Shown here piece by piece: positions 1 to 64,000 of a DNA stretch of 64,000 bases. The notes under the pieces are model-generated. The model searched no databases. It was not told the DNA's origin and saw only the letters and a list, made by a program, of their open reading frames with translations. Where the stretch lies: assembly GCA_041650515.1 (NCBI GenBank), contig JBAZLA010000001.1, positions 82,710 to 146,709 of the forward strand, in the 5' to 3' direction. The translations under genes and the position numbers were made by a program. The number at the start of each line of letters is the position of its first letter. The first letter of the stretch is position 1. The stretch comes from Patescibacteria group bacterium (GTDB lineage Bacteria; Patescibacteriota; Patescibacteriia; JACRDY01).

Positions 1-258
1 GATAAATCGCCTATTTTTACTGACAGACTATAAACAGCTTTTCCCCAATAAAATAAGTATGCAGTATACGGTATACAGCATATAAAATTAAATTCCACCG
101 TCCAAGAATTTAATTGCCACATACTGGATATATAATTCAAAACTATCCCAAAAATATTGACAGAAACTAGAATCTATGTTACGGTAATCAATCAACCAAA
201 AATAGGACCTAACTATAAAACTATTTTGGTTTAACGTACCCTGGGAAAGGAGGGTACC

Positions 259-573
259 ATGGACGAATTGTTCAAGGGGTTGGTGGAAACACTCAGGAGA
301 GTACTCCGAGCTGACACCACCTATCCATCACCGTCAATAATGGAAGTACTGCGTGATATCGTCTCGGTTATGATCAAAATAGCCGAGAGCCAAGAGTTGT
401 CGGAGGAGGCCAGGTTGGAAACATGCGGCTACCTTCTCCAGGTTTCCTCTGTCTTGCCAGCGCATTTTTTCGCGACGGCGACGGAACCGAAGTTTGGTTC
501 CGTTGAGTTAGATCTCGCTGCTTCGCTCATTGAATTGAGCAGAGCAGTCGCCCACATAAGTCTATCTCGCTAA
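259..573 (+). CDS. Small hypothetical protein (104 aa), moderately GC-rich
   Basis: ORF preceded by AAAGGAGGGTACC-ATG Shine-Dalgarno sequence and followed by an intrinsic terminator. No recognisable motif. Confidence 0.5.
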   Translation: MDELFKGLVETLRRVLRADTTYPSPSIMEVLRDIVSVMIKIAESQELSEEARLETCGYLLQVSSVLPAHFFATATEPKFGSVELDLAASLIELSRAVAHISLSR

Positions 574-574
574 C

Positions 575-610
575 CGACCCGGCGAGTTTAAACAATCGGG
601 TCTTTTTTTA
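575..610 (+). terminator. Rho-independent terminator
   Basis: Hairpin gacccggcgag...cgggtc followed by a T7 run. Confidence 0.6.
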
Positions 611-880
611 TTGCCTAAACCGCTAACCTTGATCAAACTAAAAATCTATGCTATCGTACGGATAGTTTAATTATTAACGATTTCCCACGGGTAGCAGATC
701 TGGGAAAATACCGACTAGCAGTTTCTGGCCAAATTAGACTAAATTTAGCTTAATTTCTCTCTTAATGACAACTATCTCTCCCAAGCTAAAACTACTTTAA
801 AATAGCAAGTAGTAGTCATTGCGGCATATTTTATTTTCGCCAAATAAACTACCTCTCTCTGGGAAGTCCGGAGAAATAAT

Positions 881-2404
881 ATGGATAGTCTCAACTATCT
901 CTTAATCCTGGCTGGCCTAATTCTCGGCGGAGCTGTGGGTTTTGCTGCTCGTCAATTAATTACTAGCCAAAGAATTGCCTCGGCAGAGCAGAGAGCAGAA
1001 AAACTCTTAACCGAAGCCAAAAATAAACAGCAGGAATTTTTGCTGAGCGCTAAAGAAAAGGCCCTAAAAATGATTGACGAGGCTAAGGCCGAAGAAACTA
1101 CCCGCCGAACCGAGCTTAAGGAAATGCAAAAAAGGCTCGAACAGCGGGAAAATAAATTTGATCAAAAACTGCTCGATTTAGAAACCCAACAACAAAAACT
1201 TTTCGACAAAGCCCAACAGATTGAAGATATCAAGAAAAAAATCCAAGAGATTAAAGAGGAGCAGATGGCTAAGCTGGAAAAAATCGCCAATCTGACCAAG
1301 GAGCAAGCAGTTGAAGTCTTGCTTAAAAACATTGAAGAAAAGAACCAGGAAACCCTAATGTCTCGCCTACGCAAACTAGATCAGGAAACTTCAGATGAAG
1401 TCGAGCGCAAAGCTAAAGAGATAATCACTGGCGCCGTCCAGCGCTGTGCCGCCTCTCACGCAACCGAGATCACAACCACCACCATTAGCCTACCCTCTGA
1501 TGAAATGAAGGGCCGAATTATCGGCCGCGAAGGTCGTAATATTAAAGTGATTGAACAACTCACTGGTACCGAAATTATTGTTGACGATACACCTAATGCC
1601 ATTACTGTTTCTGGCTTTTCACCAATCCGTCGACATATCGCTAAACAAGCGCTGGAAAAATTGATTTCTGATGGCCGCATCCACCCCGGTCGAATTGAGG
1701 AAGCGGTTGAAGAAGCCAAGAAAAATATCGCTCGCGATATCAAAAAAGCCGGCGAAGATGCTATGTATGAGCTGGGTGTCACTGGTCTCGACCCCAAATT
1801 GGTCCAAATTGTTGGTCGACTAAAATACCGGACTTCTTATGGCCAAAACGTTTTGCAGCACTCAATCGAAGTATCACACTTATCGGCATTATTAGCTGAG
1901 GAGCTAGATGCCAACGTCACCGTCGCCAAAAAAGCTGGCTTACTCCACGACATTGGTAAAGCGGTTGACCATGAAGTTCAAGGTACTCACCCCGAGATTG
2001 GCCGCGATATTGCCAAAAAGTTCGGCTTGCCTGAAGAAATTATTCAACCAATTCTAACCCACCATGAAGACAAACCACCGACACTTGAAGCGGTAATTGT
2101 TAAAGTAGCTGATGCCATTTCTGGGGCTCGGCCTGGCGCTCGTAAAGACACTTACGAAAATTATCTCCAACGATTAGAAGAACTAGAAAAAATCGCCACC
2201 AGCTTTGACGGCGTCGAGAGATCTTATGCCATTCAAGCCGGGCGAGAAATCCGCGTTTTTGTCATGCCCGAAGAATTAGACGATTCAGCCGCGGCTAAGG
2301 TTGCTCATGACGTCGCCAAAAAGATTGAAGAAGAATTAAAATATCCCGGCGAGATTAAAGTGACAGTCATCAGAGAAAAACGGGTGATCGAATATGCCAG
2401 ATAA
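881..2404 (+). CDS. rny: Ribonuclease Y
   Basis: N-terminal transmembrane segment, a long coiled-coil, a KH domain (GRIIGREGRNIK), an HD domain (LLHDIGKA...HH) and a conserved C-terminus. Confidence 0.9.
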   Translation: MDSLNYLLILAGLILGGAVGFAARQLITSQRIASAEQRAEKLLTEAKNKQQEFLLSAKEKALKMIDEAKAEETTRRTELKEMQKRLEQRENKFDQKLLDLETQQQKLFDKAQQIEDIKKKIQEIKEEQMAKLEKIANLTKEQAVEVLLKNIEEKNQETLMSRLRKLDQETSDEVERKAKEIITGAVQRCAASHATEITTTTISLPSDEMKGRIIGREGRNIKVIEQLTGTEIIVDDTPNAITVSGFSPIRRHIAKQALEKLISDGRIHPGRIEEAVEEAKKNIARDIKKAGEDAMYELGVTGLDPKLVQIVGRLKYRTSYGQNVLQHSIEVSHLSALLAEELDANVTVAKKAGLLHDIGKAVDHEVQGTHPEIGRDIAKKFGLPEEIIQPILTHHEDKPPTLEAVIVKVADAISGARPGARKDTYENYLQRLEELEKIATSFDGVERSYAIQAGREIRVFVMPEELDDSAAAKVAHDVAKKIEEELKYPGEIKVTVIREKRVIEYAR

Positions 2405-3218
2405 ACAACAAATTACTATCTTATTCTTCGGTGATATTATTGGCAAGATCGGTCGCCAAGCTCTGATCGCCGCTTTACCAAAATTAAAAGCGGAGTATCA
2501 ACCCGATCTAACTATTGCTAATGTTGAAAATCTAGCCCATGGCTTTGGCATCAACCAAAAATCATGGCAAGATATTTTAACAATTGGCATTGATTTTGGC
2601 ACCTCGGGTAATCATATCTTTGCTAAACCCGAAGGGTTAGAAATGCTAGAGAGCTCCCAAATACCAATCATCCGGCCAGCCAACTACCCCGATGGCACGC
2701 CTGGCCGCGGTTGGCAAATCGTCGACACGCCCAAGGGCCAGATATTAGTTATCAATCTTTTGGGCCGGGTTTTTATTGATAATGAAGACAAAATCGCCAA
2801 CCCTTTTCAAGTAGCTAAACAAATCATCGACGAGAATAAAAACAATCCCAAAATTAAAGCGGTAATTATTGATATCCATGCCGAAGCCACTTCGGAAAAA
2901 GTCGCTCTCGGTCTATTCTTAGATGGCCAAGTATCAGCAATTGTTGGCACTCATACCCACATCCCCACGGCTGACACTCGAGTACTTAATAACGGCACCG
3001 CTTATGTTACCGATCTGGGTATGATCGGCGCCAGAGATTCGGTGATTGGCGGCAGTGCCGGACCGATCGTCCAGGCTTTTTTTGAGACCGGTGATAAAGG
3101 CACCTACGAGGTACCCAAAAACGGTACCTGCGTTGTCAACGGCGTCTTGATTGAAATTAATCCCCAAACTAAATTAGCAACTAAAATTACTAGGGTAGAC
3201 AGTGAAATTGAAGTATAA
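2394..3218 (+). CDS. ymdB: YmdB-like metallophosphoesterase (TIGR00282 family, 2',3'-cyclic nucleotide phosphodiesterase)
   Basis: N-terminus ILFFGDIIGKIGR, plus GNH and GTHTH metal-ligand motifs. Lies immediately downstream of rny, overlapping it by 11 nt (classic synteny). Confidence 0.75.
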   Translation: MPDKQQITILFFGDIIGKIGRQALIAALPKLKAEYQPDLTIANVENLAHGFGINQKSWQDILTIGIDFGTSGNHIFAKPEGLEMLESSQIPIIRPANYPDGTPGRGWQIVDTPKGQILVINLLGRVFIDNEDKIANPFQVAKQIIDENKNNPKIKAVIIDIHAEATSEKVALGLFLDGQVSAIVGTHTHIPTADTRVLNNGTAYVTDLGMIGARDSVIGGSAGPIVQAFFETGDKGTYEVPKNGTCVVNGVLIEINPQTKLATKITRVDSEIEV

Positions 3219-3306
3219 TATAATGAGTTCAGAGAAAATCTAAGTATATACTTAAACAAATAACTATCAGCCCACTGTGGTGGCCTGAAGTAACTAAGGA
3301 GATTAT

Positions 3307-3585
3307 ATGAACAAAGCTGAATTAATCGATGTCCTGGCTCAAAAAACTAATGTTTCCAAAAAAGAAGTCGGCGATGTAGTTGAAAACATGGTCCAAACCA
3401 TCATGGACACACTTAAAGGCGGCGGCCATGTTACCTTGACTGGTTTCGGCGAATTTTCCGCCCGTACCCGCGCCGGCCGCGAAGGTATTAACCCCCGAAC
3501 TAAAGAAAAAATTACTATCCCCCCAGTCACGGTTGCTAAATTCAAAGCTGGCAAAGCGCTCAAAGATCTACTCAAAAAACAATAA
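3307..3585 (+). CDS. hup: DNA-binding protein HU
   Basis: MNKAELI...GFGEF...R.GRNP.T...I.....V.FK.GK.LKD signature. 92 aa. Confidence 0.9.
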   Translation: MNKAELIDVLAQKTNVSKKEVGDVVENMVQTIMDTLKGGGHVTLTGFGEFSARTRAGREGINPRTKEKITIPPVTVAKFKAGKALKDLLKKQ

Positions 3586-3595
3586 ATTACCTATT

Positions 3596-3630
3596 AAAAA
3601 TCAGTCCACCGCGGCGGACTGATTTTTTTA
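3596..3630 (+). terminator. Rho-independent terminator after hup
   Basis: Hairpin cagtccaccgcggcggactg followed by a T7 run. Confidence 0.7.
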
Positions 3631-3693
3631 TTTACAAATAAAAAAAGGCGGGCTAAAGATCTAGCGCCGCCGAGCACAACCCGAGAGGGTGCG

Positions 3694-4116
3694 CTATTGT
3701 GATTGTTCATCACGAAACCATTGGGTTATTAGATCTTCCCCAACGATTTCGCTGAGATCCTGGAACTGCGCGCCAACTTCCTCCAAGGAGAGTAACCCCT
3801 CCTTATAATTGGCAATAATCTGACCCACAATCACCGGGGCCACAATCTCCAGGTCTTCCTGGGACAGACGACCCATTACCCGAGCCGCCAGCTCGGGTTC
3901 CTCTTCATACATGGTAGCCAAGAGGTTTTCGAGAACATTCACCCGATGGTCGAGCTGGCCGTTTGCTTGCTGAAGACAGCGAGCGCCGGATTTTTCGACG
4001 TAAACCCAGAACGACAGCCCGAGCACTAACAGGATTAGCGCGATTGCCTTAACCGCCCAGACGACATCTGAATTTTCTTCTAAAACATCTTCGATCCAAG
4101 CATATCTACTAAACAT
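3694..4116 (-). CDS. Hypothetical membrane protein, moderately GC-rich
   Basis: ORF with TAGGAGGGGTT-ATG start (MFSRYAW...). The ORF track extends it to 4161. One transmembrane segment. A terminator hairpin lies downstream at about 3640-3675. Confidence 0.45.
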   Translation of the reverse strand: MFSRYAWIEDVLEENSDVVWAVKAIALILLVLGLSFWVYVEKSGARCLQQANGQLDHRVNVLENLLATMYEEEPELAARVMGRLSQEDLEIVAPVIVGQIIANYKEGLLSLEEVGAQFQDLSEIVGEDLITQWFRDEQSQ

Positions 4117-4384
4117 AACCCCTCCTAATTTCCAATCGTTTCCGGACCAAACGAAACACAATATTAAATGATATCACATTATTATGTTAATGTCAATAGT
4201 TACCCCAAGAAAAACACCTCTGTTGAGCAAAAAAATTAATTAGGGCGATCCAATATCATCGCATACCATTCGACTTACTTCGCTTATTTGAAGTAAACTC
4301 TGTCAAATGGTAAAAATAATTCAAAAAAGCGACCCGCCACAAAGGCGGACCGCTTACTAATTGATTATTACCAATTACTATCTA

Positions 4385-4966
4385 CTAACTACTAATCACC
4401 TTATCAATCAGTCCGTACTTCTTAGCCTCGTCTGAATCAAGATAAAAATCACGGTCAGTGTCTTTTTCAATTTTACTCAACGGCTGACTGGTGTGTTTAG
4501 CTAAAATTTTATTCATTCGATCGTGGATCTTTAAAATCCGCTCAGCGCGAATTTTAATATCCGCGGCCTGGCCTTCGGCGCCACCCATCACTTGGTGCAA
4601 CATTATTTCTGAATTAGGCAAAGTAAACCGCTTGCCTTTTTCGCCAGCGGCCAAAAGCACTGCCGCCATTGAGGCCGCTAAACCAATACAAATCGTGGTC
4701 ACCGGCGACTTAACATACTGCATCGTGTCATAAATTGCCAACCCCGCGGTGACCGAACCACCCGGACAATTAATATAGAGCTTGATATCTTTTTTCTGAT
4801 CCTGAGAATCCAAAAATAATAGCTGGGCAATCACCGTATTAGCCACACCATCATCAATCGGCGAACCCAGAAAAATGATCCGCTCTTTGAGGAGACGCGA
4901 ATAGATATCATAAGCCCGCTCGCCAAATTGGGATTTTTCAATTACCGTGGGAATTAAGTAAGGCAT
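4385..4966 (-). CDS. clpP: ATP-dependent Clp protease proteolytic subunit
   Basis: Conserved ClpP sequence around the catalytic serine (GGSVTAG) and His (MLHQ). An intrinsic terminator lies at about 4321-4360 on the minus strand. Confidence 0.9.
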
Positions 4967-5054
4967 AATTTTTAATTCTTATTTTCTAATTCTTAATTAA
5001 TATAGTAGCACCGTTTGAGTTCATAATCAAGAAAAAAGCAGGGCTGGATACCTG

Positions 5055-5294
5055 CTACCTTAGGGTGTCAACCGTCAGCTTGGACGGCACATCGGCGGTG
5101 TATACCGCCCGCTGTCTGCCAGCCACGACATCCTGGAGAACAATCATCTCGGTGCTGCCGGTGCCAAAGACAGCGCCGATCTCTCGCCCCAGGCGCAACA
5201 CCTCGGTGGGATTCTGGTAATCCGCCTGAGTCTCTAGACAGACCACCGCTTTGACGTCTTTGCCCCAATGTCGATTGGGCTCAACCTGTTTCAT
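5055..5294 (-). CDS. Small hypothetical protein (80 aa) in a GC-rich islet
   Basis: GCAGGAGGGCTGT-ATG start (MKQVEPN...). Local GC is clearly above the flanks. No recognisable motif. Confidence 0.4.
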   Translation of the reverse strand: MKQVEPNRHWGKDVKAVVCLETQADYQNPTEVLRLGREIGAVFGTGSTEMIVLQDVVAGRQRAVYTADVPSKLTVDTLR

Positions 5295-5429
5295 ACAGCC
5301 CTCCTGCGGCCAAAAATAAGTTGGTGCCAAATTGTAACACAAATATAAAAAATTTCAAATTATTTATCTCAACCTGAAAAAAATTTAGAAAAAAGTTTAA
5401 TTTTATTTAATCTACCATCTTTTATGATG

Positions 5430-5665
5430 GTGACAGGTTTGTGGGACTGTGTCCGGTGATGAAACTTATGTTTGACACTCAAGTTTAGGGAGCCTGTCCT
5501 GAGGAGCCCGCCACAAGCGGACGACGAAGGATTCGACTCTCCCCGGTTCCACACCCTTAAAGAGTCTTTAACCAATTATAAAAACTTTGCTACAATCTAA
5601 ATACCAAGTGTCAAGTTTGGATATATTATTCACAAATCCGCCTGTCTGGCGGATTTGTTTTTTGA
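5430..5665 (+). ncRNA. Candidate small noncoding RNA ending at an intrinsic terminator
   Basis: Non-coding stretch of about 235 nt, with long-range complementarity gtttgtggg...cccgccacaagcgg and a GGATTCGAC motif. It ends at hairpin aaatccgcctgtctggcggattt plus a T-run on the plus strand (5632-5665). Its identity is unknown. Confidence 0.25.
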
Positions 5666-5713
5666 TTAAAATAAAAAAACCAGTTGTTAGGGACAACCGG
5701 AAAACCCCAAATA

Positions 5714-6031
5714 CTATTTTTGGTCAGACCATTCGATGTCGCCTTCGGCTTCAACCCACCTTACACAGTTTTTCTGTAGAACCGAGGGATGATGCCGATC
5801 GTTCTCCAAACGGGGTTGCTCGATTCGGCCCTCGGCGAGCAGTCGGCGGACAATCTTTTCCGCCAGATCGGGGTTGGCACCCCAACACTGATCTCGATAC
5901 CGCTGAATCACCCTATCCCAATCAACGGGATTGGGGCAACGGGTGCCAGCAATGATTTTGTCTAAGGCATCGAGGGCTACTTTCCCCTCAATAATGTCTT
6001 GAATACACCACGAAAGACTTAGTCCAATCAT
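5714..6031 (-). CDS. Hypothetical protein (105 aa), moderately GC-rich
   Basis: TGGAGGGTTGTC-ATG ribosome-binding site. No recognisable motif. Confidence 0.45.
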   Translation of the reverse strand: MIGLSLSWCIQDIIEGKVALDALDKIIAGTRCPNPVDWDRVIQRYRDQCWGANPDLAEKIVRRLLAEGRIEQPRLENDRHHPSVLQKNCVRWVEAEGDIEWSDQK

Positions 6032-6203
6032 GACAACCCTCCATATATTCCAATTACATACAACGCGATAATACGATCTTACTTTGTATCATGCCATGAC
6101 TAAAAAGTCAAATATACTCACCAAAAAAATTAACAAAAAAATAGCCATTCTAGGCTACTCATTCCGCGTCGGCTGCTGGGTACTAGGTACTAAGTACTAG
6201 GCA

Positions 6204-7235
6204 CTATTCCACTATTTTCCACCCTTTATCTGTTTCCACAATATGTCCAGGAATGGTAAACCCAGCGGCTTTTTTGTGGCCACCGCCGCCAAACTTTTTA
6301 GCAATCTCGGCCACATCAACATCATCGCTAGTAGTTCGTAGGCTACCCTTAACTTTGCCGCCTTCTTCTTCGCGCAGAACCAAAATGGCTTTACTCGTGC
6401 CCAGACTGTTGAGAAAATTAGCCACACCCTCAGCGGCTTCTGGTAAGAGATGCTCTTCTTCCAAATCTTTGAGCGTAATCACGGTCGTTGCCAGACTAGT
6501 CTCGGGATCTTCTTGCAACCGGAGCAAAACTTTACCCCAAAGCCGCAAGATCGGCAGTTCTTTATTCTGCCAAGTGTTAGCCGTAATTTGCTGTAACCTA
6601 GCGCCTAGACGTAATAGTTCGGAACCGACTTCCATGGCGGTAAAAGTCGTTGCTGGATTGGTAAAATTTTGGGTGTCGGTCAAAATACCAGTTAATAAAC
6701 AAGTGGCCATATCTTTATTGACCTCGGCGCGCATTGCTACTAATAAATTATACAAAATCTCTGAAGTCGAAGAAGCCATTGGCACGACCAAAGAAATATC
6801 TTTAGCTTCATCCTGATTAGGATGGTGATCAATATTAATAAAAGTTGTCCCTTGCTTTTTAGCTTGATCTAATTTTTCCGCTAGACCAGAATTTTTAAAC
6901 TCACCAAAATCCAAGAGAAAAATTAAATCATAATCATTAATCTTAATTCGTTCTGGCTCGATTTCTAATTCCAACACCGCCGGCAGATAAGCCAAGCTCT
7001 GAGGAAAATAGTATAGAGAAAAAACCGTGCATTTTTTGCCCAGTGATTTTAAATATAAAGACAAAGCTAAAACACTCCCCGCCGAGTCGCCATCAGGCCG
7101 CGGATTACTATGACCCAAAATTAAAATATTCTTCGCTGCTTTAATTTTTTGGTTTACTTTTTGAGCTAAGTCCTTTTTAACCATAGATTTATTCAGTCTC
7201 TTTTTCGGCCTTAATCTCTTGAAGCAGCTGCTCAA
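6204..7235 (-). CDS. nrnA: DHH/DHHA1 phosphoesterase (NrnA-like oligoribonuclease/pAp phosphatase)
   Basis: DHH motif (IDHHPNQD), N-terminal DGDSAGS, and C-terminal GGGH motif (GGGGHKKAAG). Confidence 0.75.
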   Translation of the reverse strand: MSSCFKRLRPKKRLNKSMVKKDLAQKVNQKIKAAKNILILGHSNPRPDGDSAGSVLALSLYLKSLGKKCTVFSLYYFPQSLAYLPAVLELEIEPERIKINDYDLIFLLDFGEFKNSGLAEKLDQAKKQGTTFINIDHHPNQDEAKDISLVVPMASSTSEILYNLLVAMRAEVNKDMATCLLTGILTDTQNFTNPATTFTAMEVGSELLRLGARLQQITANTWQNKELPILRLWGKVLLRLQEDPETSLATTVITLKDLEEEHLLPEAAEGVANFLNSLGTSKAILVLREEEGGKVKGSLRTTSDDVDVAEIAKKFGGGGHKKAAGFTIPGHIVETDKGWKIVE

Positions 7236-7539
7236 CCTCGGCTACCTTAATCGCAGTTTTATCTAGACGCAATAATAGTTGTGGTGCGAACTGTAAATCG
7301 ATTTCTTCTGCCAATAGTCGCCGCAACTCTCGATAGTTACCTCGGACTAAACCATAAGCCACGCCAGTAGCGGCGGTCGGAGTGACGGTCAGCCAAATCT
7401 TGGCATATTTCAAATCCGCCGAAGTTTCAACTTTAACTACGGTTATCAAAACGTTTTTGGGTAATTCAATCTCGCGGATGATAATTTCACCCAGCTTTTG
7501 ACGAATCAGCTCGCTAACTTGTTCAGTTCGTTTAGACAT
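7189..7539 (-). CDS. rbfA: Ribosome-binding factor A
   Basis: RbfA-like sequence (MSKRTEQVSELIRQ...ITVVKVETSADLKYAKIW). The frame extends at the C-terminus and overlaps nrnA; the true stop may be earlier. Confidence 0.7.
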   Translation of the reverse strand: MSKRTEQVSELIRQKLGEIIIREIELPKNVLITVVKVETSADLKYAKIWLTVTPTAATGVAYGLVRGNYRELRRLLAEEIDLQFAPQLLLRLDKTAIKVAEVEQLLQEIKAEKETE

Positions 7540-7620
7540 AAGAATTAGTCATATTATAACATAAATTGCTAAATGTCCAGCTATCGGCTTTACTGACAGA
7601 CGACTGGCTGATATTATAAT

Positions 7621-7747
7621 GTCATTGCGAGGAGCTCCGACGTAAAGTCGGAGCGACGAAGCAATCTGGTAAATATCAGGAGATTGCTTCGTCACTCCAC
7701 TTCGTGGAGTTTACCCTGAGCGAAGCCGAAGGGCTCCTCGCAATGAC
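7621..7747. repeat. Family-B palindromic repeat (gtcattgcgaggagc ... gctcctcgcaatgac)
   Basis: Perfect 15-bp terminal inverted repeats enclose the internal hairpin gacgaagcaatct...agattgcttcgtc. It abuts the start codon of the next gene. Confidence 0.8.
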
Positions 7748-7749
7748 AT

Positions 7750-9081
7750 ATGAAAAAACTACTCAAAAAAATTCTACCTAAATCAATTCTTTCCACTTAC
7801 CATTATTGTTTGGCTTGGTTAGCCGCTTTGGTTTATGGTTTTCCCGCTCGAAAATTGATTATTATCGGCGTGACTGGCACCTACGGCAAAACAACAACTA
7901 GTTATCTAACGGCTCAACTACTGGAACTAGCTGGTTTTGAAGTTGGCCTAACCTCCACTGCTTTGTTTAAAGTTGGGCCAAAGGTTTGGCTTAATGACAA
8001 AAAAATGACCATGCTTGGCCGCGCCCAAACCCATCGTCTGCTACGCCAAATGGTCAAAGCCGGCTGCCGCTACGCAATTGTCGAGACCTCCTCCGAGGGT
8101 ATTCTACAACATCGCCAGATTGGCATTCATTATGATATCTTAATTTTTACCAATCTCTCGCCCGAACATCTCGAAGCCCATGGCGGTTTTGCCAATTACA
8201 AAGCAACTAAACTCAAGTTATTCAAAAATTTTGCCAAGACACCAACCAAAGAAATCTACGGCCAACCAGTTCCTAAGGTGTTAATCGGTAATTTAGATAA
8301 TGAACATTCGCCAGACTTTTTACAATTTAGAATTAATCATAAAATCGGTTTTGGCATCACGCCGGTCCAGCCCAACCTCGCGCCAGAAACCCTAATCGGC
8401 ACTGACATCCAAGCTGATCTAGCTGGCCTAAAATTTAAAATTAACCAACGTCAGTTTGCTTCACCACTACTAGGTGAATTTAATATTTATAATAACTTAG
8501 GCGCAATCGCCGCGGTCTATTCTCAAGGCGTGACTTTAGAAAAAATTTCTGAACTCTTGCCTCAGACTAAACCCTGTCCGGGCCGGTTGGACCTGATTAA
8601 TGAGGGCCAGCCTTTTACGGTGATTGTCGATTTTGCCTTCGAACCAAAATCCCTAGAAAAACTTTACAGCGTCGTTAAACTTTTTAAAAAACCCGATTCT
8701 AAAATTATCAATTTATTAGGTAGCGGCGGCGGCGGCCGCGACAAGGCACGTCGACCAATCCTTGGTGGGTTAGTTGCTCAGAATGCCGACCAAGTTGTTA
8801 TTACCAATGAAGATCCCTATGATGAAGATCCGTTGGAGATTATCAACCAAATCGCTGCGGGAGCTAGAGCCAAAGGCAAAGTTGAGAATCAAAATCTCTG
8901 GCTAATCTTGGATCGACGCGAGGCCATTAACCAGGCCTTAAGTCTAGCCCAAAAAGATGATATAGTTCTAATATCAGGCAAGGGCTGCGAACAAGCGATC
9001 GTGACTAAAAATGACCAACTAATCCCCTGGGACGATCGCCAGGTGGCCCGCGAAGAACTCAAAAAAATCGCTAACAGCTAA
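7750..9081 (+). CDS. Mur ligase family protein (MurE-like UDP-N-acetylmuramoyl-tripeptide synthetase)
   Basis: P-loop GVTGTYGKTTT, NLSPEHLEAHGGFANY, and C-terminal GSGGGGRDKARRP...ITNEDP motifs. Confidence 0.65.
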   Translation: MKKLLKKILPKSILSTYHYCLAWLAALVYGFPARKLIIIGVTGTYGKTTTSYLTAQLLELAGFEVGLTSTALFKVGPKVWLNDKKMTMLGRAQTHRLLRQMVKAGCRYAIVETSSEGILQHRQIGIHYDILIFTNLSPEHLEAHGGFANYKATKLKLFKNFAKTPTKEIYGQPVPKVLIGNLDNEHSPDFLQFRINHKIGFGITPVQPNLAPETLIGTDIQADLAGLKFKINQRQFASPLLGEFNIYNNLGAIAAVYSQGVTLEKISELLPQTKPCPGRLDLINEGQPFTVIVDFAFEPKSLEKLYSVVKLFKKPDSKIINLLGSGGGGRDKARRPILGGLVAQNADQVVITNEDPYDEDPLEIINQIAAGARAKGKVENQNLWLILDRREAINQALSLAQKDDIVLISGKGCEQAIVTKNDQLIPWDDRQVAREELKKIANS

Positions 9082-9087
9082 AACTAT

Positions 9088-9738
9088 ATGGAACAAAATA
9101 ACCCCAGATCTGATTATGGGTTTAAATCCAGACTCTGGCTCTGGTTGCTTATTTTTGCGGCTATCGTTTTTTTGCCGCTCGGCGGCCTAACCCTTTGGCT
9201 TTGGCTAAGCCAAACACCGGCCCCAACACCAGAACTAATAGTTAATGAGCAACTAGTTGACGAAAATATTAACGCCCCCACCTTTGGCGGCGGTTTGTCA
9301 CTAGCTGGCGAACGTGAAGCTCAGACCGAAGAGGAAGCTGAGACGTTCTTGGGCTATATCACCAGTATGGAAGAAAAGTTCGGCGTCTATTATCTTTATA
9401 TTGATTATATTCAATGGCTAACTGGTGATGAGGCTAAAGAAGCCGCTTTAGAAGATGGCGACTGTACTATCTTAGAAGCTTGTGCGCCCAATAATTTTTA
9501 TATTCGTAATGACAGTAAAAAGGTCCGCCGCTTAGAACTAGCCCCAGATATTGACATCCGTATGCAGACTTACAGCTACACTCCCGATGGTAATTATAAT
9601 ATCAGCGAAAAAATCGATGCGGTAACTTTTAAAGCCATTTTTGATAAAGAATCAGAGTCACTTCTTAAAAATAGCCCCTACCGAGTCGAAATTAAGGACG
9701 GCAAAATATTCAGAATCATTGAAAAATACGTCCCTTAG
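9088..9738 (+). CDS. Hypothetical membrane-anchored protein
   Basis: N-terminal transmembrane segment. No recognisable motif. Confidence 0.4.
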   Translation: MEQNNPRSDYGFKSRLWLWLLIFAAIVFLPLGGLTLWLWLSQTPAPTPELIVNEQLVDENINAPTFGGGLSLAGEREAQTEEEAETFLGYITSMEEKFGVYYLYIDYIQWLTGDEAKEAALEDGDCTILEACAPNNFYIRNDSKKVRRLELAPDIDIRMQTYSYTPDGNYNISEKIDAVTFKAIFDKESESLLKNSPYRVEIKDGKIFRIIEKYVP

Positions 9739-10202
9739 ATTAGCTAATTTTTCCCTCCCTGGGACAACCTGTGTATAACATCCGAATAAAAACAGCCTAT
9801 TTTAACCTCGGCTGTTTTTGATTATATCACCAATATCAGCCGACTAGTCTAAAAATTTAGCTAAAATAGGCTAAATTATCTATATTTTATCCACAGATGG
9901 CTAGCCCCTTGACAAGCCAGGCCTTTACCGCTTGACAGCTTTTTGGTGAACTGTTAATATATTGATTACTTTTGTACCTATTTTAGCTGATTATCTTCCC
10001 CTCGCAGGATCAAACTCCGAGGGAAAATTTTTGGCCATTTAGGACAAGAATCTTCTGTTTGCAGGTCAAATCCCCCGCTATTATAAGTCATTAATTTTAG
10101 AGTGGTGGGTAAAAGTTATTAAAAACTTTAAACAATTAAATAAAACCTCTAACTGGTCCACCGTAACCTAGTAGGTAGACCATCAAGAGAGGCCAATTTT
10201 TT

Positions 10203-13200
10203 ATGCTTGCTAAAAAAATCATTGACAAAAGCCAACCTCGTAAAACCTTTACGCCAGTCAAAGACGCGATGGAGCTGCCTAATTTAATTCAAATCCAAAA
10301 AGATTCTTATAACTGGTTTTTAAAACAAGGCCTCAAAGAACTGTTTGAAGAAGTCTCACCGATCAAAGATAATTTTGGCCGCAGCCTGGAACTTTATTTT
10401 ACCGATTATTATTTAGACGAGCCTAAATTTGATGAGGTAACTTCTAAGGAAAAAAACATTACCTACGAAGCACCCCTCCGAGCCAAAACTAAATTAGTTA
10501 ACAAAAAAATTAATAAAACCCAACAGCAAGAAATCTATTTGGGTGATTTTCCGTTGATGACCGACCGCGGTACTTTTATTATCAACGGCATCGAACGGGC
10601 CGTTGTTTCCCAGCTAATTCGTTCAGCTGGTGTCTTTTTTACTTCTGAAGCCTCACGCGGTCGACGTTGTTACGGTGCCAAAGTTATCCCTAACCGTGGC
10701 GCTTGGCTCGAACTAGAAACCGACGCCAATAATGTTATCTGGATCAAAATCGATCGCAAAAGAAAAGTAGCCGTCACCTCGCTGCTCCGTGCTTTCGGCT
10801 ATAGCAGCAATGAAGAAATCCATGATCTATTCAAAGAAGTTGATACTGATCCCGATATTAAATACATTGCTAAAACATTAGAAAAAGATACCGCCAAGGA
10901 TGTTAATGACGGATTAATTGAGGTCTACAAAAGAATTCGTCCGGGCGATCTCGCTACCCCGGACAACGCCCGATCATTACTTTATGCCATGTTTTTTAAT
11001 TTTGACCGCTACGATTTTGGCTCAGTTGGCCGCTATAAACTAAACGAACGATTTGGCTTTAAAATTCCTAATAATAAAGAAACTAGAATTTTACGCCGCG
11101 AAGATCTAATTGAAATTATCAAAGAAATCATCCGCTTAAATCTGTCCCAACGCGAACCAGATGACATTGATCACTTAGGCAACCGTCGCGTTCGCGCCGT
11201 TGGTGAGTTGATCCAAAATAAATTCCGCATTGGTTTGGCCCGGATGGAACGTATCGTTCGCGATCGTATGAGTACTCTCGACCCTCAGAGTATGATGCCC
11301 AGTCGTCTGATCAATGCCCGACCAGTTATTGGCTCAGTCAAAGAATTTTTTATGTCCTCACAGCTCTCCCAGTTTATGGATCAAACCAATCCACTGTCTG
11401 AGCTAGAACATAAACGCCGATTGTCCGCCATGGGTCCTGGCGGTTTATCTCGCGAACGAGCCGGCTTTGATGTCCGCGATGTTCACACTACCCACTACGG
11501 CCGTATCTGCCCAATCGCGACACCCGAAGGCCCAAACATTGGTCTCGTCGGTCATCTAGCAACCTACGCCCGAATCAATGATTATGGTTTTATCGAGACA
11601 CCCTACCGCAAAATTGAGCACATCGCGCTGGAAGAAATAAAAGACAAGGGTGGCAAAACGCTAGCCAAAAAAGGCGAAGCCGTTACTGGCGATAACTGGA
11701 AATTAATCAAAGAAAAATATCCTGAGTTAACTAACAAAACTAAACCGCTAGCTAGCGGCGAGGTGGTTTATCTCAACGCTTTAGCTGAAGAAAAGGCAGT
11801 TACTACTTCAGCCACCACACCAATCGACGATAGCGGCAACTTTTTGGCTGAAAAGGCCGAAGTTCGACGTTATGGCGAACCGGAGATGGATTTTGCCTAC
11901 AATATCGACTACATGGATGTTTCATCTCAACAAATTGTTAGTATTGCTACCGCCTTGATTCCTTTTCTAGAACACGACGATGCTATTCGCGCCCTAATGG
12001 GCACTAATATGCAACGCCAGGCTATACCTTGTATTAGATCCAATGCGCCGATTGTTGGTACTGGCGTCGAGAGACGGGCGGCCGTTGACTCTGGCCACCT
12101 GATCACAGCTGAGAACGACGGTAAAATTACCGAAGTTGATGCTAGCCATATCGAGATTCAAGAAACCAAGGGCCATTTAAAAAAATATCAGCTTAACAAA
12201 TTTATCCGCTCTAACTCTTCTACCTGTATTACTCAAAATCCCTTAGTTAAAAAAGGTGAAAAAGTCAAAAAAGGACAAGTCTTGGCTGATGGTCCAGCCA
12301 CTGATCATGGCGAACTGGCGCTGGGTCAAAATATTCTGGTCGCTTTTATGGCTTGGGAAGGTTATAACTACGAAGACGCTATTATTATTTCCCAAAGAGT
12401 AATGAGTGAAGATTCTTTTACTTCTATTTACATTGAAAACTATTCAATCGATGTCCGCGATACCAAGCTCGGACCAGAGTTAGTCACCTCGGATATTCCT
12501 AATGTTTCTGAAGAAAAATTAAAAAATCTGGATGCCGAAGGTATTATCCGCATCGGCGCTGAAGTTTCTTCGGGCGATATTCTGGTGGGTAAAATCACTC
12601 CCAAAGGAGAGACCGAACTCTCGGCTGAAGAAAAATTGCTTCGGGCGATCTTTGGCGAAAAAGCCCGCGATGTTCGCGACAGCTCGCTCTATCTTGAACA
12701 TGGTGAACATGGCAAAGTAATCGATATTAAATTATTTTCTCGTGAAGCTGGCGACAAGCTACCGTCTGGCGTCATCAAAACTATTCAGGTAACCATTGCC
12801 AATCTGCGCAAGGTCCAAGCTGGCGACAAACTCTCTGGTCGACATGGCAATAAAGGTGTAATTTCCAGAATTGTTCCGATCGAAGATATGCCTTTCTTAG
12901 AGGATGGCACGCCGATTGATATTATTCTCAGCCCTCTAGGTGTCGCCAATCGTATGAATTTGGGCCAAATTTTGGAAACCCACTTGGGTCTAGCCGCTAA
13001 GGCGCTAGGCTATCGTTTGGTCACCCCAGTCTTAAACGGCGTTACTGAAGAACAAATCAGAACTGAACTTAAAAAAGCCAACCTCCCTGAAGATGGTCAG
13101 CTTGTTCTTTACGACGGCCGAACAGGCAAATCATTTGATAATAAAATCACCGTTGGTATCCACTATATCCTTAAGCTTAATCATATGGTGGAGGATAAAA

Positions 13201-13550
13201 TCCATCAACGATCAATCGGCCCCTACTCCCTCATCACTCAACAACCACTAGGCGGTAAAGCCCAATTTGGTGGTCAACGATTTGGTGAGATGGAAGTCTG
13301 GGCATTAGAAGCCTATGGCGCGTCTAATATGCTGCAAGAAATATTAACCATTAAATCAGACGATGTTCCTGGACGCAGCAAAGCCTACGAATCGATAATC
13401 AAAGGTGAACCAATTAAACGTTTAAATATTCCCGAATCGTTCAACGTCTTGGTCCGTGAGTTAAAAGGGCTCTGCTTAGATGTAGAATTACTCAAAAATA
13501 TTGAGGAAGAAGATTCTCGAGCTGACAAAAAAGCAGACCATAAAAAATAG
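10203..13550 (+). CDS. rpoB: DNA-directed RNA polymerase beta subunit
   Basis: Full-length RpoB (1115 aa) with conserved regions, for example GDKLSGRHGNKGV and NMQRQA. Confidence 0.95.
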   Translation: MLAKKIIDKSQPRKTFTPVKDAMELPNLIQIQKDSYNWFLKQGLKELFEEVSPIKDNFGRSLELYFTDYYLDEPKFDEVTSKEKNITYEAPLRAKTKLVNKKINKTQQQEIYLGDFPLMTDRGTFIINGIERAVVSQLIRSAGVFFTSEASRGRRCYGAKVIPNRGAWLELETDANNVIWIKIDRKRKVAVTSLLRAFGYSSNEEIHDLFKEVDTDPDIKYIAKTLEKDTAKDVNDGLIEVYKRIRPGDLATPDNARSLLYAMFFNFDRYDFGSVGRYKLNERFGFKIPNNKETRILRREDLIEIIKEIIRLNLSQREPDDIDHLGNRRVRAVGELIQNKFRIGLARMERIVRDRMSTLDPQSMMPSRLINARPVIGSVKEFFMSSQLSQFMDQTNPLSELEHKRRLSAMGPGGLSRERAGFDVRDVHTTHYGRICPIATPEGPNIGLVGHLATYARINDYGFIETPYRKIEHIALEEIKDKGGKTLAKKGEAVTGDNWKLIKEKYPELTNKTKPLASGEVVYLNALAEEKAVTTSATTPIDDSGNFLAEKAEVRRYGEPEMDFAYNIDYMDVSSQQIVSIATALIPFLEHDDAIRALMGTNMQRQAIPCIRSNAPIVGTGVERRAAVDSGHLITAENDGKITEVDASHIEIQETKGHLKKYQLNKFIRSNSSTCITQNPLVKKGEKVKKGQVLADGPATDHGELALGQNILVAFMAWEGYNYEDAIIISQRVMSEDSFTSIYIENYSIDVRDTKLGPELVTSDIPNVSEEKLKNLDAEGIIRIGAEVSSGDILVGKITPKGETELSAEEKLLRAIFGEKARDVRDSSLYLEHGEHGKVIDIKLFSREAGDKLPSGVIKTIQVTIANLRKVQAGDKLSGRHGNKGVISRIVPIEDMPFLEDGTPIDIILSPLGVANRMNLGQILETHLGLAAKALGYRLVTPVLNGVTEEQIRTELKKANLPEDGQLVLYDGRTGKSFDNKITVGIHYILKLNHMVEDKIHQRSIGPYSLITQQPLGGKAQFGGQRFGEMEVWALEAYGASNMLQEILTIKSDDVPGRSKAYESIIKGEPIKRLNIPESFNVLVRELKGLCLDVELLKNIEEEDSRADKKADHKK

Positions 13551-13570
13551 ATAATCAATTATATAATATA

Positions 13571-16500
13571 GTGAATAACTTTATGTATAAAACAACCACG
13601 GCTGTTGACTTCGACGCTATTAAACTCAAATTGGCCTCGCCCGAAACTATCATCGGTTGGTCACATGGTGAAGTAATCCGACCAGAAACTATTAACTATC
13701 GCACCCAAAAACCCGAAAAAGATGGCCTCTTTTGCGAACGCATCTTCGGCCCTTCTAAAGATTGGGAATGCTACTGCGGCAAGTACAAAAAAATCCGCTA
13801 CAAAGGCATCGTCTGCGATAAATGCGGCGTCGAGGTTACTCGTTCTTTAGTGCGACGTGAACGCATGGGCCATATCAAGCTAGCCGCCCCAGTTTCTCAT
13901 ATTTGGTTTTTGCGTAGCGTCCCTTCCAAGATTGGTCTGGCCATCAATATGTCACCGCAAGCGTTAGAAAAAGTTATTTACTTTGCTAATTTTATTATTA
14001 CCAAAGTAAATGATGAGATTAAAGAACAGATTCTTGATCAGCTTAAAAAAGAATTCAAAGAAGCCAAAAAAACCATTGAAAACAAATTTATTAAAGATGT
14101 CGAAAAAGTTAAAAACGACCTAAAAGATAAATCAGAAACCACCGTCGACGAAGCAATCAAAAAAACTAACGAGCTGCGAGACGGCGATCTAGCTAAACTG
14201 CAGGAAGAGTTTAGCGAAACCGAAAAAGAAATTAAAGACATCAAAAAATTAAGAATAATTTCGGAGCACGAATATCAACAGCTCTCGCTCAAGTATGGCC
14301 CACTTTTCGAAGCAGCCATCGGCGCCGAAGCGGTCCAACAATTACTCAAGGAGATTAACGCCACTCAACTAATCGCTCAACTAGAAAAAGAAAAGGAAAA
14401 CACCCAGGGGGCCAAAAAAGACAAACTAGTCAAAAGAATAAAATTGCTTCGTAGCTTGGAAAAAAACCGGATCCGTTCAGAATGGATGATTTTGGATGTC
14501 GTGCCAGTAATTCCACCCGATCTCCGGCCAATGGTACCCCTAGACGGCGGCCGTTTTGCTACCTCCGATCTTAATGATTTGTATCGTCGGGTAATCAACC
14601 GCAACAACCGTTTAAAAAGGTTGCAAGATCTAAACGCGCCAGAAGTTATTGTCCGCAATGAAAAGAGAATGTTGCAAGAAGCGGTTGACGCGCTAATCGA
14701 TAATTCTGCTCGCCATAGTAAAACTGTTGTTGCCTCGACTGGTCAAAAAAGACAGCTCAAATCGATTGCCGATATTTTAAAAGGTAAACAAGGCCGTTTC
14801 CGCCAAAACCTCCTAGGCAAACGTATTGATTACTCCGGCCGTTCAGTTATTATCGTCGGTCCTGATCTAAAGATTAACCAATGCGGGCTGCCGAAAAAAA
14901 TGGCTTTGGAACTGTTCAAGCCCTTTATTATCTCCCGTTTGATTAAAGACGGTTTTGTCCATAATATTCGCTCAGCCAATAGATTTATTGAGAGTGAACG
15001 GCCAGAAGTTTGGGATATTCTAGAAGAGGTGACTCAAAATGCTCATGTTCTACTAAACCGCGCTCCAACTCTGCACCGTTTGGGTATTCAAGCTTTTCAG
15101 CCAGTCTTGGTTGAAGGTAAGGCGATCCAGCTCCATCCATTGGTCTGCTCGCCATTTAATGCTGACTTTGATGGTGACCAAATGGCGGTTCATGTACCCT
15201 TAACCGAAGAAGCAAAAAACGAAGCCAAAAACCTTTTACTCTCGACTCAAAACTTACTTAAACCAGCCACTGGCAAACCATCAACTCAACCAAATAAAGA
15301 TATCGTCCTGGGTATTTATTACTTAACTGCCCAACTCGATAAACCACGAACGAAATATTTCAGCTCTGCCAAAGAAGCCCAATTGGCTTACCAAAATGAC
15401 ATCATTGATCTCCGTGAACTGATTTTAGTTAAAGATAAATTCCGATCCAAGAAAGAAGAAAAGATTGAGACGACCGTTGGCCGGATTATTTTTAGTTCTA
15501 TTGTCCCCGCCAAACTGCCGTTCTATAACCAAACGGTTGATAGCAAAACAATCACTAAGATAATTTCTCTGATTATGGAAACTCAGCCCAGAGAAATGGC
15601 AGTTGATTTTTTGGATAAAATTAAAAAACTAGGTTTTAAGTACCTCACTCGCTCCGGCTATTCGTGGGGAATGGATAATCTACCAACGCTAGAAGAAAAG
15701 AGAGCAATCATTGAAGAGGGTGACCGCGTTACCGACGAAATCGAAGATCAATACCAGGCCGGTTTATTAACTAGCAAAGAGCGCCACAGTAAAATTATTG
15801 AGACCTGGACTTCGCTTAAAGATAAAATCGTTCATCTAGCAACTCAAAAACTCGATAAGAAAAGCCCCGTTTATGCCATGATTACTTCTGGCGCCCGTGG
15901 TAGCTGGGGCCAATTAACCCAAATGGTCGGTATGAAAGGTTTAGTTTCTAATCCGGCTGGTGAAATTATCGAGCTACCGGTCAAAAGTGCTTTTAAAGAA
16001 GGTTTTAATGTTTTGGAATTCTTTATCTCCACTCACGGCAGCCGAAAGGGTCTATCCGATACCGCTCTAAGAACTGCTAACGCTGGCTATCTAACTCGAC
16101 GTTTGGTTGACGTTGTTCAAGATGTAGTAATTAAGGAGCAAGACTGCGGTGATAGAGAAGGCGTTATTATTACTAAAAAAGAGAGCGAAGAGATGGTGGA
16201 AACCCTGGCTGAACGCGTCTTGGGCCGCTATTGTCTCGAAGATATCAAGGGTCCCAAAGGGAAATTAATTGCCAAAAAGAATGAAATTATCACCGAAGAG
16301 ATTGCCCGCCAATTAGAAGAGAACGACATCGAGCAAATCCGCGTTCGCTCGGTCCTCTCTTGTCATCTTAATAAATGTCTCTGCCAAAAATGCTACGGCT
16401 ATGATTTAGGTCATAACAAACTGGTTGAACCAGGTACGGCTGTCGGCATTATCGCCGCTCAGTCAATCGGCGAACCAGGCACCCAGCTAACGATGAGAAC

Positions 16501-17479
16501 TTTTCACACTGGTGGCGTCGCTGGCAAAGATATCACTCAAGGTTTACCACGAGTTGAAGAATTATTTGAAGCTCGACCACCAAAACACAAGGCCTTTGTC
16601 ACTGACGTTGATGGCATCGTCTCGATTGAAGAAATGCCCAAAACTGTAACCGATGCTTCAGGCAAGGTAGTACTCGCTGGCCGATTTGGTCAAAAAGTAG
16701 TTAAAGTCAATTTTAATCAAGTTGAAGAGGATGAATACAAACTAGAAAAAAACTGCCAAATAAAAGCCGAGGACAACAAAGTTATAGTAAAGGGTGGTCT
16801 GCTCTATATCGATAATGAAGGTAAAAAAGTGTCTGCCCGCCGAGAAGGTATTGTTAAACTCGAAAAAAACAAAATTAAAGTTGTCGTCGACAGTCTCAAG
16901 AGTAAAGAATTTATTATTCCCAGTGAATATTCAATCCTAGTCAAAAATGGCGATTTAATCGGCAAAGGTGATGTCTTAACCGATGGCAGTCTTGATCTTC
17001 AACAACTCTTTAAGCTTAAGGGTAAAGAAGCGGTCCAAAAATACATGCTTAAAGAAATTCAGCATATTTACTCTTCTCAAGGACAAAAATTAAACGACAA
17101 ACATGTCGAGATTATCCTTCGACAACTCTTCTCGCGCGTTTATATCCGCGATGCCGGCGATACTGAACTTTTGCCCGGCGAAATTATTGAGCTTGCCGAA
17201 ATTGACGAAGCTAATGATGAAGTAGAAGATAGTGGCAAACAATTAGCCAAATACGATGAATTATTCTTAGGCGTATCCAAAGTATCACTCTCCACTTCTA
17301 GCTGGCTATCGGCTGCCTCTTTTCAAGAAACTGCCCGAGTCTTAATTAATGCCGCTATCACTGGTAAGGTAGACCGGCTAGAGGGACTAAAGGAAAATGT
17401 TATCATCGGCCGTCGTATCCCCGCAGGTACTGGTTTTATTAATGATCAAGATGTCCCAACCGAAACACCCGAGGAATAA
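13571..17479 (+). CDS. rpoC: DNA-directed RNA polymerase beta' subunit
   Basis: Full-length RpoC (1302 aa) with zinc-finger CYCGKYKK...C.KCG and NADFDGDQM catalytic motif. Confidence 0.95.
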   Translation: MNNFMYKTTTAVDFDAIKLKLASPETIIGWSHGEVIRPETINYRTQKPEKDGLFCERIFGPSKDWECYCGKYKKIRYKGIVCDKCGVEVTRSLVRRERMGHIKLAAPVSHIWFLRSVPSKIGLAINMSPQALEKVIYFANFIITKVNDEIKEQILDQLKKEFKEAKKTIENKFIKDVEKVKNDLKDKSETTVDEAIKKTNELRDGDLAKLQEEFSETEKEIKDIKKLRIISEHEYQQLSLKYGPLFEAAIGAEAVQQLLKEINATQLIAQLEKEKENTQGAKKDKLVKRIKLLRSLEKNRIRSEWMILDVVPVIPPDLRPMVPLDGGRFATSDLNDLYRRVINRNNRLKRLQDLNAPEVIVRNEKRMLQEAVDALIDNSARHSKTVVASTGQKRQLKSIADILKGKQGRFRQNLLGKRIDYSGRSVIIVGPDLKINQCGLPKKMALELFKPFIISRLIKDGFVHNIRSANRFIESERPEVWDILEEVTQNAHVLLNRAPTLHRLGIQAFQPVLVEGKAIQLHPLVCSPFNADFDGDQMAVHVPLTEEAKNEAKNLLLSTQNLLKPATGKPSTQPNKDIVLGIYYLTAQLDKPRTKYFSSAKEAQLAYQNDIIDLRELILVKDKFRSKKEEKIETTVGRIIFSSIVPAKLPFYNQTVDSKTITKIISLIMETQPREMAVDFLDKIKKLGFKYLTRSGYSWGMDNLPTLEEKRAIIEEGDRVTDEIEDQYQAGLLTSKERHSKIIETWTSLKDKIVHLATQKLDKKSPVYAMITSGARGSWGQLTQMVGMKGLVSNPAGEIIELPVKSAFKEGFNVLEFFISTHGSRKGLSDTALRTANAGYLTRRLVDVVQDVVIKEQDCGDREGVIITKKESEEMVETLAERVLGRYCLEDIKGPKGKLIAKKNEIITEEIARQLEENDIEQIRVRSVLSCHLNKCLCQKCYGYDLGHNKLVEPGTAVGIIAAQSIGEPGTQLTMRTFHTGGVAGKDITQGLPRVEELFEARPPKHKAFVTDVDGIVSIEEMPKTVTDASGKVVLAGRFGQKVVKVNFNQVEEDEYKLEKNCQIKAEDNKVIVKGGLLYIDNEGKKVSARREGIVKLEKNKIKVVVDSLKSKEFIIPSEYSILVKNGDLIGKGDVLTDGSLDLQQLFKLKGKEAVQKYMLKEIQHIYSSQGQKLNDKHVEIILRQLFSRVYIRDAGDTELLPGEIIELAEIDEANDEVEDSGKQLAKYDELFLGVSKVSLSTSSWLSAASFQETARVLINAAITGKVDRLEGLKENVIIGRRIPAGTGFINDQDVPTETPEE

Positions 17480-17491
17480 ATCTATAGTCTC

Positions 17492-17521
17492 AAAACCCTC
17501 CGCTTCGGCGGAGGGTTTTTG
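17492..17521 (+). terminator. Rho-independent terminator after rpoC
   Basis: aaaccctccgcttcggcggagggttttt. Confidence 0.8.
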
Positions 17522-17715
17522 TTTAGTCAATAAAAAAACCGCTCACTAGAGGAGCGGGTCCAAGGATAAACACAAAGCAAGCTATTTTCCCAAGCGGGGT
17601 TTTATTCAGCACATCCCAGACCACAATCAAATCTATTTTTTAGAAACACTAAAACAATAAAACCAGCGGGGGCTTGAGGGCGTTGCGGCGCCGAGTCCCG
17701 TTCCAGCCTCTCTAA

Positions 17716-17844
17716 TTTGTCATCCTGAGTGTAGCCCCTAACCCATGTGTCAGGGGCGAAGCGAAGGATCAGCCTAATTAACATAATATCATTAGGACAC
17801 CCAGCTGATCCTTCGTCCCGCCACGCGGGACTCAGGATGACAAA
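17716..17844. repeat. Family-B palindromic repeat (tttgtcatcctgagt ... actcaggatgacaaa)
   Basis: Terminal inverted repeats of 15 bp. The internal hairpin ctgatccttcg... is shared with other copies. Confidence 0.75.
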
Positions 17845-17973
17845 TTGAAATGGTCTCACGGAGTTTATCTTAAATGAAGTGAATGACTTAGAATAAAAAG
17901 ACAGAAAAAGTAATAACTCTAGCAAAACTTACCTCAAAATGATATAATATTATAGTAAAAAATAGTTTTAAAT

Positions 17974-20409
17974 ATGGCTAGAAGAAAAAGACCAGGTCGC
18001 CCCAAAGGCACAACCAAACATCGCTCTCGCAACGAAAAAAACTACGACCAAAAAGAGTACGAGCCGCTCCTCTCGGCCGAAACCAAACGTGGCATTGCCA
18101 TTATTTTTTTGCTGGCTCTAGGAGCCATCTCTTTGCTTGGATTGTTCGGCTTAGCCGGCACGGCCGGTATCTATATCAAAATCTGGGTCACCCATCTTTT
18201 CGGCTGGGCAATTTGGCTCTTCCCAATTATCCTATTCTTATCAGCTTATTTTTTAATTGTTGCTTCACGCTATTCGACCGGCTTCATCAACTATTTTGGG
18301 CTGCTGATATTCACCCTAAGTTTTAATGGACTGCTCCACTTGCGTATCCCCCTAGAAGAAGCGGGGCAGGCCGTTACTACTGGCCGGGGCGGCGGCTATT
18401 TGGGATTATTTTTATCTTATCCGCTGCAAAAAATAATGGGCTTTTGGGCGACGCTAGTTGCCCTAGTTGCCCTATTACTGATCGCCTTGCTTTTAACCTT
18501 TAACACCTCCTTATCTGATATTGCTGAAAAAAGTTTTATTTTTAACTCAGTTTTTAAAAAGATCGGCGGACTATTCCATCGACGGGCCGTAACCGAAAAT
18601 AATGAAGAAGATGAGGAATATTATGGCGATGAAGAAGATGAGGAAGGATCACCAACTAAAACCGAAGAAAAAACTACTGAACCAGAACGGATAGAAACTG
18701 AAGCCGCCAAGATTTTTTCAGCTAAAAAAATAATTGATAAACCTCAGCCAATTTTGGCTAAAAAATTCAAAAAAATCGACATTCCGCTAGATTTGCTAGC
18801 TGACCGCAAGGAAAAACCAACCAGCGGTGACATCCGTGTCAATCAAGAAAGGATTAAAAAAACTTTGGAAAATTTTGGTATTCAGGTAGAAATGGGCGAA
18901 GTTAGTGTCGGGCCAACCGTTACTCAATATACCCTTAAACCATCCGAGGGGGTCAAACTATCACAAATCACCACTTTGCATAATGATTTAGCTCTAGCTC
19001 TGGCGGCCCACCCGATCCGAATTGAAGCACCAATCCCCGGCAAGTCTTTAGTGGGTATTGAGGTACCTAATCAGACTATCGCCACGGTCAGCCTGCGCGA
19101 GATCCTCTCTTCCAAAGAGTTTGCCTTGCGCAAATCTAACCTAACCATGGCATTGGGTAAAGACGTCGCTGGCAAATCCTGGGTTGCTAATTTAGACGCA
19201 ATGCCCCACCTGTTGATTGCCGGCTCGACCGGCTCGGGTAAAACTGTTTGCGTTAATTCGATTATCGTTAGTCTACTCTTCCAAAATAGTCCCAACACCT
19301 TGCGTCTAATCCTCGTTGACCCCAAAAGAGTCGAACTACCAACCTACAACGGCATCCCCCATTTACTCACTCCAGCGATTACGGATGTTAAAAAAACAAT
19401 CAACGCTTTAAAGTGGACAATCGGCGAAATGGATCGTCGGTTTGAGCTACTCGCCAAAGTTGGCCAACGCGATATCCATAGTTATAACCGAACCTATGGC
19501 GAAAAGATGCCCTATTTAGTAATGGTAATCGACGAATTAGCGGATCTAATGACTTCCGCCGGCTCAGAAATCGAGAATTATATTATTCGTTTAGCCCAAA
19601 TGGCTCGCGCCGTTGGTATCCACCTAATCCTAGCTACTCAAAGACCATCGGTCGATATTATCACCGGCTTAATCAAGGCTAATATCACCTCCCGTATTGC
19701 TTTTGCGGTTGCTTCAGCGGTTGATTCCCGCACTATTCTAGACCATTCGGGGGCAGAAAAATTACTCGGTCGTGGTGATATGCTTTATGTTTCAGCCAAC
19801 CTATCCAAGCCAAAACGACTACAAGGAACCATGGTATCTGACGATGAGATCCGCCGAATTGTTGAATATATCAAAAGCCAAAACGGTGAACCAGAATATA
19901 ATGACAATATTACCGAGAGACAATCAGCTCTAGTCGGCGGCTTAAACTATAGCGACGAAGGCGGCGACGAACTGCTCGAAGATGCTAAGGATATGATTGT
20001 CAAAACTGGCAAAGCTTCAGCCTCTTACCTCCAACGTCGATTTAAAATTGGCTACGCTCGGGCAGCCAGAATTTTAGACCTGCTAGAAGAACAAGGTATT
20101 ATTGGCCCATCTGATGGCGCCAAGCCACGCGAAATTCTGGTCACCGAAATTGATGAAGAAGATGTACCCGATGATTTTATTGAAGACGATGGCAGTGAAG
20201 CTGAAGGTGGTGAGGTCCAAGAATCGGCAGTGGTTGAAGAAAAAACTGAGGAGATAATCGAAACCGAAAAGAATGAAGAAGAAGTTGAAGAAGAAAGTAA
20301 AGAAGAAGTTGAAGAAGAAGTTGAACCAATAAAAACCAAAACTCAAAATAAAAAAGCTGAAGATAAGGTCAACAAGATAACTGAGGTTAACGAGGACGAA
20401 TTGATTTAA
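17974..20409 (+). CDS. ftsK: DNA translocase FtsK/SpoIIIE
   Basis: N-terminal polytopic membrane domain, an acidic linker, Walker A (AGSTGSGKT), and a C-terminal gamma/winged-helix domain. Confidence 0.9.
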   Translation: MARRKRPGRPKGTTKHRSRNEKNYDQKEYEPLLSAETKRGIAIIFLLALGAISLLGLFGLAGTAGIYIKIWVTHLFGWAIWLFPIILFLSAYFLIVASRYSTGFINYFGLLIFTLSFNGLLHLRIPLEEAGQAVTTGRGGGYLGLFLSYPLQKIMGFWATLVALVALLLIALLLTFNTSLSDIAEKSFIFNSVFKKIGGLFHRRAVTENNEEDEEYYGDEEDEEGSPTKTEEKTTEPERIETEAAKIFSAKKIIDKPQPILAKKFKKIDIPLDLLADRKEKPTSGDIRVNQERIKKTLENFGIQVEMGEVSVGPTVTQYTLKPSEGVKLSQITTLHNDLALALAAHPIRIEAPIPGKSLVGIEVPNQTIATVSLREILSSKEFALRKSNLTMALGKDVAGKSWVANLDAMPHLLIAGSTGSGKTVCVNSIIVSLLFQNSPNTLRLILVDPKRVELPTYNGIPHLLTPAITDVKKTINALKWTIGEMDRRFELLAKVGQRDIHSYNRTYGEKMPYLVMVIDELADLMTSAGSEIENYIIRLAQMARAVGIHLILATQRPSVDIITGLIKANITSRIAFAVASAVDSRTILDHSGAEKLLGRGDMLYVSANLSKPKRLQGTMVSDDEIRRIVEYIKSQNGEPEYNDNITERQSALVGGLNYSDEGGDELLEDAKDMIVKTGKASASYLQRRFKIGYARAARILDLLEEQGIIGPSDGAKPREILVTEIDEEDVPDDFIEDDGSEAEGGEVQESAVVEEKTEEIIETEKNEEEVEEESKEEVEEEVEPIKTKTQNKKAEDKVNKITEVNEDELI

Positions 20410-20446
20410 ATTTACTACAAATTTACGAATCTTTGCGAATATACGT

Positions 20447-21166
20447 ATGATTAGTTTTACCGCTAAAAAAATCAAAGACACTCAGACCATAGCCGAAATT
20501 CTGACCCAAAGTCGTAAAGAAAAAAATTTTGATCTGGCTAAAGTTGAAAAAGAAACCAAAATCAACAAAAAATATCTACTGGCGCTAGAAAACGGCGAAT
20601 ACCAAAAACTACCCAGCGCAGTTTATATCCAAAATTTTATTAAAAGCTATGCTCGTTATCTTGGTCTAAATACCGAGCAAATTCTACAAATTCTCGGCCA
20701 AGAACTAGAAATTTTCTCTAAAATTAAAGAGGGCAAAGAAAAAAGTAATCAAGAAAAGGTTAAACCAACTAAAATTCTGATTACACCCAAGAGTTTACAA
20801 CGTCTAGCAGCTATCGTCTTAATCGTCGCTTGCCTAGCCTACCTTGGCTGGGAAATTAACAAGATATTCTTACCACCCGAGCTAAACATCGAAACACCAA
20901 CACCCGATTTAGTAACATCAGAAAAATCAGTTATAGTTAGAGGGACCACTGACTCGGGGGTCAGGATTACTATCAACAGCCAAGAAATTTTGGCTGACCA
21001 AAACGGCCAATTTGAAAAAGAGATTGATTTACAAGCGGGTTTGAATACAATCCAGATTAGTGCCAAAAAAAGACTCAGCCGGTCTCAAATTGTGACTAGA
21101 CAAATATTGGTCCCGGAGAATAAACCTTTAGAAATTATTGAGGGACAAGCGCCGACCAACCAATAA
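20447..21166 (+). CDS. RodZ-like helix-turn-helix membrane protein
   Basis: N-terminal XRE-like helix-turn-helix (KKYLLALENGEY...IKSYARYLGL), then one transmembrane segment and an extracellular domain. Confidence 0.5.
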   Translation: MISFTAKKIKDTQTIAEILTQSRKEKNFDLAKVEKETKINKKYLLALENGEYQKLPSAVYIQNFIKSYARYLGLNTEQILQILGQELEIFSKIKEGKEKSNQEKVKPTKILITPKSLQRLAAIVLIVACLAYLGWEINKIFLPPELNIETPTPDLVTSEKSVIVRGTTDSGVRITINSQEILADQNGQFEKEIDLQAGLNTIQISAKKRLSRSQIVTRQILVPENKPLEIIEGQAPTNQ

Positions 21167-21240
21167 AAGTTTAGATAATTTTAATCTAAGACCTAGTAGA
21201 GTACAGCTAACAATTAATACTTAATCCCTAATCAAAATAT

Positions 21241-22251
21241 ATGGCTAAAAAAACAACTGAGGAAAAAGCTAACAGATCCCAAGCCGCCGAAGAAGCAATT
21301 ATGCAAATTAAACAACGCTTTGGCGACGGCTCAATTATGAAACTAGGCGAGGCTAAAACAATGAATGTCGAAGCAATCAGTACCGGCTGTCTCTCACTTG
21401 ATATCGCTCTAGGAGTCGGCGGAGTACCACGCGGTCGGATTATTGAAGTCTACGGCCCAGAGTCTTCCGGCAAAACCACCTTAGCACTGCACGTCGTTGC
21501 TGAAGTACAAAAACTAGGTGGTATTGCGGCTTTTGTTGATGCCGAGCACGCTCTAGACCCAAGCTACGCCAGCAAAATCGGCGTAAATATCGATAACCTA
21601 CTCATTTCCCAGCCGGATACTGGTGAACAAGCATTGGAGATCGTTGAGACTCTGGTTCGATCCAACGGTGTTGATGTAATTGTGATCGACTCAGTCGCTG
21701 CGCTTACTCCTCGAGCAGAAATTGAAGGCCAAATGGGCGATCAACACATGGCACTGCAAGCTCGGCTAATGTCACAAGCGCTGCGTAAACTAGCCGCCAT
21801 CGTTGGTAAAACAAAAACCGTAGTTATTTTTATTAACCAAATTAGACACAAAATCGGCGTTTTCTTCGGTAATCCCGAAACGACCACCGGTGGCACCGCC
21901 CTCAAATTTTACTCCTCGCTGCGGGTCGAAATCCGCCGCGCCGAACAAATTAAACTGGCCGACAGTGTTATTGGTAATCGCGTAAAAATAAAAGTAGTCA
22001 AAAATAAAGTCGCGCCGCCGTTCCGAACTTGCGAATTTGATATTATGTATAACGAAGGTATCTCGCTCAGCGGCGATATCTTAGATACCGGCATCGAACA
22101 AAAAGTAATTATCAAGAACGGTAACACCTATCAATATGGCGTTAACAAATTAGGAGTGGGTCGAGAAAATGCTAAACAATTTTTACGCGATAACCCTAAG
22201 ATGATGCAAGAGATTAGACAAAAGATTTGGGCAGAATTTAAAAAAGAATAG
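21241..22251 (+). CDS. recA: Recombinase RecA
   Basis: GPESSGKTT Walker A, IDAEHALD, and the rest of the conserved RecA core. Confidence 0.95.
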
Positions 22252-22355
22252 TCCATGATGCCTGGTAGGGGCGGCTCTAGAGCCGCCCCTACTTTTGATA
22301 ATAAAAAAAGGCGGAAGTGGGGTTTACCCTCTCCCGCCAGCCGTTATAAAACGGC

Positions 22356-24899
22356 CTACTCCTCACAGGTTAAGACGATAGCATCAAGCCAAAAGTCAGC
22401 GGCTTGATCACCAAACTCAAATGTCAGTTTAGCCGATGCATCATCGCCTAGAACCGTGAAGTCGTGACTATAGGTTTGCCAGCCACTACTCAGATTGACG
22501 CTCTGCCAGAGACCAAGGCCTTGATAGGGGCTATGGTCTTGCTCCAGCGAGATAATCAACGGTAAGCTGTTGCTGGCCGCGGCAGCATAGCTGAGCTGAC
22601 ACTGCCAACCGACCTGGACCGACAAACTCTGTTTGAATTGACCTTGCCAAGCGTACTGATTAGCAGTGGCGTTTGATAGCCACCAGCTACAGTCGCCACT
22701 GAAAGCGCTGGAGCAATCCTGGCTGATTTCCACTGTATTGTTGTGGTCTTCTACTTGCCACGGATATAGGCCGCCGATCTCGGCACCGCCATTACCAAGC
22801 AGATTATTTGGGTCGTCCAGCGGCTCATCAATCACCGACAGATGTAAGCCGTCGAAATAATAAGTGCCGGTCTGACCACTGAGATAGAAGACCAACTTGG
22901 CGTTGGTGTCAGTCTGCGCTGGTGAAAAACGGTAACGATAGCGATGCCACTCTGGCATCAGGGCAAAAGTGTAGCCGCTATCCAGATTCTGCCCAGGTGA
23001 ATGGTTTTGGATCACCGTTACCTTGGGAGTCTGATAAGCGCTACCTTTAGCCCAGAAGATCAGTTCATAGACCTGACCAGCCTGGAGTGATTGCGTCTGG
23101 TAAAGCTGAACGCCGCTGATCGCGCCGCTCTTGCTAACCAGAACTTGGTAAGCCCGCCGACCATCAACGGCACCAATAGTGGTCACCTGACCAGTACCCG
23201 TACCCTGAGTACCGCCGGCGCTGCGGAAAGCCCAACTAGTTGCCCCACTCTCAAAGCTGGGATTACGCAACAAGTTGATAGTTGGACTAGGCACGATGCC
23301 GACTATCTCAAAGTAGAGGTTATCGAAGCTCAAATCGCCGACAGCGTCACCGTAGAAAAAACGGATGGCCGCCGTTGAATCACTGCGACGAGTGGTGAAG
23401 TACCCACTAAACTGTTGCCACTGCCGGTTGATTTGGAAAGTCTGTTCTGGCGCTAGAACGTCACCCAGGCTAATGATGTAACCGTAGTGATCGTAGGTCC
23501 GACGCGGGGTCAAGGCGATGGTAACGTTGCGCTCGGCCACACCGCTAGTCGTCCGAGCTTCGGCCTCCCAGTAGTAGATAGCATTGGCTTCGATCTGTAG
23601 CGGCCAATCCTCATGATTGGTAAGCTGGGCGTGATAACGCGAAACCTGGGTACCGAGTTTGGTGGTCCCACTACCAATAGCGCAGTTATCGGGTCGCAGA
23701 TCATCATTGCAACTAGCGGCCAAACGTGGACCGCCAGTATCACAATAGTAAGTCTGCCAACCCCAAGCGCCGCAGATATCGCTCCGGCCATTAAGTAACG
23801 CACCAGCGTAGAAATTCTCCCAGCCCCAATCGCGAGCTTGGATCCGATCAACGCAGGTGAGAGCAACCGGCGGAACTTCTTCCTGTTCCTCCATTTCGGC
23901 GCGAAAATCGCCAAAAAAGACTTCAATCGGACTAGCATAGCGCAGTTTGCCCAACTCGAAGTATTGGCAAGTACCACCATCAGGGCAAGCAACTTCATTG
24001 CTGATCGGTGGACCCAGATCAATTGGGCCGAAGAGACTAGGCGAGGCGGAATAGCAGGTATAAGGACTCGCTCCCTTATAGACGCACCAGAAACCTTCCT
24101 TAATTAGAAAGGCTTTTTTTTCTTCCGGGCTCCAAACTAAGGCTGTCTGGCCGTCAGTGCCGTAGTATAAGCCCTGCAGATCCTGGAGCCAAACCCCATA
24201 CCAATCGTGGACGTATTCTCCGCCCCCATTGTTAGATGGTAAGCCAAGTTTGGCATAACCACCAGCATCGAGGTAAACATCCAGAAAAGCTGGGGAGATT
24301 TCCTCATCCCAACCGTCTGGGAAGAAACCGGGGCCGTGGGGGGTATTCCCGGAGACGTAACGATGCGCACCATCGTCTTCGGAACAATCGCAGCCAGTAG
24401 GTACGCCGCCGTTTGGCACATCCACAAACGACGAGGGAATCGAATTGCCAGATACACTACCTTGCACCTGGTAGTGAATATGGGCCCCGGTTGATCGTCC
24501 CGTAGTGCCGCACGTCCCAAGGATGTATCCTTGCGGCACTTCTTGATCTATCACCACAAGCACATCTTCCAGATGAGCTACGCGGCTATAGAACCCATCG
24601 CTATGCTTCACTACTACGGTGTTTCCCCAGCCACTATTGTAGCTACCGTCGTTCGAAACGGCTACTACAGTCCCAGCTACCGAAGTCAGTACCGGGCGAC
24701 CGGGATCATTATTACTGTTAAAATCCCAACCATACTTCAAGACGTCTGAAGTATGGCCACCCTGATTGTTGCCTTGGGTTACCCACCAGGTTTCACTGAC
24801 TGAGAAAGGCAGTTTGAACGCGGGGGCCGCACTACCCTGGCTGACGCTTAGGAGTAATGCAACAGCCACCAACCACAAACTGATGCTGAACCGTTTCAT
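22356..24899 (-). CDS. Secreted M23-family peptidase with large C-terminal (carbohydrate-binding-like) extension
   Basis: Signal peptide, then an M23/LytM core (HSDGFYSRVAHL...GTTGRSTGAHIHYQV), then about 650 aa of Trp/Gly/Cys-rich extracellular sequence. GC is modestly above the core. Confidence 0.65.
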   Translation of the reverse strand: MKRFSISLWLVAVALLLSVSQGSAAPAFKLPFSVSETWWVTQGNNQGGHTSDVLKYGWDFNSNNDPGRPVLTSVAGTVVAVSNDGSYNSGWGNTVVVKHSDGFYSRVAHLEDVLVVIDQEVPQGYILGTCGTTGRSTGAHIHYQVQGSVSGNSIPSSFVDVPNGGVPTGCDCSEDDGAHRYVSGNTPHGPGFFPDGWDEEISPAFLDVYLDAGGYAKLGLPSNNGGGEYVHDWYGVWLQDLQGLYYGTDGQTALVWSPEEKKAFLIKEGFWCVYKGASPYTCYSASPSLFGPIDLGPPISNEVACPDGGTCQYFELGKLRYASPIEVFFGDFRAEMEEQEEVPPVALTCVDRIQARDWGWENFYAGALLNGRSDICGAWGWQTYYCDTGGPRLAASCNDDLRPDNCAIGSGTTKLGTQVSRYHAQLTNHEDWPLQIEANAIYYWEAEARTTSGVAERNVTIALTPRRTYDHYGYIISLGDVLAPEQTFQINRQWQQFSGYFTTRRSDSTAAIRFFYGDAVGDLSFDNLYFEIVGIVPSPTINLLRNPSFESGATSWAFRSAGGTQGTGTGQVTTIGAVDGRRAYQVLVSKSGAISGVQLYQTQSLQAGQVYELIFWAKGSAYQTPKVTVIQNHSPGQNLDSGYTFALMPEWHRYRYRFSPAQTDTNAKLVFYLSGQTGTYYFDGLHLSVIDEPLDDPNNLLGNGGAEIGGLYPWQVEDHNNTVEISQDCSSAFSGDCSWWLSNATANQYAWQGQFKQSLSVQVGWQCQLSYAAAASNSLPLIISLEQDHSPYQGLGLWQSVNLSSGWQTYSHDFTVLGDDASAKLTFEFGDQAADFWLDAIVLTCEE

Positions 24900-24990
24900 C
24901 TTCGTATCCTTTCCTGTTGGAGTTTGATGTGAATGAACTAATTTGGAGTATAAAGAAAGACCCCTTATCAGGGTCTAAAATAATTATGAA
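24897..24990. repeat. Leader repeat, copy 1 (5' region of the M23 peptidase gene)
   Basis: About 90% identical to 26305-26400. It includes the ATG, the AGGAAAGG ribosome-binding site, and a hairpin agaccc...gggtct. Confidence 0.7.
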
Positions 24991-25032
24991 AAATTATTAA
25001 ATTAAAAATTAAATATTATTTTTATTTGATTG

Positions 25033-26238
25033 TTAATTATCAAAAACAAACCAACAAAAAGAATACTTCTCGCCAACATCTATAAGTTGATTAGTATCAC
25101 GGTTAAAAAGAAAACTTTTTGGTTCACCTTGGTCATATTCTCTAAAAGTCAAAAAATCACCATCGGGCGAAAAAGATAAATCACGCAAACCCCATCGACT
25201 CTTATAAATTTCTTTTATATTTTCACCAGATAGATCAGAAATAAAAATAGCTTCGTTAATAATTTCATTATTTTCTTTTTGGTCACCAATAAAAATACTA
25301 TAAGCTAACAGATTTTCATCGCTGGAGATCGCAACATTAAAAGCACTATTATTAATAACCCTAATAAATTTCTTCAAATTTTTATCTAAAAAATAAATAC
25401 CTTTTTTGCTACCTGAATCAAGTCCATAGAAAAGGAACTGTCCATCTTTAAGCCATTGAACACTAGAGCCGGAAATATTTTTTTCAATCTGACCAGTTTT
25501 AGCTCTGATAATCTTAATCAACCCATAAGGATTAAGGGGACTGCCGCCTAGATCAAAGGCTAAATATTGACCATCGGGCGATTCTTTACCTATCACCCAT
25601 TCATCAATATATATATTATTATTTAATGGGCTGAAATAAATTTTATTTATATCTTCCAACTCAACTCTATCGAAATCAACCTTTAAATTAGCCTGATAAA
25701 TATCTGTGCCCCGTTCTATATCTTTATTATTCTTACGATAGCCAAATAATATTCGATTAGGGTATTTAACACTAACAACCTCAATAAATTCTACTCCTAA
25801 CAATTGATTAAGGTTAATCTCTTTGCTACCTCTGGGTCCAGTAGATGATCTAATTAGATAATAAATGTTATTTGCCCGCTTCTGAGCTTTCACTACCAGC
25901 CAATCTCCTGCGCTGTCTAACCAACCGATAATTCTCTCAATTCTAATTGCCGTATCGATCTCCGCCACCTCTGATGTATTATTCTCGGAATCGACTACAT
26001 ATAAACGGTCATTCTTTAAATAAGCCAATTTAAATCTTTTATCTTCTTTCAATCTTTTTTCTTCCAAAATATCAGAAAGATATAAATCATTGACACTGCT
26101 AGTATTGATAACATCGTCAACCACCGATTGATTAATATTGGTTGAATGGAGATAGCTAAACAGCCAATATAATAAAACCCCGCCGCAAACAATTGCAGCG
26201 ACTAAGGTGCTAAAGAATATTTTTTTGTTCTTATCCAT
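25033..26238 (-). CDS. Hypothetical membrane-anchored protein, probable beta-propeller (TolB/PD40-like repeats), AT-rich
   Basis: N-terminal transmembrane segment. It has repeated DG.YLAF / SPDGD.L.F-type motifs. GC is about 32%. Confidence 0.4.
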   Translation of the reverse strand: MDKNKKIFFSTLVAAIVCGGVLLYWLFSYLHSTNINQSVVDDVINTSSVNDLYLSDILEEKRLKEDKRFKLAYLKNDRLYVVDSENNTSEVAEIDTAIRIERIIGWLDSAGDWLVVKAQKRANNIYYLIRSSTGPRGSKEINLNQLLGVEFIEVVSVKYPNRILFGYRKNNKDIERGTDIYQANLKVDFDRVELEDINKIYFSPLNNNIYIDEWVIGKESPDGQYLAFDLGGSPLNPYGLIKIIRAKTGQIEKNISGSSVQWLKDGQFLFYGLDSGSKKGIYFLDKNLKKFIRVINNSAFNVAISSDENLLAYSIFIGDQKENNEIINEAIFISDLSGENIKEIYKSRWGLRDLSFSPDGDFLTFREYDQGEPKSFLFNRDTNQLIDVGEKYSFCWFVFDN

Positions 26239-26304
26239 ACAAACAATATAACATATTAAATCTAAAATATTTCTAAACTTTTGGCAATGACAGAATGGCT
26301 AAAA

Positions 26305-26400
26305 TAAGACACTTTTCATCTTCGTACCCCTTCCTGTTGGAGTTTGATGTGAATGAACTATTTTGGAGTATAAAAAAAGACCTATTATCTGGGTCTAAAA
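26305..26400. repeat. Leader repeat, copy 2
   Basis: Duplicate of 24897-24990. It carries a vestigial ATG-AAA-AGT start followed by a stop. Confidence 0.65.
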
Positions 26401-26439
26401 AAATTGTTAAATTATTCTAAAGAAAAGATTAAGTTAGAT

Positions 26440-27231
26440 CTAGTCAATAAATTGGAAGGAATCCATTATTTCAGAATCAAAACACTTAGGAAATTTTAAG
26501 CCAATAATACATTCTTGGCCCATGCTCCAATAAGCAATCTTTTCGTTCGCAGGATTAGATTTAATAGCAATTGAATAATTAATTGGACATTCAGTTAGGC
26601 TTAAATCTTTTCCATCCCCGTTCACAATAACATCATAAGTGACAGAATCATCAACCTTCCTTTTGCCGCCATAACTACAACCTGAACCATATTTTTCTTT
26701 GATAAAATGGTCTAGATTATTTTCTGCTATCTTCTGAATAGTTATGTACCAAGAGTTATTTTCGGATATACCACTATCATCAATTGAATTAATAATTTTT
26801 ACACATTGGTTATTATATTTTTTATAATAATAAGCTTCTCTTATAAAAATATTATTGCCGCGACTAAGAGTTGTGTAGGGTACTAAAATATAATCACTAT
26901 CAACGTTTTCGCATTCAAAATAATTACCATCATAATAATGAAAATAAGGAACAGCCAATACGGGGAACTTAAATGTGATTCCCAATTTCGTATTCCGATA
27001 AGTATTCCAGCACTCCGTATCCAGCTCGTCAGCACAGTCGGTTTTAGTCGGCGGAATAATCTGACCGCTCAGTGACGCTGATTGGTTAGTTGGTTGATTA
27101 ACATCAATACTATTAACCGCCAACGGCTGACCTGAAAAAAAAGCAGTCTTAATAAACCAAACAACGCTAGCCAAACCAAAAAGCATCAGAAAGATGAGGA
27201 CCGCGAAGATAAGTTTTGTTTTGAGATTCAT
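26440..27231 (-). CDS. Hypothetical secreted/membrane-anchored Cys-containing protein, AT-rich
   Basis: N-terminal signal/transmembrane segment. No recognisable motif. Confidence 0.4.
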   Translation of the reverse strand: MNLKTKLIFAVLIFLMLFGLASVVWFIKTAFFSGQPLAVNSIDVNQPTNQSASLSGQIIPPTKTDCADELDTECWNTYRNTKLGITFKFPVLAVPYFHYYDGNYFECENVDSDYILVPYTTLSRGNNIFIREAYYYKKYNNQCVKIINSIDDSGISENNSWYITIQKIAENNLDHFIKEKYGSGCSYGGKRKVDDSVTYDVIVNGDGKDLSLTECPINYSIAIKSNPANEKIAYWSMGQECIIGLKFPKCFDSEIMDSFQFID

Positions 27232-27305
27232 ATGTTCATTATTGATTAACCGCCATTATAATAAAAAAAGTTAGATTAAAAAAATCTAAACTTTTTCTTA
27301 AGCGG

Positions 27306-28994
27306 TTACATCTCCTCAACGGTCTCAATCCCTAGAAGCGCTAAGCCACTTTGAATGGTGCTGGCCACCTTATCAATCAAAACCAACCGGGCCGACATTA
27401 ATTTGGGCTGGGTTTGGTCAATTACCTTACAAGCGTGATAAAAATGGTTAAATTCTGAGGCTAAATTTAGCAAATAATTGGCAATTAGCGATGGCCGATA
27501 TTCATCGGCGGCTTTAGTGATAACATTGGAAAAACGGCTCAACACTTTAATTAACCGCCGTTCTTCAATGTTGGCTAACAGACTATAATCAACTTTGGCC
27601 ACTAATTTTTTATGACCAGACTTGCGGCTAATCGATCTAATCCGCGCATAAGTATATTGCAAATATGGCCCAGTATCACCTTCAAAATCAAGTACGGCGT
27701 CCCAATCAAATTTAATTGGCCGAGTATTGTCGACACTGAGCATCGCAAATTTGATCGCGCCAAAAGCCACCACCTCAGCCACTTTGGCCTTATTTTTTAA
27801 ACTAGCGTTGCGCTTATTAATCTCCGCCAAAACGCGTTTGATTGTTTCATTACGCAAATCTTCATAAACAATTACATTACCCAGGCGCGAAGCCATCTTA
27901 CCATCTTGGAGCGAAACCAAACCATGCGCCACGTGATAATTTCTATCCCAACCGGGATAGCCGAGCACGGCCATTGACTTAAACAGCTGGCGAAAATAGA
28001 ATTCCTGCTCCGAGCCAACCACAAAAAGCAACTTAGTAAAATTGGACACTTTCTTCCGACGTAGCTCAGCTAAGCCATAATCTTTGGTTTGATAGAGCGC
28101 TGTACCATCGGACTTAAGCAAAATAAAAACGCCCAAATCGTATTTATCCAGATCAATAACCCAAGCGCCCTGATCTTTTTTGAGTTTGCCGGCTTTAATC
28201 TGGGCTTGAACGTATTTCTTACCTGGCGCTTCACAAACACTCTCGGGGAAAAAATAATCCACCTGGCAATTTAGCTCTTTTTTAATCTCTTGCGAACCAG
28301 CATAGCTCTGGGCGCACAGCTTTTTCCAAATCTTAACCAATTTAGGGTCCCGCTGATCCAGCCGGCGATTGTACTCTTGGCACTCGGCTTCATATTCTGG
28401 CTTCTCCGCTACCTTTTGTGCAGCCTGGGCGTAGATTTCACCAGCCCATTTATTAAAACCGGCTTTGGGCACAGCGCCTTGGTAAAATTTCTCAAAATAC
28501 CATAGCCAACGCGCAATATTAATGCCCACATCGCCATAGTAACTATAAGTTTTGGTTTTATAGCCGACAAAAGCCAAAATCCGCCGGATTGATTCACCCA
28601 AAGCGGCATTACGCACATGACCAATATGGAAAGCCTTAAGTGAATTAGCCTGAAAAACATCCATCAGTACCGTACCGCGTGAGCCCTTAAAACTAACCGG
28701 ACCAGATAAAACTTGGGTGGTTATCTTTTCTTGATCAATAAAAAAATTAAGATACGGACCAACAGCCTGCACCTCCCGCACCAAACCCTGAGGCGACAAA
28801 CTAGCCACAATTTTTTCCCGCAACACTGCGGCTAGCTGAACAGGATTTTGTTTGGCTGCTTTAGCCAGCTCAAAACAAGCAAAAGAAAAATCGCCCATCT
28901 CAATCTGCGGCGGCTCACTCAGCTCAACCTCAATCCCCGGCCCGAGATTGGTCTGTAAAATTCGAATAATTTCGTCTCTAACTTTATGCAACAT
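27306..28994 (-). CDS. argS: Arginine--tRNA ligase
   Basis: HIGH motif (FHIGHVRNA), a class I core, and a C-terminal DALR anticodon-binding region. Confidence 0.9.
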   Translation of the reverse strand: MLHKVRDEIIRILQTNLGPGIEVELSEPPQIEMGDFSFACFELAKAAKQNPVQLAAVLREKIVASLSPQGLVREVQAVGPYLNFFIDQEKITTQVLSGPVSFKGSRGTVLMDVFQANSLKAFHIGHVRNAALGESIRRILAFVGYKTKTYSYYGDVGINIARWLWYFEKFYQGAVPKAGFNKWAGEIYAQAAQKVAEKPEYEAECQEYNRRLDQRDPKLVKIWKKLCAQSYAGSQEIKKELNCQVDYFFPESVCEAPGKKYVQAQIKAGKLKKDQGAWVIDLDKYDLGVFILLKSDGTALYQTKDYGLAELRRKKVSNFTKLLFVVGSEQEFYFRQLFKSMAVLGYPGWDRNYHVAHGLVSLQDGKMASRLGNVIVYEDLRNETIKRVLAEINKRNASLKNKAKVAEVVAFGAIKFAMLSVDNTRPIKFDWDAVLDFEGDTGPYLQYTYARIRSISRKSGHKKLVAKVDYSLLANIEERRLIKVLSRFSNVITKAADEYRPSLIANYLLNLASEFNHFYHACKVIDQTQPKLMSARLVLIDKVASTIQSGLALLGIETVEEM

Positions 28995-29047
28995 AATAGT
29001 TTAATCTTACTGTAATTTAGGCTAAAAATCAATTGTCTTCACCCTGT

Positions 29048-29200
29048 GTCATTGCGAGGAGCAAAGCGACGAAGCAATCTCCTGAATAATCCACCAGATT
29101 GCTTCGTCGCTCCGCCAGTTGGCGGAACTCGCTTGGGGCTGGCTCCTTATATTGTCATCCTGACCCCCTCGGCAAAGTTTATCCTGAACGCAGCGAAAGT
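29048..29200. repeat. Family-B composite repeat
   Basis: Left arm gtcattgcgaggagc with hairpin gacgaagcaatctcctgaataatccaccagattgcttcgtc, then a second module ttgtcatcctga... Confidence 0.7.
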
Positions 29201-29251
29201 ATAAAAAAAGTGGTCACGTCGACCACTGGTCCTCCAAATCCTCCTGCATTC

Positions 29252-30397
29252 CTAACCGATGTACGACAGCGTATGGCAGCTAGAACAAACCACGATTCGC
29301 CGCCAATCGACGTCGCCGCTCCGGAATGGCTGCAGCGTTTTCTGATCACACTGCTGACAGCGACCATCATAACTGAAGCCGTTAATGTCGTCCCGCGTCG
29401 CCGCAGACATTGGATCAGAAGCAAAAGTCACGTGGCAGTCAGCACACTCCGCCACTCGCCGAGGTCCTTCTTGGGTGATAATCACCCGGGTACGGGGGAA
29501 GTCACAGCCGCCCCAACACCGACACTTAATCGGAAACTCCCGGACACTCTGCAAGCCGTTAGTGGGTGGCTCGTCAGCTTCCTCGGGCTGATCAGTGTCC
29601 GGCTCCTCCGAATCTTCATCGGCCCAGGGACGAAACTTGTGACTACGCCAACAGGTGATCACCGGTCGACGACCTTGTTTGGTCGCCTCCTCACTGATGC
29701 CACCCTGACCGACCCGTTCACCACATTGAGGGCAACGATGGTTATGGGTCTGGCCAGAATCAGACATCGGCAAGGCCAACCAATCAATCAGCTCAACCGG
29801 GCGATCACCTTGCTTGCGGTAGATTTTGCCGCAACTACCGCAGACGACGACGTCACGCTCGCCCTGCTGAGTCTCAATCCGCCGGACCTTGTTGGCCCGA
29901 CTGTCCCAACTGTTGGGACCGTTACTGCAGTAAGGACACTCGTGCCGTGGTTCCCGGCTGGCGGCTGTGGCCAGACTATTCCAATCCGGCCGAGCGTCGG
30001 CTCTGCGGTAATCACGTTTACAACGACCACAGCGCCGAACCGGTTGGTAACCGGTTAACGTCATGGCATTGGCTTCGTGATTACCTTTCCAGTTGCCGCA
30101 GTAGGGGCAACTGTCACAGAACGGCCCATCGGTCTTGCCCAGCGGCAAGTCCTCAAGCCGTATACCTGCCGGCTTGTTAACCGGTGCCGAAGCGGCGAAC
30201 CGGCTAACCCGTGCCGACTCGCTGCGACGATCACCGTGAGCATGAGCCGGCCAAGCCTGGCCCGGGTAGTTTTTCCGCCAGAACGCCTGCATCTGACGCT
30301 TGCGTCCTGACTTCTGCGACCGCTGAACTTTCCAGCCACGCCGCTTATTACACCCCTTCTCGCTGTACCGGTTACACCGGTGTTTTTTGGATTTCAA
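29252..30397 (-). CDS. Cysteine-rich zinc-ribbon-repeat protein with basic N-terminus (GC-rich island)
   Basis: At least nine CxxC-type pairs at regular spacing (CDSCPYC, CGRC, CPYC, CGSCG, CPQCG, CADCH, CQQCD, CSSCH). Start is TTG, preceded by GAGAGGAGGAATC. GC is about 60% against a flank of about 42%. The antisense 319-aa ORF is compositionally implausible. Confidence 0.55.
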   Translation of the reverse strand: MKSKKHRCNRYSEKGCNKRRGWKVQRSQKSGRKRQMQAFWRKNYPGQAWPAHAHGDRRSESARVSRFAASAPVNKPAGIRLEDLPLGKTDGPFCDSCPYCGNWKGNHEANAMTLTGYQPVRRCGRCKRDYRRADARPDWNSLATAASREPRHECPYCSNGPNSWDSRANKVRRIETQQGERDVVVCGSCGKIYRKQGDRPVELIDWLALPMSDSGQTHNHRCPQCGERVGQGGISEEATKQGRRPVITCWRSHKFRPWADEDSEEPDTDQPEEADEPPTNGLQSVREFPIKCRCWGGCDFPRTRVIITQEGPRRVAECADCHVTFASDPMSAATRDDINGFSYDGRCQQCDQKTLQPFRSGDVDWRRIVVCSSCHTLSYIG

Positions 30398-30467
30398 GAT
30401 TCCTCCTCTCCGGCCTGGCCGGTGAAATTAGACAATAGGTTTACTCTTTCTTAACACAATCAAATCC

Positions 30468-30620
30468 AAAAAGCAAGAAAGCATACGACCCGGCAGGCCT
30501 AAACAAGAAAACAAAAAAACATACGCGCCTCCCCCGTAGGTCTTTGACCTTTTACGGGGTCGGCGCTAAACAAAAAACAAGATTTGTTTTCTTGTTTTCT
30601 TGTTTTCTTGCTTTTTTGAT
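30468..30620. repeat. Family-D element (catacg-hairpin units plus ttttcttg microsatellite)
   Basis: Two units aagcatacg.cc[hairpin]ctaaacaa.aaaac, then (ttttcttg)x4. Related to 61361-61530. Confidence 0.65.
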
Positions 30621-31186
30621 TATTCGCTCACCCGTTCTAAATAATCATTGGTCTCGGTATTGATCCGAATCAAATCGCCTTGTTTAACAAACAACGGGAC
30701 ATTAACGGTTAAGCCGGTTTCCACAACAGCTGGTTTAAGCACTTTGCCTTGAGCGGTGTCACCACGCGCCCCATCAACCGTATCGGTTACTTGGAGAACG
30801 ATTTTTTTGGGTATATCAATACTCACCGGCCGATCTTCAAAATATAAAACATCAACCTCAACACCTTCTTTTAGATAACCAACTTTTTCAGCGCTCACAT
30901 CCAAACCTAGATCAAACTGCTCATAGGTCTGGGTATTCATAAAATAAGCGGCATTTTCATCTTTGTATAGATAACTGGCTTTACCGCGCTCCAAATCAGC
31001 CTCTTCGGCCTTATCCGTGCCCTTAAAAGTTTTTTCCAAAACAATACCGGTGACCAAATTTTTAATTTTAAAACGCAAAATACTCCCACCGCGGCCCATA
31101 TGAACCTGCTGAGTGTAGATAACCACATAAGGCTGATTATCCACCTTCATCACGGTGCCCATTTTGATATCACTTATCTGAAGCAT
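30620..31186 (-). CDS. efp: Elongation factor P
   Basis: EF-P three-domain sequence (KMGTVMKV...GRGGSILRFK...). The ORF track extends it upstream to 31219. Confidence 0.85.
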   Translation of the reverse strand: MLQISDIKMGTVMKVDNQPYVVIYTQQVHMGRGGSILRFKIKNLVTGIVLEKTFKGTDKAEEADLERGKASYLYKDENAAYFMNTQTYEQFDLGLDVSAEKVGYLKEGVEVDVLYFEDRPVSIDIPKKIVLQVTDTVDGARGDTAQGKVLKPAVVETGLTVNVPLFVKQGDLIRINTETNDYLERVSE

Positions 31187-31222
31187 AAGGTTCAAAAAAG
31201 CAAGAAAGCAAGAAAACAAGTC

Positions 31223-31594
31223 TTACTTTTTACTTTTGTCTATTTTATTATTTAAATTATTAATTTCTCGCCAAAGCATGGCGCCGATCTCTCCTGCTAA
31301 CTTACAGACTAAATCGTAATCACTATTCTTTAAATAGCCCTCAACTAAAGAAAAATGCAACAAATATTTTGATTCCTTAAGCGAACCGTAGGAGCTCTCT
31401 AAAAAATTTAAGCGAATTAACGGCCGGCGACGGGCATACCCTTCAATATAGTTGAGAATAACCGACAGGGCGGCCCGCCTTAATTGAGAAACCGACCCAA
31501 AGAGTTCACTTTTAGGAAATAGACTGCTCAAGCGATAAGCCGAATGAACGTATTTATCCATCTTGATCTTCAAATTTTCCTGATACTCATTCAT
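31223..31594 (-). CDS. Four-helix-bundle protein (TIGR02436 / bAvd-like)
   Basis: FG..SQLRRAA.SV..N..EGY.R and GYL...DYD signature. The ORF track extends it upstream (to 31717) across a lysine-rich repeat-encoded stretch that overlaps rpsR. Confidence 0.55.
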   Translation of the reverse strand: MNEYQENLKIKMDKYVHSAYRLSSLFPKSELFGSVSQLRRAALSVILNYIEGYARRRPLIRLNFLESSYGSLKESKYLLHFSLVEGYLKNSDYDLVCKLAGEIGAMLWREINNLNNKIDKSKK

Positions 31595-31632
31595 ATTGTT
31601 TTCTGGCTTTTTTGCTTTCTTGTTTTCTTGAT

Positions 31633-31896
31633 CTACCGGCTGGTAAATGGCAAGATACACATCACCCGAGCGCGCTTGATAGCCATCGCTAGCTTCCGCT
31701 GATGAGTGGCGCAACAACCGCTCCGACGCTGAGGGGCAATTTTACCATAAGAGGAAATAAACCGACGTAGTAACTGAGCATCTTTGTAATCAATATCAGT
31801 GTAAGTATTGAGACAAAAATAACATTCCTTCTTCTCCGGCGCTTTTTCCTGTCGTTTGTTTGATCGATTGTTTGATCTAGTATTTGGTCTAGGCAT
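31633..31896 (-). CDS. rpsR: 30S ribosomal protein S18
   Basis: CYFC...IDYKD..LLRRFIS..GKI..RR.SG.CA..QRKLA.AIKRAR. Confidence 0.8.
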   Translation of the reverse strand: MPRPNTRSNNRSNKRQEKAPEKKECYFCLNTYTDIDYKDAQLLRRFISSYGKIAPQRRSGCCATHQRKLAMAIKRARVMCILPFTSR

Positions 31897-32039
31897 AATT
31901 TAGTCTGCGGGTCTTAGTACGCAGTCTGCAGGTGAGGTATGCCGTACTTAGGTATTAAACCCTACAGACTGCATACCGTGACCTGCCTACTGGATAAAAA
32001 CTCCACTAATATGAATTATTAATTGAAAGTTTTAGCAAG

Positions 32040-32474
32040 TTAAAAGGGGATATCTTCCACTTTAATTTCTTCTTCAATCACTTCGTCAGCTGGCGCGGCT
32101 TCAGCCTTGGGGGCTGGACTAAAAGTCGCGTTACTACCACTCTGACCAGCGCGATCGAGCATAATCATGTTGTCCAAAATAATCTCAGTGCGATAACGGC
32201 GAACGCCATCTTGGCCTTCCCAGTCGCGAGTCTGCAATCGACCTTCAACATAAACTTTGCTGCCCTTTTTTAGATACTGACCGCAGATCTCGGCTAGCTT
32301 TCGCCAAGCCACAATATTGTGGTACTCGGTTTTTTCTTGTCGCTGACCAGAGGCGTCTTTCCAGACAAAGCTGGTAGCAACGCTAAAAGAAACAGTCGCT
32401 GTCCCCTGTGGCGTAGTCCGCATCTCGGGGTCGCGGGTGAGGTTGCCAATGATCATGGCCTTGTTGAGATTCAT
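32040..32474 (-). CDS. ssb: Single-stranded DNA-binding protein
   Basis: OB-fold core (NKAMIIGNLTRDPE...) and C-terminal acidic tail ending in DIPF. Confidence 0.9.
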   Translation of the reverse strand: MNLNKAMIIGNLTRDPEMRTTPQGTATVSFSVATSFVWKDASGQRQEKTEYHNIVAWRKLAEICGQYLKKGSKVYVEGRLQTRDWEGQDGVRRYRTEIILDNMIMLDRAGQSGSNATFSPAPKAEAAPADEVIEEEIKVEDIPF

Positions 32475-32535
32475 ATTTTTTGCCTTTCGCTAGACCAACT
32501 AGTTGGATCGGTCGATCTAGCTAACTGGTCTTTAT

Positions 32536-33045
32536 TTATAAGATTGAATCGTCAATTAACTCATCCAGTTTTTTGTCCAAATCTTCTAGGCTCACCTTGC
32601 CTGGCTTCTCGGCTTCTTTTTTCTCTTCTTCTTTTTTATCGACTTTTTCTTCGGCGACGATCTCGGCTTTCAGCTTATCTTCGATCACCTTTAGCTCACG
32701 ATCTTTGCGTTCTTTCTCGGCAATCTTCTCCTCAGCGGTTTTTTCATGTTTGGCAACAATTAAATAACGTAATACCTCGGGAGCTAGTTTGAGAGAACCG
32801 TGCAATTTCTTCAGCTCTTCTGGTAATAAATTAAACTCACAGAGCCAATAATAACCGTGGAAAACTTGTTTGATAGCATAAGACAATTTTTTCTTGCCCA
32901 GATTCTCCTCCAAAGTTATCCGACCGTTATGCTCGGCTAAGATCCCTTTAATCTTATTGATTACGCCGGGCATCTCGTCATCGGTGTATTGCGCCGGAAT
33001 AATTGTCAACATCTCGTAGTGCTTTTGATTTTGCTCTTCGATCAT
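32536..33045 (-). CDS. rpsF: 30S ribosomal protein S6 with K/E-rich C-terminal extension
   Basis: S6 core (YEMLTII...KKKLSYAIK...GYYWLCEF). Part of the rpsF-ssb-rpsR operon. Confidence 0.8.
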   Translation of the reverse strand: MIEEQNQKHYEMLTIIPAQYTDDEMPGVINKIKGILAEHNGRITLEENLGKKKLSYAIKQVFHGYYWLCEFNLLPEELKKLHGSLKLAPEVLRYLIVAKHEKTAEEKIAEKERKDRELKVIEDKLKAEIVAEEKVDKKEEEKKEAEKPGKVSLEDLDKKLDELIDDSIL

Positions 33046-33327
33046 AATATAATTTGATTATTAATTATCTAAACTTTTTATTAATAAGATCTAAAAAACT
33101 CCCCAGTGTTCTATGGGAAGCTAAAATAAGCCCTCAGAACACCTTTAATTTACTCGCATATTGCTGTAAATTTAGCCAAATTTGGCCAGTGGAAAAGGTA
33201 GGTTCAAGTTGAATAACCCTAGATTATCACACTCAAGCAGATTTTTCAAGGGTCCCGTAGCGACAATTTATGAATTGCCGCTACCTTTTGTTTTCTTGTT
33301 TTTTGGCTTTCTTGTTATAATACCCCC

Positions 33328-34512
33328 ATGCTATATTATTTTATTCTCGGCAAAAATCCAACCCTGTCCACCTTGGAAATCACCGCTTGGCTCAAAAAAG
33401 AAAAGTGGGAATTTAAAATAAACCAAAATTCCGCCGAAGTTTTGTTAATGGAGATTAAAACCCCATTTGAACCAGCTAAGCTACTCGACCAGCTTGGTGG
33501 CACAATCAAAATCGGCCGGGTGCTAACTGAGGCCGAAATCAACAAAATCACCCCAGAGCTGATAGCGAGTCAGCTCACCCCAGTCGCCGGCAAATTCCAT
33601 TTTGGTTTTTCTACCTATACTCTAGCTAAATCTAACTTCCACCTACCCAAAAACTTTGGTCTAGAAGTTAAACGTCTACTAAAAGAAAAAAACATCTCCT
33701 GCCGCTTAGTTACCTCCAAAGAAAAAAATCTCTCCTCGGTGGTTGTCCAAACCAATAATCTACTCAAGAACGGTGCGGAGATTTGTCTCTTAACTGACTG
33801 GGACAAAGTTTATATTGGGCAAACTCTAACAATCCAAAAATTCGCTGAGTATTCTCAGTTCGATTATGGCCGCCCGGGCCGCGATGCCCACTCCGGCATG
33901 TTGCCACCAAAAATTGCTAAAATGATGATCAACTTAGCCCAGCTGCCGACATCAGCTATAATACTCGACCCCTTCTGTGGCAGCGGCACTATTTTGCAGC
34001 AAGCTAGCTTGATGGGTTACCAAAACTTAGTCGGCTCGGATATCTCAGCTAAGGCAACCGTTGACACTCAAAAAAATTTTGAATTTACTAATAGCCCCGA
34101 ACCGACTCTTTATCAACTTGATTCCCGAACACTCTCCACTAGGCTCAAACCAAAATCGACTGTCGCTATTATAACCGAGCCTTATCTTGGTCCCACGCTT
34201 GGCGGCCACGAACCAATGTCTAAAATTAAAAAAATTATTAGTGAACTATCAGACCTCTATTTAAAATCATTTATTGAGTTTAAAAAAATTCTCCAACCAG
34301 GCGGTCGAGTGATTATTATTTTCCCAATCATCAATGGCCTGCCAGCAATGAATAATGAACAGCTAGAGCAAATTCAAAAATTAGGTTTTAAAAATACTCT
34401 CGAAATACCAGCCGAGCTGAATAATCTAACCATTACCCCTCGCCACTCCATTATTTATGCTCGCCCCGACCAAAAAGTGCAGCGGGAAATCTTTGTCTTT
34501 ACTCAAAAATAA
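33328..34512 (+). CDS. THUMP-domain RNA methyltransferase (Trm11/RlmL-like, N2-guanine class)
   Basis: N-terminal THUMP-like region, then DPFCGSGTI motif I and a D.S motif of UPF0020 methylases. Confidence 0.6.
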   Translation: MLYYFILGKNPTLSTLEITAWLKKEKWEFKINQNSAEVLLMEIKTPFEPAKLLDQLGGTIKIGRVLTEAEINKITPELIASQLTPVAGKFHFGFSTYTLAKSNFHLPKNFGLEVKRLLKEKNISCRLVTSKEKNLSSVVVQTNNLLKNGAEICLLTDWDKVYIGQTLTIQKFAEYSQFDYGRPGRDAHSGMLPPKIAKMMINLAQLPTSAIILDPFCGSGTILQQASLMGYQNLVGSDISAKATVDTQKNFEFTNSPEPTLYQLDSRTLSTRLKPKSTVAIITEPYLGPTLGGHEPMSKIKKIISELSDLYLKSFIEFKKILQPGGRVIIIFPIINGLPAMNNEQLEQIQKLGFKNTLEIPAELNNLTITPRHSIIYARPDQKVQREIFVFTQK

Positions 34513-34592
34513 GTAAGGGCAATTCATGCCTGCCCGCCTCTGGTGGGAATTGCCCCAACAAAAAAAGCCGACCTCGCTGGTCAGTTTTTATT

Positions 34593-34759
34593 CTGTCATC
34601 CCGAGCTGACCTCGAGCGACCCTGAGCAAAGTGAAGGGAAGTCGAGAGGGAAGTCGAGGGATCTAATCTAAGGTACCAGCCAAAGTTTAATGTTGTTTTA
34701 GATTCCTCCACTCGTCCCGTAAAGGTGCTTCGCGCCCACGGGACTCGGTCGGAATGACA
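34593..34759. repeat. Family-B repeat (tgtcatcccgag ... ctcggtcggaatgaca subtype)
   Basis: Inverted termini. Internal gagggatctaa...tagattcctccactcg shared with copies at 41626 and 52407. Confidence 0.7.
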
Positions 34760-34769
34760 AACAAAAAAT

Positions 34770-34815
34770 GCCCTAAAATAAAAAAAGGAGGCTGATGGCG
34801 CAAGTGCCGGCCTCC
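34770..34815 (-). terminator. Rho-independent terminator (minus strand)
   Basis: ggaggccggcacttgcgccatcagcctcc followed by a T7 run on the minus strand. Confidence 0.65.
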
Positions 34816-34854
34816 GTAAATGACCATTTGGGGCTGGTCAAAGCCCTGCCGTGT

Positions 34855-35298
34855 TCAGTCGGCGCGGACGTCTTCCCGGCCCGGGAAAAACTTGAGCTCC
34901 GAGGGCACAGAAAGTGTCGGCGTCACGATGGTGGTCATAAACCCAAACTGCCGGCTCTTGGCGATGTGCCGGGCGATGAAGTACATCATCGCCGAATTGA
35001 ACTGGCTGGCCAGTTCCGCCAGCTTGTCTTCCGGCACGGGTACTTCCTCGGTGTGGAGTTCGACCCAGACCATCGCCTGTTCGCCGTGGTCGCCGAGACT
35101 GACGATCGGCGGATCGACACAGATGTCTTCCGCCTTGCACGGCATTTCCACAACATCGTTGCCCTGATCGTCATCAACCATGGCGAAGATGTCGTTGGTC
35201 TCGATCAGCGTCCTGGCCAGGCCCCCCAGCTCATGGGGGCGGTGTACCAGACCGGTATCACGCGCCGCAATGCTGGACATACGAATTACGATACGCAT
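34855..35298 (-). CDS. Acidic hypothetical protein (147 aa) in a GC-rich island
   Basis: AAGGAGGAAACC-ATG. Plausible composition. The overlapping plus-strand 215-aa ORF is R/H-rich antisense noise. Confidence 0.5.
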   Translation of the reverse strand: MRIVIRMSSIAARDTGLVHRPHELGGLARTLIETNDIFAMVDDDQGNDVVEMPCKAEDICVDPPIVSLGDHGEQAMVWVELHTEEVPVPEDKLAELASQFNSAMMYFIARHIAKSRQFGFMTTIVTPTLSVPSELKFFPGREDVRAD

Positions 35299-35640
35299 TG
35301 GTTTCCTCCTTGGTTATCACATTTCGACCACCTGAAATCAAACTCTCAAGCCATTGCTGGCTCAATTATCCGACTCCGCCTAAAAAACCCGGAAAAAAGT
35401 AGCCCTATTTACTCTTTTCCCGCTCTTTTAGGTACTAATTGAGAGCGTTGAATAATTATGAAACGCTCTCATCCTGAGCAAAGCGAAGGATCTCTTACGG
35501 TTTGACTACCACGATAATCACTTAGCTCGGTATGAGATAATTAAATCATTCAATAGTTAAAATTAGGAACTTTAGACCTTAACATATTTTCCATTATCTG
35601 TCAACAATTCTCTTTGCCCAAGGAAAATATTACCATCTTC

Positions 35641-35720
35641 CTCCCCTTACCAAGGGGAGGGTTGGGGTGGGGTCGTCCCTCCCCTTACCAAGGGGAGGGC
35701 AGGGTGGGGTTGCCGGGGAA
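35641..35720. repeat. Tandem direct repeat, 2 x 40 bp, each with hairpin ctcccc-ttaccaa-ggggag
   Basis: cctccccttaccaaggggagggttggggtggggtcgtc repeated twice, then the terminator-like ggccgggaaactgatcggcc. Confidence 0.6.
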
Positions 35721-35810
35721 ATAAAAAAGGCCGGGAAACTGATCGGCCCATGGGGCTTAGCAGCGCCCGGCGAGATTAGATCACGATGACGCAATTACTG
35801 CCCCTCCTTC

Positions 35811-36023
35811 CTACCGATGTTTTGGTACCGGTCCGTCAGCAAACATTAGCCAAAAGAAAGGTAATAAACAAATTGCCCCTCCCATTTTGGCCATCTCGCG
35901 ACCGCCATTATATGCCCAGCGGCTAAGGCGCCAGAGCGTCAGCCAATAAAGCACATAAAGCGTCGGCGGCGGTAAGATAATCAACCAGTACACCCAGTAA
36001 TTGGTAAAGACATCTGTCTTCAT
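35811..36023 (-). CDS. Small hydrophobic protein (about 70 aa), GC-rich
   Basis: GGGGGGAGCT-ATG start. Two predicted transmembrane segments. Confidence 0.3.
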   Translation of the reverse strand: MKTDVFTNYWVYWLIILPPPTLYVLYWLTLWRLSRWAYNGGREMAKMGGAICLLPFFWLMFADGPVPKHR

Positions 36024-36135
36024 AGCTCCCCCCAAGTTAGAAGACCCTACTTATATTGTAGCCCCTTTAAAAAGAAAAAGAAGAGACAGTTTCTAATCTT
36101 GTCGATAATATTCAAAAAAAACAAAATACTAGATA

Positions 36136-36325
36136 CCCCTGGGGTCTGGGGCGAATATGGCGCCAAGTCCCGCTCCAACCTTTCTTGATTACGCCGAGGG
36201 GTGGGACGGGTAAATCCGTAGGCGGATTAACAATGAATTGCGCCTTATAAGCCCCAGGGCTTTTTTGCCCGCCTAGACTCGCTAGGCGAGGCTGGCTACT
36301 TTTTTAGTCATAAAAAAGTAGACAA
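36136..36325 (+). repeat. Family-A structured repeat, copy 1
   Basis: Closing stem ccctggggtctgggg...gccccaggg followed by a T6 run. Conserved blocks are ggcgccaagtcccgc, ttgattacgcc and gggacgggtaaa. It ends with a covarying palindrome ctactttttta-gtca-taaaaaagtag. Confidence 0.6.
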
Positions 36326-36526
36326 CTTCATAGACGGGAGAGGAATCCCTCCGCTCGGATTTCACCCCGAGCCCTTCGGCGGAGTTCATCAACAAACTGA
36401 TTCTTCGCCTCGCCCTGCGGGCTCGCTCAGAATGATGAAATAAAAGAAAACAAAAAAACCACCAATATCCTATCCGCGGCTTTTTTATTCTTAATGATGT
36501 TCCTATCCTCCTACCGTCCTATCCTC

Positions 36527-37615
36527 CTAATTACTAAACCTAAAATAAACCGTATCCCCATCTTGCACTACATAGTCTTTACCCTCGAGGCGGACCAGAC
36601 CGCGCTCTTTACAACCCGCTTCACCGTATTGAACAAAATCCTGCCAATTGCAAACTTCCGCCCGGATAAAACCTTGCTGGATATCCGTGTGAATTTTCCC
36701 CGCGGCCTCGGGCGCCTTAGCTCCCCGCGTCACGGTCCAAGCGCGCGTTTCGTCTGGACCAGTAGTCAGGAAAGTAATTAAATTCAAAATCTGATAACTT
36801 TTTTTGATCAATTTATCCAAACCGCTTTCATTCATGCCTAATTCTTTGAGATACTCCTTTCTTTCCTCATCATCTAGCTCTGCCAACTCCGCTTCAATTT
36901 TGGCTGAGATACAAACCACTCGCTCTGGATCAAGGCCTTCTAGTACGGGCAGGGCAGTGCCCTGCCCCCTACCCACCGCTGATTCGTCAACATTCATCAC
37001 ATAAATCACCGGCTTGTTGGTCAATAAATTCAAATCATGCAACGACTTTTTTTCTTCCTCATTTAAACCCAAATCGCTGACTAATTTACCCTGATTCAAA
37101 CCATCTTTAACGCGATTAACCAATTCAATATTAAATTCATCTTCTTTACTCGCGCCGCTCTTGGCTTTTTTATTTAATTCCGATAACCGGTGGGACACCG
37201 TTTCCAGATCTTTAATTGCTAACTCAGTATTAATCGTGGCAATATCCGACTGCGGGTCAACCTTATTATTAACGTGAATAATATTGGGATCAAAAAAATC
37301 GCGCACCACTTGGACAATCGCGTCCACCTCGCGAATATTAGCCAAAAATTTATTGCCTAGTCCTTCGCCAACGCTGGCGCCTTTGACCAATCCGGCGATA
37401 TCCACAAACTCAATCACCGTCGGCACAATTTTGGCTGACTTGGCCACCATGGCTAATTTTTCCAGCCGTTCGTCCGGCACCGCCACCACGCCAACGTTTG
37501 GTTCGATGGTGCAAAAAGGATAATTAGCAATATCAATTTGTTTTTTGGTCAGCGCTTTAAATAACGTTGATTTACCAACGTTGGGCAGGCCGACAATTCC
37601 GATGGCCAAAGACAT
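36527..37615 (-). CDS. ychF: Ribosome-binding ATPase YchF
   Basis: GIVGLPNVGKSTLF, NxxD, and a C-terminal TGS domain. The ORF track extends it upstream to 37672. Confidence 0.85.
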   Translation of the reverse strand: MSLAIGIVGLPNVGKSTLFKALTKKQIDIANYPFCTIEPNVGVVAVPDERLEKLAMVAKSAKIVPTVIEFVDIAGLVKGASVGEGLGNKFLANIREVDAIVQVVRDFFDPNIIHVNNKVDPQSDIATINTELAIKDLETVSHRLSELNKKAKSGASKEDEFNIELVNRVKDGLNQGKLVSDLGLNEEEKKSLHDLNLLTNKPVIYVMNVDESAVGRGQGTALPVLEGLDPERVVCISAKIEAELAELDDEERKEYLKELGMNESGLDKLIKKSYQILNLITFLTTGPDETRAWTVTRGAKAPEAAGKIHTDIQQGFIRAEVCNWQDFVQYGEAGCKERGLVRLEGKDYVVQDGDTVYFRFSN

Positions 37616-37626
37616 AAATAATAATT

Positions 37627-39315
37627 TTAATCGCTTAGAATTCTCCAGCCAGAAACAGTATAATGCTGCCAAATATAATTATCTGCTCCTTTTTCTTCCC
37701 GTTGTTTTTTCAGCCAATCTTCAACTGCAAACCAGTTGATGCCTTCTTCTTCTGTTGGACAGAATTTTGCATCCCAAACACTTTCGGTAGTAGACATCAT
37801 CTCACCATTATAAAGTTGCTTTTGAACTATTTCTTGTCTGTAATTTTTGTACCAACAGCTCCAATGGGCTAACTCAATACGCTTATAACCTTCCGCCTCA
37901 AAACCATTCACCCATTTATTTATTTCCGGCTCCAGTCTGGAAATCTGTTCATAAGCATCGGCCGAGAAACTATGTAAATATTCAATGTCTAATTCTGTGG
38001 TCTGATCAGCCAGATAACGGTCAATGTTAGTCTTGGCGATTTTAGCTTCCATATTTATGCCGGTCATAAACATCAAATAAATAATGGAGATAACCAAACC
38101 CGCTTTGACATAAGAATGATAATTCTTCTTGGCTAAACTAAAGACGGCCAAAGTGATCAGAATCAGGGCGAGATAAATGATAAAATGCCAAACTAAAAAT
38201 CGGAGATGTGTCAGGCCATAGACTTCTTGATAAAGCCACAGACGCTTGAGAGCGGAAGCCACGATCACCATGGTTTGCAGAATAAAAACCAAGATTAATA
38301 TCACCACCCGATCAACCTCATGATTTTCTTTTTTTCTATAGATAATGTAGCTGATCAGCAAAACTAAAGCGGTAACAAAAGCCAGCTGAAAAAATCCTTG
38401 ATGAACATACTCGGCGTAAGTGATGCCCCGTTGAGTGATAATCTCGTGACCGCCGAAAAAAAACATCATCTGAGCCATGATAAAAGTCAGAAAGAATAAA
38501 TTTAAAATCACCAAAAAAACCGTCGTGACTAGATTATCTTTAGACAAAGTATCGCCGGCAGAGGTTTCTGTCGCTAAATTTTTGGCATGATCTTCTTTGA
38601 ACCGAGGCTGAGACGCAAAAGCATAAAATATTCCACCAGCAAATAACAAGACCAACAAGTCTCTAAAAACTTCCCCGATTAGACGTTCGTCCAGTTTAAA
38701 GTCAAAAATACTTGTTACCCATTCTCTATATAATAAATCAGCTTCAATAAATAACGAGCCAAAAATAAAAATAAAGGGAACGCTGATCAAAATAGCCAGG
38801 ATAATTTTTTTAGTGGTTTCCTCTTTTTTGGAACCAGCCTGACTTTTAATAATTCCTTTCCAGGGTGCGGTGATTTTCGCCAGCCAATAGCTGACAAAAA
38901 TCAAAATTTCTTTAGGAAAAATTGATCTTACTTTTTTGAGCGGATAGTGCTCCGGCGCTAGCCAGAAAAGTAGCAAAACAGTCAAAAAAATACTGGCCAA
39001 AGGCGCGACAACATGAACAAAAGCATTCTCATAAACAAAAACCGACCCGGCATACCAAAGAATAGGCAGACAAAACCACATCGGCCAGAGAGTAACTAGA
39101 GACTTGGTGTTAACTAGTCTAAGAATTAGAATAATAAAGATAAACAGAGCGACAAATAGAAAAAAATTAAGGCCTAATTGGTTGCCCGTGTCTATGATGG
39201 GAAACAAAAGGTGGCAAGCAACAGCCGTCATCAAAGCCATTAAAGCGATAACATAATTGTTGATTCGAGTCATATAAACATATTTAATACTACATTTAAT
39301 TATTTGACGGTTCAA
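37627..39315 (-). CDS. Large polytopic membrane protein (about 12 transmembrane segments) with C-terminal soluble domain
   Basis: Hydrophobicity pattern only. No catalytic motif recognised. Confidence 0.45.
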   Translation of the reverse strand: MNRQIIKCSIKYVYMTRINNYVIALMALMTAVACHLLFPIIDTGNQLGLNFFLFVALFIFIILILRLVNTKSLVTLWPMWFCLPILWYAGSVFVYENAFVHVVAPLASIFLTVLLLFWLAPEHYPLKKVRSIFPKEILIFVSYWLAKITAPWKGIIKSQAGSKKEETTKKIILAILISVPFIFIFGSLFIEADLLYREWVTSIFDFKLDERLIGEVFRDLLVLLFAGGIFYAFASQPRFKEDHAKNLATETSAGDTLSKDNLVTTVFLVILNLFFLTFIMAQMMFFFGGHEIITQRGITYAEYVHQGFFQLAFVTALVLLISYIIYRKKENHEVDRVVILILVFILQTMVIVASALKRLWLYQEVYGLTHLRFLVWHFIIYLALILITLAVFSLAKKNYHSYVKAGLVISIIYLMFMTGINMEAKIAKTNIDRYLADQTTELDIEYLHSFSADAYEQISRLEPEINKWVNGFEAEGYKRIELAHWSCWYKNYRQEIVQKQLYNGEMMSTTESVWDAKFCPTEEEGINWFAVEDWLKKQREEKGADNYIWQHYTVSGWRILSD

Positions 39316-40351
39316 CCGTTAGACCCAACCTTTGCTTGACCCGTGTCAAAGTATAATCAACATCCTTCACCGTTGCTCCCTTACTCGTGCCCCAGATTTT
39401 AGTGCCCAGTTCTAAATTAACTACATTGAAGCGACTATCGGCCACTTTACTATTTTTGACCAGAAAGTCAACCAAATCCAACCATTTTTCTTTTTCCTCA
39501 ACTGGCTGACCCAATAAACCGGCATGATTATCACCTTGATAAAATAATAAGATACTCAAGATATCGGCGATGAAAAACCGATGTTGGCGGCCAAGGGCTA
39601 TTGGTCGAGCCAGATAACCTATTGCTGGCACAGTAATATGGAGATAATTAATCAATGGTAATAAATTATTTTTGATCAAATCGGCTTTTATTTTCTGGTA
39701 ATCACCATAATAGCAAACTAAACTATGAGCCAAATCAAACGTTAGGCCAACGCTATCAAGACTTTTTAACTGCGAAAAAAATTCGCCAAAATCATTTAAA
39801 TCTGAGCCAAGTTCATAATAACCATTAGCAAACCGAGGTAAACTTTCAAAATTAATAATTACCCTTTTAGCTTGAGTCAGAGGCGCAATCTCGTTTATGA
39901 CCTGTGCTAAACGCGCCAGCTCGGCTTTTTTATCACCCCGGCTGTGACCGATATGGAGTGTCAGGATAGATGGATACTTTTGATCATCAACTTGACCAAT
40001 CTGCGCTAGTTGACTAGTTAAATCAATCTGATCCGCAATTAGTGCTAGACTAGTTTTTGATTCTTGAGCATAGTTAATCCGATTAAACTGAAAATCAAAA
40101 TCGGTCAAACCATGCAGTCGGATGCCATGAGTGCCATTAGTTAATGGCATTCGATGATTAATATAGGTCTGCAAAAATTTTGCCACTCGTTGTGGCTTTA
40201 ATTGCAAAGTAGGCCAATCAATCACCGGCCGACCAACAAAAGGCCGTGGTTCCACTCCGCTGATTTGCGCTAAAATCTGAGGCACACGCCTAGATATCAA
40301 TGAATAAAGCTGAAGTGATTTATAGGTTGACGAGGGTAAAATAATATTCAT
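39296..40351 (-). CDS. Hypothetical protein, possibly TIM-barrel (weak UvdE/xylose-isomerase-like motifs)
   Basis: LHIGHS..D, FDLAHS and NYLHIT resemble the metal-binding motifs of UV-damage endonuclease / AP-endonuclease-2 folds. The resemblance is weak. Confidence 0.3.
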   Translation of the reverse strand: MNIILPSSTYKSLQLYSLISRRVPQILAQISGVEPRPFVGRPVIDWPTLQLKPQRVAKFLQTYINHRMPLTNGTHGIRLHGLTDFDFQFNRINYAQESKTSLALIADQIDLTSQLAQIGQVDDQKYPSILTLHIGHSRGDKKAELARLAQVINEIAPLTQAKRVIINFESLPRFANGYYELGSDLNDFGEFFSQLKSLDSVGLTFDLAHSLVCYYGDYQKIKADLIKNNLLPLINYLHITVPAIGYLARPIALGRQHRFFIADILSILLFYQGDNHAGLLGQPVEEKEKWLDLVDFLVKNSKVADSRFNVVNLELGTKIWGTSKGATVKDVDYTLTRVKQRLGLTVEPSNN

Positions 40352-40401
40352 ATTGGTCTATATTGTAACTGACTTCCAATAAAAACAAAAGTTTATACTA
40401 A

Positions 40402-41166
40402 CTACTCAATTGACTTCGAACTAATTCCCCACAAAAATTCAAACAGCTGCTTGAGGCTAAACGCCAAATCGGGTGAAAAAATAATAAAAGCAGCGTTCTC
40501 CTTGGAAGTAGAGATTACCCCAATATTATTTTCATAAACATAAATACTGGATTGAAGATCAACATATTCTGGTAAATATTTTATCTGCCGCAGATATTCT
40601 TGTTCTTGCACAAAAACAGCCGGGATATCAATCGATTTAGATTTTATTCTGAGCGAACGGCATTTCAAACCCTTGCTAACGCGCCTCTTGACCCAGCTCT
40701 CCATCCACTTAGGATCAACGGTCTGCAAAGTCAATTGCGGCGGCGAGAAATAAACGTATTCCTTTTTAGTCGTGGCCAAGATATCTTCATAAACTTCACG
40801 AGCGGAAAAAGGACCACTATGTATTTGGACAAATGGCTTTTTGTTTTTAGCAGCGTAGATAGCCAAAAAATCCGGCAATAAATCCTTTAATTGCTCTTTC
40901 TGGTGCTCAACCTTTTTGTAGAGCTCTTTAGGATGAGTCGGAATGAAAATCTTCCTTTTACCCTGCAGAATTGAGGTAATGTAGCCTCGTTCAGCTAAAA
41001 CCCGCAAATTATCGTAAATAGCGGTCCGACCCAGCTTTAAATCAACCGCTAATTCATAGGCGGTCGCTTCGCCGCGACTAAGCGCGGCCAAATAAATTTG
41101 GGCTCTTTGTTCGTCTAAACCAGTGGCTAAAAGCCAAGCCAAAAGATTGTTATTCATATATTTCAA
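40402..41166 (-). CDS. TrmB-family transcriptional regulator
   Basis: N-terminal winged helix-turn-helix (QIYLAALSRGEATAYELAVDLKLGRTAIYDNLRVLAERGYI) plus a C-terminal TrmB-like domain. Confidence 0.6.
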   Translation of the reverse strand: MKYMNNNLLAWLLATGLDEQRAQIYLAALSRGEATAYELAVDLKLGRTAIYDNLRVLAERGYITSILQGKRKIFIPTHPKELYKKVEHQKEQLKDLLPDFLAIYAAKNKKPFVQIHSGPFSAREVYEDILATTKKEYVYFSPPQLTLQTVDPKWMESWVKRRVSKGLKCRSLRIKSKSIDIPAVFVQEQEYLRQIKYLPEYVDLQSSIYVYENNIGVISTSKENAAFIIFSPDLAFSLKQLFEFLWGISSKSIE

Positions 41167-41625
41167 TTATTTTTGACAAAATTACTGTTTATTTATGTCT
41201 AAATTAAGCCAAATATATACTCCTATCGCCTATTATTTAAATATATTTTACCAAATATCCAGCTTTTAGTATAGTCAAATTAGTAAAGTAATTTTTAAAA
41301 TAAACACGGTCTGATTAAAACCTAAGAATATGAACGCAATTCATTCGCCTAAAATCCAATTCTTTACCTATATGAGCTCGCCTAGGCGGCAGAAGTCGCG
41401 CTGATTTTTATGGTTGGGTGTGTCCGAAGCCCTAAATAATAGATCCGCCTTCTGCTGGCGATTTTTTGTTGCCTCGGAAACATCCTAACAATCATTTAAG
41501 TGTTAAGCCATTGGCACCAACACTCACTCAGGGGGGGACAATAAAAACAAGAATTTATTCTGGGAGATGAGACAGCCATCATCTCCCTCTTTTTTTCTAA
41601 ACTAAAGAGACCTATATTTATTCAC

Positions 41626-41752
41626 ATCATCTCGAGCGAGCCCACGGGACGAGTCGAGAGATCTAAAGGGATATTTCCAATTATGTACTATCGAATAGAC
41701 AGATCCCTCCACTCCGCCCCGACATACGTCGAGGCTTCGGTCGGGATGACAG
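41626..41752. repeat. Family-B repeat (ctcgagcgag...ggtcgggatgaca subtype)
   Basis: Shares gagtcgagagatctaa...agatccctccactccgccccgac..gtcg.ggcttcggtcgggatgaca with the copy at 52407. Confidence 0.7.
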
Positions 41753-41787
41753 ACAAAAAACACCATTGATTTCTCAATGATGTTCTT

Positions 41788-41864
41788 TGGTGGACCCGAG
41801 GGGATTCGAACCCCTGACCTTCTCCATGCCATGGAGACGCGCTAGCCAGCTACGCTACGGGCCC
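41788..41864 (-). tRNA. tRNA-Ala (anticodon GGC), CCA encoded
   Basis: Cloverleaf folds. G3:U70 Ala identity pair. Anticodon loop aUGGCau. T-loop GGTTCGAATCC. Confidence 0.85.
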
Positions 41865-41869
41865 ATGCT

Positions 41870-42652
41870 TTAATCTTGTTTTTCGCGATAAACTTTTTCG
41901 ATGGCTCTAAAAGAACGTGAATTAAACGGCTTAAACTCATAATCTTCTGCTAACCAAGCCGGGCGAGCAAGATTATCGGGTGCGTCAGGTATATTCAACC
42001 GAGCTAAACTTGCCTGATACCTAGTCTCTACACCATGACGATAATCAACCATTAAACCAACTAAGGCTTTTCTCAACTCATCAAAGTTATTGCCACTAAA
42101 CAATTGCTCAATTGCTTGATAGGTATCCTTAACTGCTGGAATATCCAAATATTTTTGAAACTCTTCTGGCCTAAGTATATAACAAGCGATCAAATCCGCT
42201 TGATACTGGCAACCCGGTCCGCTAGATGGCAAAAGCTCTTTCCCATCCTGATGGGCAATACTAGCCAACTGATCCTCGAGAGAATGCCCGACTTCATGAA
42301 AAAAACAATCCGGTAATTCGTTACCATCCCAATAATCCATATTAATCGTCACCATGTCAAAATCAATCTGCATATCCGGTCGTCGAGGAGTATTACCGCC
42401 TGGGTTATAGCTATCGTTATGGTCCAACCAAACTTTAACCGGGTGATCCAAAAATGGCGCTAAGTGATCAGCCATTTTGGTAAAAAGCGCCCGTGTCTCT
42501 GGCTGATTATGATATTCCTTAAAACGCAGCTCGGCCTGACCGTTCTGATAGACTGATGCCTCTCCTTGCTCTGGGGCCTTGGCCTGATCGCTACCACCTC
42601 GGGCCTCAGGGTGAAAGAATCGACCAAACAATCCTCGTCCTGCTTCGCGCAT
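41870..42652 (-). CDS. Putative zinc metallopeptidase (HExxH)
   Basis: FFHEVGHSLED motif. Start codon uncertain (no clear Shine-Dalgarno sequence). Moderately GC-rich. Confidence 0.45.
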   Translation of the reverse strand: MREAGRGLFGRFFHPEARGGSDQAKAPEQGEASVYQNGQAELRFKEYHNQPETRALFTKMADHLAPFLDHPVKVWLDHNDSYNPGGNTPRRPDMQIDFDMVTINMDYWDGNELPDCFFHEVGHSLEDQLASIAHQDGKELLPSSGPGCQYQADLIACYILRPEEFQKYLDIPAVKDTYQAIEQLFSGNNFDELRKALVGLMVDYRHGVETRYQASLARLNIPDAPDNLARPAWLAEDYEFKPFNSRSFRAIEKVYREKQD

Positions 42653-42764
42653 ATCTTATATTATTTTAGTAATAGCTATTTTAGCAGACTTTTAAAAAAA
42701 ATCAACTCAGTTGACAGAATAAGTGATTAATCTACAATAACAACAATCCAAGGAGGTTTTAGTT

Positions 42765-43100
42765 ATGAATGCCGGTATTGAAAATCCGGAAATATATCTC
42801 GCGTTGTTGCGAGCTACGGCTAATGCGCAAATTCTATACAATCGGGCGGTCTTCTGCCTGATGCACCACGCCTGTAGCCACAGCCACCAACCAAAATTAG
42901 AAACTCCCATGATGGCTTTTGCCGATCTCTGGCAAACTGCCAACACTACGCTCCGGCGGCAAAAAGCTCGAGAGTTTCTACAAGCCGCCACCCGGCTCGA
43001 ACTCGGCTGGGTCTGGCCGGATCAACCGACCGAGGAAGAACCAACCGAGAGGCAACTGGCCGATGCTTTCGCCAATCTGCTTAAGCATCTCAATCATTAG
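42765..43100 (+). CDS. Hypothetical protein (111 aa), GC-rich island
   Basis: AAGGAGGTTTTAGTT-ATG, with a terminator gacccatccgggtc followed by a T8 run downstream. Confidence 0.5.
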   Translation: MNAGIENPEIYLALLRATANAQILYNRAVFCLMHHACSHSHQPKLETPMMAFADLWQTANTTLRRQKAREFLQAATRLELGWVWPDQPTEEEPTERQLADAFANLLKHLNH

Positions 43101-43293
43101 ACCCATCCGGGTCTTTTTTTATACCCCTACGAATTTTTATCATGTCATTGCGAGCGTAGCCCCCGACCCGTGTGTCGGGGGCGGAGCGAGTCGAAGGATA
43201 GTTTATAAAAAAGACCCGGAAGAAAGAGCCCCAATGGGTTTTCTCCGGGTGGCGAATCTTTACGATCCGCTAGTTTTCAGTTGTCCGTGTGCT

Positions 43294-43728
43294 TCAGCAG
43301 TTGAGCACGGTGACGATCCCCACGGAGGAGTTGAAGCCCAGGCTGGACAGGTAGCTTTCGTCCACGGCGGCGACTTCCTCACGGATTTCCTTCGAATTGA
43401 CGTCGTTCTCGTTGACGGCAATATCGTTGGAAACGCACTCCGTTCCTTGATCCATCGGCGCGACGTCGTTGTTCGCATCCTTCGACTGTGCGGCGGTGAT
43501 CACGTTGACCAGGGAAGCGGGCGGCGACACATCAACGGTCGCCGAGAGATTGGGCGCCGCGTAGTTCGCAGCCAACCCGAAGATAATCGCCTGATGGTTC
43601 GCAACGACGGCCGGAGTCTCATCGGTGGCCTCGTTCGCGACCTGAACCGGAGCGGCCTGCGCGACGGTCAGCCCGACCATCAGCACCGCCAAACAACACA
43701 ACGCAATGCACAAAAACAGTTTTCTCAT
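43294..43728 (-). CDS. Secreted hypothetical protein (signal peptide), GC-rich island
   Basis: AAAGGAGAAGAACCG-ATG and an N-terminal signal peptide (MRKLFLCIALCCLAVLMVGLTVAQA). Confidence 0.5.
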   Translation of the reverse strand: MRKLFLCIALCCLAVLMVGLTVAQAAPVQVANEATDETPAVVANHQAIIFGLAANYAAPNLSATVDVSPPASLVNVITAAQSKDANNDVAPMDQGTECVSNDIAVNENDVNSKEIREEVAAVDESYLSSLGFNSSVGIVTVLNC

Positions 43729-44168
43729 CGGTTCTTCTCCTTTTCGAAGAATTTTTGCCCCACCCTGGCTGATTGAAACCCTAGGGTTCCGAATCTGATA
43801 CCAAAGCGGTGCGCCTCCTGATTACCCTAGCAATCCCCTACCGATCGATCCAAATTAACCAAACTAGCTGTCATGGGGGTTGACTACTTCCCACTGACTA
43901 GCTCCCAAGGGTTAGTTGGGTCTCATGCTTGTTGAGGGATAACAGATCTAGTGCTAGTCTGGCTAGCAGTTTGATCAATCGTGATCGAATCGGTTTTGAA
44001 GGTTGCTTTTGGGTTATCATAATAATACTAATTTTATTTTTATTTAGCAAATAAAAAATTGCTTCGGCCGCCGGTAACCAATTGACAGAATGATTTATAA
44101 ATAATAAAGTGAGTTATTCGGTCTAATTTTGGAATTTGGAATTTTCAACTTTCTTGGAGGGCAGTAAA

Positions 44169-44645
44169 ATGACGACCTTTTCATCTTTAGTTGACTCTTT
44201 GGTTGGCTCGGTGGTGGGCACCAAGTCGTTTGGTATGGCCGTGGCGGATCTGTTGGCCTACCTGGCCAAAATGCAGCCGCTGCAGGATCCCAAACAACAG
44301 CGGTTGCTGCAGGCCGCCGAAGCATCCTTCCGCGACGCACCAGCAATGAAACCCTGGCTCGCCTGCGTCGCAACTTGGCAAATTCTCGAGGATATTTTCA
44401 CCGAATTGGCTGACACCCAATCAGCCTTTGAGGATTCGCACCCTGGCTCCGAAGAAGAGACCAGGGTAGATCAAGTCACCAGTGATCTATCAGATGTCCT
44501 GAACGATCTACACGATCTAAAGGGGATCGACGATCTCCAAGACGACCAACTAATGGCCGAGGAGGTTCGCCGCTTGACTCACAAATGTTTCCTGGCGATC
44601 AACGCCTGGCTGGAAATCATGGGTTGGTTACCTCAGGAGGGATAA
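44169..44645 (+). CDS. Hypothetical acidic protein (paralog pair member 1)
   Basis: TGGAGGGCAGTAAA-ATG. Followed by terminator gagggtaaccatcccctc-T7, which is nearly identical to the one after 44751..45197. Confidence 0.5.
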   Translation: MTTFSSLVDSLVGSVVGTKSFGMAVADLLAYLAKMQPLQDPKQQRLLQAAEASFRDAPAMKPWLACVATWQILEDIFTELADTQSAFEDSHPGSEEETRVDQVTSDLSDVLNDLHDLKGIDDLQDDQLMAEEVRRLTHKCFLAINAWLEIMGWLPQEG

Positions 44646-44750
44646 CCAACCGACGTCACAACCCCGAGGGTAACCATCCCCTCTTTTTTTATTGACAAAT
44701 CACTAAAAATAATATTAGATAAGCATAACTTTAACTGCGAGGTCACGAGA

Positions 44751-45197
44751 ATGGAAGAAGGGTTTAGCCGGTTACTCAATACCCTGCGGCAATCCGCCGC
44801 CGCACTCGAGCGCAGGGACGCGCTTATGGAGATCATGGGAATATTCCAACGCTTGGAAATATTCCAATCCTGCCAGAACTTATTGGCAGGACTCATAGCG
44901 TGTTTTGGTCTCTGTCCCCGACTACCGGGACTTGGCCAGCGGCTGTTTCTCCGCCACCTCTTCGTGGCACTCAGCCAGCACCTCGGCACCGAGGTCCAAA
45001 AGCGGGAAGCGGCAACCCCGCCGACCTGGGAAGAACCAGCGGGCTACCCCGATATGGTGGTCGCCCTCACCAAGGCCATGCAGGTCCTGGAAAAGGATGC
45101 CAACCTGGAAACCATCCACGGAGCAGCCGCAGACGGCTTTGCCGCTCTGTTCCAATGGCTCGGTTGGCTCGGAGCCTTTTCCGGCACAACAGACTGA
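44751..45197 (+). CDS. Hypothetical protein (paralog pair member 2)
   Basis: Followed by gagggtacccactccctc-T7 terminator, a duplicate of the upstream one. Weak Shine-Dalgarno sequence. Confidence 0.4.
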   Translation: MEEGFSRLLNTLRQSAAALERRDALMEIMGIFQRLEIFQSCQNLLAGLIACFGLCPRLPGLGQRLFLRHLFVALSQHLGTEVQKREAATPPTWEEPAGYPDMVVALTKAMQVLEKDANLETIHGAAADGFAALFQWLGWLGAFSGTTD

Positions 45198-45350
45198 CTA
45201 GCACCACGTTGCTGGCCAGCGAGGGTACCCACTCCCTCTTTTTTTATTGCTAAACGACGCAGGTTATATAACCTAAATTTATTTTACGACACAAAATCTA
45301 ATTTAAATATAAACAAATAATCAAATAACCAGCAGAAATTATCAACCAAT

Positions 45351-45400
45351 TGTTCCACGTGGAACATTCCGTAGGGGCAGGTCGCGACCTGCCCCTACGG
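45351..45400. promoter_or_regulatory. Perfect palindromes: TGTTCCACGTGGAACA (16 bp) + ccgtaggggcaggtcgcgacctgcccctacgg (32 bp)
   Basis: The first palindrome recurs at 47355-47372. Candidate operator/recombination site upstream of the cupin-like pair. Confidence 0.45.
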
Positions 45401-45459
45401 ATTTGACATCCACCAACCGATGTCCTAAAGTTAAAAATCAACCCAGGAGGATTTTCAAA

Positions 45460-45852
45460 ATGTTTAAACGGGAAGTTTTTCTCAAAGAAAAGTTGGCTGG
45501 CTGTCAGCCAACTGATCTGAGGATCTATTACTCTGGCGGGATTGTCAGCGCCCACATGAGCAAAGACAACCGCCGCTTCAGCCACGGGGCAGTCACCAGC
45601 CTCATGCCGGAATATGAGATTGAGGTCGGGGAGAAAGAAACCGTGGTTGTCCTGAAAGGGACTCTCAAGGTTCGCTTTCTTCACAAGAACGCTCCGGCGG
45701 ATGAGCCACGCTTTGACGAACGCTGGACCAAGGTCCATACCGGCGAAACCGTGGTCTTCGAAGCCGGAACTGGCGTCATTCTCGCCTGCGATCAGGAAGA
45801 GCCAGTCGAATTCTGGTGCGAATACGGCGACGCGCCAACCAACTCGGAGTAA
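45460..45852 (+). CDS. Small beta-barrel (cupin-like?) protein, paralog 1
   Basis: CAGGAGGATTTTCAAA-ATG. Shares GTL.IRF ... K.H.G..V...AG..V motifs with the 45968 gene. Followed by a terminator. Confidence 0.5.
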   Translation: MFKREVFLKEKLAGCQPTDLRIYYSGGIVSAHMSKDNRRFSHGAVTSLMPEYEIEVGEKETVVVLKGTLKVRFLHKNAPADEPRFDERWTKVHTGETVVFEAGTGVILACDQEEPVEFWCEYGDAPTNSE

Positions 45853-45967
45853 ACCCTTTTCTGGTAAACTCCACCTACCCCCCCCCACCTCGTGGGGTTT
45901 TTTATTTCTATTGACATTAAAGCTATTAAAAATTAAAGTTAAATTAACAAATAGGAGGTTGCAAAAA

Positions 45968-46354
45968 ATGGGAAGTTTCTTGGATCCAGAAATAAACACC
46001 AAGCCGGAAATTAAGAACAACGGTGGACTAATTAAAGTCTACTACTTCAATCAGTCTCAGTGTTATTTAGGGATCGTGACAGGGGGAGCTGAATATCAGT
46101 ACACCCCGGATAAAGATGAACCCATCGAAGTCACGGTCGGAACTCTTCAAATTCGCTTCCCACTAAAATACCCTAAACCACGTCAGTACCCGTGGTGCCA
46201 AAGGCTCCGAAAATACCACGTCGGCCAGAGAGTTACACTTCAAGCTGGCGTAACTGTCTGCCTATCAACGCTGGAACTTTCAGGAGCCGCTTTCAATGCC
46301 CATATTGGGCCCTATCCAACCATCGTCAAAGAGGATGGGCCTCAAAAGGGCTAA
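45968..46354 (+). CDS. Small beta-barrel (cupin-like?) protein, paralog 2
   Basis: TAGGAGGTTGCAAAAA-ATG. Paralog of 45460..45852. Followed by terminator atcccccatcgggga-T7. Confidence 0.5.
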   Translation: MGSFLDPEINTKPEIKNNGGLIKVYYFNQSQCYLGIVTGGAEYQYTPDKDEPIEVTVGTLQIRFPLKYPKPRQYPWCQRLRKYHVGQRVTLQAGVTVCLSTLELSGAAFNAHIGPYPTIVKEDGPQKG

Positions 46355-46485
46355 ATATAGGCAAATATCCCCCATCGGGGATTTTTTTATTCCCTCCCCC
46401 TGCTAAGGGGGAGGTGGCCGCAGGCCGGAGGGGGTCTTTGGGGTGGGAGGAGTATCAAAAAACACCCCATTTCTAGAGTGATCTT

Positions 46486-46562
46486 TGGTGGGCGTAAGTG
46501 GGCTCGAACCACTGACCTCTGCAATGTGAATGCAGCGCTCTAACCAGCTGAGCTATACGCCC
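46486..46562 (-). tRNA. tRNA-Val (anticodon CAC), CCA encoded
   Basis: Acceptor gggcgta/tacgccc. Anticodon loop uUCACau. T-arm agtggTTCGAGCccact. Confidence 0.85.
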
Positions 46563-46823
46563 TTATTTATCGTCTTTTTTAATTGCTTTGCTTAAATAAA
46601 CTGTAACTAAAACCACTACTACAGTTATTACTACAGCATAAATAAACTTCGCTACTAGCGAACCACCATTTTCTAAAGGAAAAATATAGTCAATCAGACC
46701 CTTAATTGCTTCGTTCCAGGCTAAACCCGCAACTAAGCCAAAAGCCGCAATAACATAGCTCAAGGTCCGCTGGCGGATCTCCTGCCTCAAATTTGGATCT
46801 TTTGGTGCTTGTTCTTCAGCCAT
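46563..46823 (-). CDS. Small membrane protein (about 86 aa)
   Basis: Start MAEEQAPK... The upstream part of the tracked ORF overlaps tRNA-Ala. C-terminal transmembrane segment. Confidence 0.35.
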   Translation of the reverse strand: MAEEQAPKDPNLRQEIRQRTLSYVIAAFGLVAGLAWNEAIKGLIDYIFPLENGGSLVAKFIYAVVITVVVVLVTVYLSKAIKKDDK

Positions 46824-46845
46824 AAATTTTTGTTCAGCGCTTTTT

Positions 46846-46919
46846 TGGACTCGAGGGGGATCGAACCCCTGATCTCCGCAATGCGAATGCGGCGCTCTAC
46901 CAACTGAGCTACGAGCCCT
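46846..46919 (-). tRNA. tRNA-Ala (anticodon CGC)
   Basis: G3:U70. Anticodon loop uUCGCau. T-arm aggggTTCGATCcccct. Confidence 0.85.
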
Positions 46920-47023
46920 CAAAAAGAGCTAAACAGATTAATAATTAAATACTCGGGCATTGTCTCCGCCTTACCACTAGAAATGACCACAAATCTGGCC
47001 TTAAGCTTATCCAACTCGTCTAA

Positions 47024-47095
47024 CGTCCCCGATAGGAATTGAACCTATATCTAGGGCTTAGGAGTCCCTTGTTCTATCCGTTGAACTACGGGGAC
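47024..47095 (-). tRNA. tRNA-Arg (anticodon CCU)
   Basis: Acceptor gtccccg/cggggac. Anticodon loop cUCCUaa with one A:G mismatch at the stem base. T-arm ataggTTCAATTcctat. Confidence 0.75.
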
Positions 47096-47107
47096 ATCAG
47101 GCGAATT

Positions 47108-47151
47108 GGGCTTAGGAGTCCCTTGTTCTATCCGTTGAACTATTGGGGCAT
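47108..47151 (-). pseudogene. tRNA-Arg(CCU) 5'-half duplicate (fragment)
   Basis: Copies acceptor-5', D-arm and anticodon arm of the adjacent gene. Flanked by inverted ggcgaat/attcgcc. Confidence 0.7.
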
Positions 47152-47215
47152 ATTCGCCTCTATGAGGAATGAAATCCTTCGCTCCGCTCAGGACGGAGCC
47201 TACTTATTTTCTTAC

Positions 47216-47264
47216 CGCCCCCATGAGGAATCCCACCCTCACGGGTGGTGGCCCGTTAGGGCCA
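47216..47264 (-). repeat. tRNA-Arg(CCG) 3'-end duplicate (cgcccccatgaggaatc) + double mini-hairpin module
   Basis: 17-nt copy of the tRNA 3' end, followed by ccaccc-tcac-gggtgg and tggccc-gtta-gggcca hairpins. Confidence 0.7.
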
Positions 47265-47278
47265 GAACCTTAAATATC

Positions 47279-47350
47279 CGCCCCCATGAGGAATCGAACC
47301 TCAATTTTGGGATCCGGAATCCCACGTCCTATCCATTAAACGATGAGGGC
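47279..47350 (-). tRNA. tRNA-Arg (anticodon CCG)
   Basis: Acceptor gccctca/tgggggc (one G:U pair). Anticodon loop uUCCGga with G37. T-arm tgaggTTCGATTcctca. Confidence 0.8.
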
Positions 47351-47548
47351 CGAGTTGTTCCACGTGGAACAATTTGTATGGAAAATTCATGAATTGCCAA
47401 TGCACAAACTAAGTTTTTGTTTATAATTAGATTAAATCTAGCGTCGTAAAATTATTTAATCTACTTTTTAAATAATTTTAATCTAATTTTGGCTAAACAA
47501 ATTATTAGTGGTATAATTCTAGCTGATAATTAATAGAAAATCAATTTT

Positions 47549-48595
47549 ATGGAACTGCTTTTTGGTCTGGTTGTCCTAGCATTAACTGGCGCCGTTGTTA
47601 TTTTAATTTATCTTTTGCTGAAAAAAAAGCCGGCTAACCAAAACGACAGTGGTTTAGTGTTGATTCAAAATCAATTAAATGAGCTAACCCGCACAATTGA
47701 TACGCGAATTGGCGAATCATCAAAATTAATGCACGACTCCGTCCGGACTCAGTTTACCGAATCGCAAAAACTAATTAAAGAGATCACTCAAGAGCTCTCA
47801 CTGGTTAAAGAAACTGGCAAACGCGTTGAGGGCTTTGCCGATCAACTGCAGAATCTTCAAGATATTCTCAAAAATCCAAAACAGCGTGGCATCCTGGGCG
47901 AATATTATTTAGAAACTGTTCTTAAAAACATTTTACCACCAGCCTCGTATCAAATGCAATATAAATTCAAGAATGGCGAAATCGTTGACGCGGTAATTTT
48001 TATTAAAGAAAAAATTATTCCCATTGATTCTAAATTCTCACTAGAAAATTATAATAAAATTTTGGAAGAACGCGACGTTAGCAAAAAAGAAGAACTAGAA
48101 AAAATATTTAAACAAGATCTCAAAAACCGGATTGACGAAACGGCAAAATATATTCGACCAAATGAAAACACGATGGATTTTGCTTTTATGTTTATTCCAT
48201 CCGAAGGAGTTTTTTATGATCTATTGATTAACCAAGTCGGCGCGATCAAAGTTAATACTGCTGATTTGATTGAATACGCTTTTAAACAAAGACACGTCAT
48301 TATTGTTTCACCAACTTCCTTTTTTGCTTATCTACAAACTGTTTTACAGGGTCTGCGCGCGCTGCAGGTTGAAGAAAAAACGCAAGAAATTATTAAGCAG
48401 GTTAATAAACTAGGAAAACATCTTAGCAACTATCAAACTTATTGGGATTCACTAGGCAAAAACTTAACTACCACCGTATCAGCTTATAACAAAGGTTCGC
48501 ACGAGTTTCGCCAGATTGATAAAGACATCATCAAAATTGCTGGGCAGGGGACTGAAACGGAAATTCCGGAGATTGATAAACCCAAGGAAGAATAA
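47549..48595 (+). CDS. rmuC: DNA recombination protein RmuC
   Basis: N-terminal transmembrane segment, a coiled coil, and an RmuC core (DFAFMFIPSEGVFYDLL). Confidence 0.75.
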   Translation: MELLFGLVVLALTGAVVILIYLLLKKKPANQNDSGLVLIQNQLNELTRTIDTRIGESSKLMHDSVRTQFTESQKLIKEITQELSLVKETGKRVEGFADQLQNLQDILKNPKQRGILGEYYLETVLKNILPPASYQMQYKFKNGEIVDAVIFIKEKIIPIDSKFSLENYNKILEERDVSKKEELEKIFKQDLKNRIDETAKYIRPNENTMDFAFMFIPSEGVFYDLLINQVGAIKVNTADLIEYAFKQRHVIIVSPTSFFAYLQTVLQGLRALQVEEKTQEIIKQVNKLGKHLSNYQTYWDSLGKNLTTTVSAYNKGSHEFRQIDKDIIKIAGQGTETEIPEIDKPKEE

Positions 48596-48821
48596 TATAA
48601 ATAAATAGTAAAATAATTTTAAAAGCTATAAAAATCAAAGTGCTAATAACCAAGCCACCCACTTTGTGAAAGTTGCTCCCAGCTGCTAACTAATTAAAAC
48701 CTACTGATTTAAATCTTGACTGAATAGAATAAATCCGCTAAACTAAGCCTACTTTATACTATTAAAAAACTAACTATTTCCGGCTGCTGGGCACTAACCA
48801 CTAGCCACTAACCACTAGCAT

Positions 48822-49091
48822 ATGCCAATTAAAGAAGCTTCCAAAAAAGATCGACGTCAAACAGTCAAACGCACTACCCATAATCTTCAGATCAAAACCA
48901 AGATTGAGCTCTTAGGTAAACAGATCAAGAAGGCCCTGGGTAACAAAAACATCGCTGAAGCAGAAAAAATATTTAAAGAATTGCAAAAATCAGTCGATAA
49001 AGCGGTTAAAATCAAGATTTTTAAAAAGAATAAAGTTAACCGGATAAAATCGCAAGTAACCAAAAGAATAAACACCCTCAAGAAGAAATAA
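48822..49091 (+). CDS. rpsT: 30S ribosomal protein S20
   Basis: Basic alpha-helical S20 signature (MPIKEASKKDRRQTVKRTTHN...). A terminator lies at 49100-49140. Confidence 0.85.
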   Translation: MPIKEASKKDRRQTVKRTTHNLQIKTKIELLGKQIKKALGNKNIAEAEKIFKELQKSVDKAVKIKIFKKNKVNRIKSQVTKRINTLKKK

Positions 49092-49099
49092 ACTACCAA

Positions 49100-49140
49100 A
49101 AAATGTAGAGGTACGTCTACTAAACGCCTCTACATTTTTA
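49100..49140 (+). terminator. Rho-independent terminator after rpsT
   Basis: aaaaatgtagaggtacgtctactaaacgcctctacattttt. Confidence 0.7.
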
Positions 49141-49161
49141 TTTCTCTAAAAATCAATTAAA

Positions 49162-49602
49162 CTACTCAATAATCGGCTCAGCCAAATCTATCTCCGGATA
49201 ATTTCTAAATTGAGCTGCCAGGTCCTCAGCGTTTTTCATCAAAGGTACTGCTACTCGATACCAACTTTTAAATTCGTCCATATCCGGAAAAGCTAACTCA
49301 TAATTATCAACCCCTAGCTCTTTTAGGATTTCCTGCATCCTCTGCTGACTAGTTGCTTCTTTAAATTGAACCGCCAAATAACCAGCCCGCTGCTCAGTCT
49401 TTACCTCGCTTTGCGACTGGTCTTGATTAAGACTAGTTTCGACATACTGGATCTCATTAGTGCCACTTTTAGATGTTGGCCAAGTAATCTGATAAAACAT
49501 CAGCCCAGCCACAACCACCAAAAAAATCAGAATTAAAGATAATAAAACAGTATTAACGAGCGACGGTTTAATAAAATGCGATTTGATTTTTTGTAAACAC
49601 AT
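49162..49602 (-). CDS. Hypothetical membrane-anchored protein
   Basis: One N-terminal transmembrane segment. No recognisable motif. Confidence 0.4.
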   Translation of the reverse strand: MCLQKIKSHFIKPSLVNTVLLSLILIFLVVVAGLMFYQITWPTSKSGTNEIQYVETSLNQDQSQSEVKTEQRAGYLAVQFKEATSQQRMQEILKELGVDNYELAFPDMDEFKSWYRVAVPLMKNAEDLAAQFRNYPEIDLAEPIIE

Positions 49603-49604
49603 AG

Positions 49605-50567
49605 TTAATTTATTATTTTACTTAATAAAAGATCAAAAATTACCGGCACAGTGGCGTAATTAGTCTTTATTCTAACATCAGCGTCTAACAATTGTCTATA
49701 GATATCTTTTAACTTAGCCGCCGAAAAATTTTTGATTTGGCCAAGAGCCTTCTGGGCAACAAACGGGTGTACACCCAGCTGACTAGCCACCTGAGTTTTA
49801 GTTATTTGACGATTGGCTTCCGCTAGCTCCCGAGTCTGAAGCAAAATCCGAAACTGTCTGGTGAGCATGGTCAGAATATAAAGCTCATCAGCGCCAGAAT
49901 CAAACTGTTCCGACAGCAGCTGGTGGGCTAATCGACTATTTTTGGCAGCAATCGCATCAATTAGATGAAAAATATTATCATCGAATCTACCCCTAACTAA
50001 TTCGGTGACATCTTTTTCTTCAATAGAATTATCACCAGCGTAAGCTATTAATTTATCAATCTCTGAATTAAGCTGCCACAAGTCATTACCAACCAGACCA
50101 GCTAACCGTTCTAAAGCCGTCGAGCTAATCTTACCACCACGATTTCTAAACTCCACCCGCAACCAATTACGAAGCTCACTGTCTTTTAATAACTCAAACT
50201 CCTGAGCATATTTTTCTTTGATTAAACGCTTGGATAGAACACCGTCTCTTTTAAAATCATCAGTCTCTAAAAATATTAACAAAATATCTTTAATCAAATC
50301 TTCCTTACCCAGAATTTCCAAAATCTGTTTGGTCAATTCCTGGTCCGGCTCGTTGGATAATAAATTATCAATAATCACCATCCGCTTACGCGCCAAAAAC
50401 GGGGGAGTGGCGACCGCCTGGTTAAATTGAGCAATATCCAAATTTTTGCCTGACAAATAAGTTAAATTTAAAGACGATTCGTCAACCTCTTTGACGAACT
50501 TCTCTTTGAGCTCATTTAATTTTTGCCGCGCCCGGAAGGTATCCGGCCCGTAGAGGAAGAAAATCAT
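49605..50567 (-). CDS. holA: DNA polymerase III delta subunit
   Basis: MIFFLYGPD..F...KL... N-terminus, with delta-subunit helical domains. The upstream extension in the ORF track runs into a family-B repeat. Confidence 0.8.
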   Translation of the reverse strand: MIFFLYGPDTFRARQKLNELKEKFVKEVDESSLNLTYLSGKNLDIAQFNQAVATPPFLARKRMVIIDNLLSNEPDQELTKQILEILGKEDLIKDILLIFLETDDFKRDGVLSKRLIKEKYAQEFELLKDSELRNWLRVEFRNRGGKISSTALERLAGLVGNDLWQLNSEIDKLIAYAGDNSIEEKDVTELVRGRFDDNIFHLIDAIAAKNSRLAHQLLSEQFDSGADELYILTMLTRQFRILLQTRELAEANRQITKTQVASQLGVHPFVAQKALGQIKNFSAAKLKDIYRQLLDADVRIKTNYATVPVIFDLLLSKIIN

Positions 50568-50578
50568 ATTTGGTTGAC

Positions 50579-50669
50579 CGTCATTGCGAGCGTAGCGAAG
50601 CAATCTCCTGAATAATCCACCAGATTGCTTCGTCGCCCCCCGATAAATCGGGGAGCTCCTCGCAATGAC
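50579..50669. repeat. Family-B repeat (gtcattgcgagcg...gctcctcgcaatgaca)
   Basis: Carries hairpin gacgaagcaatctcctgaataatccaccagattgcttcgtc, identical to copies at 29070 and 54310. Confidence 0.8.
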
Positions 50670-50732
50670 AATAACAACAGTTTAGCTCAAAATCTAGCGA
50701 AAATCAACTAAATATGCTAGGTTAAACTAAGT

Positions 50733-52409
50733 ATGCCTAAATGTTTAATCTGCCAATCTAACTTTACCATCGAGCCTGACGACCGGATTTTTTATCAAAA
50801 AATCAATGTACCCGAGCCGGTCGAGTGCCCAGCTTGCCGCCAGCAGCTGCGCCTTTGTTGGCGTTGCGAACGCAGCCTGCACTTCCGACCCTGCGACCTT
50901 TGTGGTAGACAGCATATGTCTAGCTATGGTGCTCACACTACCTTTCCGGTTTATTGCCTAGACTGTTGGTATGGCGACAGCTGGAATCAACTTCAAAACG
51001 GCCGCGATTTTGACTTCTCTCGCCCGTTTTTTGAACAATGGGGTGAACTCCAAAAAATATCAGCTCGACCGAGCCTTTTTATTACTCAAGGTACGGTTTT
51101 TAACAGCGACTATTGTAACGCCGTCACGGCGATTAAAAACTGCTACCTGGTTTTTAGCGCTTTTGAATGCGAAGATTGTTATTATTCCAGCTTTATTCGC
51201 GAATCGTATAATCTTTTTGATTGCACTGAGGTATATTCGTCTGAACGATGTTACGATTGCATCAATTGCGACCAATGTTATGGCGTAATTGCTAGCGATA
51301 ACTGCAAAGTCTGCCGCGACTCGGCTTTTCTCTGGGATTGCCACGGCTGCAGTGACTGTTTGTTGTGTACCAATCTACGTAATCAAAAATTCTGTATCAA
51401 TAACCAGCAACTAACCGAAGCCGACTATCGCGCCAAAAGAGCCCAGATTGATCTGCGGTCCAAAACAATCTATGACCAGAGCACTCAAAAATTAAAGGAG
51501 CTCAAAAAACAAGCGATTCATAAATACTGCCAAGGATTTAATAATATTAATTGCTCTGGCGATTATTTGACTCGCTGTAAAAATTCTAAATACGCCTATG
51601 ACTGCTTCGAAAATGAGGATTGCAAATACGTCACCCGGCTTAATAGCGGCAAAGATTGTTTTGATGTCGACCATTTTGGCTCAGATGGAATAGAGCTAGT
51701 CTACTATACTGCCAGTTCTGGCACCCGCTCGTTTAATAATAAGTTCTGCAACCAAGTCTGGAGCACTGTCCAGAATATGGAATACTGCGATATGTGTCAG
51801 AACGGCTCGCATGACTGTTTCGGCTGCGCCTGTCTAAATAAAAAGCAATATTGCATCCTCAATAAACAATACTCACCAGAAGAATACGCCAAGCTTAAAG
51901 AAAAAATAATCGCCCACATGCGCCAAACCCCGTATAACGGAACGGGGCAAGCCGGTGAATATGGCCGTTTTTTCCCGCCCCACCTTTCCCACGTTCCTTA
52001 TACTGATTCATTTGCGCAAGACTATTACCCACTAACTAAGGAAAAGGCGCTAAAACTTGGCTTTCGCTGGGAAGACGATGACTCTAAATACCAACCCGCT
52101 TCCTGCCCATTGCCAGATGATTTGAATGAAATCAAGAATGATATTACCAAAGAAATTTTAGTCTGCACCAACTGCGGCAAGAATTACAAAATCATTAGTC
52201 AGGAATTGGAGTTTTATAAAACCCTCAATCTGCCCCTACCCGACCAATGTTTTAACTGCCGACTACTGGTTCGTTTGGCTCGCAAAAATCCCCGCGTACT
52301 CTATGATCATACCTGTTCTAAATGCGGCAAGATGCTAAAAACTACTTATTCTCCAAACCGGCCAGAAAAAGTTTATTGTGAAGAGTGTTATCAGAAGGAA
52401 ATATATTAA
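50733..52409 (+). CDS. Cysteine-rich repeat protein, tandem paralog A (558 aa)
   Basis: N- and C-terminal zinc-ribbon pairs (CxxC...CxxC). Internal repeats have the form xCxxCxxSxxxx(N/D)C. C-terminus is VYCEECYQKEIY. Confidence 0.6.
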   Translation: MPKCLICQSNFTIEPDDRIFYQKINVPEPVECPACRQQLRLCWRCERSLHFRPCDLCGRQHMSSYGAHTTFPVYCLDCWYGDSWNQLQNGRDFDFSRPFFEQWGELQKISARPSLFITQGTVFNSDYCNAVTAIKNCYLVFSAFECEDCYYSSFIRESYNLFDCTEVYSSERCYDCINCDQCYGVIASDNCKVCRDSAFLWDCHGCSDCLLCTNLRNQKFCINNQQLTEADYRAKRAQIDLRSKTIYDQSTQKLKELKKQAIHKYCQGFNNINCSGDYLTRCKNSKYAYDCFENEDCKYVTRLNSGKDCFDVDHFGSDGIELVYYTASSGTRSFNNKFCNQVWSTVQNMEYCDMCQNGSHDCFGCACLNKKQYCILNKQYSPEEYAKLKEKIIAHMRQTPYNGTGQAGEYGRFFPPHLSHVPYTDSFAQDYYPLTKEKALKLGFRWEDDDSKYQPASCPLPDDLNEIKNDITKEILVCTNCGKNYKIISQELEFYKTLNLPLPDQCFNCRLLVRLARKNPRVLYDHTCSKCGKMLKTTYSPNRPEKVYCEECYQKEIY

Positions 52410-52543
52410 ACTTCCCGTCATCGCGAACGAAGCGTAAGCGGAGTCGAGGGATCTAATGGTTAATTACCAATATTCTCGGAATATCCCATTAGATCCCTCC
52501 ACTCCGCCCCGACGATTACGTCGGGGCTTCGGTCGGGATGACA
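52407..52543. repeat. Family-B repeat between the Cys-rich paralogs
   Basis: gtcatcgcgaacgaagcg...gtcgggatgaca. Same subtype as 41626. Confidence 0.75.
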
Positions 52544-52553
52544 ATAAAGACCT

Positions 52554-54212
52554 ATGCCCAATTGTAAAAACTGCCAACAAAATTTCACCATTACCGAGGC
52601 CGATCGGCAGTTTTATCGCAAAATGGAAGTGCCAGAACCAACTATGTGTTTTCCCTGCCGACTGCAAAACCTCATGGCCTATCGCAATGAGAGAGTTCTT
52701 TATCCAGCTATTTGTGGTCTGTGCAAAAAATCTATTCTCGCTGCTTATCCGCCGACCCATCCTACACCTATTTATTGCTATGAATGTTGGCACACGGATA
52801 AATGGGACTCTACCACTTATGGTCAAGATTATGATTCTGACCGATCATTTTTTGAGCAATATGAAAAACTGCAAAATACAGTACCGCCCTTTGCCTTATC
52901 GGTTTTTGGCAGTATCAACTCCGACTATACCAATTGCGCCTCTTGGAATAAAAACAGCTATTTGGTCTCCGGCGCTAATTATAACGAAGACGTACTGTAC
53001 GGCAACTACGTCAACTATGATAAATATTCTTTGGATATTTCTTTTACTCATAAATCTGAGCTTTGCTACGAGATTACCGACGGCGAAAACAATTACCATG
53101 TTCGTTTTGCTACTGATAGCTCTAATTGCTCCGACTGCTCCTTTATCCACGACTGCCGCAATTGCGTCGATTGTTTTTGTTGCACTAATCTGCGCAATGC
53201 TAAATATTGTATTCTCAATAAACCATATAATGAAGCAGACTACCGGAAAAAAATGGCAGCCATCGATCTGGGCAGCTACCAAACCGTGCAACAATATCTT
53301 GGGGAATTTAAACAGCTCAAACTGCTGGCAGTTTATCAATATTATCATGGCAGTAAAAACGAAAACTCAACCGGTGATTATTTTTACTATACCAAAGACT
53401 GCCATTATTGCTTCGACGCCACCGAAGTTGAGGGTTGCGCTTATTTACAATGGTTTCATAAAGCGCGAAATTGTTACGACATCTTGGCTTGGGGTTTTGG
53501 TGCGGAAAATTGCTATAGTGGAGTAGAAGTCGGTGACAACGTTACCTTTTTAAAATTTACCCGCACCTGCCGCACTGGCTCAAGTAATCTGGAATATTGC
53601 CAAAATTGCATCGGTTGCACCGATTGTTTTGGCTGTTACTGCATGCACAATGTCAAATATTGTATTTTAAATAAACAATATTTGGAAAAAGAATACCGAG
53701 AATTAAAAGAAAAAATTATTGCCAAAACGAAAAGTAGCGGCGAATACGGCGAGTTTTTTCCAACTAAATATTCTTATTTTGGCTATAATGAAACTATCGC
53801 CAATGACTATTTTCCTTTAACTCGCGAGGAAGTACTCAAACGCGGCTGGCACTGGCAGGATAAAATGCCCGGAATTTATGACAAAGGCACCTTAACCGCC
53901 GACCAATTACCAAACAATATTAAAGAAGTTGAGGATAATATCACTAAAGAGATTCTGGTTTGTGCTAGCTGTGGCAAAAATTACAAAATTACTCTAGCCG
54001 AATTAAAACTCTATAAACAGATTACTGTGCCCTTACCTCGGCAATGTTTTGATTGTCGGCATTTAGCTAGACTAAAACAAAGAAACCCCCGACAATTATG
54101 GCACCGCCAGTGCCTGCGTCCCGGCTGCAAAAATGAATTTGAAACCACTTATGCTCCCGATCGCTCGGAGAAAGTTTATTGTGAGGAGTGCTATCAAAAA
54201 GAGATCTACTGA
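52554..54212 (+). CDS. Cysteine-rich repeat protein, tandem paralog B (552 aa)
   Basis: Same architecture and termini (MPNCKNCQ... / ...VYCEECYQKEIY) as paralog A. Confidence 0.6.
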   Translation: MPNCKNCQQNFTITEADRQFYRKMEVPEPTMCFPCRLQNLMAYRNERVLYPAICGLCKKSILAAYPPTHPTPIYCYECWHTDKWDSTTYGQDYDSDRSFFEQYEKLQNTVPPFALSVFGSINSDYTNCASWNKNSYLVSGANYNEDVLYGNYVNYDKYSLDISFTHKSELCYEITDGENNYHVRFATDSSNCSDCSFIHDCRNCVDCFCCTNLRNAKYCILNKPYNEADYRKKMAAIDLGSYQTVQQYLGEFKQLKLLAVYQYYHGSKNENSTGDYFYYTKDCHYCFDATEVEGCAYLQWFHKARNCYDILAWGFGAENCYSGVEVGDNVTFLKFTRTCRTGSSNLEYCQNCIGCTDCFGCYCMHNVKYCILNKQYLEKEYRELKEKIIAKTKSSGEYGEFFPTKYSYFGYNETIANDYFPLTREEVLKRGWHWQDKMPGIYDKGTLTADQLPNNIKEVEDNITKEILVCASCGKNYKITLAELKLYKQITVPLPRQCFDCRHLARLKQRNPRQLWHRQCLRPGCKNEFETTYAPDRSEKVYCEECYQKEIY

Positions 54213-54286
54213 GGGAGTACTTGCCCCGTGATCCGCCTTAGGCGGATTTTATGGGGCTATCAGAAGGAAATATATTAAATTCCACT

Positions 54287-54385
54287 GTCATTGCGAGCCC
54301 GCCGCAGGCGGACGAAGCAATCTCCTGGGTAAACCACCAGATTGCTTCGTCGCTCCCGCCTAAAGGCGGTCGCTCCTCGCAATGA
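54287..54385. repeat. Family-B repeat after paralog B
   Basis: Preceded by a duplicated gene-end fragment atcagaaggaaatatattaaa. Carries hairpin gacgaagcaatctcctgggtaaaccaccagattgcttcgtc. Confidence 0.8.
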
Positions 54386-54507
54386 CGCTAAAAAACTATA
54401 CCCACCTGCCAAAACTGCCAACCAGCAGTTTTTTGATTTGACATTATTTCTAAAAAGGCTAAGCTTAAACATACTCTCAATAGTTCTTTACCAAGTAGGA
54501 GGGGTTT

Positions 54508-54873
54508 ATGAAACCCAAACGCGGCAGCCAGAAGATCGAGGTGGATTTTCTGTACGTGGTGATGCCACGGGCACATCGAGTGGTCTTCGTTGCCACTCAA
54601 GACGTGCCCCACGGAGTCAACCTCGAAAAAGTGGTCCAAAAATATGTTTTAAATGAACTCAAAAAAGCGGGGGAAGGACATCGTTTCTTCTGGTATCGTC
54701 TCGACAACCACATGAGGCCGCCGAGGAACCGCCCTCGTCCAGGCGATTTCCATGTACTCCAGGTCTATTACGGATCGACGGCAAATCGGGACGCAACCAA
54801 GGATATGTCTCAACCAGATTCCAAATGGCTGCGACAGGCTGTCCATGCCCTGCTGCGGCAACTGGCGGCCTAG
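54508..54873 (+). CDS. Hypothetical protein (121 aa), GC-rich islet
   Basis: AGGAGGGGTTT-ATG. Has a downstream hairpin and T-run. Confidence 0.5.
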   Translation: MKPKRGSQKIEVDFLYVVMPRAHRVVFVATQDVPHGVNLEKVVQKYVLNELKKAGEGHRFFWYRLDNHMRPPRNRPRPGDFHVLQVYYGSTANRDATKDMSQPDSKWLRQAVHALLRQLAA

Positions 54874-54969
54874 CCGCTATCAGACACGCTGTGTCCAACC
54901 CAGTCATTACGACTGGTTTTTTATTAAAAAAAGTCGCGAAGCGACACCTTTATTTTTAATTCTTAATTT

Positions 54970-57789
54970 TTAATTTTTAATTTCTTTAGTCTCGCCCCAA
55001 TTATCTCCCACCTCGATTTTAACCTCAATCGGCACCCGGAGTTTATAAACATTCTCCATCGTTTCTTGAATCAATCTAGCCGCTTTTTTAACCACGCTAT
55101 TTTTGACTTCAAACACTAGTTCGTCGTGCACCTGCAAAACCATTTTAACTTCGTCGGGCTGGAATTCTTGCTTTAACTTCTGATCAACTTGAATCATGGC
55201 TAGTTTGATTAAATCAGCCGCCGTACCCTGGATCGGTGCGTTAATGGCCATCCGCTCGGCGGCGTTGCGCACCTGTGCCAGACCAGAACTGATCTCAGGC
55301 AAATAGCGCACTCGGCCAAAAAGCGTTTCCACATAACCATGCTCACGCGCCGAGGCTAAAGTCTCACGGATAAACTGCTCGACACCGCTAAAAGCCGAAA
55401 AATATTTGGTGATAAACTCCTGAGCTTGCTCGCGTGAAATACCAGTCCGCCAAGCTAGGCCGTAAGCACCCATGCCATAAAGCACACCAAAATTAACTTC
55501 TTTAGCATTGCGGCGCATCTCTTTGGTGACCTCCGAGAGCTTAACTCCATTGATCTCAGCCGCGGTGGCAGTATGAATGTCTTCATTATTTTGAAAAATC
55601 TCCAACATTTTCTTGTCCTCAGCTAAAGAAGCCACAATCCGCAGCTCAATTTGCGAATAGTCAGCCGCCAGGATCTGATAACCTTTTTCGGCCACAAACG
55701 CCCGACGGATCTGTCCACCCAATTCAGTCCGAATGGGAATATTCTGGAGATTAGGTTCAGACGAAGACAGGCGACCCGTTGAGGTAACAGTTTGATTAAA
55801 ACTAGTGTGCACCCGGCCAGTAATCGAATCAACTAGATCGGGCAGAGCTTGAGTATAGGTACTCTGGAGCTTAGCGAGCTCGCGGTGCTGGGAAATATAA
55901 TCAATTATTTCGTGCCGACCACGCAGTTTTTCCAGTTCGGCCGCAGCCGTCGAGATACCGGTCTTGAGTTTTTTTAGTCCACCAGTAGAGATTTTAAGCT
56001 TATCAAACAATACTTCTTTAAGCTGCAACGGCGAATCAATATTAAAGTCGGTACCAGCCAACTGATGAATTTTTTGGTCCGCGATCAGACGCTCTTTTTC
56101 AATCCGAGCATCAAGCTTAGCCAAAAATTTAGGATCAATTTTAACTCCGGTTAATTCCATTTGAACTAAAATCGGAATCAACGGCATCTCAATTTTTTCC
56201 ATCAGGCCCAAAATATTTTTGCGCTCCACTTCATTACTTAATTTTTGGTAAAGCTGATAGGTATAATCAGCATCTTCGCAACAATATTCAGCTACTCGCT
56301 CAACTGGCACTTGGTCTAACGTCAGCTGGTCTTTGCCTTTGGGACCGATTAAACTTTCAATCGGGATCATCTCATGCCCCAGCTCCGTAAAAGCCAAGGT
56401 ATCCAAATCATGCGCCCGGCTACCGGAGTTAAGTAGGTAAGAAGCAATCATGGTGTCGAAATAAACTCCTTGGACATCAATCCCAGCCTGCTGCAGAATC
56501 TCTAAATCATATTTCAAGTTGTGACCGATTTTTTGGACGTTCTTATCTTCTAAAATCTTTTTAATTTCATCGCCGATGGCCGGTAGCCGATGGCCGATGG
56601 CTAAATACCAACCCTCTCCAGCTCGCCAGCTAAACCCAATGCCAACCAACTTAGCTTCCAAGGTATTTAAACCAGTGGTTTCGGTATCAATCGCTATTAC
56701 TGCTTGTTTCTTTAATTCAACCAAAAAACTTTTTAAACTCTTGGCATCATCAACCAAATGATAACCTTTGGGCATTTTAAAATCACTGCGGGCACCAGAC
56801 TCCTGCACGGGCAGGGCACTGCCCTGACCCCTACCGACTGCAAATAAATCTCCCTGCTTTTGTTGCTGTTTACCACTCAGCTCGGGCAATCGATTTAATA
56901 GCGATTTAAACCCCAAATGTTGAAAAAGCATAAACACCGCTTGATTATCAAATCCGCGCACCGCCGCTTCCTGAAGATTAAACTTGATCGGCGCATCAGT
57001 CACAATCGTCGCTAAGTGCTTGGATAATAAGGCATCTTTCTCATGTTCTAACAGCAGTTCTTTGATCCGTGGCTTAATTTCTTCACCTTCTTGTTTTCTT
57101 GCTTTTTTGTTTTCTTGCTTTTTTGTTTTCTTGATTTCTTGATACAGGTTCTCCAACGTACCAAACTGTTGCAGCAATTCCGTAGCAGTTTTTTCACCCA
57201 CACCCTTGACCCCGGGCAGATTATCCGATGGATCACCCCGCAGGCCCTTATAATCAACCATCTGCGCTGGCGCTAAGCCATAACGCTCCTTGACGGCCGC
57301 GGCATCGTAGATAACCGTATCGTTAATGCCTTTTTTGAGCGTAAAAACGGCGGTGTCATCGTTAATCAACTGCAATGTATCCATGTCGCCAGTAACAATA
57401 ATATTTTCTACCTGCCCATCTGTCTGACGACAAATTGTGCCAATCAAATCATCGGCCTCATAATTATCTTCTTTGTAAATCGGAATATTAAACGCCCGAG
57501 CTAACTGCTCTACTACCGGAATCTGGGCATAGAGCTCGTCCGGCTGTTTTTGGCGGGTGGCTTTATACTCGGTATATTCTTGATGACGAAAAGTTTTTTT
57601 GCCTTTGTCTAAAGTCAGGACAACATAATCCGGCTTAAGATCTTTATAAATTTTGAGCAAAATCAAAGCAAAGCCGTAAACAGCATTAACCAACATCCCG
57701 TCTTTACTGGTCAGCGGCGGCAAAGCGTGGAACGCCCGATGGATCAGGGCATTGCCGTCAATAACAATTAGTTTTCCTTTCTTAGACAT
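54970..57789 (-). CDS. polA: DNA polymerase I
   Basis: 5'-3' exonuclease, 3'-5' exonuclease and polymerase (motif A DYSQIELR, motif C QVHDE) domains. A repeat-encoded K/Q/E-rich in-frame insertion sits in the inter-domain linker (57085-57145). Confidence 0.95.
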   Translation of the reverse strand: MSKKGKLIVIDGNALIHRAFHALPPLTSKDGMLVNAVYGFALILLKIYKDLKPDYVVLTLDKGKKTFRHQEYTEYKATRQKQPDELYAQIPVVEQLARAFNIPIYKEDNYEADDLIGTICRQTDGQVENIIVTGDMDTLQLINDDTAVFTLKKGINDTVIYDAAAVKERYGLAPAQMVDYKGLRGDPSDNLPGVKGVGEKTATELLQQFGTLENLYQEIKKTKKQENKKARKQEGEEIKPRIKELLLEHEKDALLSKHLATIVTDAPIKFNLQEAAVRGFDNQAVFMLFQHLGFKSLLNRLPELSGKQQQKQGDLFAVGRGQGSALPVQESGARSDFKMPKGYHLVDDAKSLKSFLVELKKQAVIAIDTETTGLNTLEAKLVGIGFSWRAGEGWYLAIGHRLPAIGDEIKKILEDKNVQKIGHNLKYDLEILQQAGIDVQGVYFDTMIASYLLNSGSRAHDLDTLAFTELGHEMIPIESLIGPKGKDQLTLDQVPVERVAEYCCEDADYTYQLYQKLSNEVERKNILGLMEKIEMPLIPILVQMELTGVKIDPKFLAKLDARIEKERLIADQKIHQLAGTDFNIDSPLQLKEVLFDKLKISTGGLKKLKTGISTAAAELEKLRGRHEIIDYISQHRELAKLQSTYTQALPDLVDSITGRVHTSFNQTVTSTGRLSSSEPNLQNIPIRTELGGQIRRAFVAEKGYQILAADYSQIELRIVASLAEDKKMLEIFQNNEDIHTATAAEINGVKLSEVTKEMRRNAKEVNFGVLYGMGAYGLAWRTGISREQAQEFITKYFSAFSGVEQFIRETLASAREHGYVETLFGRVRYLPEISSGLAQVRNAAERMAINAPIQGTAADLIKLAMIQVDQKLKQEFQPDEVKMVLQVHDELVFEVKNSVVKKAARLIQETMENVYKLRVPIEVKIEVGDNWGETKEIKN

Positions 57790-57941
57790 GGGTATATTTT
57801 ACCATTTCGGACCAAATAAAAAAACCGCCTAACTTCTCTAATTTGTCATCCTAAGCCCTTCGGAATGACAATTAAAAATACTTTATCCCTAACAACATTA
57901 AATTTTTCTAAACAAAAAATCACCCTTCAAGGTGGTTTGGA

Positions 57942-57990
57942 GGCCAGGAGGGGATTTGTCTCCCTACGGGAGATCCCCCATAGGGGGACA
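57942..57990 (-). repeat. tRNA-Cys 3'-end duplicate (ggccaggaggggatttg) + double mini-hairpin module
   Basis: 17-nt identity to 58313-58329, followed by tctccc-tac-gggaga and tccccc-ata-ggggga hairpins. Confidence 0.7.
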
Positions 57991-57997
57991 CCCCTGA

Positions 57998-58279
57998 TTA
58001 TCCAACTGAGTGATTACCTATTCTTAATTTAATAATTTCTTTCTGCTGGCTATTGTGTTTCAACTCATATTCTCTTTTAGCAGCTACCAAATTACTAACA
58101 TAAGCCTCATAATAAACAAGAGCTAACGGCCTTTTGTCTTTTGTTGATTTTACTTCACCCTGATTATGTTTTAAAAAACGGGAACTCAAATCAGAAGAAT
58201 AGCCAATATATAACCACCTCGGATCTCTTATACTCTGTAGGGCATAGACATAAAACATGCCATAAGTATAAAAAACCAA
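57998..58279 (-). CDS. GIY-YIG nuclease domain protein (small, about 86-93 aa)
   Basis: FYVYAL...YIGYSSDL..R...H..G. Likely start is MFYVYAL at 58258. Confidence 0.7.
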   Translation of the reverse strand: MVFYTYGMFYVYALQSIRDPRWLYIGYSSDLSSRFLKHNQGEVKSTKDKRPLALVYYEAYVSNLVAAKREYELKHNSQQKEIIKLRIGNHSVG

Positions 58280-58311
58280 AAGTTAAATATTTCTAAACTT
58301 ATCAAACCAAA

Positions 58312-58383
58312 AAGGCCAGGAGGGGATTTGCACCCCTGCATAGAGGTTTTGCAGACCTCTGCCTTACTACTTGGCTACCTGGC
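58312..58383 (-). tRNA. tRNA-Cys (anticodon GCA)
   Basis: Acceptor ggccagg/cctggcc. Anticodon loop cUGCAaa. T-arm aggggTGCAAATcccct. Confidence 0.8.
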
Positions 58384-58413
58384 CGAAAAAGAAAAAAAAA
58401 TTTAAACAATGAT

Positions 58414-58503
58414 CAGGTTTTGTCTCCCTACGGGAGATCCCCCACAGGGGGACAGACCTCTGCCTGGATTTTATCCGCCTTGGGCGGAACTTGGCTACCT
58501 GGC
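58414..58503 (-). pseudogene. Degenerate tRNA-Cys copy with insertions in D-loop and anticodon loop
   Basis: Shares ggccaggtagccaagt...aggcagaggtctg...caaaacct with the intact gene. There is a 30-nt double mini-hairpin inserted after anticodon position 34 and a hairpin ccgcccaaggcgg in the D-loop. The 3' half is missing. Confidence 0.6.
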
Positions 58504-58600
58504 CGAAATTATTAAATCTCACCCTATAATAACAAAACAACTATCAAAAATCAACCTTACTTTTTTATTATTACTCAAACAATATAGAATAATAAACCCA

Positions 58601-58793
58601 ACTGGGGTTTGGGGCGCCCGCCTAGACTCGACGTCTAGTCGAGGCTGGAATACGGCGCGCAGCCGAGCTCCGACCTTTTTTGATTACGCCAAGGAGCGAG
58701 GCGGGTAAAACGAGCTGGGGATGAACAACGAATCGCGCCTGATGAGTCCCAAAGCTTTTTTGTGTTACTTTTTTAGTTATAAAAAAGTAACAA
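58601..58793 (+). repeat. Family-A structured repeat, copy 2
   Basis: ggggtttggggcg...agtcccaaagc-T6 closing stem. Has ttttttgattacgcc and gcgggtaaaacgag blocks, and the terminal palindrome gttactttttta-gtta-taaaaaagtaac. Confidence 0.6.
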
Positions 58794-58902
58794 CCACTAT
58801 TTTTCCAAAAAAAAGAAGCAGGTGGGCTTCTGTCTAGTGTTGTATCCTCCTTGGAAAACACTAGCTAGAAGCTTCCTGCTTTTGGGGGTATATTGCAACC
58901 CC

Positions 58903-59718
58903 TTAGGCGTCATCCTCCTCCCACGGATACCGGTTGTCCGGTTCGGACTCGGGAACGTGTGGCCCCCGCCGTGGCGGTTCCTCGCATTGCTGCTCGGTCC
59001 GCCCGCGACGCCGGCGGCGGCGGATGATCAGCCAAACGACCAGCAACAGCACCGGGATGCCAATCCGCAGCGCCCAGGTCTTGATCGCCAGATTCCGCTG
59101 GTCCGATTTGGCCTTGGCGTGGCTGGCATTGATCATTTCCATCGCCGCTTGGATGTCAGCCGGCGTGGCTTCGACTGCGGCGTCCTCCTTGAGCCGACGG
59201 TTTTCGGCCAGCGCCGTTTCCAGCGCTGCAGCCTGATCAGCCTGCGCCTGAGCGAGCTGGCCAGCCGGGCTGTCGGGCAACGGATCCGCTTGGTCTTCCA
59301 AGCCCCGCGGATACCAGACCGACGCCGAAGCGCCGGAACTGGCACCCATCAGCTTGTAGCGACCAGAAGCGGACACGTTCCAGGTGGATTCACCGGGAGG
59401 CAATTCGGTCTTTTCTCCAGATCCCTGAAGGGCAAAGACCTTGCCCGAATGGACCGACACCGTCAGCTTGGGTGCCCGCAACGGGTCCATCCAGACGGTC
59501 CGCACGACTTCGTTTTTGGGCAAGCTGTACGGCCCGTTCCAGACGGGGTTTGGGGTTTGTGTTGCTGTCTGCTTCGCCGCGGAGTTGGTCTTGAGCGACT
59601 CGAGCTGCTTTTTGGCCAGCTCGATCAGCTTATCCAGACCAATCTTGGCTTCACCGGTCAGACCGCCGGCCGTCCGTTCGAGAAGCTCAATCTCCTCTTC
59701 GGACAGCGGCTGGCCCGC
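58903..59718 (-). CDS. Hypothetical protein with C-terminal transmembrane segment and poly-Arg tract; continuous in frame with the upstream gene across a TAG
   Basis: Open frame from the codon after TAG(59719-59721) to 58903. The post-stop sequence is coiled-coil-like (EEEIELLERTAGGLTGEAKIGLDKLIELAKKQLESL). The ORF track starts at a TTG (59523). GC-rich. Confidence 0.4.
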   Translation of the reverse strand, partial: AGQPLSEEEIELLERTAGGLTGEAKIGLDKLIELAKKQLESLKTNSAAKQTATQTPNPVWNGPYSLPKNEVVRTVWMDPLRAPKLTVSVHSGKVFALQGSGEKTELPPGESTWNVSASGRYKLMGASSGASASVWYPRGLEDQADPLPDSPAGQLAQAQADQAAALETALAENRRLKEDAAVEATPADIQAAMEMINASHAKAKSDQRNLAIKTWALRIGIPVLLLVVWLIIRRRRRRGRTEQQCEEPPRRGPHVPESEPDNRYPWEEDDA

Positions 59719-60414
59719 CTAGATCTTGGTGCGGATTGCCTCGAGCCGGACAATCTTCAGCGCCTGCTCGTAGTCGGCGTACTCCGCCGCGATCTCGGTT
59801 GCCACCGTCTGGGCCGGATTAACTTGATCAGTTGCCCACCAGAACGGGGTGTTGTGGCCACAGACCCGGACCCAAATCCCCGAAGGAAAAAGGCCGAGAA
59901 TCAGGATCACCAGGACCAACCGGACGCCGGACGCCGCGAGGCGTTTGGGCCACATGCCCGTGGGCAGGCCCCACGCACGGCCGATTGCCCAAAGGCAAAG
60001 TAGCACCAGAAACAGACCGACGATAAAGGTGACGCTGAAGTGGAGCGGGGTGAGGGTCAGCCCGATGATGATAATCAACGGGTAGACCAGGATGGTCGCG
60101 AGAGTCAGGGTCACCGCCCCCCAACCGCGCTTGGCGATTCGCGCCGCCAGATCGGCCAGGTAGAGGGAGATGCCTTTGACCTTGTCCTCGGTAAGACCGA
60201 GGAGTGCGCCCAGCTCCTTGACGACCTTGGTCACCTTTTCCTCGAGAAACAGGGCCAAAACACCGCCGACCAACCAGGCGAGTACTTTCTGCTTGCGGGT
60301 CATCGGCTTGTCGTCTTCGATTCCGAGCCAGGCGAGGAGCATGGTGAAAAACTGAACGTACGGATCTTTCGTTTCGCCGAGGGGATCGGCTGTGGGCTTG
60401 ATGTTCTCGGACAT
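59719..60414 (-). CDS. Polytopic membrane protein (231 aa), GC-rich operon
   Basis: GAAGGAGTACTGCC-ATG. About 5 transmembrane segments. Ends at an in-frame TAG. Confidence 0.5.
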   Translation of the reverse strand: MSENIKPTADPLGETKDPYVQFFTMLLAWLGIEDDKPMTRKQKVLAWLVGGVLALFLEEKVTKVVKELGALLGLTEDKVKGISLYLADLAARIAKRGWGAVTLTLATILVYPLIIIIGLTLTPLHFSVTFIVGLFLVLLCLWAIGRAWGLPTGMWPKRLAASGVRLVLVILILGLFPSGIWVRVCGHNTPFWWATDQVNPAQTVATEIAAEYADYEQALKIVRLEAIRTKI

Positions 60415-60456
60415 GGCAGTACTCCTTCGTTCGTTGCTATCGAGTTGATTCGTTGG

Positions 60457-61110
60457 TTACTTCTTCTTGGGCATTAGCGCGGACATCATGGACGACTGCA
60501 AATGATTGGACATGGCCGTCGCGAAACCCCGCAAGGGAGACCGCTTGATCCAGCCGTGGTCCAAACAATACTGCGTTCGTTGCCAATCGTCCTGCCGCTC
60601 CTTGCCCCAACTTCCCATGAGCAGATACAAATACGGCAAGTCGTCGCGACTCTTGGTCGCAGCGACTACCTGCCGGAAATGATCCTGCGCCCAGGTTGGG
60701 AGATGGGTATACCAGTTGTTGAAAGCCTCATCGGCCGCTTTCAGAGCCGCTTCATCAAGTTTAAAGACTTTGACGGTCTCTTTTTTGGTTCTCAGCTGAG
60801 CACCTTCACGCGCCGGCGGAAGCTCTTTGTCCACGATAACGCTTCCCTCCATGAGGGTATGCGCTTTCTTGGCTTCAACCTCCATCGAGGCGGCTTCGTC
60901 TCCGAAACCGAGTCCGCCAACAGTACCAACCGCTTGCGCTTTTCCGGCGCCAGCGATTGTCTGTTTTATGCCGAATAGGCGATCAAGTACGAAGGCGGCA
61001 ATAGCCGCTACCGTGAAATCGCCAGCATCCGGTACAAAATGACGCAGAAAGCTCTGGACACCAGACGCAGGTTCACTTGCCGCCGAAGCGGTTTTCTTGT
61101 CCTCGGACAT
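60457..61110 (-). CDS. Hypothetical protein (217 aa), first gene of GC-rich operon
   Basis: ACGGAGGATACGAAA-ATG. No recognisable motif. Confidence 0.5.
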   Translation of the reverse strand: MSEDKKTASAASEPASGVQSFLRHFVPDAGDFTVAAIAAFVLDRLFGIKQTIAGAGKAQAVGTVGGLGFGDEAASMEVEAKKAHTLMEGSVIVDKELPPAREGAQLRTKKETVKVFKLDEAALKAADEAFNNWYTHLPTWAQDHFRQVVAATKSRDDLPYLYLLMGSWGKERQDDWQRTQYCLDHGWIKRSPLRGFATAMSNHLQSSMMSALMPKKK

Positions 61111-61360
61111 TTTCGTATCCTCCGTTTCTATCCTGTTATAAACTCTGAAACGACCAAAGGACCACCCTCTAGCCGTTATATTCTCACGCTTATATATTTA
61201 GCAGATTAAAAAGTCGTCGAAACGACCCAAAATCCGCCTTTTTCAAGGGACAGTCAGACTCGCTTTAGCCCGAAAGCTAATTTGAGACTAACTTTATATG
61301 ATAGCATATTTAGAGATAAAAGTCAATGATTTAAACCAAAAAATGGCCAAAATTAGCAAA

Positions 61361-61530
61361 AAAACAAAAAAGCATACGCCCCGACATAACATCGGGGCTA
61401 AACAAAAAAGCAAGGTTATCAGCCTTGTTTTCTTGCTTTTTTGTTTTCTTGTTTTATTTTTTAGGCCGAGTGATCCGCCAATTCGGCGAAAAACGAGGCC
61501 GTATGCTTTCTTGTTTTATTGCTTTATTGA
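61361..61530. repeat. Family-D MITE-like element with terminal inverted repeats aaagcatacgcc / ggccgtatgcttt and internal (ttttcttg)n
   Basis: Inverted termini, internal hairpin ccccgacataacatcgggg, and a microsatellite ttgttttcttgcttttttgttttcttg. Confidence 0.65.
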
Positions 61531-61590
61531 CCTAAAAAACCGCCCGACCAGGCGGCCTTTTAATTTTTATTTGATATCTATCACTTACTA

Positions 61591-62010
61591 CTAACCGCTA
61601 CCAGTAATAGTTTTAAACACTAAAGTTAAAATAGCATAGCTAGAAAAAACCACTATAATTCCAATAATCGACCAAACCATAATTTCACGACCTTTTTTGA
61701 CTCGCTCCTCATTGCCACCGGAAAAAATCCAATAAAAACCACCCAGCACAAAAGCCAAAAAGGCTAACGCGCCAATTGGAAAGATCATAAAATAAGCAAC
61801 CTGAGCAGCAAAACCGGTTAGCCGCGCCGCCGTGTCATCACTAGCCGAGTCATTATAACTGCGATAGCCCATAGGATCGCCTAAACAGATCGTTCCATCT
61901 GGTGTGCCTTCTGGACATTTCACCTCATCAGCCGCTAGAACCGCTAAACTATTGAATAATAAAATAGCTAAACAAGCTGAAAATAAGATCAATTTGATTT
62001 TGTTTTGCAT
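61591..62010 (-). CDS. TrbC/VirB2-like pilin family protein (candidate)
   Basis: Signal peptide plus two hydrophobic helices (FAAQVAYFMIFPIGALAFLAFVLGGFYW, MVWSIIGIIVVFSSYAIL), arranged as in conjugative pilin. Size 139 aa. Confidence 0.4.
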   Translation of the reverse strand: MQNKIKLILFSACLAILLFNSLAVLAADEVKCPEGTPDGTICLGDPMGYRSYNDSASDDTAARLTGFAAQVAYFMIFPIGALAFLAFVLGGFYWIFSGGNEERVKKGREIMVWSIIGIIVVFSSYAILTLVFKTITGSG

Positions 62011-62139
62011 ATGGATTTTAAAATGATTCTAATCTAATTATAGGATATTTTAGAAAAAAGGGATAGGGGAGAAGGACATCCATCATCGCAAGCGAGCTCA
62101 CCAGATTTATTATTTTAAAGCTCTGGGGTAATAGATCCA

Positions 62140-62301
62140 ATGGGGGTTTGGGGGTGTTTGCGGCGCCAAGTCCCGCCCCGGCCTTTTTGATCTTTCCCCA
62201 GGGGCGGGACGGGTAGAACGGAATAAAAATGAACAACGCCCGCGCCTCAAACGCCCCCAAAACTTTTTTGATTACTTTTTTAGTTATAAAAAAGTAACAA
62301 C
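62140..62301 (+). repeat. Family-A structured repeat, copy 3
   Basis: gggggtttggggg...cgcccccaaaac-T6. Has ggcgccaagtcccgcccc and gggcgggacgggtagaacgg blocks, and the terminal palindrome gttactttttta-gtta-taaaaaagtaac. Confidence 0.6.
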
Positions 62302-62353
62302 TTTAAAAAACCGCCTCAACGGCGGTTTTAATCTTAATATTTTTTTCTAAGGG

Positions 62354-62911
62354 TTAATAAATCTCCACTCTCAACCGACGAACACCAAACGCTTTAGCCG
62401 CCTCACGGCTCTTCATCCAGACATCAACTCGATAATCATAGCGGGCATTCATCCGGTCTTGGACAGTAAAAACTTGGTCGCCGAAGTAATCCGGCATTTT
62501 GATCTCGGTGCCAAAGGGTAAAAAATTAGCCGCCACCACGTCCTCTTGATCATGGAGACAAACGTTAAAACCATTGGCGGTTCGACACGGATCATCATCA
62601 CACTGATCAACCGTGCTGGAATAAGCCGTGACCGTCACCCAAATCACCCGTTTAGGCTTAGGCGCGGCTTCTGGCAGAGAATTAACGAACTCTTCTGGCT
62701 CAGCCGCTAAGGCGGGAGTAAATAAACTTAGCTCCAAAACCGGGGTATCAGCATCAATCGCACCGGTCTGCCGAAGCGAGTGGGCGAGGCTCACTTGCGG
62801 AAAGGCAAACTCAAAGATAACTATCGCCAAAACCCCAATCTCCAAATGCTTATTTTGAGCTATTTTTAGGTATTTTTTGGCTGTTTTAACAAAACGTCTC
62901 AGGTATTCCAT
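62354..62911 (-). CDS. 3D-domain protein (RlpA/MltA-like double-psi beta-barrel)
   Basis: VTVTAYSS..DQCDDDPC.TANG ... FGT.I..P ... VQDRMNARY...VDVWM motifs. N-terminal transmembrane segment. Confidence 0.55.
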   Translation of the reverse strand: MEYLRRFVKTAKKYLKIAQNKHLEIGVLAIVIFEFAFPQVSLAHSLRQTGAIDADTPVLELSLFTPALAAEPEEFVNSLPEAAPKPKRVIWVTVTAYSSTVDQCDDDPCRTANGFNVCLHDQEDVVAANFLPFGTEIKMPDYFGDQVFTVQDRMNARYDYRVDVWMKSREAAKAFGVRRLRVEIY

Positions 62912-63118
62912 AATTTTATTTAAAAACCCCTAATATACCTTAGGGATTTTCTGATCCGCTATCTTAGCAGAACCAGCCAAAATTGTCAAGGGTAACAAAA
63001 CAACCGCGGCTTTTTCTAGCCACGGCTGCTAATTAGTTTTTGATAATAGTTTTAACCCTTTTTAGGCATCAATTCACCCAACTTTACCTTGATTATCCCT
63101 TAATAACACCCGACTGAC

Positions 63119-63168
63119 TGGAGCGGGTAATGGGAATCTCCCCCTACGGGGGATCACCCGTTAGGGTG
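63119..63168 (-). repeat. tRNA-Gly 3'-end duplicate (tggagcgggtaatgggaatc) + double mini-hairpin module
   Basis: 19/20 identity to 63231-63250, followed by tccccc-tac-ggggga and tcaccc-gtta-gggtga hairpins. Confidence 0.7.
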
Positions 63169-63230
63169 AGAACCCACCTTATCAGTTTACCGGCCCGCAT
63201 CTAAGAACTGGATAATTAGATCAATTTAGC

Positions 63231-63305
63231 TGGAGCGGGTAACGGGAATCGAACCCGTATTTTCAGTTTGGAAAACTGATGCACTAGCCGTTGTGCTATA
63301 CCCGC
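63231..63305 (-). tRNA. tRNA-Gly (anticodon UCC), CCA encoded
   Basis: Acceptor gcgggta/tacccgc. Anticodon loop uUUCCaa. T-arm acgggTTCGATTcccgt. Confidence 0.85.
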
Positions 63306-63497
63306 AAAATGGCTACCAATCTTTTATAAAGGCAGACGACACTCGCTCAAATAAATGAGCTCAAATTCTATTCTAGAAAGCTATTCCAAAATATCACAAA
63401 ATATGACAAGACACAATATATTATCAAAACATCGCACCTAGTGAAACAAAAATCCACCAACGAACATTGGCGGATTTTTTTAGGCAAAGCTGTTAAT

Positions 63498-63998
63498 CTA
63501 CTCTTTAACTAGTTTGATAAACTTAGCTACGGCTTCGTCTTGAGCCTGCTTCCGAATACCGACAATATGCTCTTTAACCCCTTTTCTGACCGTGGCTGGA
63601 TCGTCTTTAATATTAGTATAAAATCGATTAATAACATCCATGCCCATCGCCGCAATTGCCTGCATGCCGGCCCGCGCATCAGTCACTTGATATTTATCAC
63701 CCGCCGGCACCAATACCTGCCGGTCCAACAACTCTTTAATTATCGCCACGGCCGAATAATAATAGCGTTCGCCTTCGCTACCCTTTTCACCCGAGTTGGT
63801 GAGTAGATACTCTTCCAAGGCGGCTATTTTAGCTAATAACTGCTGCTCAATAATTTTATCAGCATCAGCTGGCTTATCTTGTTCCAGCTTACGCATTAAT
63901 AAAGCCACACCCACGGTTTCGGCTTTTAGTTCTTCAACTACTGCCGCTTCATCACTAACGCCCCGCCGCCTTTTGACGTGGCTATCTTCTTCGGCCAT
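63498..63998 (-). CDS. Hypothetical protein (166 aa)
   Basis: Complete ORF. The start codon lies 2 nt from the window edge. No recognisable motif. Confidence 0.4.
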   Translation of the reverse strand: MAEEDSHVKRRRGVSDEAAVVEELKAETVGVALLMRKLEQDKPADADKIIEQQLLAKIAALEEYLLTNSGEKGSEGERYYYSAVAIIKELLDRQVLVPAGDKYQVTDARAGMQAIAAMGMDVINRFYTNIKDDPATVRKGVKEHIVGIRKQAQDEAVAKFIKLVKE

Positions 63999-64000
63999 CA

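Follow-up and report, generated by a model that had tools for sequence, protein, structure and literature searches.

A dispersed octamer repeat in a Patescibacteria genome: candidate arms of an IVS-like gene cassette and a related in-frame array in polA

Results

Family D and its sites in the window

For the dispersed repeat referred to here as family D, a better description is that of inverted arms flanking the four-helix-bundle gene of an IVS-like cassette, together with derivatives that lack the ORF. A joint account, in which an IVS-like stem-loop cassette has family D as its arm sequence, with ORF-less versions and a solo arm-type array in polA, has in our judgment a somewhat better than even chance of being correct. 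The analysis covered a 64-kb stretch (the window) of a 472-kb contig.

The family-D unit reads RAAARCAA, or TTGYTTTY on the opposite strand. Because one strand is without T and the other without A, all six frames of a family-D array are free of stop codons. A sequence scan found TTGTTTTC/TTGCTTTT arrays at every site named in the preliminary description of this DNA. The window holds 22 copies of TTTTCTTG, compared to 6.9 ± 2.7 in shuffles; about ten of the 22 are scattered singles, the number expected by chance. With as many as 3 mismatches allowed, the 16-mer TTGTTTTCTTGYTTTT has 33 occurrences, compared to 5.5 ± 2.3 in shuffles, and clusters at 30469-30615, 31196-31219, 31596-31635, 33288-33311, 57091-57138 and 61352-61526. 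TRF placed period-8 arrays at 30584-30618, 31193-31220, 31596-31630, 33288-33316, 57088-57141 and 61424-61455. Relative to 20 dinucleotide shuffles, the window has 31 tandem arrays of all periods (shuffle mean 3.55), five of period 7 (0) and eight of period 8 (0.25). The period-7/8 arrays, which have many different units, are enriched approximately 50-fold over shuffles.

One of these arrays stands alone in front of a gene:

33288..33316, plus strand: solo T-rich family-D array, 5' of a methyltransferase gene (TRF, 16-mer scan)

The 3' end of this array merges into a TATAAT hexamer (33316-33321) that is separated by 6 nt from the start codon of the methyltransferase gene (33328-34512, Pfam), and may contribute to a promoter.

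The cassette between rpsR and efp

The complete form of the element lies on the minus strand in an operon with the order rpsF-ssb-rpsR-[cassette]-efp:

31188-31632, minus strand: cassette as a whole, between rpsR and efp
31595..31632, minus strand: 5' (left) arm, A-rich array ATCAAGAAAACAAGAAAGCAAAAAAGCCAGAAAACAAT on the coding strand (sequence, TRF)
31223..31594, minus strand: four-helix-bundle gene, 123 aa, the "loop" of the cassette (Pfam PF05635)
31188..31222, minus strand: 3' (right) arm, T-rich array GACTTGTTTTCTTGCTTTCTTGCTTTTTTGAACCTT on the coding strand (sequence, TRF, fold)

The left arm begins directly after the rpsR stop codon and runs up to the start codon of the four-helix-bundle gene, and the right arm occupies the entire spacer as far as the efp ATG. 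The gene product matched PF05635 (23S_rRNA_IVP) with E=8.5e-20; a bAvd-like match was weak. In the MFE fold the left arm pairs with the right arm, and the energy of the arm-arm duplex was -42.1, compared to -24.4 ± 4.2 for shuffles.

The gene and its arms occur together in other genomes. Homologues of the four-helix-bundle protein numbered 2293 at E<=1e-20. In the sister genome (L275) an orthologue with 69% identity occupies the same rpsR-efp position, between arms of 27 bp that are perfectly complementary; no cassette was present at the orthologous rpsR-efp site of L277 or L278. Nine of nine members of the gene subfamily (the window and eight others) carry an A-rich array up to the ATG and a T-rich array past the stop, and in all nine the arms pair, with duplex energies far below those of shuffles. 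Two gene homologues, in L162 and L274, were detected solely by a 19-mer scan and bear family-D arms. When five more homologues (67-71% identity, five different contexts) were looked up blind, all five had an A-array finishing at "ATG AAT GAx" and a T-array past the stop. Unit variants covary between the arms, as CAATAAAR/YTTTATTG in L282 and as CAACAAAA/TTTTGTTG in L275. Other four-helix-bundle subfamilies bear different 7-mer arrays.

At least eight gene contexts unrelated to one another, rpsR-efp, DprA-TopA and RR-T2SSE among them, carry the subfamily with family-D arms across phyla of the ultra-small CPR bacteria. Because the arms are kept with the gene across at least eight contexts, we take them to be part of the unit rather than local terminators. 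This distribution suggests that the cassette is mobile and moves together with its arms. Against mobility, no target-site duplication was recognized, and four-helix-bundle proteins are not known to act as recombinases.

An in-frame array in polA

One array lies within the gene for DNA polymerase I:

54970..57789, minus strand: polA, DNA polymerase I, 939 aa (Pfam 5_3_exonuc_N, 5_3_exonuc, DNA_pol_A_exo1, DNA_pol_A)
57088..57141, minus strand: in-frame solo family-D array within polA, aa 217-234 (TRF, translation)

The encoded PolA is a 100% match to a Patescibacteria MAG protein. The array is A-rich on the coding strand, where (CAAGAAAACAAAAAAG) x3.2 encodes QEIKKTKKQENKKARKQE; TRF reported a period of 16, 3.2 copies and 94% matches. 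As the preliminary description held, the repeat is in frame, its translation QEIKKTKKQENKKARKQEGEE is correct, and the segment is the same motif as the dispersed arrays, repeated at the DNA level. By self-BLAST, polA 57090-57128 matched 61424-61462 (92% over 39 nt, E=2.5e-8) and 57091-57128 matched 30584-30621 (92% over 38 nt). The polA array is one arm only, without an inverted partner. The encoded peptide is not periodic, because the 16-nt period is not divisible by 3. Within the array an A_AAA_AAG slippery heptamer lies in frame, and polA also has a GCCGATG x4.3 array that is unique within the window.

The segment had been placed in the linker between the two exonuclease domains. Its residues instead fall within PF01367 (aa 173-282), the C-terminal SAM/H3TH fold of the 5'-nuclease; the real linker between the 5'-3' and 3'-5' exonuclease domains is at aa ~283-342 (pLDDT <50 at 305-335). 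An AF2 model has a helix at 212-226 followed by a disordered stretch (pLDDT <50 at 228-235). Alignment confirmed an insertion: PolA is 16 aa longer here than Taq Pol I and 8-12 aa longer than in the two nearest relatives. The loop of the H3TH/SAM domain at the array site evolves fast, is exposed at the surface and was already K-rich: among 25 orthologues the loop is variable and K-rich in nearly all, but in two of the three nearest relatives it too consists of 8/16-nt repeats at the DNA level.

Origin of the polA array

That a dispersed repeat was domesticated in polA, as first proposed, holds as far as the shared motif, the insertion and the DNA-level repetition go, but expansion in situ from a CAAGAAATCAAGAAA (QEIKK) seed is a live alternative. 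In that alternative, slippage from this A-rich Lys/Gln/Glu seed built an independent microsatellite, no sequence moved, and the likeness to the intergenic arrays comes only from both being A-rich, free of stops and subject to one lineage-wide tendency toward 7-8-nt tandem duplication. Slippage alone could build the array, because the ancestral loop probably read CAAGAAATCAAGAAA, which contains two near-units. The seed is seen at the 5' edge of the polA array and in L031 (AAAGAAATAAAGAAA), and seeds are common, as the chance-level scattered copies of TTTTCTTG indicate. The roughly 50-fold enrichment of period-7/8 arrays, their filling of intergenic regions and PolA loops of relatives, the K-rich loop of the orthologues and the private GCCGATG array, which shows that local array birth happens, all agree with such an origin. 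We consider it a serious possibility, though one with a less than even chance.

Against it stands the identity of the alternating 16-nt unit (CAAGAAAA + CAAAAAAG) to the arrays at 61428-61451 and 30600-30618; the units of polA are the two commonest units of the intergenic arrays in the window. The polA loop of the sister genome is built from its private variant CAACAAAA, common to its own cassette arms and absent from the window. Such sharing between a polA loop and the arrays of the same genome was seen in the two genomes compared, and no family-D array was found in polA among the sampled loci from L029/L278, L031 and L277, genomes without family-D arrays. The PolA of L031 has one 33-nt array of 16-nt period (peptide EIKKLRNKEI) in two different loops, and the identity of the two therefore requires copying. 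A family-D 32-mer recurs in several unrelated contigs, and both it and the peptide KKTKKQENKK are found in unrelated ORFs of other contigs. The balance of probability lies slightly on the side of the polA sequence having been acquired or homogenized from the family-D arrays of the genome, and not having arisen entirely on its own; the transfer may have occurred by template switching or ectopic conversion onto a ATCAAGAAA seed.

ORF-less compound hairpins

Two non-coding elements carry family-D arrays without the gene:

30463..30621, minus strand: ORF-less family-D compound hairpin, directly after the efp stop (inverted repeats, fold, terminator-like match)
61340..61538, no strand assigned: ORF-less family-D composite, two modules in inverted orientation (inverted repeats, fold)

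In minus-strand order, the first element consists of an A-array (30621 to 30584), a 3-nt loop, a short T-array and TTTA; a GC hairpin (30525-30566), GTATG with a T-array, and TTTA; and a small GC hairpin (30487-30499) followed by GTATG and a T-array (to 30463). It holds inverted repeats I2-I9, supplies module A2 of the module alignment, and has an RNA fold of -71.8 kcal/mol (z=-7.5); it also gave a terminator-like match. The composite element has GC hairpins at 61378-61398 (minus-strand module) and 61464-61500 (plus-strand module) around a central array hairpin (61400-61446); it folds at -102.6 kcal/mol (z=-10.1), with terminator-like and promoter-like matches. It is flanked by a pilin-gene terminator (61540-61555) and a conserved promoter (61326-61298, minus strand), and relatives have different arrays, or a plain terminator alone, at this site. 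The presence of a dispersed, hairpin-forming repeat family is borne out.

Six clean modules were identified in three genomes (the window and two others). Their flanks are conserved and their hairpins differ, with junctions TTTA…GTATG (fuller form TTGTTTA-hairpin-CGTATGYTTTYTTG) around variable nested GC hairpins. GUAUG separates the U-rich tract from the GC hairpin, which is atypical for intrinsic terminators. Terminal inverted repeats had been reported for the composite, and such arms do exist (61355-61381 / 61497-61523, 27 nt, 89% complementary); they are the flanks, made up of conserved junction and array, of two modules in inverted orientation.

These hairpins might be ordinary bidirectional intrinsic terminators whose A/U tracts were expanded by slippage, with conserved flanks that reflect lineage-specific terminator needs and a link to the four-helix-bundle gene that reflects that gene's own UTRs. 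The GC hairpin followed by a T-rich tail was indeed scored terminator-like, the elements lie directly after stop codons, and in many metagenome contigs a T-array sits past a canonical terminator hairpin. We nevertheless think this reading unlikely: in nine of nine cassettes an ORF lies between the arms, which stop precisely at its ATG and stay with the gene over at least eight contexts, solo arrays exist without a hairpin (33288-33316; polA), and modules are anti-oriented to the upstream gene in two cases of six (co-oriented in four).

More improbable still is a classical MITE, a non-autonomous TIR transposon moved by a transposase encoded elsewhere, with one copy or a fragment transposed into polA. 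The composite element is small, non-coding and hairpin-forming, has the inverted termini described above, and is missing at the orthologous site in L029. Against this, a search for target-site duplications at family-D elements recognized none, and the GC hairpins differ in all six modules, only the flanks being conserved, whereas MITE copies share a core. The supposed termini are common to modules of either orientation, and the polA copy is a single arm without an inverted partner. The sole ORF-bearing relative encodes a four-helix-bundle protein, not a transposase.

Discussion

We propose that the complete element is an A-rich array abutting the ATG of a 23S_rRNA_IVP/S23p-type gene, with a complementary T-rich array past the stop. 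In the transcript the arms would pair as a stem of ~25-35 bp closed by a loop that holds the ORF, an architecture that would be that of RNase III-excised 23S-rRNA intervening sequences but in a protein-coding operon. The two "MITE-like" elements would be ORF-less versions, with self-folding arms and variable GC-rich terminator-type hairpins between conserved junctions. They most likely would act at the RNA level, as bidirectional terminator/processing hairpins between genes, and RNase III processing or termination may take place at family-D elements. The polA segment would be a lone arm-type array, 48 nt long (3 x 16) and with its A-rich strand as the sense strand, probably tolerated because it is stop-free and a multiple of 3 in length, and translated into a helix extension and a disordered Lys/Gln/Glu loop.

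In Coxiella, an IVS of 428-444 nt has a 28-bp terminal-repeat stem, an S23p ORF and tandem heptamers 5' of it, and is excised by RNase III (PMC4990558); IVP ORFs have also been reported within CPR rRNA insertions (PMC11270868). The cassette resembles the 23S rRNA IVS of Coxiella, Leptospira and Salmonella (PMC4990558) in length (~430-445 nt), in its inverted-repeat stem (~28 bp), in the PF05635 ORF in the loop, in the short tandem repeats just before the ORF start (octamers here, heptamers in Coxiella), and in a sporadic distribution, as expected for a selfish element. In contrast, it lies in spacers of protein-coding operons and not in helix 25 or 45 of 23S rRNA, its arms are entirely a conserved octamer array common to CPR phyla, and it has ORF-less and solo-arm derivatives, one of them within a gene.

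Like Rickettsia palindromic elements (RPE; PMC10969869), family D is an intergenic hairpin-type repeat that also occurs in frame in a housekeeping gene, at a position compatible with the protein fold. Whereas an RPE is a complete palindromic element of ~150 bp that encodes a conserved peptide, family D in polA is one arm-type array of 48-54 nt, readable in any frame, for which local slippage is a credible alternative origin. Correia/CREE (Neisseria) and SPRITE (pneumococcus) are likewise small intergenic inverted repeats; they are co-transcribed and hairpin-folding, and may be cut by RNase III, mimic terminators and create promoters at their ends (PMC2649163, PMC3049150, PMC10969869). They have a conserved core and, in Correia, TA target duplications, whereas family D conserves flanks and junctions only, in modules with variable GC hairpins and arms shared with an ORF-carrying cassette.

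As in coding microsatellites and contingency loci, the polA array is a tandem DNA repeat in coding sequence, and its unit length is not divisible by three. A phase-variable locus, in which slippage shifts the repeat length and switches or modulates the protein, would fit the 8/16-nt unit and the slippery heptamer but is highly improbable, as polA is an essential, single-copy housekeeping gene in which a one-unit change would truncate the protein within the 5'-nuclease domain, the number of copies is constant at 48 nt, which preserves the frame, no change in length has been observed, no variants of the window PolA are on record, and the PolA of the sister genome, arrays included, shows no difference among 5 contigs and is the single member of its 90% cluster.

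The kinds of element involved are already known, namely IVS and RPE-like in-frame repeats. Our results suggest that hairpin DNA of a selfish kind can seed protein loops.

Family-D arrays in the window

The ttttcttg motif of family D, an octamer repeat (RAAARCAA on one strand, TTGYTTTY on the other), was present at every site named for it in the preliminary description. TTTTCTTG occurred 22 times in the window versus 6.9 expected, and the 16-mer TTGTTTTCTTGYTTTT, with 3 or fewer mismatches, 33 times versus 5.5 expected, in six clusters. TRF called period-8 arrays at six places:

30584-30618, intergenic array
31193-31220, T-rich array 5' of efp
31596-31630, A-rich array 3' of rpsR
33288-33316, solo array
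57088-57141, array within polA
61424-61455, intergenic array

The polA array was also called at period 16 (3.2 copies, 94% matches). Tandem arrays numbered 31 in the window versus 3.55 for 20 dinucleotide shuffles (5 versus 0 at period 7 and 8 versus 0.25 at period 8). Self-BLAST aligned polA positions 57090-57128 with 61424-61462 at 92% over 39 nt (E=2.5e-8) and the polA array with 30584-30621 at 92% over 38 nt. Because the two strands of family D lack T and A, respectively, none of the six frames of an array contains a stop, and so family D can persist within ORFs, unlike nearby heptamer arrays that contain TAA or TAG. Such heptamer and octamer arrays lie at gene boundaries (4376-4395, 6179-6206, 36501-36529 and 48792-48819; units TACTAAC, GGTACTA, TCCTATCC and CACTAAC). 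Most of these units hold TAA or TAG, so that the 7-nt period puts a stop in all three frames. Relatives have many boundary arrays, often an array with its own inverted array.

At the end of a solo family-D array, the putative -10 element of a methyltransferase gene arises as a TATAAT hexamer (33316-33330 region) 6 nt 5' of the ATG; a Shine-Dalgarno sequence is absent and the mRNA may be leaderless. Rfam, at gathering thresholds, returned 7 tRNAs only for the whole window, with nothing at the family-D elements and no rRNA. Readings of the motif as a DNA-uptake sequence, an Hfq site or a Rho rut site found no support in motif density or composition.

Other repeats were seen in the window. A dispersed palindromic family (gtcattgcgagg…gacgaagcaatct…agattgcttcgtc…cctcgcaatgac) has copies 80-98% identical at 7617-7696, 29065-29114, 50596-50677 and 54311-54394. 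A GC-rich repeat of ~115-140 nt (75-82% identity), followed by the palindrome ttacttttttagttataaaaaagtaac, lies at 36153-36328, 58648-58794 and 62161-62303; it had no Rfam match at gathering score and may be a structured RNA. Two intergenic pairs were also found: 24894-25012 with 26314-26432 (86% over 121 nt), flanking AT-rich genes (28-36% GC), and 41613-41751 with 52402-52543 (75% over 147 nt).

A four-helix-bundle gene between inverted arms

One pair of family-D arrays encloses a gene in a protein-coding operon:

32536-33045, minus strand, rpsF
32040-32474, minus strand, ssb
31633-31896, minus strand, rpsR
31223-31594, minus strand, 123-aa four-helix-bundle gene (Pfam PF05635 23S_rRNA_IVP, E=8.5e-20, residues 13-107)
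30620-31186, minus strand, efp

The spacers on either side of the 123-aa gene are wholly family-D arrays, mutually inverted: the one between the stop codon of rpsR and the ATG of the gene is A-rich, and the one between the gene's own stop codon and the ATG of efp is T-rich. When 31170-31650 was folded, the MFE structure had the arms paired and the ORF as the loop. The 123-aa gene was the only four-helix-bundle gene that the window yielded. The gene had been called as 164 aa (31223-31717) from a TTG inside rpsR, and its database copy (P0241, 163 aa) is 40 residues too long; a spurious 98-aa ORF was likewise called across the whole element at 61298-61594. Both errors occur because the arms are stop-free, and the practical upshot is that gene callers are misled by them.

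The arms accompany the gene across CPR

The family-D arms belong to the four-helix-bundle gene. A metagenome scan with the 19-mer TTGTTTTCTTGCTTTTTTG matched at least 118 stretches, and among the matches listed two contigs (L162 and L274) hold homologues of the gene between family-D arrays in other gene contexts. In the sister genome (contigs L275/L276) the orthologous rpsR-efp cassette has arms that are perfectly complementary over 27 bp. The rpsR-efp spacer of L277 holds inverted CATGTTA heptamers as an ORF-less hairpin, and that of L278 is 118 nt only, without a cassette. The protein had 2293 homologues (E<=1e-20), spread over CPR phyla at 60-75% identity, which exceeds that of PolA (~55%) or EF-P (~45-60%) between the same groups.

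Five homologues, 67-71% identical, were picked blind to their flanks (L279, L280, L281, L282 and L284). They lay in five neighbourhoods (Fic/PrgI/TraC, response regulator/T2SSE, hydrolase/tRNA, DprA/TopA and HisKA-RR/T2SSE), and in all five an A-rich family-D array led right up to 'ATG AAT GAx', while past the stop came a T-rich one. The arm-arm duplex energy was far below that of shuffled controls in each of nine cassettes. From arm to arm the unit variants covaried: L282 pairs CAATAAAR with YTTTATTG, and L275 pairs CAACAAAA with TTTTGTTG. Members of other four-helix-bundle subfamilies (two further copies in L275, one in L242) were flanked by other heptamer arrays. The arm termini are ATCAA…TTGAT, and an upstream stop codon often directly precedes the left arm. 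None of the nine cassettes was adjoined by a transposase gene.

Viral contigs gave more than 119 matches to the degenerate array pattern TTGYTTTYTTGYTTTYTTGYTTTY, mostly simple repeats of giant viruses, the pattern being too loose; the exact 19-mer gave 4. A hairpin-unit pattern matched twice there, both times in coding sequence and by chance.

ORF-less hairpins, probably not MITEs

The two elements described as MITE-like prove to be hairpins of family D that lack an ORF, and six clean modules of the kind were found:

30570, minus strand, module in the window
61402, minus strand, module in the window
61460, plus strand, module in the window
L026, contig of one of the nearest PolA relatives, one module
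L197, groundwater contig, two modules

All share one design: an A-array (~30 nt), a 3-7-nt loop, a short T-array, TTTA, a GC hairpin, GTATG and a T-array. The flanks are nearly invariant in three genomes and every GC hairpin core is different (GCGCC…GGCGC, GCCCCGA…TCGGGGC, GGCCC-AAA-GGGCC and, twice, GGCC-NNNN-GGCC), which means that the hairpin is kept as a structure and not as a sequence copy. In folding, a check that had been proposed for the element ends, both regions were far more stable than shuffled sequences, with z=-7.5 for one and z=-10.1 for the other. The module regions are terminator-like by score, with consensus matches at 30499-30487 (minus), 61398-61378 (minus) and 61407-61431 (plus); the tail begins after GUAUG, and two of the six modules are anti-oriented.

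The terminal inverted repeats reported for the longer element are real (61355-61381 and 61497-61523, 27 nt, 89% complementary), but these arms correspond to flanks, junction plus array, that belong to two modules in opposite orientation. The common internal core of a MITE is lacking, the six modules from three genomes being alike in their flanks only, and so is a transposase partner, since the sole ORF-bearing relative encodes the PF05635 four-helix-bundle protein. By inspection neither locus had a direct repeat suggestive of a target-site duplication, the array ends blurring the boundaries. At the orthologous site downstream of the pilin gene, L029 has a plain terminator only, followed by a conserved promoter (TTGAC…TATGCTAT), and different 7-mer arrays occupy the site in L026 and L031, which makes the composite at 61340-61538 lineage-specific.

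Three further readings were rejected. The flanks are not attC- or integron-like, as GCATAC and TAAAC are not mutually complementary and do not fit RYYYAAC/GTTRRRY by inspection. TTGTTT…TATGCT does not qualify as a promoter, as its spacing changes with hairpin length from 11 to ~50 nt. Nor do the elements delimit GC-rich islands, since the post-pilin genes are GC-rich in relatives too. The window has a mean GC of 44%. Genes 3' of the T4SS-pilin gene have 55-64% GC (genome 44%) in the window (58822-61110), L026 (7199-9312), L029 (6800-9359) and L031 (6935-9003); no similarity was detectable between their products in these four, and the promoter before them is conserved. Directly 3' of a family-D hairpin lies a 381-aa ORF (29252-30397, minus strand; GC 52-60%) with at least five zinc-ribbon-like CxxC…CxxC pairs and no Pfam family. 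Stand-alone small GIY-YIG genes recur in the lineage beside tRNA or housekeeping genes (window 57998-58279; L029 4469-5036 and 19024-19266; L278 6673-6960), and each L029 locus has several paralogues.

The in-frame array of polA

The window is part of a Patescibacteria (CPR) metagenome-assembled genome. Its PolA was 100% identical to one database protein, and the nearest relatives were P0002 on L026 (71% identity), P0003 on L029 (71%) and P0004 on L031 (Falkowbacteria, 67%). These were taken from a protein search and contig look-ups, as a PolA scan of genome contigs gave only 50% identity or less. By exact-identity look-up, which variants could escape, the window PolA was on one contig with one cluster member, and the sister PolA, including its arrays, was identical on five contigs.

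Translation confirmed that the motif in polA is in frame: the array codes for residues 217-234 (QEIKKTKKQENKKARKQE) and the reading frame is intact. Pfam assigned PF02739, PF01367, PF01612 and PF00476 to the protein (5'-nuclease, 3'-5' exonuclease and family-A polymerase). The array had been placed in an inter-domain linker; residues 217-234 instead fall within PF01367 (173-282), the C-terminal SAM/H3TH fold of the 5'-nuclease. As the preliminary description had anticipated, alignment with orthologues revealed an insertion, a clean 16 residues versus Taq Pol I and two 8-residue gaps versus mycobacterial Pol I. Among 25 CPR orthologues the loop at this site is variable in length and mostly K-rich, and that of the window is longer by 8 and 12 residues than in the two nearest relatives. 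The AlphaFold2 model (mean pLDDT 84) has a helix at 212-226 followed by residues 228-235 below 50, with flanking helices above 88; the true linker, 305-335, is likewise disordered. The 16-nt period places three units in three frames so that the peptide itself is not repetitive, which shows that the repeat arose at the DNA level.

A -1 slippery heptamer, A_AAA_AAG, lies in the array (57118-57124, minus strand) in the correct frame (codons ACA AAA AAG). Programmed frameshifting is unlikely to yield a useful product, since the -1 frame meets TGA after 12 codons, within the 5'-nuclease domain. At another variable loop (aa ~390-400), polA of L026 has inverted heptamers GTTCGCA/GCGAACA and that of L031 a AGAAATAAAGAAATT array. 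An ATTTTTA x4.6 array (54952-54983) overlaps the polA stop and encodes the final residues (…KEIKN*).

Copying or convergence

We lean slightly towards the polA array having been copied from family D; the route into polA is one that we infer. The polA units CAAGAAAA and CAAAAAAG are the two commonest in the intergenic arrays of the window, and they alternate exactly as at 61428-61451. The sister polA loop uses CAACAAAA, which is present in both of its own cassette arms and absent from the window. No family-D array was found in polA at the sampled loci of genomes without family D (L029/L278, L031 and L277), and in L026 PolA another loop (aa ~118-130) carries one more array of family D. PolA of L031 has a 33-nt array (AGAAATAAAGAAATTR x2, 16-nt period, EIKKLRNKEI) in two different loops (10647-10681 and 11165-11197). 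In other contigs, unrelated ORFs contain the 32-mer shared with the window's polA and the peptide KKTKKQENKK, among them a ribonucleotide reductase and a pilin-like protein, each at the N-terminus. Convergence, by which the array would have arisen in place, has two points in its favor: the ancestral loop probably already held two near-units (CAAGAAATCAAGAAA), and the lineage builds private arrays in situ, as in the GCCGATG x4.3 array of polA (56572-56601), which is unique in the window and codes for AIGHRLPAIGD in the loop at aa ~390-400. Of the earlier interpretation, the occurrence of one repeat (92% identity) both between genes and in the polA frame was borne out, and the MITE identity and the linker site were not.

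Relation to known elements

Intervening sequences (IVS) with four-helix-bundle ORFs were first described decades ago.

The Coxiella IVS is 428-444 nt long, with a 28-bp terminal-repeat stem, an S23p four-helix-bundle ORF, excision by RNase III, and tandem heptamers just 5' of the ORF whose copy number varies among strains (PMC4990558). IVP ORFs also occur within rRNA insertions of CPR (PMC11270868). The cassette resembles an IVS in ORF family, size, ORF-enclosing stem and upstream tandem repeats, but lies between rpsR and efp and not in rRNA, the defining location of an IVS. By analogy, its arms would be processed at the RNA level in the manner of RNase III substrates. Rickettsia palindromic elements (RPEs) are inserted in frame in housekeeping genes (PMC10969869). 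As in RPEs, one repeat family is both intergenic and in frame in a conserved gene, at a variable, fold-compatible position; the polA copy, however, is a solo arm with no inverted partner, whereas an RPE is a whole palindrome. The ORF-less modules may act like the terminator or processing hairpins of Correia and SPRITE elements (PMC2649163, PMC3049150, PMC10969869) but lack a conserved core. In full-text literature searches, neither four-helix-bundle cassettes of CPR operons with tandem-array arms nor family-D arrays in coding loops turned up.

The same searches gave no account of two features seen here, a subfamily of these elements in protein-coding operons across CPR phyla and its conserved, recognisable arm sequence. 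The arm 19-mer is a handle by which cassettes, ORF-less derivatives and solo arms can be found in metagenomes, and also a handle on possible RNase III processing of operon transcripts. We think it unlikely that the cassette behaves as an active selfish element in CPR, with its octamer arms copied to new sites, possibly aided by its own protein. If it did, ORF-less hairpins would be left in spacers and, as no frame of the arms contains a stop, in-frame Lys-rich insertions in the loops and tails of essential proteins (PolA loops; ribonucleotide reductase and pilin-like N-terminal tails in other contigs). A mobile RNA-stem element would then be giving rise to new protein sequence throughout a radiation, by a route not described before. 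In the in-frame copies, hairpin-repeat DNA is translated as part of a housekeeping enzyme, which gives a bacterial example from outside Rickettsia; they also point to one source for the numerous low-complexity, lineage-specific insertions that CPR proteins have.

Follow-up and report, generated by a model that had tools for sequence, protein, structure and literature searches.

A dispersed multicopy cassette in a Patescibacteria genome and its candidate structured small-RNA core

The window analysed here, a stretch of 64,000 nucleotides, is chromosomal DNA of a Patescibacteria metagenome-assembled genome (MAG) and carries the genes for PolA, YchF, RpoBC, FtsK and RecA. Within this one genome we found at least five dispersed copies of a cassette (family A), four of them intact and one truncated, with at least four intact paralogues lying within about 35 kb. 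The three copies of the original prediction were recovered on the plus strand at 36136-36325, 58601-58793 and 62140-62301 (copies 1 to 3), but the family had been under-counted, and a truncated copy at 17628-17708 (copy 4) and an intact one about 5.5 kb past the window end (copy 5; L135, 3238-3370) have to be added. A covariance model built from copies 1 to 3 (R1) yields 139-143 bits on each of them and 143 bits on copy 5, whereas the next-best match in the window stays below 18 bits. The core pattern CGGGTARA-N-AACAAYG-N-GCGCC and a 24-nt palindrome each occur exactly three times versus zero expected occurrences. The copies have YchF, DUF4153, T4SS pilin, tRNA-Cys, GIY-YIG and PolA genes as well as small proteins without Pfam domains as neighbours.

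The whole cassette measures about 200-230 bp and contains a candidate RNA of ~130 nt. The previously proposed length of ~170-190 bp holds only if the palindrome is counted, and the RNA-like part proper comprises about 127-160 nt. Most copy pairs are only 74-84% identical. Copies 2 and 5 are 97% identical in the RNA part, with differences of the types T/G, C/A, A/G, A/G and T/C, and their similarity ends about 12 nt upstream and straight after the palindrome. Such a high identity in combination with diverged flanks points either to constraint or to the copying of a unit with sharp boundaries.

In copy 1, AT-rich upstream boxes (36100-36139; ATATTC at about -35 and TACTAG at about -14 to -9, counted from the G-run) precede the RNA-like module at 36140-36266, which ends in a U6 run at 36261-36266 and reaches 142.9 bits with R1. 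A GC-rich hairpin module of 29 nt (36267-36295) separates the U-run from the AT-rich palindrome CTACTTTTTTAGTCATAAAAAAGTAG at 36296-36321 (hairpin of -9.1 kcal/mol, z-score -6.4), whose outer pair is changed on both sides compared with the other copies. The upstream boxes of copy 2 (58557-58602) include an exact half-palindrome, TTACTTTTTTA, at 58557-58567, and are followed by the RNA-like module at 58603-58762 (139 bits), which carries a 33-nt hairpin insertion at 58616-58648 and tandem G-A/A-G mismatches in helix P3, and by a palindrome at 58763-58792 with a 13-bp stem and its core at 58765-58790. Copy 5 represents the same variant minus the hairpin insertion. A 99-amino-acid gene call in ENA (58409-58708) overlaps the RNA-like module of copy 2 and was judged spurious. 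Copy 3 consists of upstream boxes at 62097-62141 (TTATTA, TAATAG), an RNA-like module at 62142-62270 (140 bits) and the palindrome TTACTTTTTTAGTTATAAAAAAGTAA at 62272-62297, which matches the palindrome pattern. A comparison of the window with the ENA contig over 19 kb revealed a single difference, located inside the copy 3 palindrome, and a contig from a second sample breaks off inside the same palindrome. Copy 4 (repeat family D7), also on the plus strand, is reduced to the upstream boxes followed by 41 nt from the start of the RNA-like part (17668-17708). It keeps the 5' strands of P1, P2 and P3 without the 3' half and without the palindrome, and its block GCGGCGCCGAGTCCCGT differs from the P2/P3 block by two mismatches, before the copy runs into an unrelated inverted-repeat element at 17714-17846.

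The ordered blocks described earlier are present but not identical in all copies, as copy 2 has GGCGCGCAGCCGAGC and copy 3 has TTTTTGATCTTTCCCC and AACAACGCCCGCGCC. The proposed shift of the module GCCCGCCTAGACTCG..CGAGGCTGG was borne out: it follows the T-run and thus lies outside the RNA in copy 1, occupies the helix junction between P1 and P2 in copy 2 and is absent in copies 3 and 5. Copies 1 and 2 have the ends of this module in common over 15 nt and 9 nt. Such tolerance of the hairpin at a helix junction in one copy, with its placement outside the RNA or its absence in the others, is commonly seen where a functional RNA has a site that accepts insertions.

All intact copies can be folded into a common nested structure of P1 (11-12 bp), P2a/P2 (8 bp) and P3 (10 bp) with an apical loop of 21 nt and an internal loop that is strongly asymmetric (3 nt versus 32 nt), and the unpaired segments CGGGUARAAC, AUGAACAAYGAAU and CCUUUUUUGAUUACGCC are conserved. 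The predicted complementarity of the 5' and 3' arms, followed by T6, corresponds to P1, whose 3' strand runs straight into U6 in 4/4 intact copies. An AT-rich hairpin of 11-13 bp starts 1-3 nt after U6 (apart from the 29-nt module of copy 1) and shows two compensated changes of its own, in agreement with the predicted compensatory change of the palindrome (CTAC..GTAG versus TTAC..GTAA). Across the four intact copies, paralogues from one genome, 94.4% of the pair cells are canonical and both partners have changed in seven pairs, including two of the palindrome, and copy 3 gains one extra G-C pair in P1 by an insertion compensated on both strands. None of 500 shuffles reached the observed level, and slid controls remained at or below 57.5% paired. 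The helices are therefore upheld by compensatory changes beyond chance, which is significant for so few sequences, and the covariation extends beyond the three copies first described, since the fifth copy adds further compensated changes.

Folding energies are less uniform. The minimum free energy structure of copy 1 is the consensus fold (-55.2 kcal/mol, z-score -3.3) and copy 3 reaches -63.4 kcal/mol (z-score -3.9), followed by copy 5 with a z-score of -2.1. Copy 2 has a z-score of only -1.0, and its thermodynamic optimum is an alternative pairing of -58.9 versus -52.0 kcal/mol for the consensus fold. The minus strand folds equally stably, but internal G-U pairs turn into A-C if read from the opposite strand and the U-run exists on the plus strand only; because of both features we read the RNA from the plus strand.

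Upstream of the RNA-like part, the mean pairwise identity of the five copies is 0.52-0.56 at positions -6 to -15 and 0.46-0.62 at -26 to -35, compared with about 0.25 further upstream. The resulting boxes at about -35 and -10 (TTATTM and TAATAR) are spaced by 17-18 nt, and each matches TTGACA or TATAAT at about three of six positions. The 16S rRNA promoter of the same organism is canonical (TTGACA/TATAAT) and unlike the cassette boxes, and a promoter scan upstream of copy 1 gave no match. At the 3' end, the coding strand of 4/4 intact copies has a stem and a U-run, as expected for an intrinsic terminator. A simple terminator scan does not list P1-U6, as the stem is a long-range helix, and intrinsic terminators do not usually have a stem that encloses about 100 nt, as P1 does. 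Each of the four intact copies is directed towards the 3' end of a convergent gene, an arrangement with a chance probability of about 0.06, and these genes are unrelated, encoding YchF and three proteins without Pfam domains. A riboswitch or leader upstream of a co-directional gene was rejected, as all four precede a convergent gene. Altogether, the original assignment to a structured RNA family gains from the covariation, from the z-scores of copies 1 and 3 and from the strand-specific G-U pairs, but the upstream boxes do not resemble a canonical promoter.

The cassette matches no described RNA family and was found only in one species. In Rfam 15 no family matched it at the gathering threshold, and only tRNAs passed in the window. 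E-value-based Rfam scans of the three window copies remained at chance level, the matches including YrlA with 16.6 bits (threshold 69) and rli24 with 18.3 bits (threshold 100). No homolog was found in about 150 kb of syntenic DNA of the closest relatives (64-71% protein identity), and collections of phages and plasmids as well as a single strict metagenome scan yielded none either. The intergenic spacer at the site of copy 3 comprises 344 nt here versus 115-223 nt in relatives, and the cassette is therefore a gain in the present lineage.

We assume, with a confidence that divides about evenly for and against, that family A is a lineage-restricted multicopy cassette whose core is a candidate gene for a ~130-nt structured small RNA on the plus strand. 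Each copy would then be a small transcription unit of its own, in which the conserved AT-rich boxes may serve as a promoter, though a weak or non-canonical one, and P1 together with U6 as an intrinsic terminator. The conserved loops would provide the working surface and either bind a protein or pair with a nucleic-acid target. The downstream hairpin probably delimits the cassette on its 3' side; it may provide insulation against the convergent gene or be a recognition hairpin for the copying machinery. To our knowledge, almost nothing is known about the non-coding RNAs of the candidate phyla radiation, and in their reduced genomes little dispensable content is expected. If the RNA is real, it is either a lineage-specific RNA with a cellular role or a small-RNA gene acting as a selfish element. 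The copies also give rise to spurious protein calls, such as the 99 amino acids across copy 2, and to assembly breaks, which matters for the annotation of MAGs.

It is also possible, but in our view less likely, that the cassette is a non-autonomous repeat of the MITE type already named as an alternative in the original prediction, or of the REP/BIME or IS200-IS605 PATE type, whose nested inverted repeats and AT-rich hairpin would serve as DNA or single-stranded DNA structures for a transposase or recombinase encoded elsewhere, any RNA being incidental. This is in line with copies that are scattered over unrelated intergenic regions, absent from the syntenic sites of relatives and in one case truncated, with the sharp drop of the copy 2/copy 5 similarity at both cassette edges, with the compensated changes that keep the symmetry of the palindrome, with the half-palindrome upstream of copy 2 and with the assembly break at the element. 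Furthermore, long-hairpin repeats of a lineage-specific kind abound in related genomes, and this makes a selfish DNA repeat more probable from the outset. However, the aligned flanks contain no target-site duplication, no consistent terminal inverted repeat beyond P1 and no direct repeats at consistent boundaries, except for an exact TTACTTTTTTA upstream of copy 2, which matches the palindrome arm and is missing from copies 1, 3 and 5. No transposase lies among the neighbours of any copy in about 87 kb, and a related autonomous element that has matching ends and encodes a transposase was not found in the roughly 83 kb covered of this genome, whose contig measures 472.5 kb. Every palindrome is accompanied by the RNA-like part, so that "empty" sites are missing, and copies of only 74-84% identity keep both the helices and long unpaired stretches that are unneeded for end recognition. 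REP/BIME units in particular were rejected, as the 130-230 bp unit has three nested helices and occurs singly, and no RAYT gene was seen nearby. It is very improbable that the RNA itself is the selfish unit, an orphan, bridge-RNA-like guide module of Patescibacteria whose two unpaired regions specify its own boundaries, so that an RNA-guided recombinase encoded elsewhere would copy the RNA gene and the boundary hairpin as one unit. The sequence of the apical loop, CUUUUUUGAUUAC, is found again at the junction of U-run and palindrome, but this T-rich match is exact in one copy pairing only; the AACAAC of the internal loop has a second occurrence directly behind the palindrome in copies 2 and 3.

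Two further readings keep the transcript but give it another task. A conditional terminator or antisense regulator, which we regard as improbable, would let a ligand or protein decide between a stop at U6 and readthrough. The 5' G-run has two possible partners, the C-rich 5' strand of P3, which gives an alternative helix, and the 3' strand of P1, which gives the terminator with U6; transcription reading through would continue across the palindrome and enter the convergent gene in antisense direction. All three window copies can form the alternative helix: folding predicts it for the nascent first 45-60 nt in copy 1 and for the equivalent prefix of copy 2, a related form exists in copy 3, and it is optimal also for full-length copy 2. 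The internal and apical loops are conserved as in ligand-binding RNAs, and all four intact copies face a convergent gene. But G- and C-runs pair promiscuously, so that base composition by itself could account for the helix, the convergent genes have no relation to one another, their common orientation in four of four cases has a chance probability of about 0.06, and there is no likeness to any riboswitch or leader in Rfam. Even less can be said for a small peptide (a leader peptide or type I toxin-like ORF) in the frame ending at the UAA or UAG of GGGUARA, which we consider hardly credible. This frame is open in all three window copies, with AUG..UAA encoding 18 amino acids in copy 1 (MAPSPAPTFLDYAEGWDG) and an in-frame GUG in copy 3, the stop is kept as UAA or UAG, the segment length is equal across copies, and the ENA gene call crosses copy 2. 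However, copy 2 has no start codon near, the substitutions between copies 1 and 2 at codon positions 1, 2 and 3 number 3, 5 and 5, and changes in the P3 5' strand are matched by non-synonymous changes in the 3' strand, as is characteristic of RNA pairing. The peptide also lacks hydrophobic character, and a type I toxin-antitoxin repeat was rejected because of the missing start in copy 2, the non-hydrophobic product and the lack of third-position bias. A diversity-generating retroelement (DGR) template or variable repeat was rejected as well: the copies are intergenic and the copy 2/copy 5 differences are not confined to adenines. No reverse transcriptase was seen, and an Avd-like gene at 31223-31717 lies more than 4 kb from any copy.

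A multicopy small-RNA cassette can be compared with several known systems. The bridge or seek RNAs of IS110 and the omega RNAs of IS200/IS605 are about 130-180 nt long, have large internal loops and lie at the edge of a mobile unit with a boundary hairpin. The cassette resembles them in its structured ~130-nt RNA, large loops and boundary hairpin and in an apical loop repeating its own junction, but no recombinase, TnpB or IscB adjoins any of the five copies. An assignment to these RNAs was thus rejected, as no tnpB, iscB or DEDD recombinase gene is adjacent; the omega-RNA and HEARO models of Rfam gave no match. MITEs and REP/BIME elements are dispersed over intergenic DNA as short non-coding units that contain inverted repeats and have a modular or mosaic structure, REP units being 20-40 nt long. 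The cassette is likewise dispersed and intergenic with inverted repeats and hairpin modules at differing places, but its copies are much more diverged than those of a recent MITE burst and show no target-site duplications, and with 130-230 bp it is far larger than a REP unit and combines long conserved unpaired stretches with three nested helices under covariation. The multicopy sRNA families Qrr1-5, LhrC1-5 and PrrF1/2 have a promoter, a structured body and an intrinsic terminator. As in these families, the paralogues of the cassette are diverged, intergenic and compact, end in a stem and U-run and contain conserved single-stranded segments. Transcripts and partners of Qrr, LhrC and PrrF have been mapped experimentally and their terminator is a separate short hairpin, whereas the terminator stem of the cassette would be the long-range closing helix, its promoter would be non-canonical, its host is a Patescibacterium with a reduced genome, and a conserved AT-rich hairpin follows each gene. 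In Pseudomonas putida KT2440, ssr9 is a multicopy small-RNA gene with some solitary copies, is tied to palindromic sequences and has been read as a selfish module propagating as a unit (PMC12288879). The ssr9 copies lie beside or are mobilised by an identified IS110-family transposase (ISPpu9) and insert into existing REP palindromes, whereas no transposase lies near any copy of the cassette, its palindrome, which never occurs without the RNA part, looks like a part of the cassette rather than a target, and the two share no sequence similarity. The family probably grew by copying of the whole cassette into intergenic DNA, with one copy decayed since. On this view it would be a small-RNA module of the selfish or domesticated kind, with ssr9 as a comparable case.

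Family A, a multicopy structured repeat, had originally been predicted to occur three times in the window. The three window copies, all on the forward strand, were recovered where they had been placed (RNA-like parts of c1 at 36140-36266, c2 at 58603-58762 and c3 at 62142-62270), so this first observation was confirmed, and the total has to be raised from three to the five copies now known. R1, a covariance model built from the three window copies, scores 139-143 bits on each of them and, with the filters off, yields no further match above 18 bits in the window; the core pattern and the palindrome occur three times each there, with zero occurrences expected. The first added copy, c4 (17628-17708), is truncated: it retains the upstream boxes together with the initial 41 nt (the 5' strands of the helices P1, P2 and P3) and then gives way to an unrelated inverted-repeat element (17714-17846). 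The second, c5, is intact and has the same orientation as the other copies; it is located about 5.5 kb past the right end of the window (3238-3370 of L135, the locus that extends beyond this end) and scores 143 bits. The 9 kb left of the window yielded no copy. Extrapolated from their density here, the genome would hold about 20 copies. The RNA parts of c2 and c5 share 97% identity, in comparison to 74-84% for the other pairs. About 1 kb from c5 lies a 16S rRNA gene (L135 4322-5975) with three tRNAs downstream, and public annotation places a 133-aa ORF inside this rRNA gene.

In every intact copy, AT-rich boxes (about -35 and -14 to -9) precede the G-rich 5' arm. In P2a/P2, AUA-GGCGC pairs with GCGCC-UAU, and three unpaired nucleotides precede P3 (GUCCCGCYCC/GGGGYGGGAC, in c2 and c5 GCCGAGCUCC/GGAGCGAGGC), which is closed by the 21-nt loop CCUUUUUUGAUUACGCC. 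Downstream of P3, an unpaired 32-nt segment with CGGGUARAAC and AUGAACAAYGAAU leads to the 3' strands of P2 and P1 and to the U6 run, and the palindrome TTACTTTTTTAGTYATAAAAAAGTAA, an AT-rich hairpin of 11-13 bp, begins 1-3 nt after U6. The variable position of a hairpin module, another point of the original prediction, holds as well: this GC-rich module of 29-33 nt, with identical ends in c1 and c2, sits between P1 and P2 in c2 and between the U-run and the palindrome in c1, and it is missing in c3 and c5. Short motifs recur within the copies: the 13-mer CTTTTTTGATTAC has just two occurrences in the window, one in the c2 apical loop (58675-58687) and one at the U-run/palindrome junction of c3 (62263-62275), U6-G-N-TTAC is present in all copies both in the apical loop and at this junction, and AACAAC of the internal loop appears again directly 3' of the palindrome in c2 and c3.

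The consensus fold is supported by the substitution pattern. Among the three window copies, 93% of the pair cells are canonical and five pairs changed on both sides, which was reached by 6 of 500 shuffles, and slid controls were at most 61% paired. After addition of c5 and the palindrome these values increased to 94.4% and seven pairs, reached by none of 500 shuffles, with slid controls at 57.5% or less. Two of the seven pairs lie in the palindrome, for which a compensatory change had been claimed: the outer U-A, which is C-G in c1, and the innermost A-U, which is G-C in c5. Furthermore, c3 contains a compensated insertion, as the fifth G of its 5' arm is matched by a fifth C of the 3' arm, although column-wise scoring counts it as a mismatch. 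The fold energy lies below that of shuffled sequences for c1 (z = -3.3), c3 (z = -3.9) and c5 (z = -2.1), and is no better than shuffles for c2 (z = -1.0). The reverse strand folds about equally well; internal G-U pairs and the U-run are restricted to the plus strand. In all three window copies the C-rich 5' side of P3 is a second predicted partner for the G-run of P1. This alternative is predicted for the nascent RNA of c1 at a length of 45-60 nt and for the equivalent prefix of c2, with a related form in c3, and it is optimal for full-length c2 (-58.9 versus -52.0 kcal/mol for the consensus fold). According to these folding predictions, it could be a real switch or a mere consequence of G-runs and C-runs.

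Two other candidates were rejected. Pairing of the apical loop with GGGUARA in an H-type pseudoknot is ruled out by geometry, because only 1 nt of linker is available to span a 10-bp helix; the covariation, too, is inconsistent with it. A small peptide would be encoded in a frame that is open up to a conserved UAA/UAG in all three window copies, but c2 has no start codon and the substitutions track RNA pairing and not codon position. The ENA annotation contains a 99-aa protein at 58409-58708 on the plus strand, whose C-terminal third corresponds to a translation of c2's 5' half, with the stop at the conserved UAA; this gene call is almost certainly spurious.

The window is chromosomal DNA with a G+C content of 44% and matches k141_1064255 of ENA ERZ27247363, a 472.5-kb contig of a Patescibacteria MAG. 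It encodes the housekeeping genes for RNase Y, RpoB/RpoC, FtsK, RecA, ArgRS, EF-P, YchF and PolA, seven tRNAs and a T4SS-type pilin. An alignment of the window with the ENA contig, 19,031 bases long, contains a single mismatch, located in the palindrome of c3 at 62281 (TTTTTTAG versus TTTTTAAG), where a contig of a second sample has the base of the window. In a collection of 5.8 billion proteins, the best PolA and FtsK relatives are only 64-71% identical, and therefore no close relative has been sequenced except for the same species in a second sample. A gene for an Avd-like/23S-rRNA-intervening-sequence four-helix-bundle protein (31223-31717, minus strand) adjoins EF-P, and relatives carry copies at different positions; no reverse transcriptase was seen near it. 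A link of family A to DGRs, retrons or CRISPR was dismissed, as reverse transcriptase, Cas gene and array are all absent.

An Rfam search, already suggested in the original prediction, matched no described family: no hit reached a gathering threshold, and an E-value limit of 10 added nothing meaningful. Using PolA and FtsK homologs, we obtained the syntenic loci of relatives (L121-L126 and L129-L134), and nothing above 17 bits was detected with filters off in these approximately 150 kb at 64-71% protein identity, including the sites syntenic with c2, c3 and c4; the intergenic spacer holding c3 is 344 nt long here versus 115-223 nt in the relatives. A weak match syntenic with c2 (L121 9469-9556) turned out to be not family A but a palindromic hairpin of generic type, GTAGGGGCAATTC..GAATTGCCCCTAC with a loop that is often CCTCCAGAGGCGGGCAGGC, recurrent in the host genome (33256-33284, 34513-34560, minus strand) and in relatives (L121 9495-9522, L124 2598-2644), whose 3' half resembles the family A segment AUGAAUUGCGCC. 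Scanning the genome collection with a loose pattern of about 30 bits returned 118 chance matches in unrelated, mostly high-GC genomes, and R2, a second covariance model, matched none of the 100 loci analyzed. A strict 24-position metagenome pattern, which left no room for mismatches and would overlook diverged homologs, gave a single locus (L120), a false match unrecognised by the covariance models. Core and palindrome patterns in IMG/VR and blastn against phage and plasmid collections were also without match. By these searches family A is known from one species only; the negatives from the large collections carry little weight, as their patterns allowed exact matches only.

An inverted-repeat element family is characterised by the ends TTGTCATCCTGAG...CTCAGGATGACAA and by inner hairpins that vary. 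It has members at 17714-17846, which abuts c4, at 57840-57872 and about 34585-34772, and in relatives at L124 13895-14040 and L132 15355-15530; unlike family A, it is common to genera at about 70% protein identity. An intergenic repeat of about 80 nt with an initial hairpin CGAAGCAATCTCCTG..CCAGATTGCTTCG is located at 29070-29151, 50596-50677, 54313-54394 and 7617-7693, the compared copies being 68-82% identical. At 57935-58460, a small GIY-YIG ORF (57998-58258, minus strand) has tRNA-Cys (58313-58384) on one side and a duplicated 3' fragment of tRNA-Cys (about 57935-57960) on the other. The two copies of the hairpin repeat that flanks it, 44 nt long (57952-57995 and 58416-58459), are 91% identical. 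By its sequence, this arrangement resembles a small mobile unit inserted at a tRNA gene. A homolog search detected no GIY-YIG paralogues in the same genome, and relatives have GIY-YIG genes at different sites. Relatives also contain odd tRNA loci (L124 17255-17500; L121 4200-5450): in one, a tRNA gene is apparently nested in another between the long-range helix CCCGCCCGCCTAGC..GCTAGACAAAGCGGGCGGG, and the second has tandem repeats of about 123 nt with tRNA 3' fragments.

With moderate confidence, we consider family A most likely to be a lineage-restricted multicopy gene cassette for a putative structured RNA of about 130 nt that ends at P1 and U6, with a conserved boundary hairpin downstream. 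Upstream of the copies, pairwise identity peaks at -6 to -15 and -26 to -35 over a background of about 0.25, the bipartite pattern that would be expected of a promoter. As the hexamers TTATTM and TAATAR are poor consensus matches, whereas the 16S rRNA gene of the host has a canonical TTGACA-N16-TATAAT promoter (L135 3860-3930), an own promoter is plausible only. All four intact copies face the 3' end of a convergent gene, and each of these genes carries a terminator of its own shortly past the palindrome; that the copies serve as conditional terminator or antisense device seems improbable to us.

A mobile repeat acting at the DNA level is a possible, if doubtful, explanation. It is favored by the truncation of c4, by the second-sample contig, which terminates exactly within the palindrome of c3, by the hairpin repeats of their own that relatives carry, and by an exact palindrome half-site (TTACTTTTTTA, 58557-58567) 36 nt upstream of c2, whose sequence recurs exactly in the window only within the palindromes; a similar sequence, CTATTTTTTAG, is present upstream of c4. 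Against a simple MITE stands that no target-site duplication was found, that a transposase is absent nearby and that the palindrome never occurs without the RNA part. In our reading of the alignment, the similarity of c2 and c5 ends about 12 nt upstream and right after the palindrome, which fits a recently copied unit with sharp bounds, gene conversion or strong constraint. Returning to the RNA gene cassette, we assume that it probably spreads as a unit. A published analogue is the ssr9 small-RNA gene of Pseudomonas putida, described as a selfish module that an IS110 transposase moves into REP palindromes (PMC12288879).

Follow-up and report, generated by a model that had tools for sequence, protein, structure and literature searches.

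Two putative chromosomal parS sites flank a tRNA cluster in an uncultivated Patescibacteria genome

The window analyzed here, a 64-kb stretch of DNA from an uncultivated member of the Patescibacteria, contains two copies of the palindrome TGTTCCACGTGGAACA, which bracket a group of tRNA genes. Judged from sequence, these are most probably chromosomal parS sites (we put the probability near 85%) and not the borders of a mobile island. They are identical to validated parS sites, rare here, and conserved at the same locus in relatives. ParB is presumably encoded elsewhere in this genome and would bind these sites, and the locus probably belongs to the origin domain. As an element, parS is of a known kind, and this is another instance of it; mildly curious is its link, in these bacteria, with tRNA genes.

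The palindromes and their surroundings

The two sites lie among the following features (coordinates count from the first nucleotide of the window).

45276..45350, plus strand: left arm of an old inverted duplication, outer flank of parS-1; motif TTTACGACAC at 45283-45292
45351..45366, no strand assigned: parS-1, TGTTCCACGTGGAACA, perfect 16-bp palindrome, exact match, predicted ParB nucleation site
45368..45401, no strand assigned: GC-rich perfect palindrome of 34 bp with a 15-bp stem, between parS-1 and the cupA promoter
46486..47350, minus strand: tRNA cluster, with Val(CAC) 46486-46562, Ala(CGC) 46846-46918, Arg(CCT) 47023-47096 and Arg(CCG) 47279-47350
46563-46823: DUF5654 gene within the tRNA cluster
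47098..47278, minus strand: tRNA debris, comprising one pseudo 5' half plus a tandem pair of pseudo 3' ends
47356..47371, no strand assigned: parS-2, TGTTCCACGTGGAACA, exact match, inside the 18-mer palindrome TTGTTCCACGTGGAACAA (47355-47372)
47372..47457, minus strand: right arm of the duplication, outer flank of parS-2, within the rmuC upstream region; motif TTTACGACAC at 47441-47450 (minus)
47549..48595, plus strand: rmuC (Pfam RmuC, E=2.8e-52), conserved core gene that anchors the synteny rmuC-S20-holA-polA

A preliminary description of this DNA had the palindrome occurring exactly twice. This was borne out: the window holds two copies (45351-45366 and 47356-47371), 2.0 kb apart, and still two when three mismatches are tolerated (shuffled sequences predict 0.13). 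No further convincing parS site was seen in an extra 10 kb on each side, which brought coverage to ∼84 kb of the 472-kb contig. Upstream of both tRNA-Arg(CCG) and rmuC, parS-2 is 5 nt from the 5' end of the former and 177 nt from the start codon of the latter.

Both copies fit the parS class pattern tGTTNCACGTGAAACa. The 16-mer is the same as parS of P. putida and as parS2 and parS3 of P. aeruginosa (PMC4368675 Table 1), and departs from the general and B. subtilis consensus, TGTTNCACGTGAAACA (PMC7022226), at one base, G for A at position 11. When species-representative genomes were scanned for TGTTCCACGTGGAACA, at least 120 loci matched. Among the matches listed, sites came from many phyla and were often clustered, adjoining parB or dnaA; 37 loci had at least two perfect copies within 8 kb, 11 had a DnaA-like ORF, and in 31 of the 118 loci from outside the Patescibacteria the 8-kb block also contained a ParB gene. 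As for the earlier concern that the palindrome may be a generic motif, it is generic across bacteria, with many phyla represented, but rare in this genome (two copies in 64 kb).

Both sites belong to an old inverted duplication of the segment upstream of rmuC, with a copy on either side of the tRNA cluster, an arrangement common to the relative L135. Local alignment of the left arm with the reverse complement of the right arm gave 104 columns at 70% identity, with a score of 50 (shuffles, 34.5 ± 2.6), and motif TTTACGACAC has only these two occurrences in the window. A weak promoter-like sequence, TTGGCA-16-TACAAA (47400-47373, minus strand), stops 2 nt before parS-2; it was read from the sequence, and a promoter scan made no call. 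Within the tRNA debris, the pseudo 5' half is that of tRNA-Arg(CCT) (47108-47151, 41 of 44 nt identical), and the tandem pseudo 3' ends are those of tRNA-Arg(CCG) (47154-47176 and 47215-47237); the L135 locus has no such debris. The perfect palindrome that follows parS-1, previously given as 32 bp, is present with a length of 34 bp and may act as a terminator-like or insulator hairpin. A sibling hairpin, GTAGGGGCGG..CCGCCCCTAC, is found after recA at 22265-22292.

The locus in relatives and its relation to the origin

For comparison, we assembled 80 loci with RmuC relatives, of which 12 carry the same tRNA cluster, tRNA-Ala(CGC)/Arg(CCT), upstream of rmuC and 68 do not. Sites resembling parS (≤2 mismatches) were found at 10 of the 12. 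Among the other 68, three had such sites: a perfect one in L153, adjoining a relocated tRNA cluster, and a single 2-mismatch site in each of L191 and L192, about what chance predicts. Variants in relatives are exactly the known parS variants TGTTTCACGTGAAACA and TGTTCCACGTGAAACA. Sites lay within 1 kb of tRNA genes at 9 of 10 Patescibacteria loci, versus 0 of the 118 loci listed from other phyla. In Kerfeldbacteria L061, one copy falls within a tRNA-tRNA spacer.

The closest relative found was L135 (RmuC 71% identical). Here two perfect copies of TGTTCCACGTGGAACA likewise bracket the tRNA cluster, one between tRNA-Arg(CCG) and rmuC and one at the position equivalent to parS-1, with tRNA-Ala(GGC) 196 nt from the left site. 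L135 has neither the cupin pair nor the genes that lie here between tRNA-Ala(GGC) and parS-1. Conservation of the palindromes at the same locus without these genes indicates that they are core features, rather than cassette ends or a private operator. Across the four copies in the two genomes, 16 of 16 positions are invariant, whereas the flanks average 56% column identity, which argues for selection on the site itself.

Several observations bear on where the locus lies relative to the origin. No dnaA gene was found in the first 25 kb rightward of rmuC, and GC skew is still unswitched there, pointing to an origin further right. In the relative L165, a GC-skew minimum coincides with dnaN and dnaA, 4-6 kb past rmuC. 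Magasanikbacteria have S20-holA-polA-rpmH-dnaA within 10 kb, an order matched by rmuC-S20-holA-polA of the window, and in relatives the same gene block is 5-10 kb from dnaA.

Genes for ParB, ParA and SMC were absent from the 64-kb window and from 10 kb on either side, and parB was found within 8-10 kb of none of 13 Patescibacteria parS loci. No ParB was found in 1.26 Mb of Patescibacteria DNA that includes these 13 loci, with one neighborhood sampled per genome. Conceivably, then, the sites are relics, kept by chance or recent ancestry after ParB loss, or are now read by a different protein; some Patescibacteria orders are mostly without parB, as in Paceibacterales, where it is present in 26 of 135 species (19%; PMC12704722 Dataset S1). 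We consider this quite unlikely. All four copies in the two genomes are perfect while their flanks have diverged by 20–30%, and a distant parB would escape notice because only one neighborhood per genome was sampled. Moreover, orders close to this genome are 98–100% parB-positive, with chromosomal parB in 62 of 63 Magasanikbacterales and 10 of 10 Buchananbacterales species; in Moranbacterales, another neighboring order, ParB is present in 81 of 84 species (PMC12704722 Dataset S1). RpoB of this genome is nearest that of Falkowbacteria (81%) and then Buchananbacteria (73%); the order to which the host belongs is uncertain.

If the palindromes are parS, established ParABS biology suggests how they would work. 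ParB dimers would read each 16-bp palindrome via their helix-turn-helix domains, bind CTP, close into a clamp, and slide to adjacent DNA. With the two sites 2.0 kb apart, one ParB–DNA complex would span the tRNA cluster and its neighbors. This complex would be what ParA moves and where SMC condensin loads, thereby segregating the origin-proximal chromosome region.

Genes between the tRNA loci

To the left of the sites are the following genes.

40402-41157: TrmB-like HTH protein
41788..41864, minus strand: tRNA-Ala(GGC), 3' end directed away from the orphan genes
41870..42652, minus strand: HExGH zincin-like protein, 260 aa (NCBI WC480_00585), GC 0.443, core-like
42765-43100, plus strand: 111-aa orphan, GC-rich, own promoter and terminator
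43294-43728, minus strand: 144-aa signal-peptide orphan, GC-rich, own promoter and terminator
44169-44645, plus strand: 158-aa orphan, GC-rich, own promoter and terminator
44751-45197, plus strand: 148-aa orphan, GC-rich, own promoter and terminator

Between the sites, next to the tRNA cluster, are two more.

45460..45852, plus strand: cupA, cupin-like orphan, 130 aa, GC 0.545; promoter TTGACA-17-TAAAGT at 45403-45431, terminator 45883-45897
45968..46354, plus strand: cupB, paralog of cupA, 128 aa; promoter 45911-45939, terminator 46367-46382

The stretch from tRNA-Ala(GGC) to the tRNA cluster had been described as GC-rich and as a candidate genomic island. Its landmarks were confirmed: tRNA-Ala(GGC) at 41788-41864 and the Val/Ala/Arg/Arg cluster at 46486-47350, both on the minus strand. 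The HExxH metallopeptidase-like protein is also real (41870-42652), with HExGH and a downstream Asp kept in a small family (H119, E120, G122, H123 and D153 conserved) that has just 23 representatives among 1.84 billion clusters. Its AF2 model has a pLDDT of 86.8, and its best PDB fold matches are zinc peptidases, at non-significant scores (E≥0.04). The reported signal-peptide protein corresponds to the 144-aa product (43294-43728), whose N-terminus reads as typical. For cupA, matches to Pfam Cupin_2 (E=3.4e-4) and Ppnp (E=3.7e-4) both fall below cut-off, and a single-sequence AF2 model is all-beta with a pLDDT of 53. Of two proposed paralog pairs, cupA/cupB stands (27% identity, E=3e-9), but similarity between the 158-aa and 148-aa proteins is undetectable (E=3). 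The small genes all carry their own promoter of the TTGACA type and hairpin/T-run terminator; the near-identity claimed for these terminators amounts to 86% over 35 nt for the 158-aa and 148-aa genes. GC richness likewise holds in part: 42765-45852 is at 0.52 (window, 0.44), but the HExxH gene is at 0.44 and the tRNA cluster at 0.47. Five of the six genes in 42765-46354 are GC-rich (0.53–0.59, versus 0.38–0.45 for core genes). GC-richer patches occur elsewhere in the window (e.g. 58903-61110 at 0.60), as do at least seven similar GC-rich orphans, singly at many places.

The interval does vary between relatives: in L135 it measures ∼0.9 kb and carries no homologous genes, L157 has 8.3 kb with genes for surface proteins, and here it comprises 4.6 kb of orphans. 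A mobile island was not supported. No integrase, recombinase or transposase was detected in ORFs of 41870-47372 (Pfam, PHROGs, NCBIfam and PADLOC), no pair of att direct repeats derived from a tRNA 3' end borders the gene block, and no relatives of the orphans were found in phages, plasmids or IMG/VR. The four orphans of 42765-45197 have no family in Pfam, PHROG, NCBIfam or PADLOC, and relatives of the seven proteins from HExGH to cupB were absent from the 80 related loci. With the genes missing from L135 and all 80 loci, and with RmuC of the nearest comparator only 71% identical, the pattern fits gain as a unit as well as piecemeal gain or loss. The genes of 42765-46354 are lineage-specific orphans that accumulated in and beside a conserved tRNA-parS-rmuC locus.

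The palindromes had also been proposed to be an operator or recombination sites delimiting a cassette. Neither proposal held up, since TGTTCCACGTGGAACA is the universal chromosomal parS sequence, kept in relatives with or without the cupin pair and orphans. An operator would be read by a local dedicated regulator, such as the TrmB-like protein, co-regulating the tRNA operon and the cupin pair. Each copy does lie upstream of an inward-facing transcription unit (tRNA operon or cupin pair), parS-2 abuts what reads as a weak promoter of the tRNA operon, and TrmB-like genes are a few kb from parS clusters in the window, in Kerfeldbacteria L061 and in Moraniibacteriota L122. Yet these TrmB-like proteins are paralogs, only 21–35% identical; in three other Patescibacteria genomes, no parS site lies within 6 kb of the true orthologue of the L061 protein; and such genes are simply abundant, with three within 12 kb in L216. 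The 16-mer, on the other hand, is pan-bacterial and adjoins parB in phyla with no such regulator nearby, making an operator very unlikely.

We regard it as highly improbable that the palindromes serve as recombination or inversion sites, or delimit a mobile cassette made up of the cupin pair and tRNA cluster. Their location in inverted-repeat flanks, the tRNA fragments (47108-47237), which hint at earlier rearrangement, and the differences among relatives in genes between and beside the sites would be in keeping with this. But recombinases, integrases and transposases are absent in or near the segment, as are relatives in phages, plasmids and IMG/VR, and other relatives have tandem sites, confined to one side of the tRNA cluster. 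In L135, the sites bracket only tRNAs, in the same orientation to rmuC, indicating that the bracket is older than the cupin insertion; it shows no inversion. Scarcely credible is a role as RNA hairpins (e.g. a processing signal in the tRNA-precursor 5' leader, or a terminator): parS-2 precedes the mature 5' end of tRNA-Arg(CCG) by 5 nt and the L061 copy precedes tRNA-Ala(GGC) by 4 nt, but the hairpin is weak, folding in context equals that of shuffles (z=0.01), in other relatives 120–700 nt separate the sites from the closest tRNA, on one flank or the other, loop bases and the exact parS sequence are kept, more than an RNA stem needs, and no compensatory stem-preserving changes were seen among relatives.

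Implications and comparison with known systems

Reading the palindromes as parS removes a false lead: paired palindromes by tRNA genes resemble a mobile-element border or a private operator, yet these are probably a standard bacterial centromere. For annotation of Patescibacteria, the tRNA(Val/Ala/Arg)-rmuC locus is a likely partition site and a landmark of the origin region. In these tiny genomes parS neighbors tRNA genes and is not close to parB, which sets them apart from the other phyla sampled. Among the neighboring orphans are a cupin-like pair and a zincin-like HExGH protein of a rare family. One could imagine that in Magasanik-, Falkow- and Kerfeldbacteria-like lineages the centromere is built around the tRNA cluster, with parS kept adjacent to tRNA genes or in the gaps separating them (here the operon has an inverted duplicated module at either end), far from parB, and strong tRNA transcription coupled to ParB clamp loading or SMC loading, for example by confining or directing the ParB/SMC complex. 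We consider this whole reading unlikely; alternatively, the parS–tRNA linkage reflects inherited gene order only.

Like an invertible segment, the 2-kb segment lies between inverted repeats (∼100 nt here, ∼180 nt in L135), but no invertase is encoded, the two genomes examined agree in orientation, and identity between the repeats is down to 70–80%. With tRNA-linked islands and integrative elements, the locus shares lineage-specific genes of mostly deviant GC between tRNA genes, content that varies among relatives, and short tRNA fragments nearby. It differs in having no integrase and no bounding att repeats, in a tRNA-Ala(GGC) that faces away, in host-type promoters and terminators, and in orphans that have no mobile-element relatives and whose GC-rich counterparts occur singly elsewhere.

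Sites of other ParB-family proteins (Noc, KorB, and ParB of secondary chromosomes and plasmids) are also palindromes of the 16-bp class bound by ParB-fold HTH proteins. The Noc-binding site is ATTTCCCGGGAAAT and the KorB OB is TTTAGCSGCTAAA. Unlike these and unlike secondary-chromosome and plasmid parS, TGTTCCACGTGGAACA belongs exactly to the primary-chromosome parS class (in part after PMC7022226 Table 1). Compared with chromosomal parS elsewhere (the Spo0J sites of B. subtilis, parS1-4 of P. aeruginosa, and those of P. putida and M. xanthus), the Patescibacteria sites are unusual in adjoining tRNA genes, with parB not within 8-10 kb, and the two sites here in forming an inverted duplication around the tRNA cluster. 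They are alike in being perfect palindromes, present in very few, clustered copies in the ∼84 kb covered here, kept across relatives, in a neighborhood that is origin-proximal in those relatives.

Identity of the palindromes

The palindrome TGTTCCACGTGGAACA occurs exactly twice in the 64 kb, as the preliminary description had it, at 45351-45366 and 47356-47371. No further site with up to three mismatches to this 16-mer was found in the window (0.13 expected). The two copies lie on either side of a tRNA cluster upstream of rmuC, in the following layout.

Features of the locus (window coordinates)
41788-41864, minus strand: tRNA-Ala(GGC), ARAGORN and Rfam concordant
41870-42652, minus strand: HExGH protein, 260 aa, zincin-like
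42765-45197: orphan block, genes for 111-aa, signal-peptide 144-aa, 158-aa and 148-aa proteins
45351-45366: first palindrome (parS-1)
45368-45401: 34-bp perfect palindrome, following parS-1
45460-45852, plus strand: cupA, cupin-like
45968-46354, plus strand: cupB, cupin-like
46486-47350, minus strand: tRNA-Val(CAC), Ala(CGC), Arg(CCT) and Arg(CCG), ARAGORN and Rfam concordant
47356-47371: second palindrome (parS-2)
47549-48595, plus strand: rmuC

The window lies within a 472.5-kb metagenomic contig (ENA ERZ27247363, k141_1064255; NCBI locus tags WC480_); for a window position w, the contig coordinate is 130753 - w. By RpoB, this genome is nearest, among named groups, to Candidatus Falkowbacteria (81%) and then Buchananbacteria (73%), and the two closest genomes encountered (P0229 and P0231) have 80-81% RpoB identity; in relatives retrieved via RmuC, DnaA carries the name Magasanikbacteria.

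A 17-mer was scanned against one genome per species. The matches listed, at least 120 loci, come from Bacteroidota, Acidobacteriota, sphingomonads, Xanthomonadales, Verrucomicrobiota, myxobacteria, Pseudomonas and two Patescibacteria. Among these listed matches, 37 loci have at least two perfect copies within 8 kb, 55 have at least two sites of the class TGTTYCACGTGRAACA, and 11 have a DnaA-like ORF; ParB, the protein that binds the chromosome-partition site parS, is encoded within the same 8-kb block in 31 of the 118 listed loci from outside Patescibacteria. The 16-mer is recognized by ParB of P. putida and of B. subtilis, and it is the P. putida parS as listed. It is also identical to parS2 and parS3 of P. 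aeruginosa (PMC4368675, Table 1), and is covered by the general chromosomal parS consensus TGTTNCACGTGAAACA (PMC7022226). Since these literature sequences match, the identity of the palindrome as parS is settled. Judged by sequence, then, the two palindromes form a canonical pair of parS sites. This kind of element is known; what is new is its occurrence in an uncultivated Patescibacteria genome.

Conservation of the parS pair and alternative roles

For comparison, we analyzed 80 metagenomic loci with RmuC relatives (55-71% identity), counting parS-class sites with up to two mismatches. A tRNA-Ala(CGC)/Arg(CCT) cluster lies upstream of rmuC in 12 of the 80, and 10 of these 12 have such parS-class sites within 2.3 kb. 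Among the other 68, one (L153) has a perfect parS adjoining a relocated tRNA cluster, and two (L191 and L192) have one 2-mismatch match each, about the chance expectation. The variants seen in relatives, TGTTTCACGTGAAACA and TGTTCCACGTGAAACA, are textbook ones. In the closest relative found (L135, RmuC 71% identical), the order is tRNA-Ala(GGC), 196 nt, parS, ∼730 nt, tRNA-Val/Arg/Arg, 120 nt, parS, rmuC; thus, the bracketing of the tRNA cluster by two parS sites is common to both genomes. L135 has neither the cupin pair nor the 3.5 kb of genes that separate tRNA-Ala(GGC) from parS-1 in the window. When the four parS copies of the two genomes were aligned, all 16 positions of the site were invariant, versus a mean column identity of 56%, which argues for selection on the parS site itself.

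This perfect conservation of the 16-mer is ill-suited to the idea that the sites are relics in a lineage devoid of ParB, an improbable reading. A role of the palindromes as RNA hairpins is unsupported, because folding of the palindromes in context was no better than that of shuffled sequences and parS-to-tRNA distances vary among loci. In three Patescibacteria lineages, a TrmB-like gene is found close to clustered parS sites, which pointed to a TrmB-like regulator as another possible reader of the palindrome. These proteins are, however, paralogs (21-35% identity), and no parS occurs within 6 kb of the orthologues that the Kerfeldbacteria copy has in three other genomes; the family being merely abundant, we rejected this reading.

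The flanks of the two parS copies are related to each other in inverted orientation, both in the window and in L135. The duplication in L135 spans 179 nt centered on parS, with 80% identity (score 171, versus 33.6 ± 2.1 for shuffles); that in the window spans 104 columns on the outer sides only, with 70% identity (score 50, versus 34.5 ± 2.6). Both contain exactly two copies of the motif T[GT]T[GA]CGAC[GA]C, every one on the outer side of a parS at a distance of 58-73 nt (68-85 nt from start to start). The simplest reading is that the segment upstream of rmuC, parS included, would have undergone an ancient inverted duplication, with the new copy placed across the tRNA cluster from the old one. 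Evidence for inversion of the parS-tRNA segment was not seen: the tRNAs of both genomes face the same way with respect to rmuC, and a recombinase was not found at the segment.

Between tRNA-Arg(CCT) and tRNA-Arg(CCG) (47098-47278) lies tRNA debris that is not present in L135. It consists of a pseudo 5' half of tRNA-Arg(CCT) at 47108-47151, with 41/44 positions identical, and of two pseudo 3' ends of tRNA-Arg(CCG) in tandem, at 47154-47176 and 47215-47237, spaced 61-63 nt apart. These remnants may have been left by duplication or by earlier integration and excision.

Orphan genes and the island question

The stretch from tRNA-Ala(GGC) to the tRNA cluster had been proposed as a candidate genomic island, GC-rich in composition. 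The five genes at 42765-45852 are indeed GC-rich (0.53-0.59, versus 0.38-0.45 for core genes), but cupB (0.47) and the HExGH gene (0.44) are not. Orphan genes just as GC-rich are found at 5055-5294, 22356-24899, 29252-30397, 34795-35442, 54508-54873 and 58903-61110, with GC-rich genes also at 25033-27231; these scattered genes (0.53-0.65), mostly hypothetical, sit amid core genes. Two AT-rich orphans (GC 0.32-0.34) are in the window as well. In base composition, the genome is a fine-grained mosaic. The length of the tRNA-Ala(GGC)-to-cluster interval varies in relatives: L135 has 0.9 kb there, and another relative (L157) has 8.3 kb with surface-protein genes. The interval can reasonably be described as a variable spot gathering lineage-specific genes. 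No integrase or flanking att repeats were found at the stretch, and blastn of the region against phage and plasmid collections gave no match, so a mobile island is not demonstrable. None of the seven proteins matched PHROG, NCBIfam or PADLOC families (0/7) or had a relative in any of the 80 related loci. The HExGH family and cupA, searched against IMG/VR, gave no match. With the phage/plasmid, IMG/VR, PHROG and PADLOC searches all negative, we rejected a mobile-element origin of the orphan genes.

Each orphan gene has its own terminator. The promoter-like sequence TTGACA-17-TAAAGT occurs three times in the 64 kb (0.01 expected), at 44082-44110, 45403-45431 and 45911-45939, in every case preceding an orphan gene of the stretch, and TTGACA-type promoters also lie upstream of other window genes. 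These putative expression signals are native-looking. As for the two paralog pairs that had been suggested, cupA and cupB are true paralogs, but the 158-aa and 148-aa proteins have no detectable relationship; the 111-aa protein was likewise rejected as a paralog of these two, similarity not being detectable. The single-sequence model of cupA (pLDDT 53) was too poor for a fold search, and PDB sequence searches with cupA and the HExGH protein gave no match. The HExGH motif of the latter is conserved within a very small family (23 representatives among 1.84 billion clusters). Its predicted structure is confident (pLDDT 86.8), and the best fold matches are zinc peptidases, at non-significant scores.

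Two perfect GC-rich hairpins, at 45368-45401 (between parS-1 and the cupA promoter) and 22265-22292 (3' of recA, between convergent genes), have the common arms GTAGGGGCRG / CYGCCCCTAC. The sequence GTAGGGGCNG, with one mismatch allowed, is over-represented (20 matches versus 8.8 expected). A candidate GC-rich intergenic repeat family, GCGAGCG..AGCC, was rejected, its repetition being no greater than chance.

Small accessory genes amid core genes
31223-31714: member of the 23S rRNA intervening-sequence protein family (PF05635)
57998-58258: stand-alone GIY-YIG nuclease domain protein
61591-62010: T4SS-pilin-like protein (PF18895)

To the left of the window, some 10 kb from its start, locus L126 (1-9100) carries a run of de novo purine genes, encoding SAICAR synthase, parts of FGAM synthase, AIR synthase, adenylosuccinate synthase and FolD. 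Such genes are unusual in Patescibacteria, in which nucleotide biosynthesis is generally missing.

Origin, ParB and the parS-tRNA linkage

GC skew keeps a single sign over the window and the next 9 kb rightward, which points to an origin further right, >25 kb from the parS sites. In one relative (L165), dnaN and dnaA lie 4-6 kb past rmuC, at the skew minimum. Magasanikbacteria genomes have S20-holA-polA-rpmH-dnaA within ∼10 kb, and the window order rmuC-S20-holA-polA is as in that group. These data suggest that the rmuC block was ancestrally origin-proximal; beyond polA, the window genome has extra genes or a rearrangement. Its DnaA was not among the best 120 matches to a relative's DnaA.

ParB was not found in the window or in 10 kb on either side, and tblastn with 25 ParB proteins of other loci gave no match in the window, its flanks or 97 Patescibacteria loci (1.26 Mb). 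Literature text on ParB in Patescibacteria gave no match; counts came from a supplementary table (PMC12704722, Dataset S1). At the order level used there, in which the names Falkowbacteria and Kerfeldbacteria are absent, chromosomal parB is present in 62/63 Magasanikbacterales, 10/10 Buchananbacterales, 81/84 Moranbacterales and 187/193 Saccharimonadales species, and in only 26/135 Paceibacterales species. From these frequencies, we infer that the window genome probably encodes ParB.

Thirteen Patescibacteria parS loci were compiled: the window, L135, L143, L153, L157, L165, L178, L179, L186, L196, L204, L061/L214 and L122. Dense parS arrays occur in L122 (Candidatus Moraniibacteriota; 6414-7896), with 6 perfect and 5 near-perfect sites in 1.5 kb, and in L061 (Candidatus Kerfeldbacteria; 140-1509), with 4 perfect sites in 1.4 kb. 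One perfect parS of L061 lies inside the 38-nt spacer between tRNA-Val(CAC) and tRNA-Ala(GGC).

Of 10 Patescibacteria loci, 9 have a parS site and a tRNA gene no more than 1 kb apart, whereas this is so in none of 118 loci of other phyla. Most of the Patescibacteria loci share common ancestry, and parS in L061 has the same tRNA-Val(CAC)/Ala(GGC) neighbors; the linkage may thus reflect one inherited arrangement and not functional coupling. In these lineages, parS and parB appear unlinked: parB neighbors parS in 0 of the 13 Patescibacteria loci (8-10 kb each), as against 31 of 118 elsewhere.
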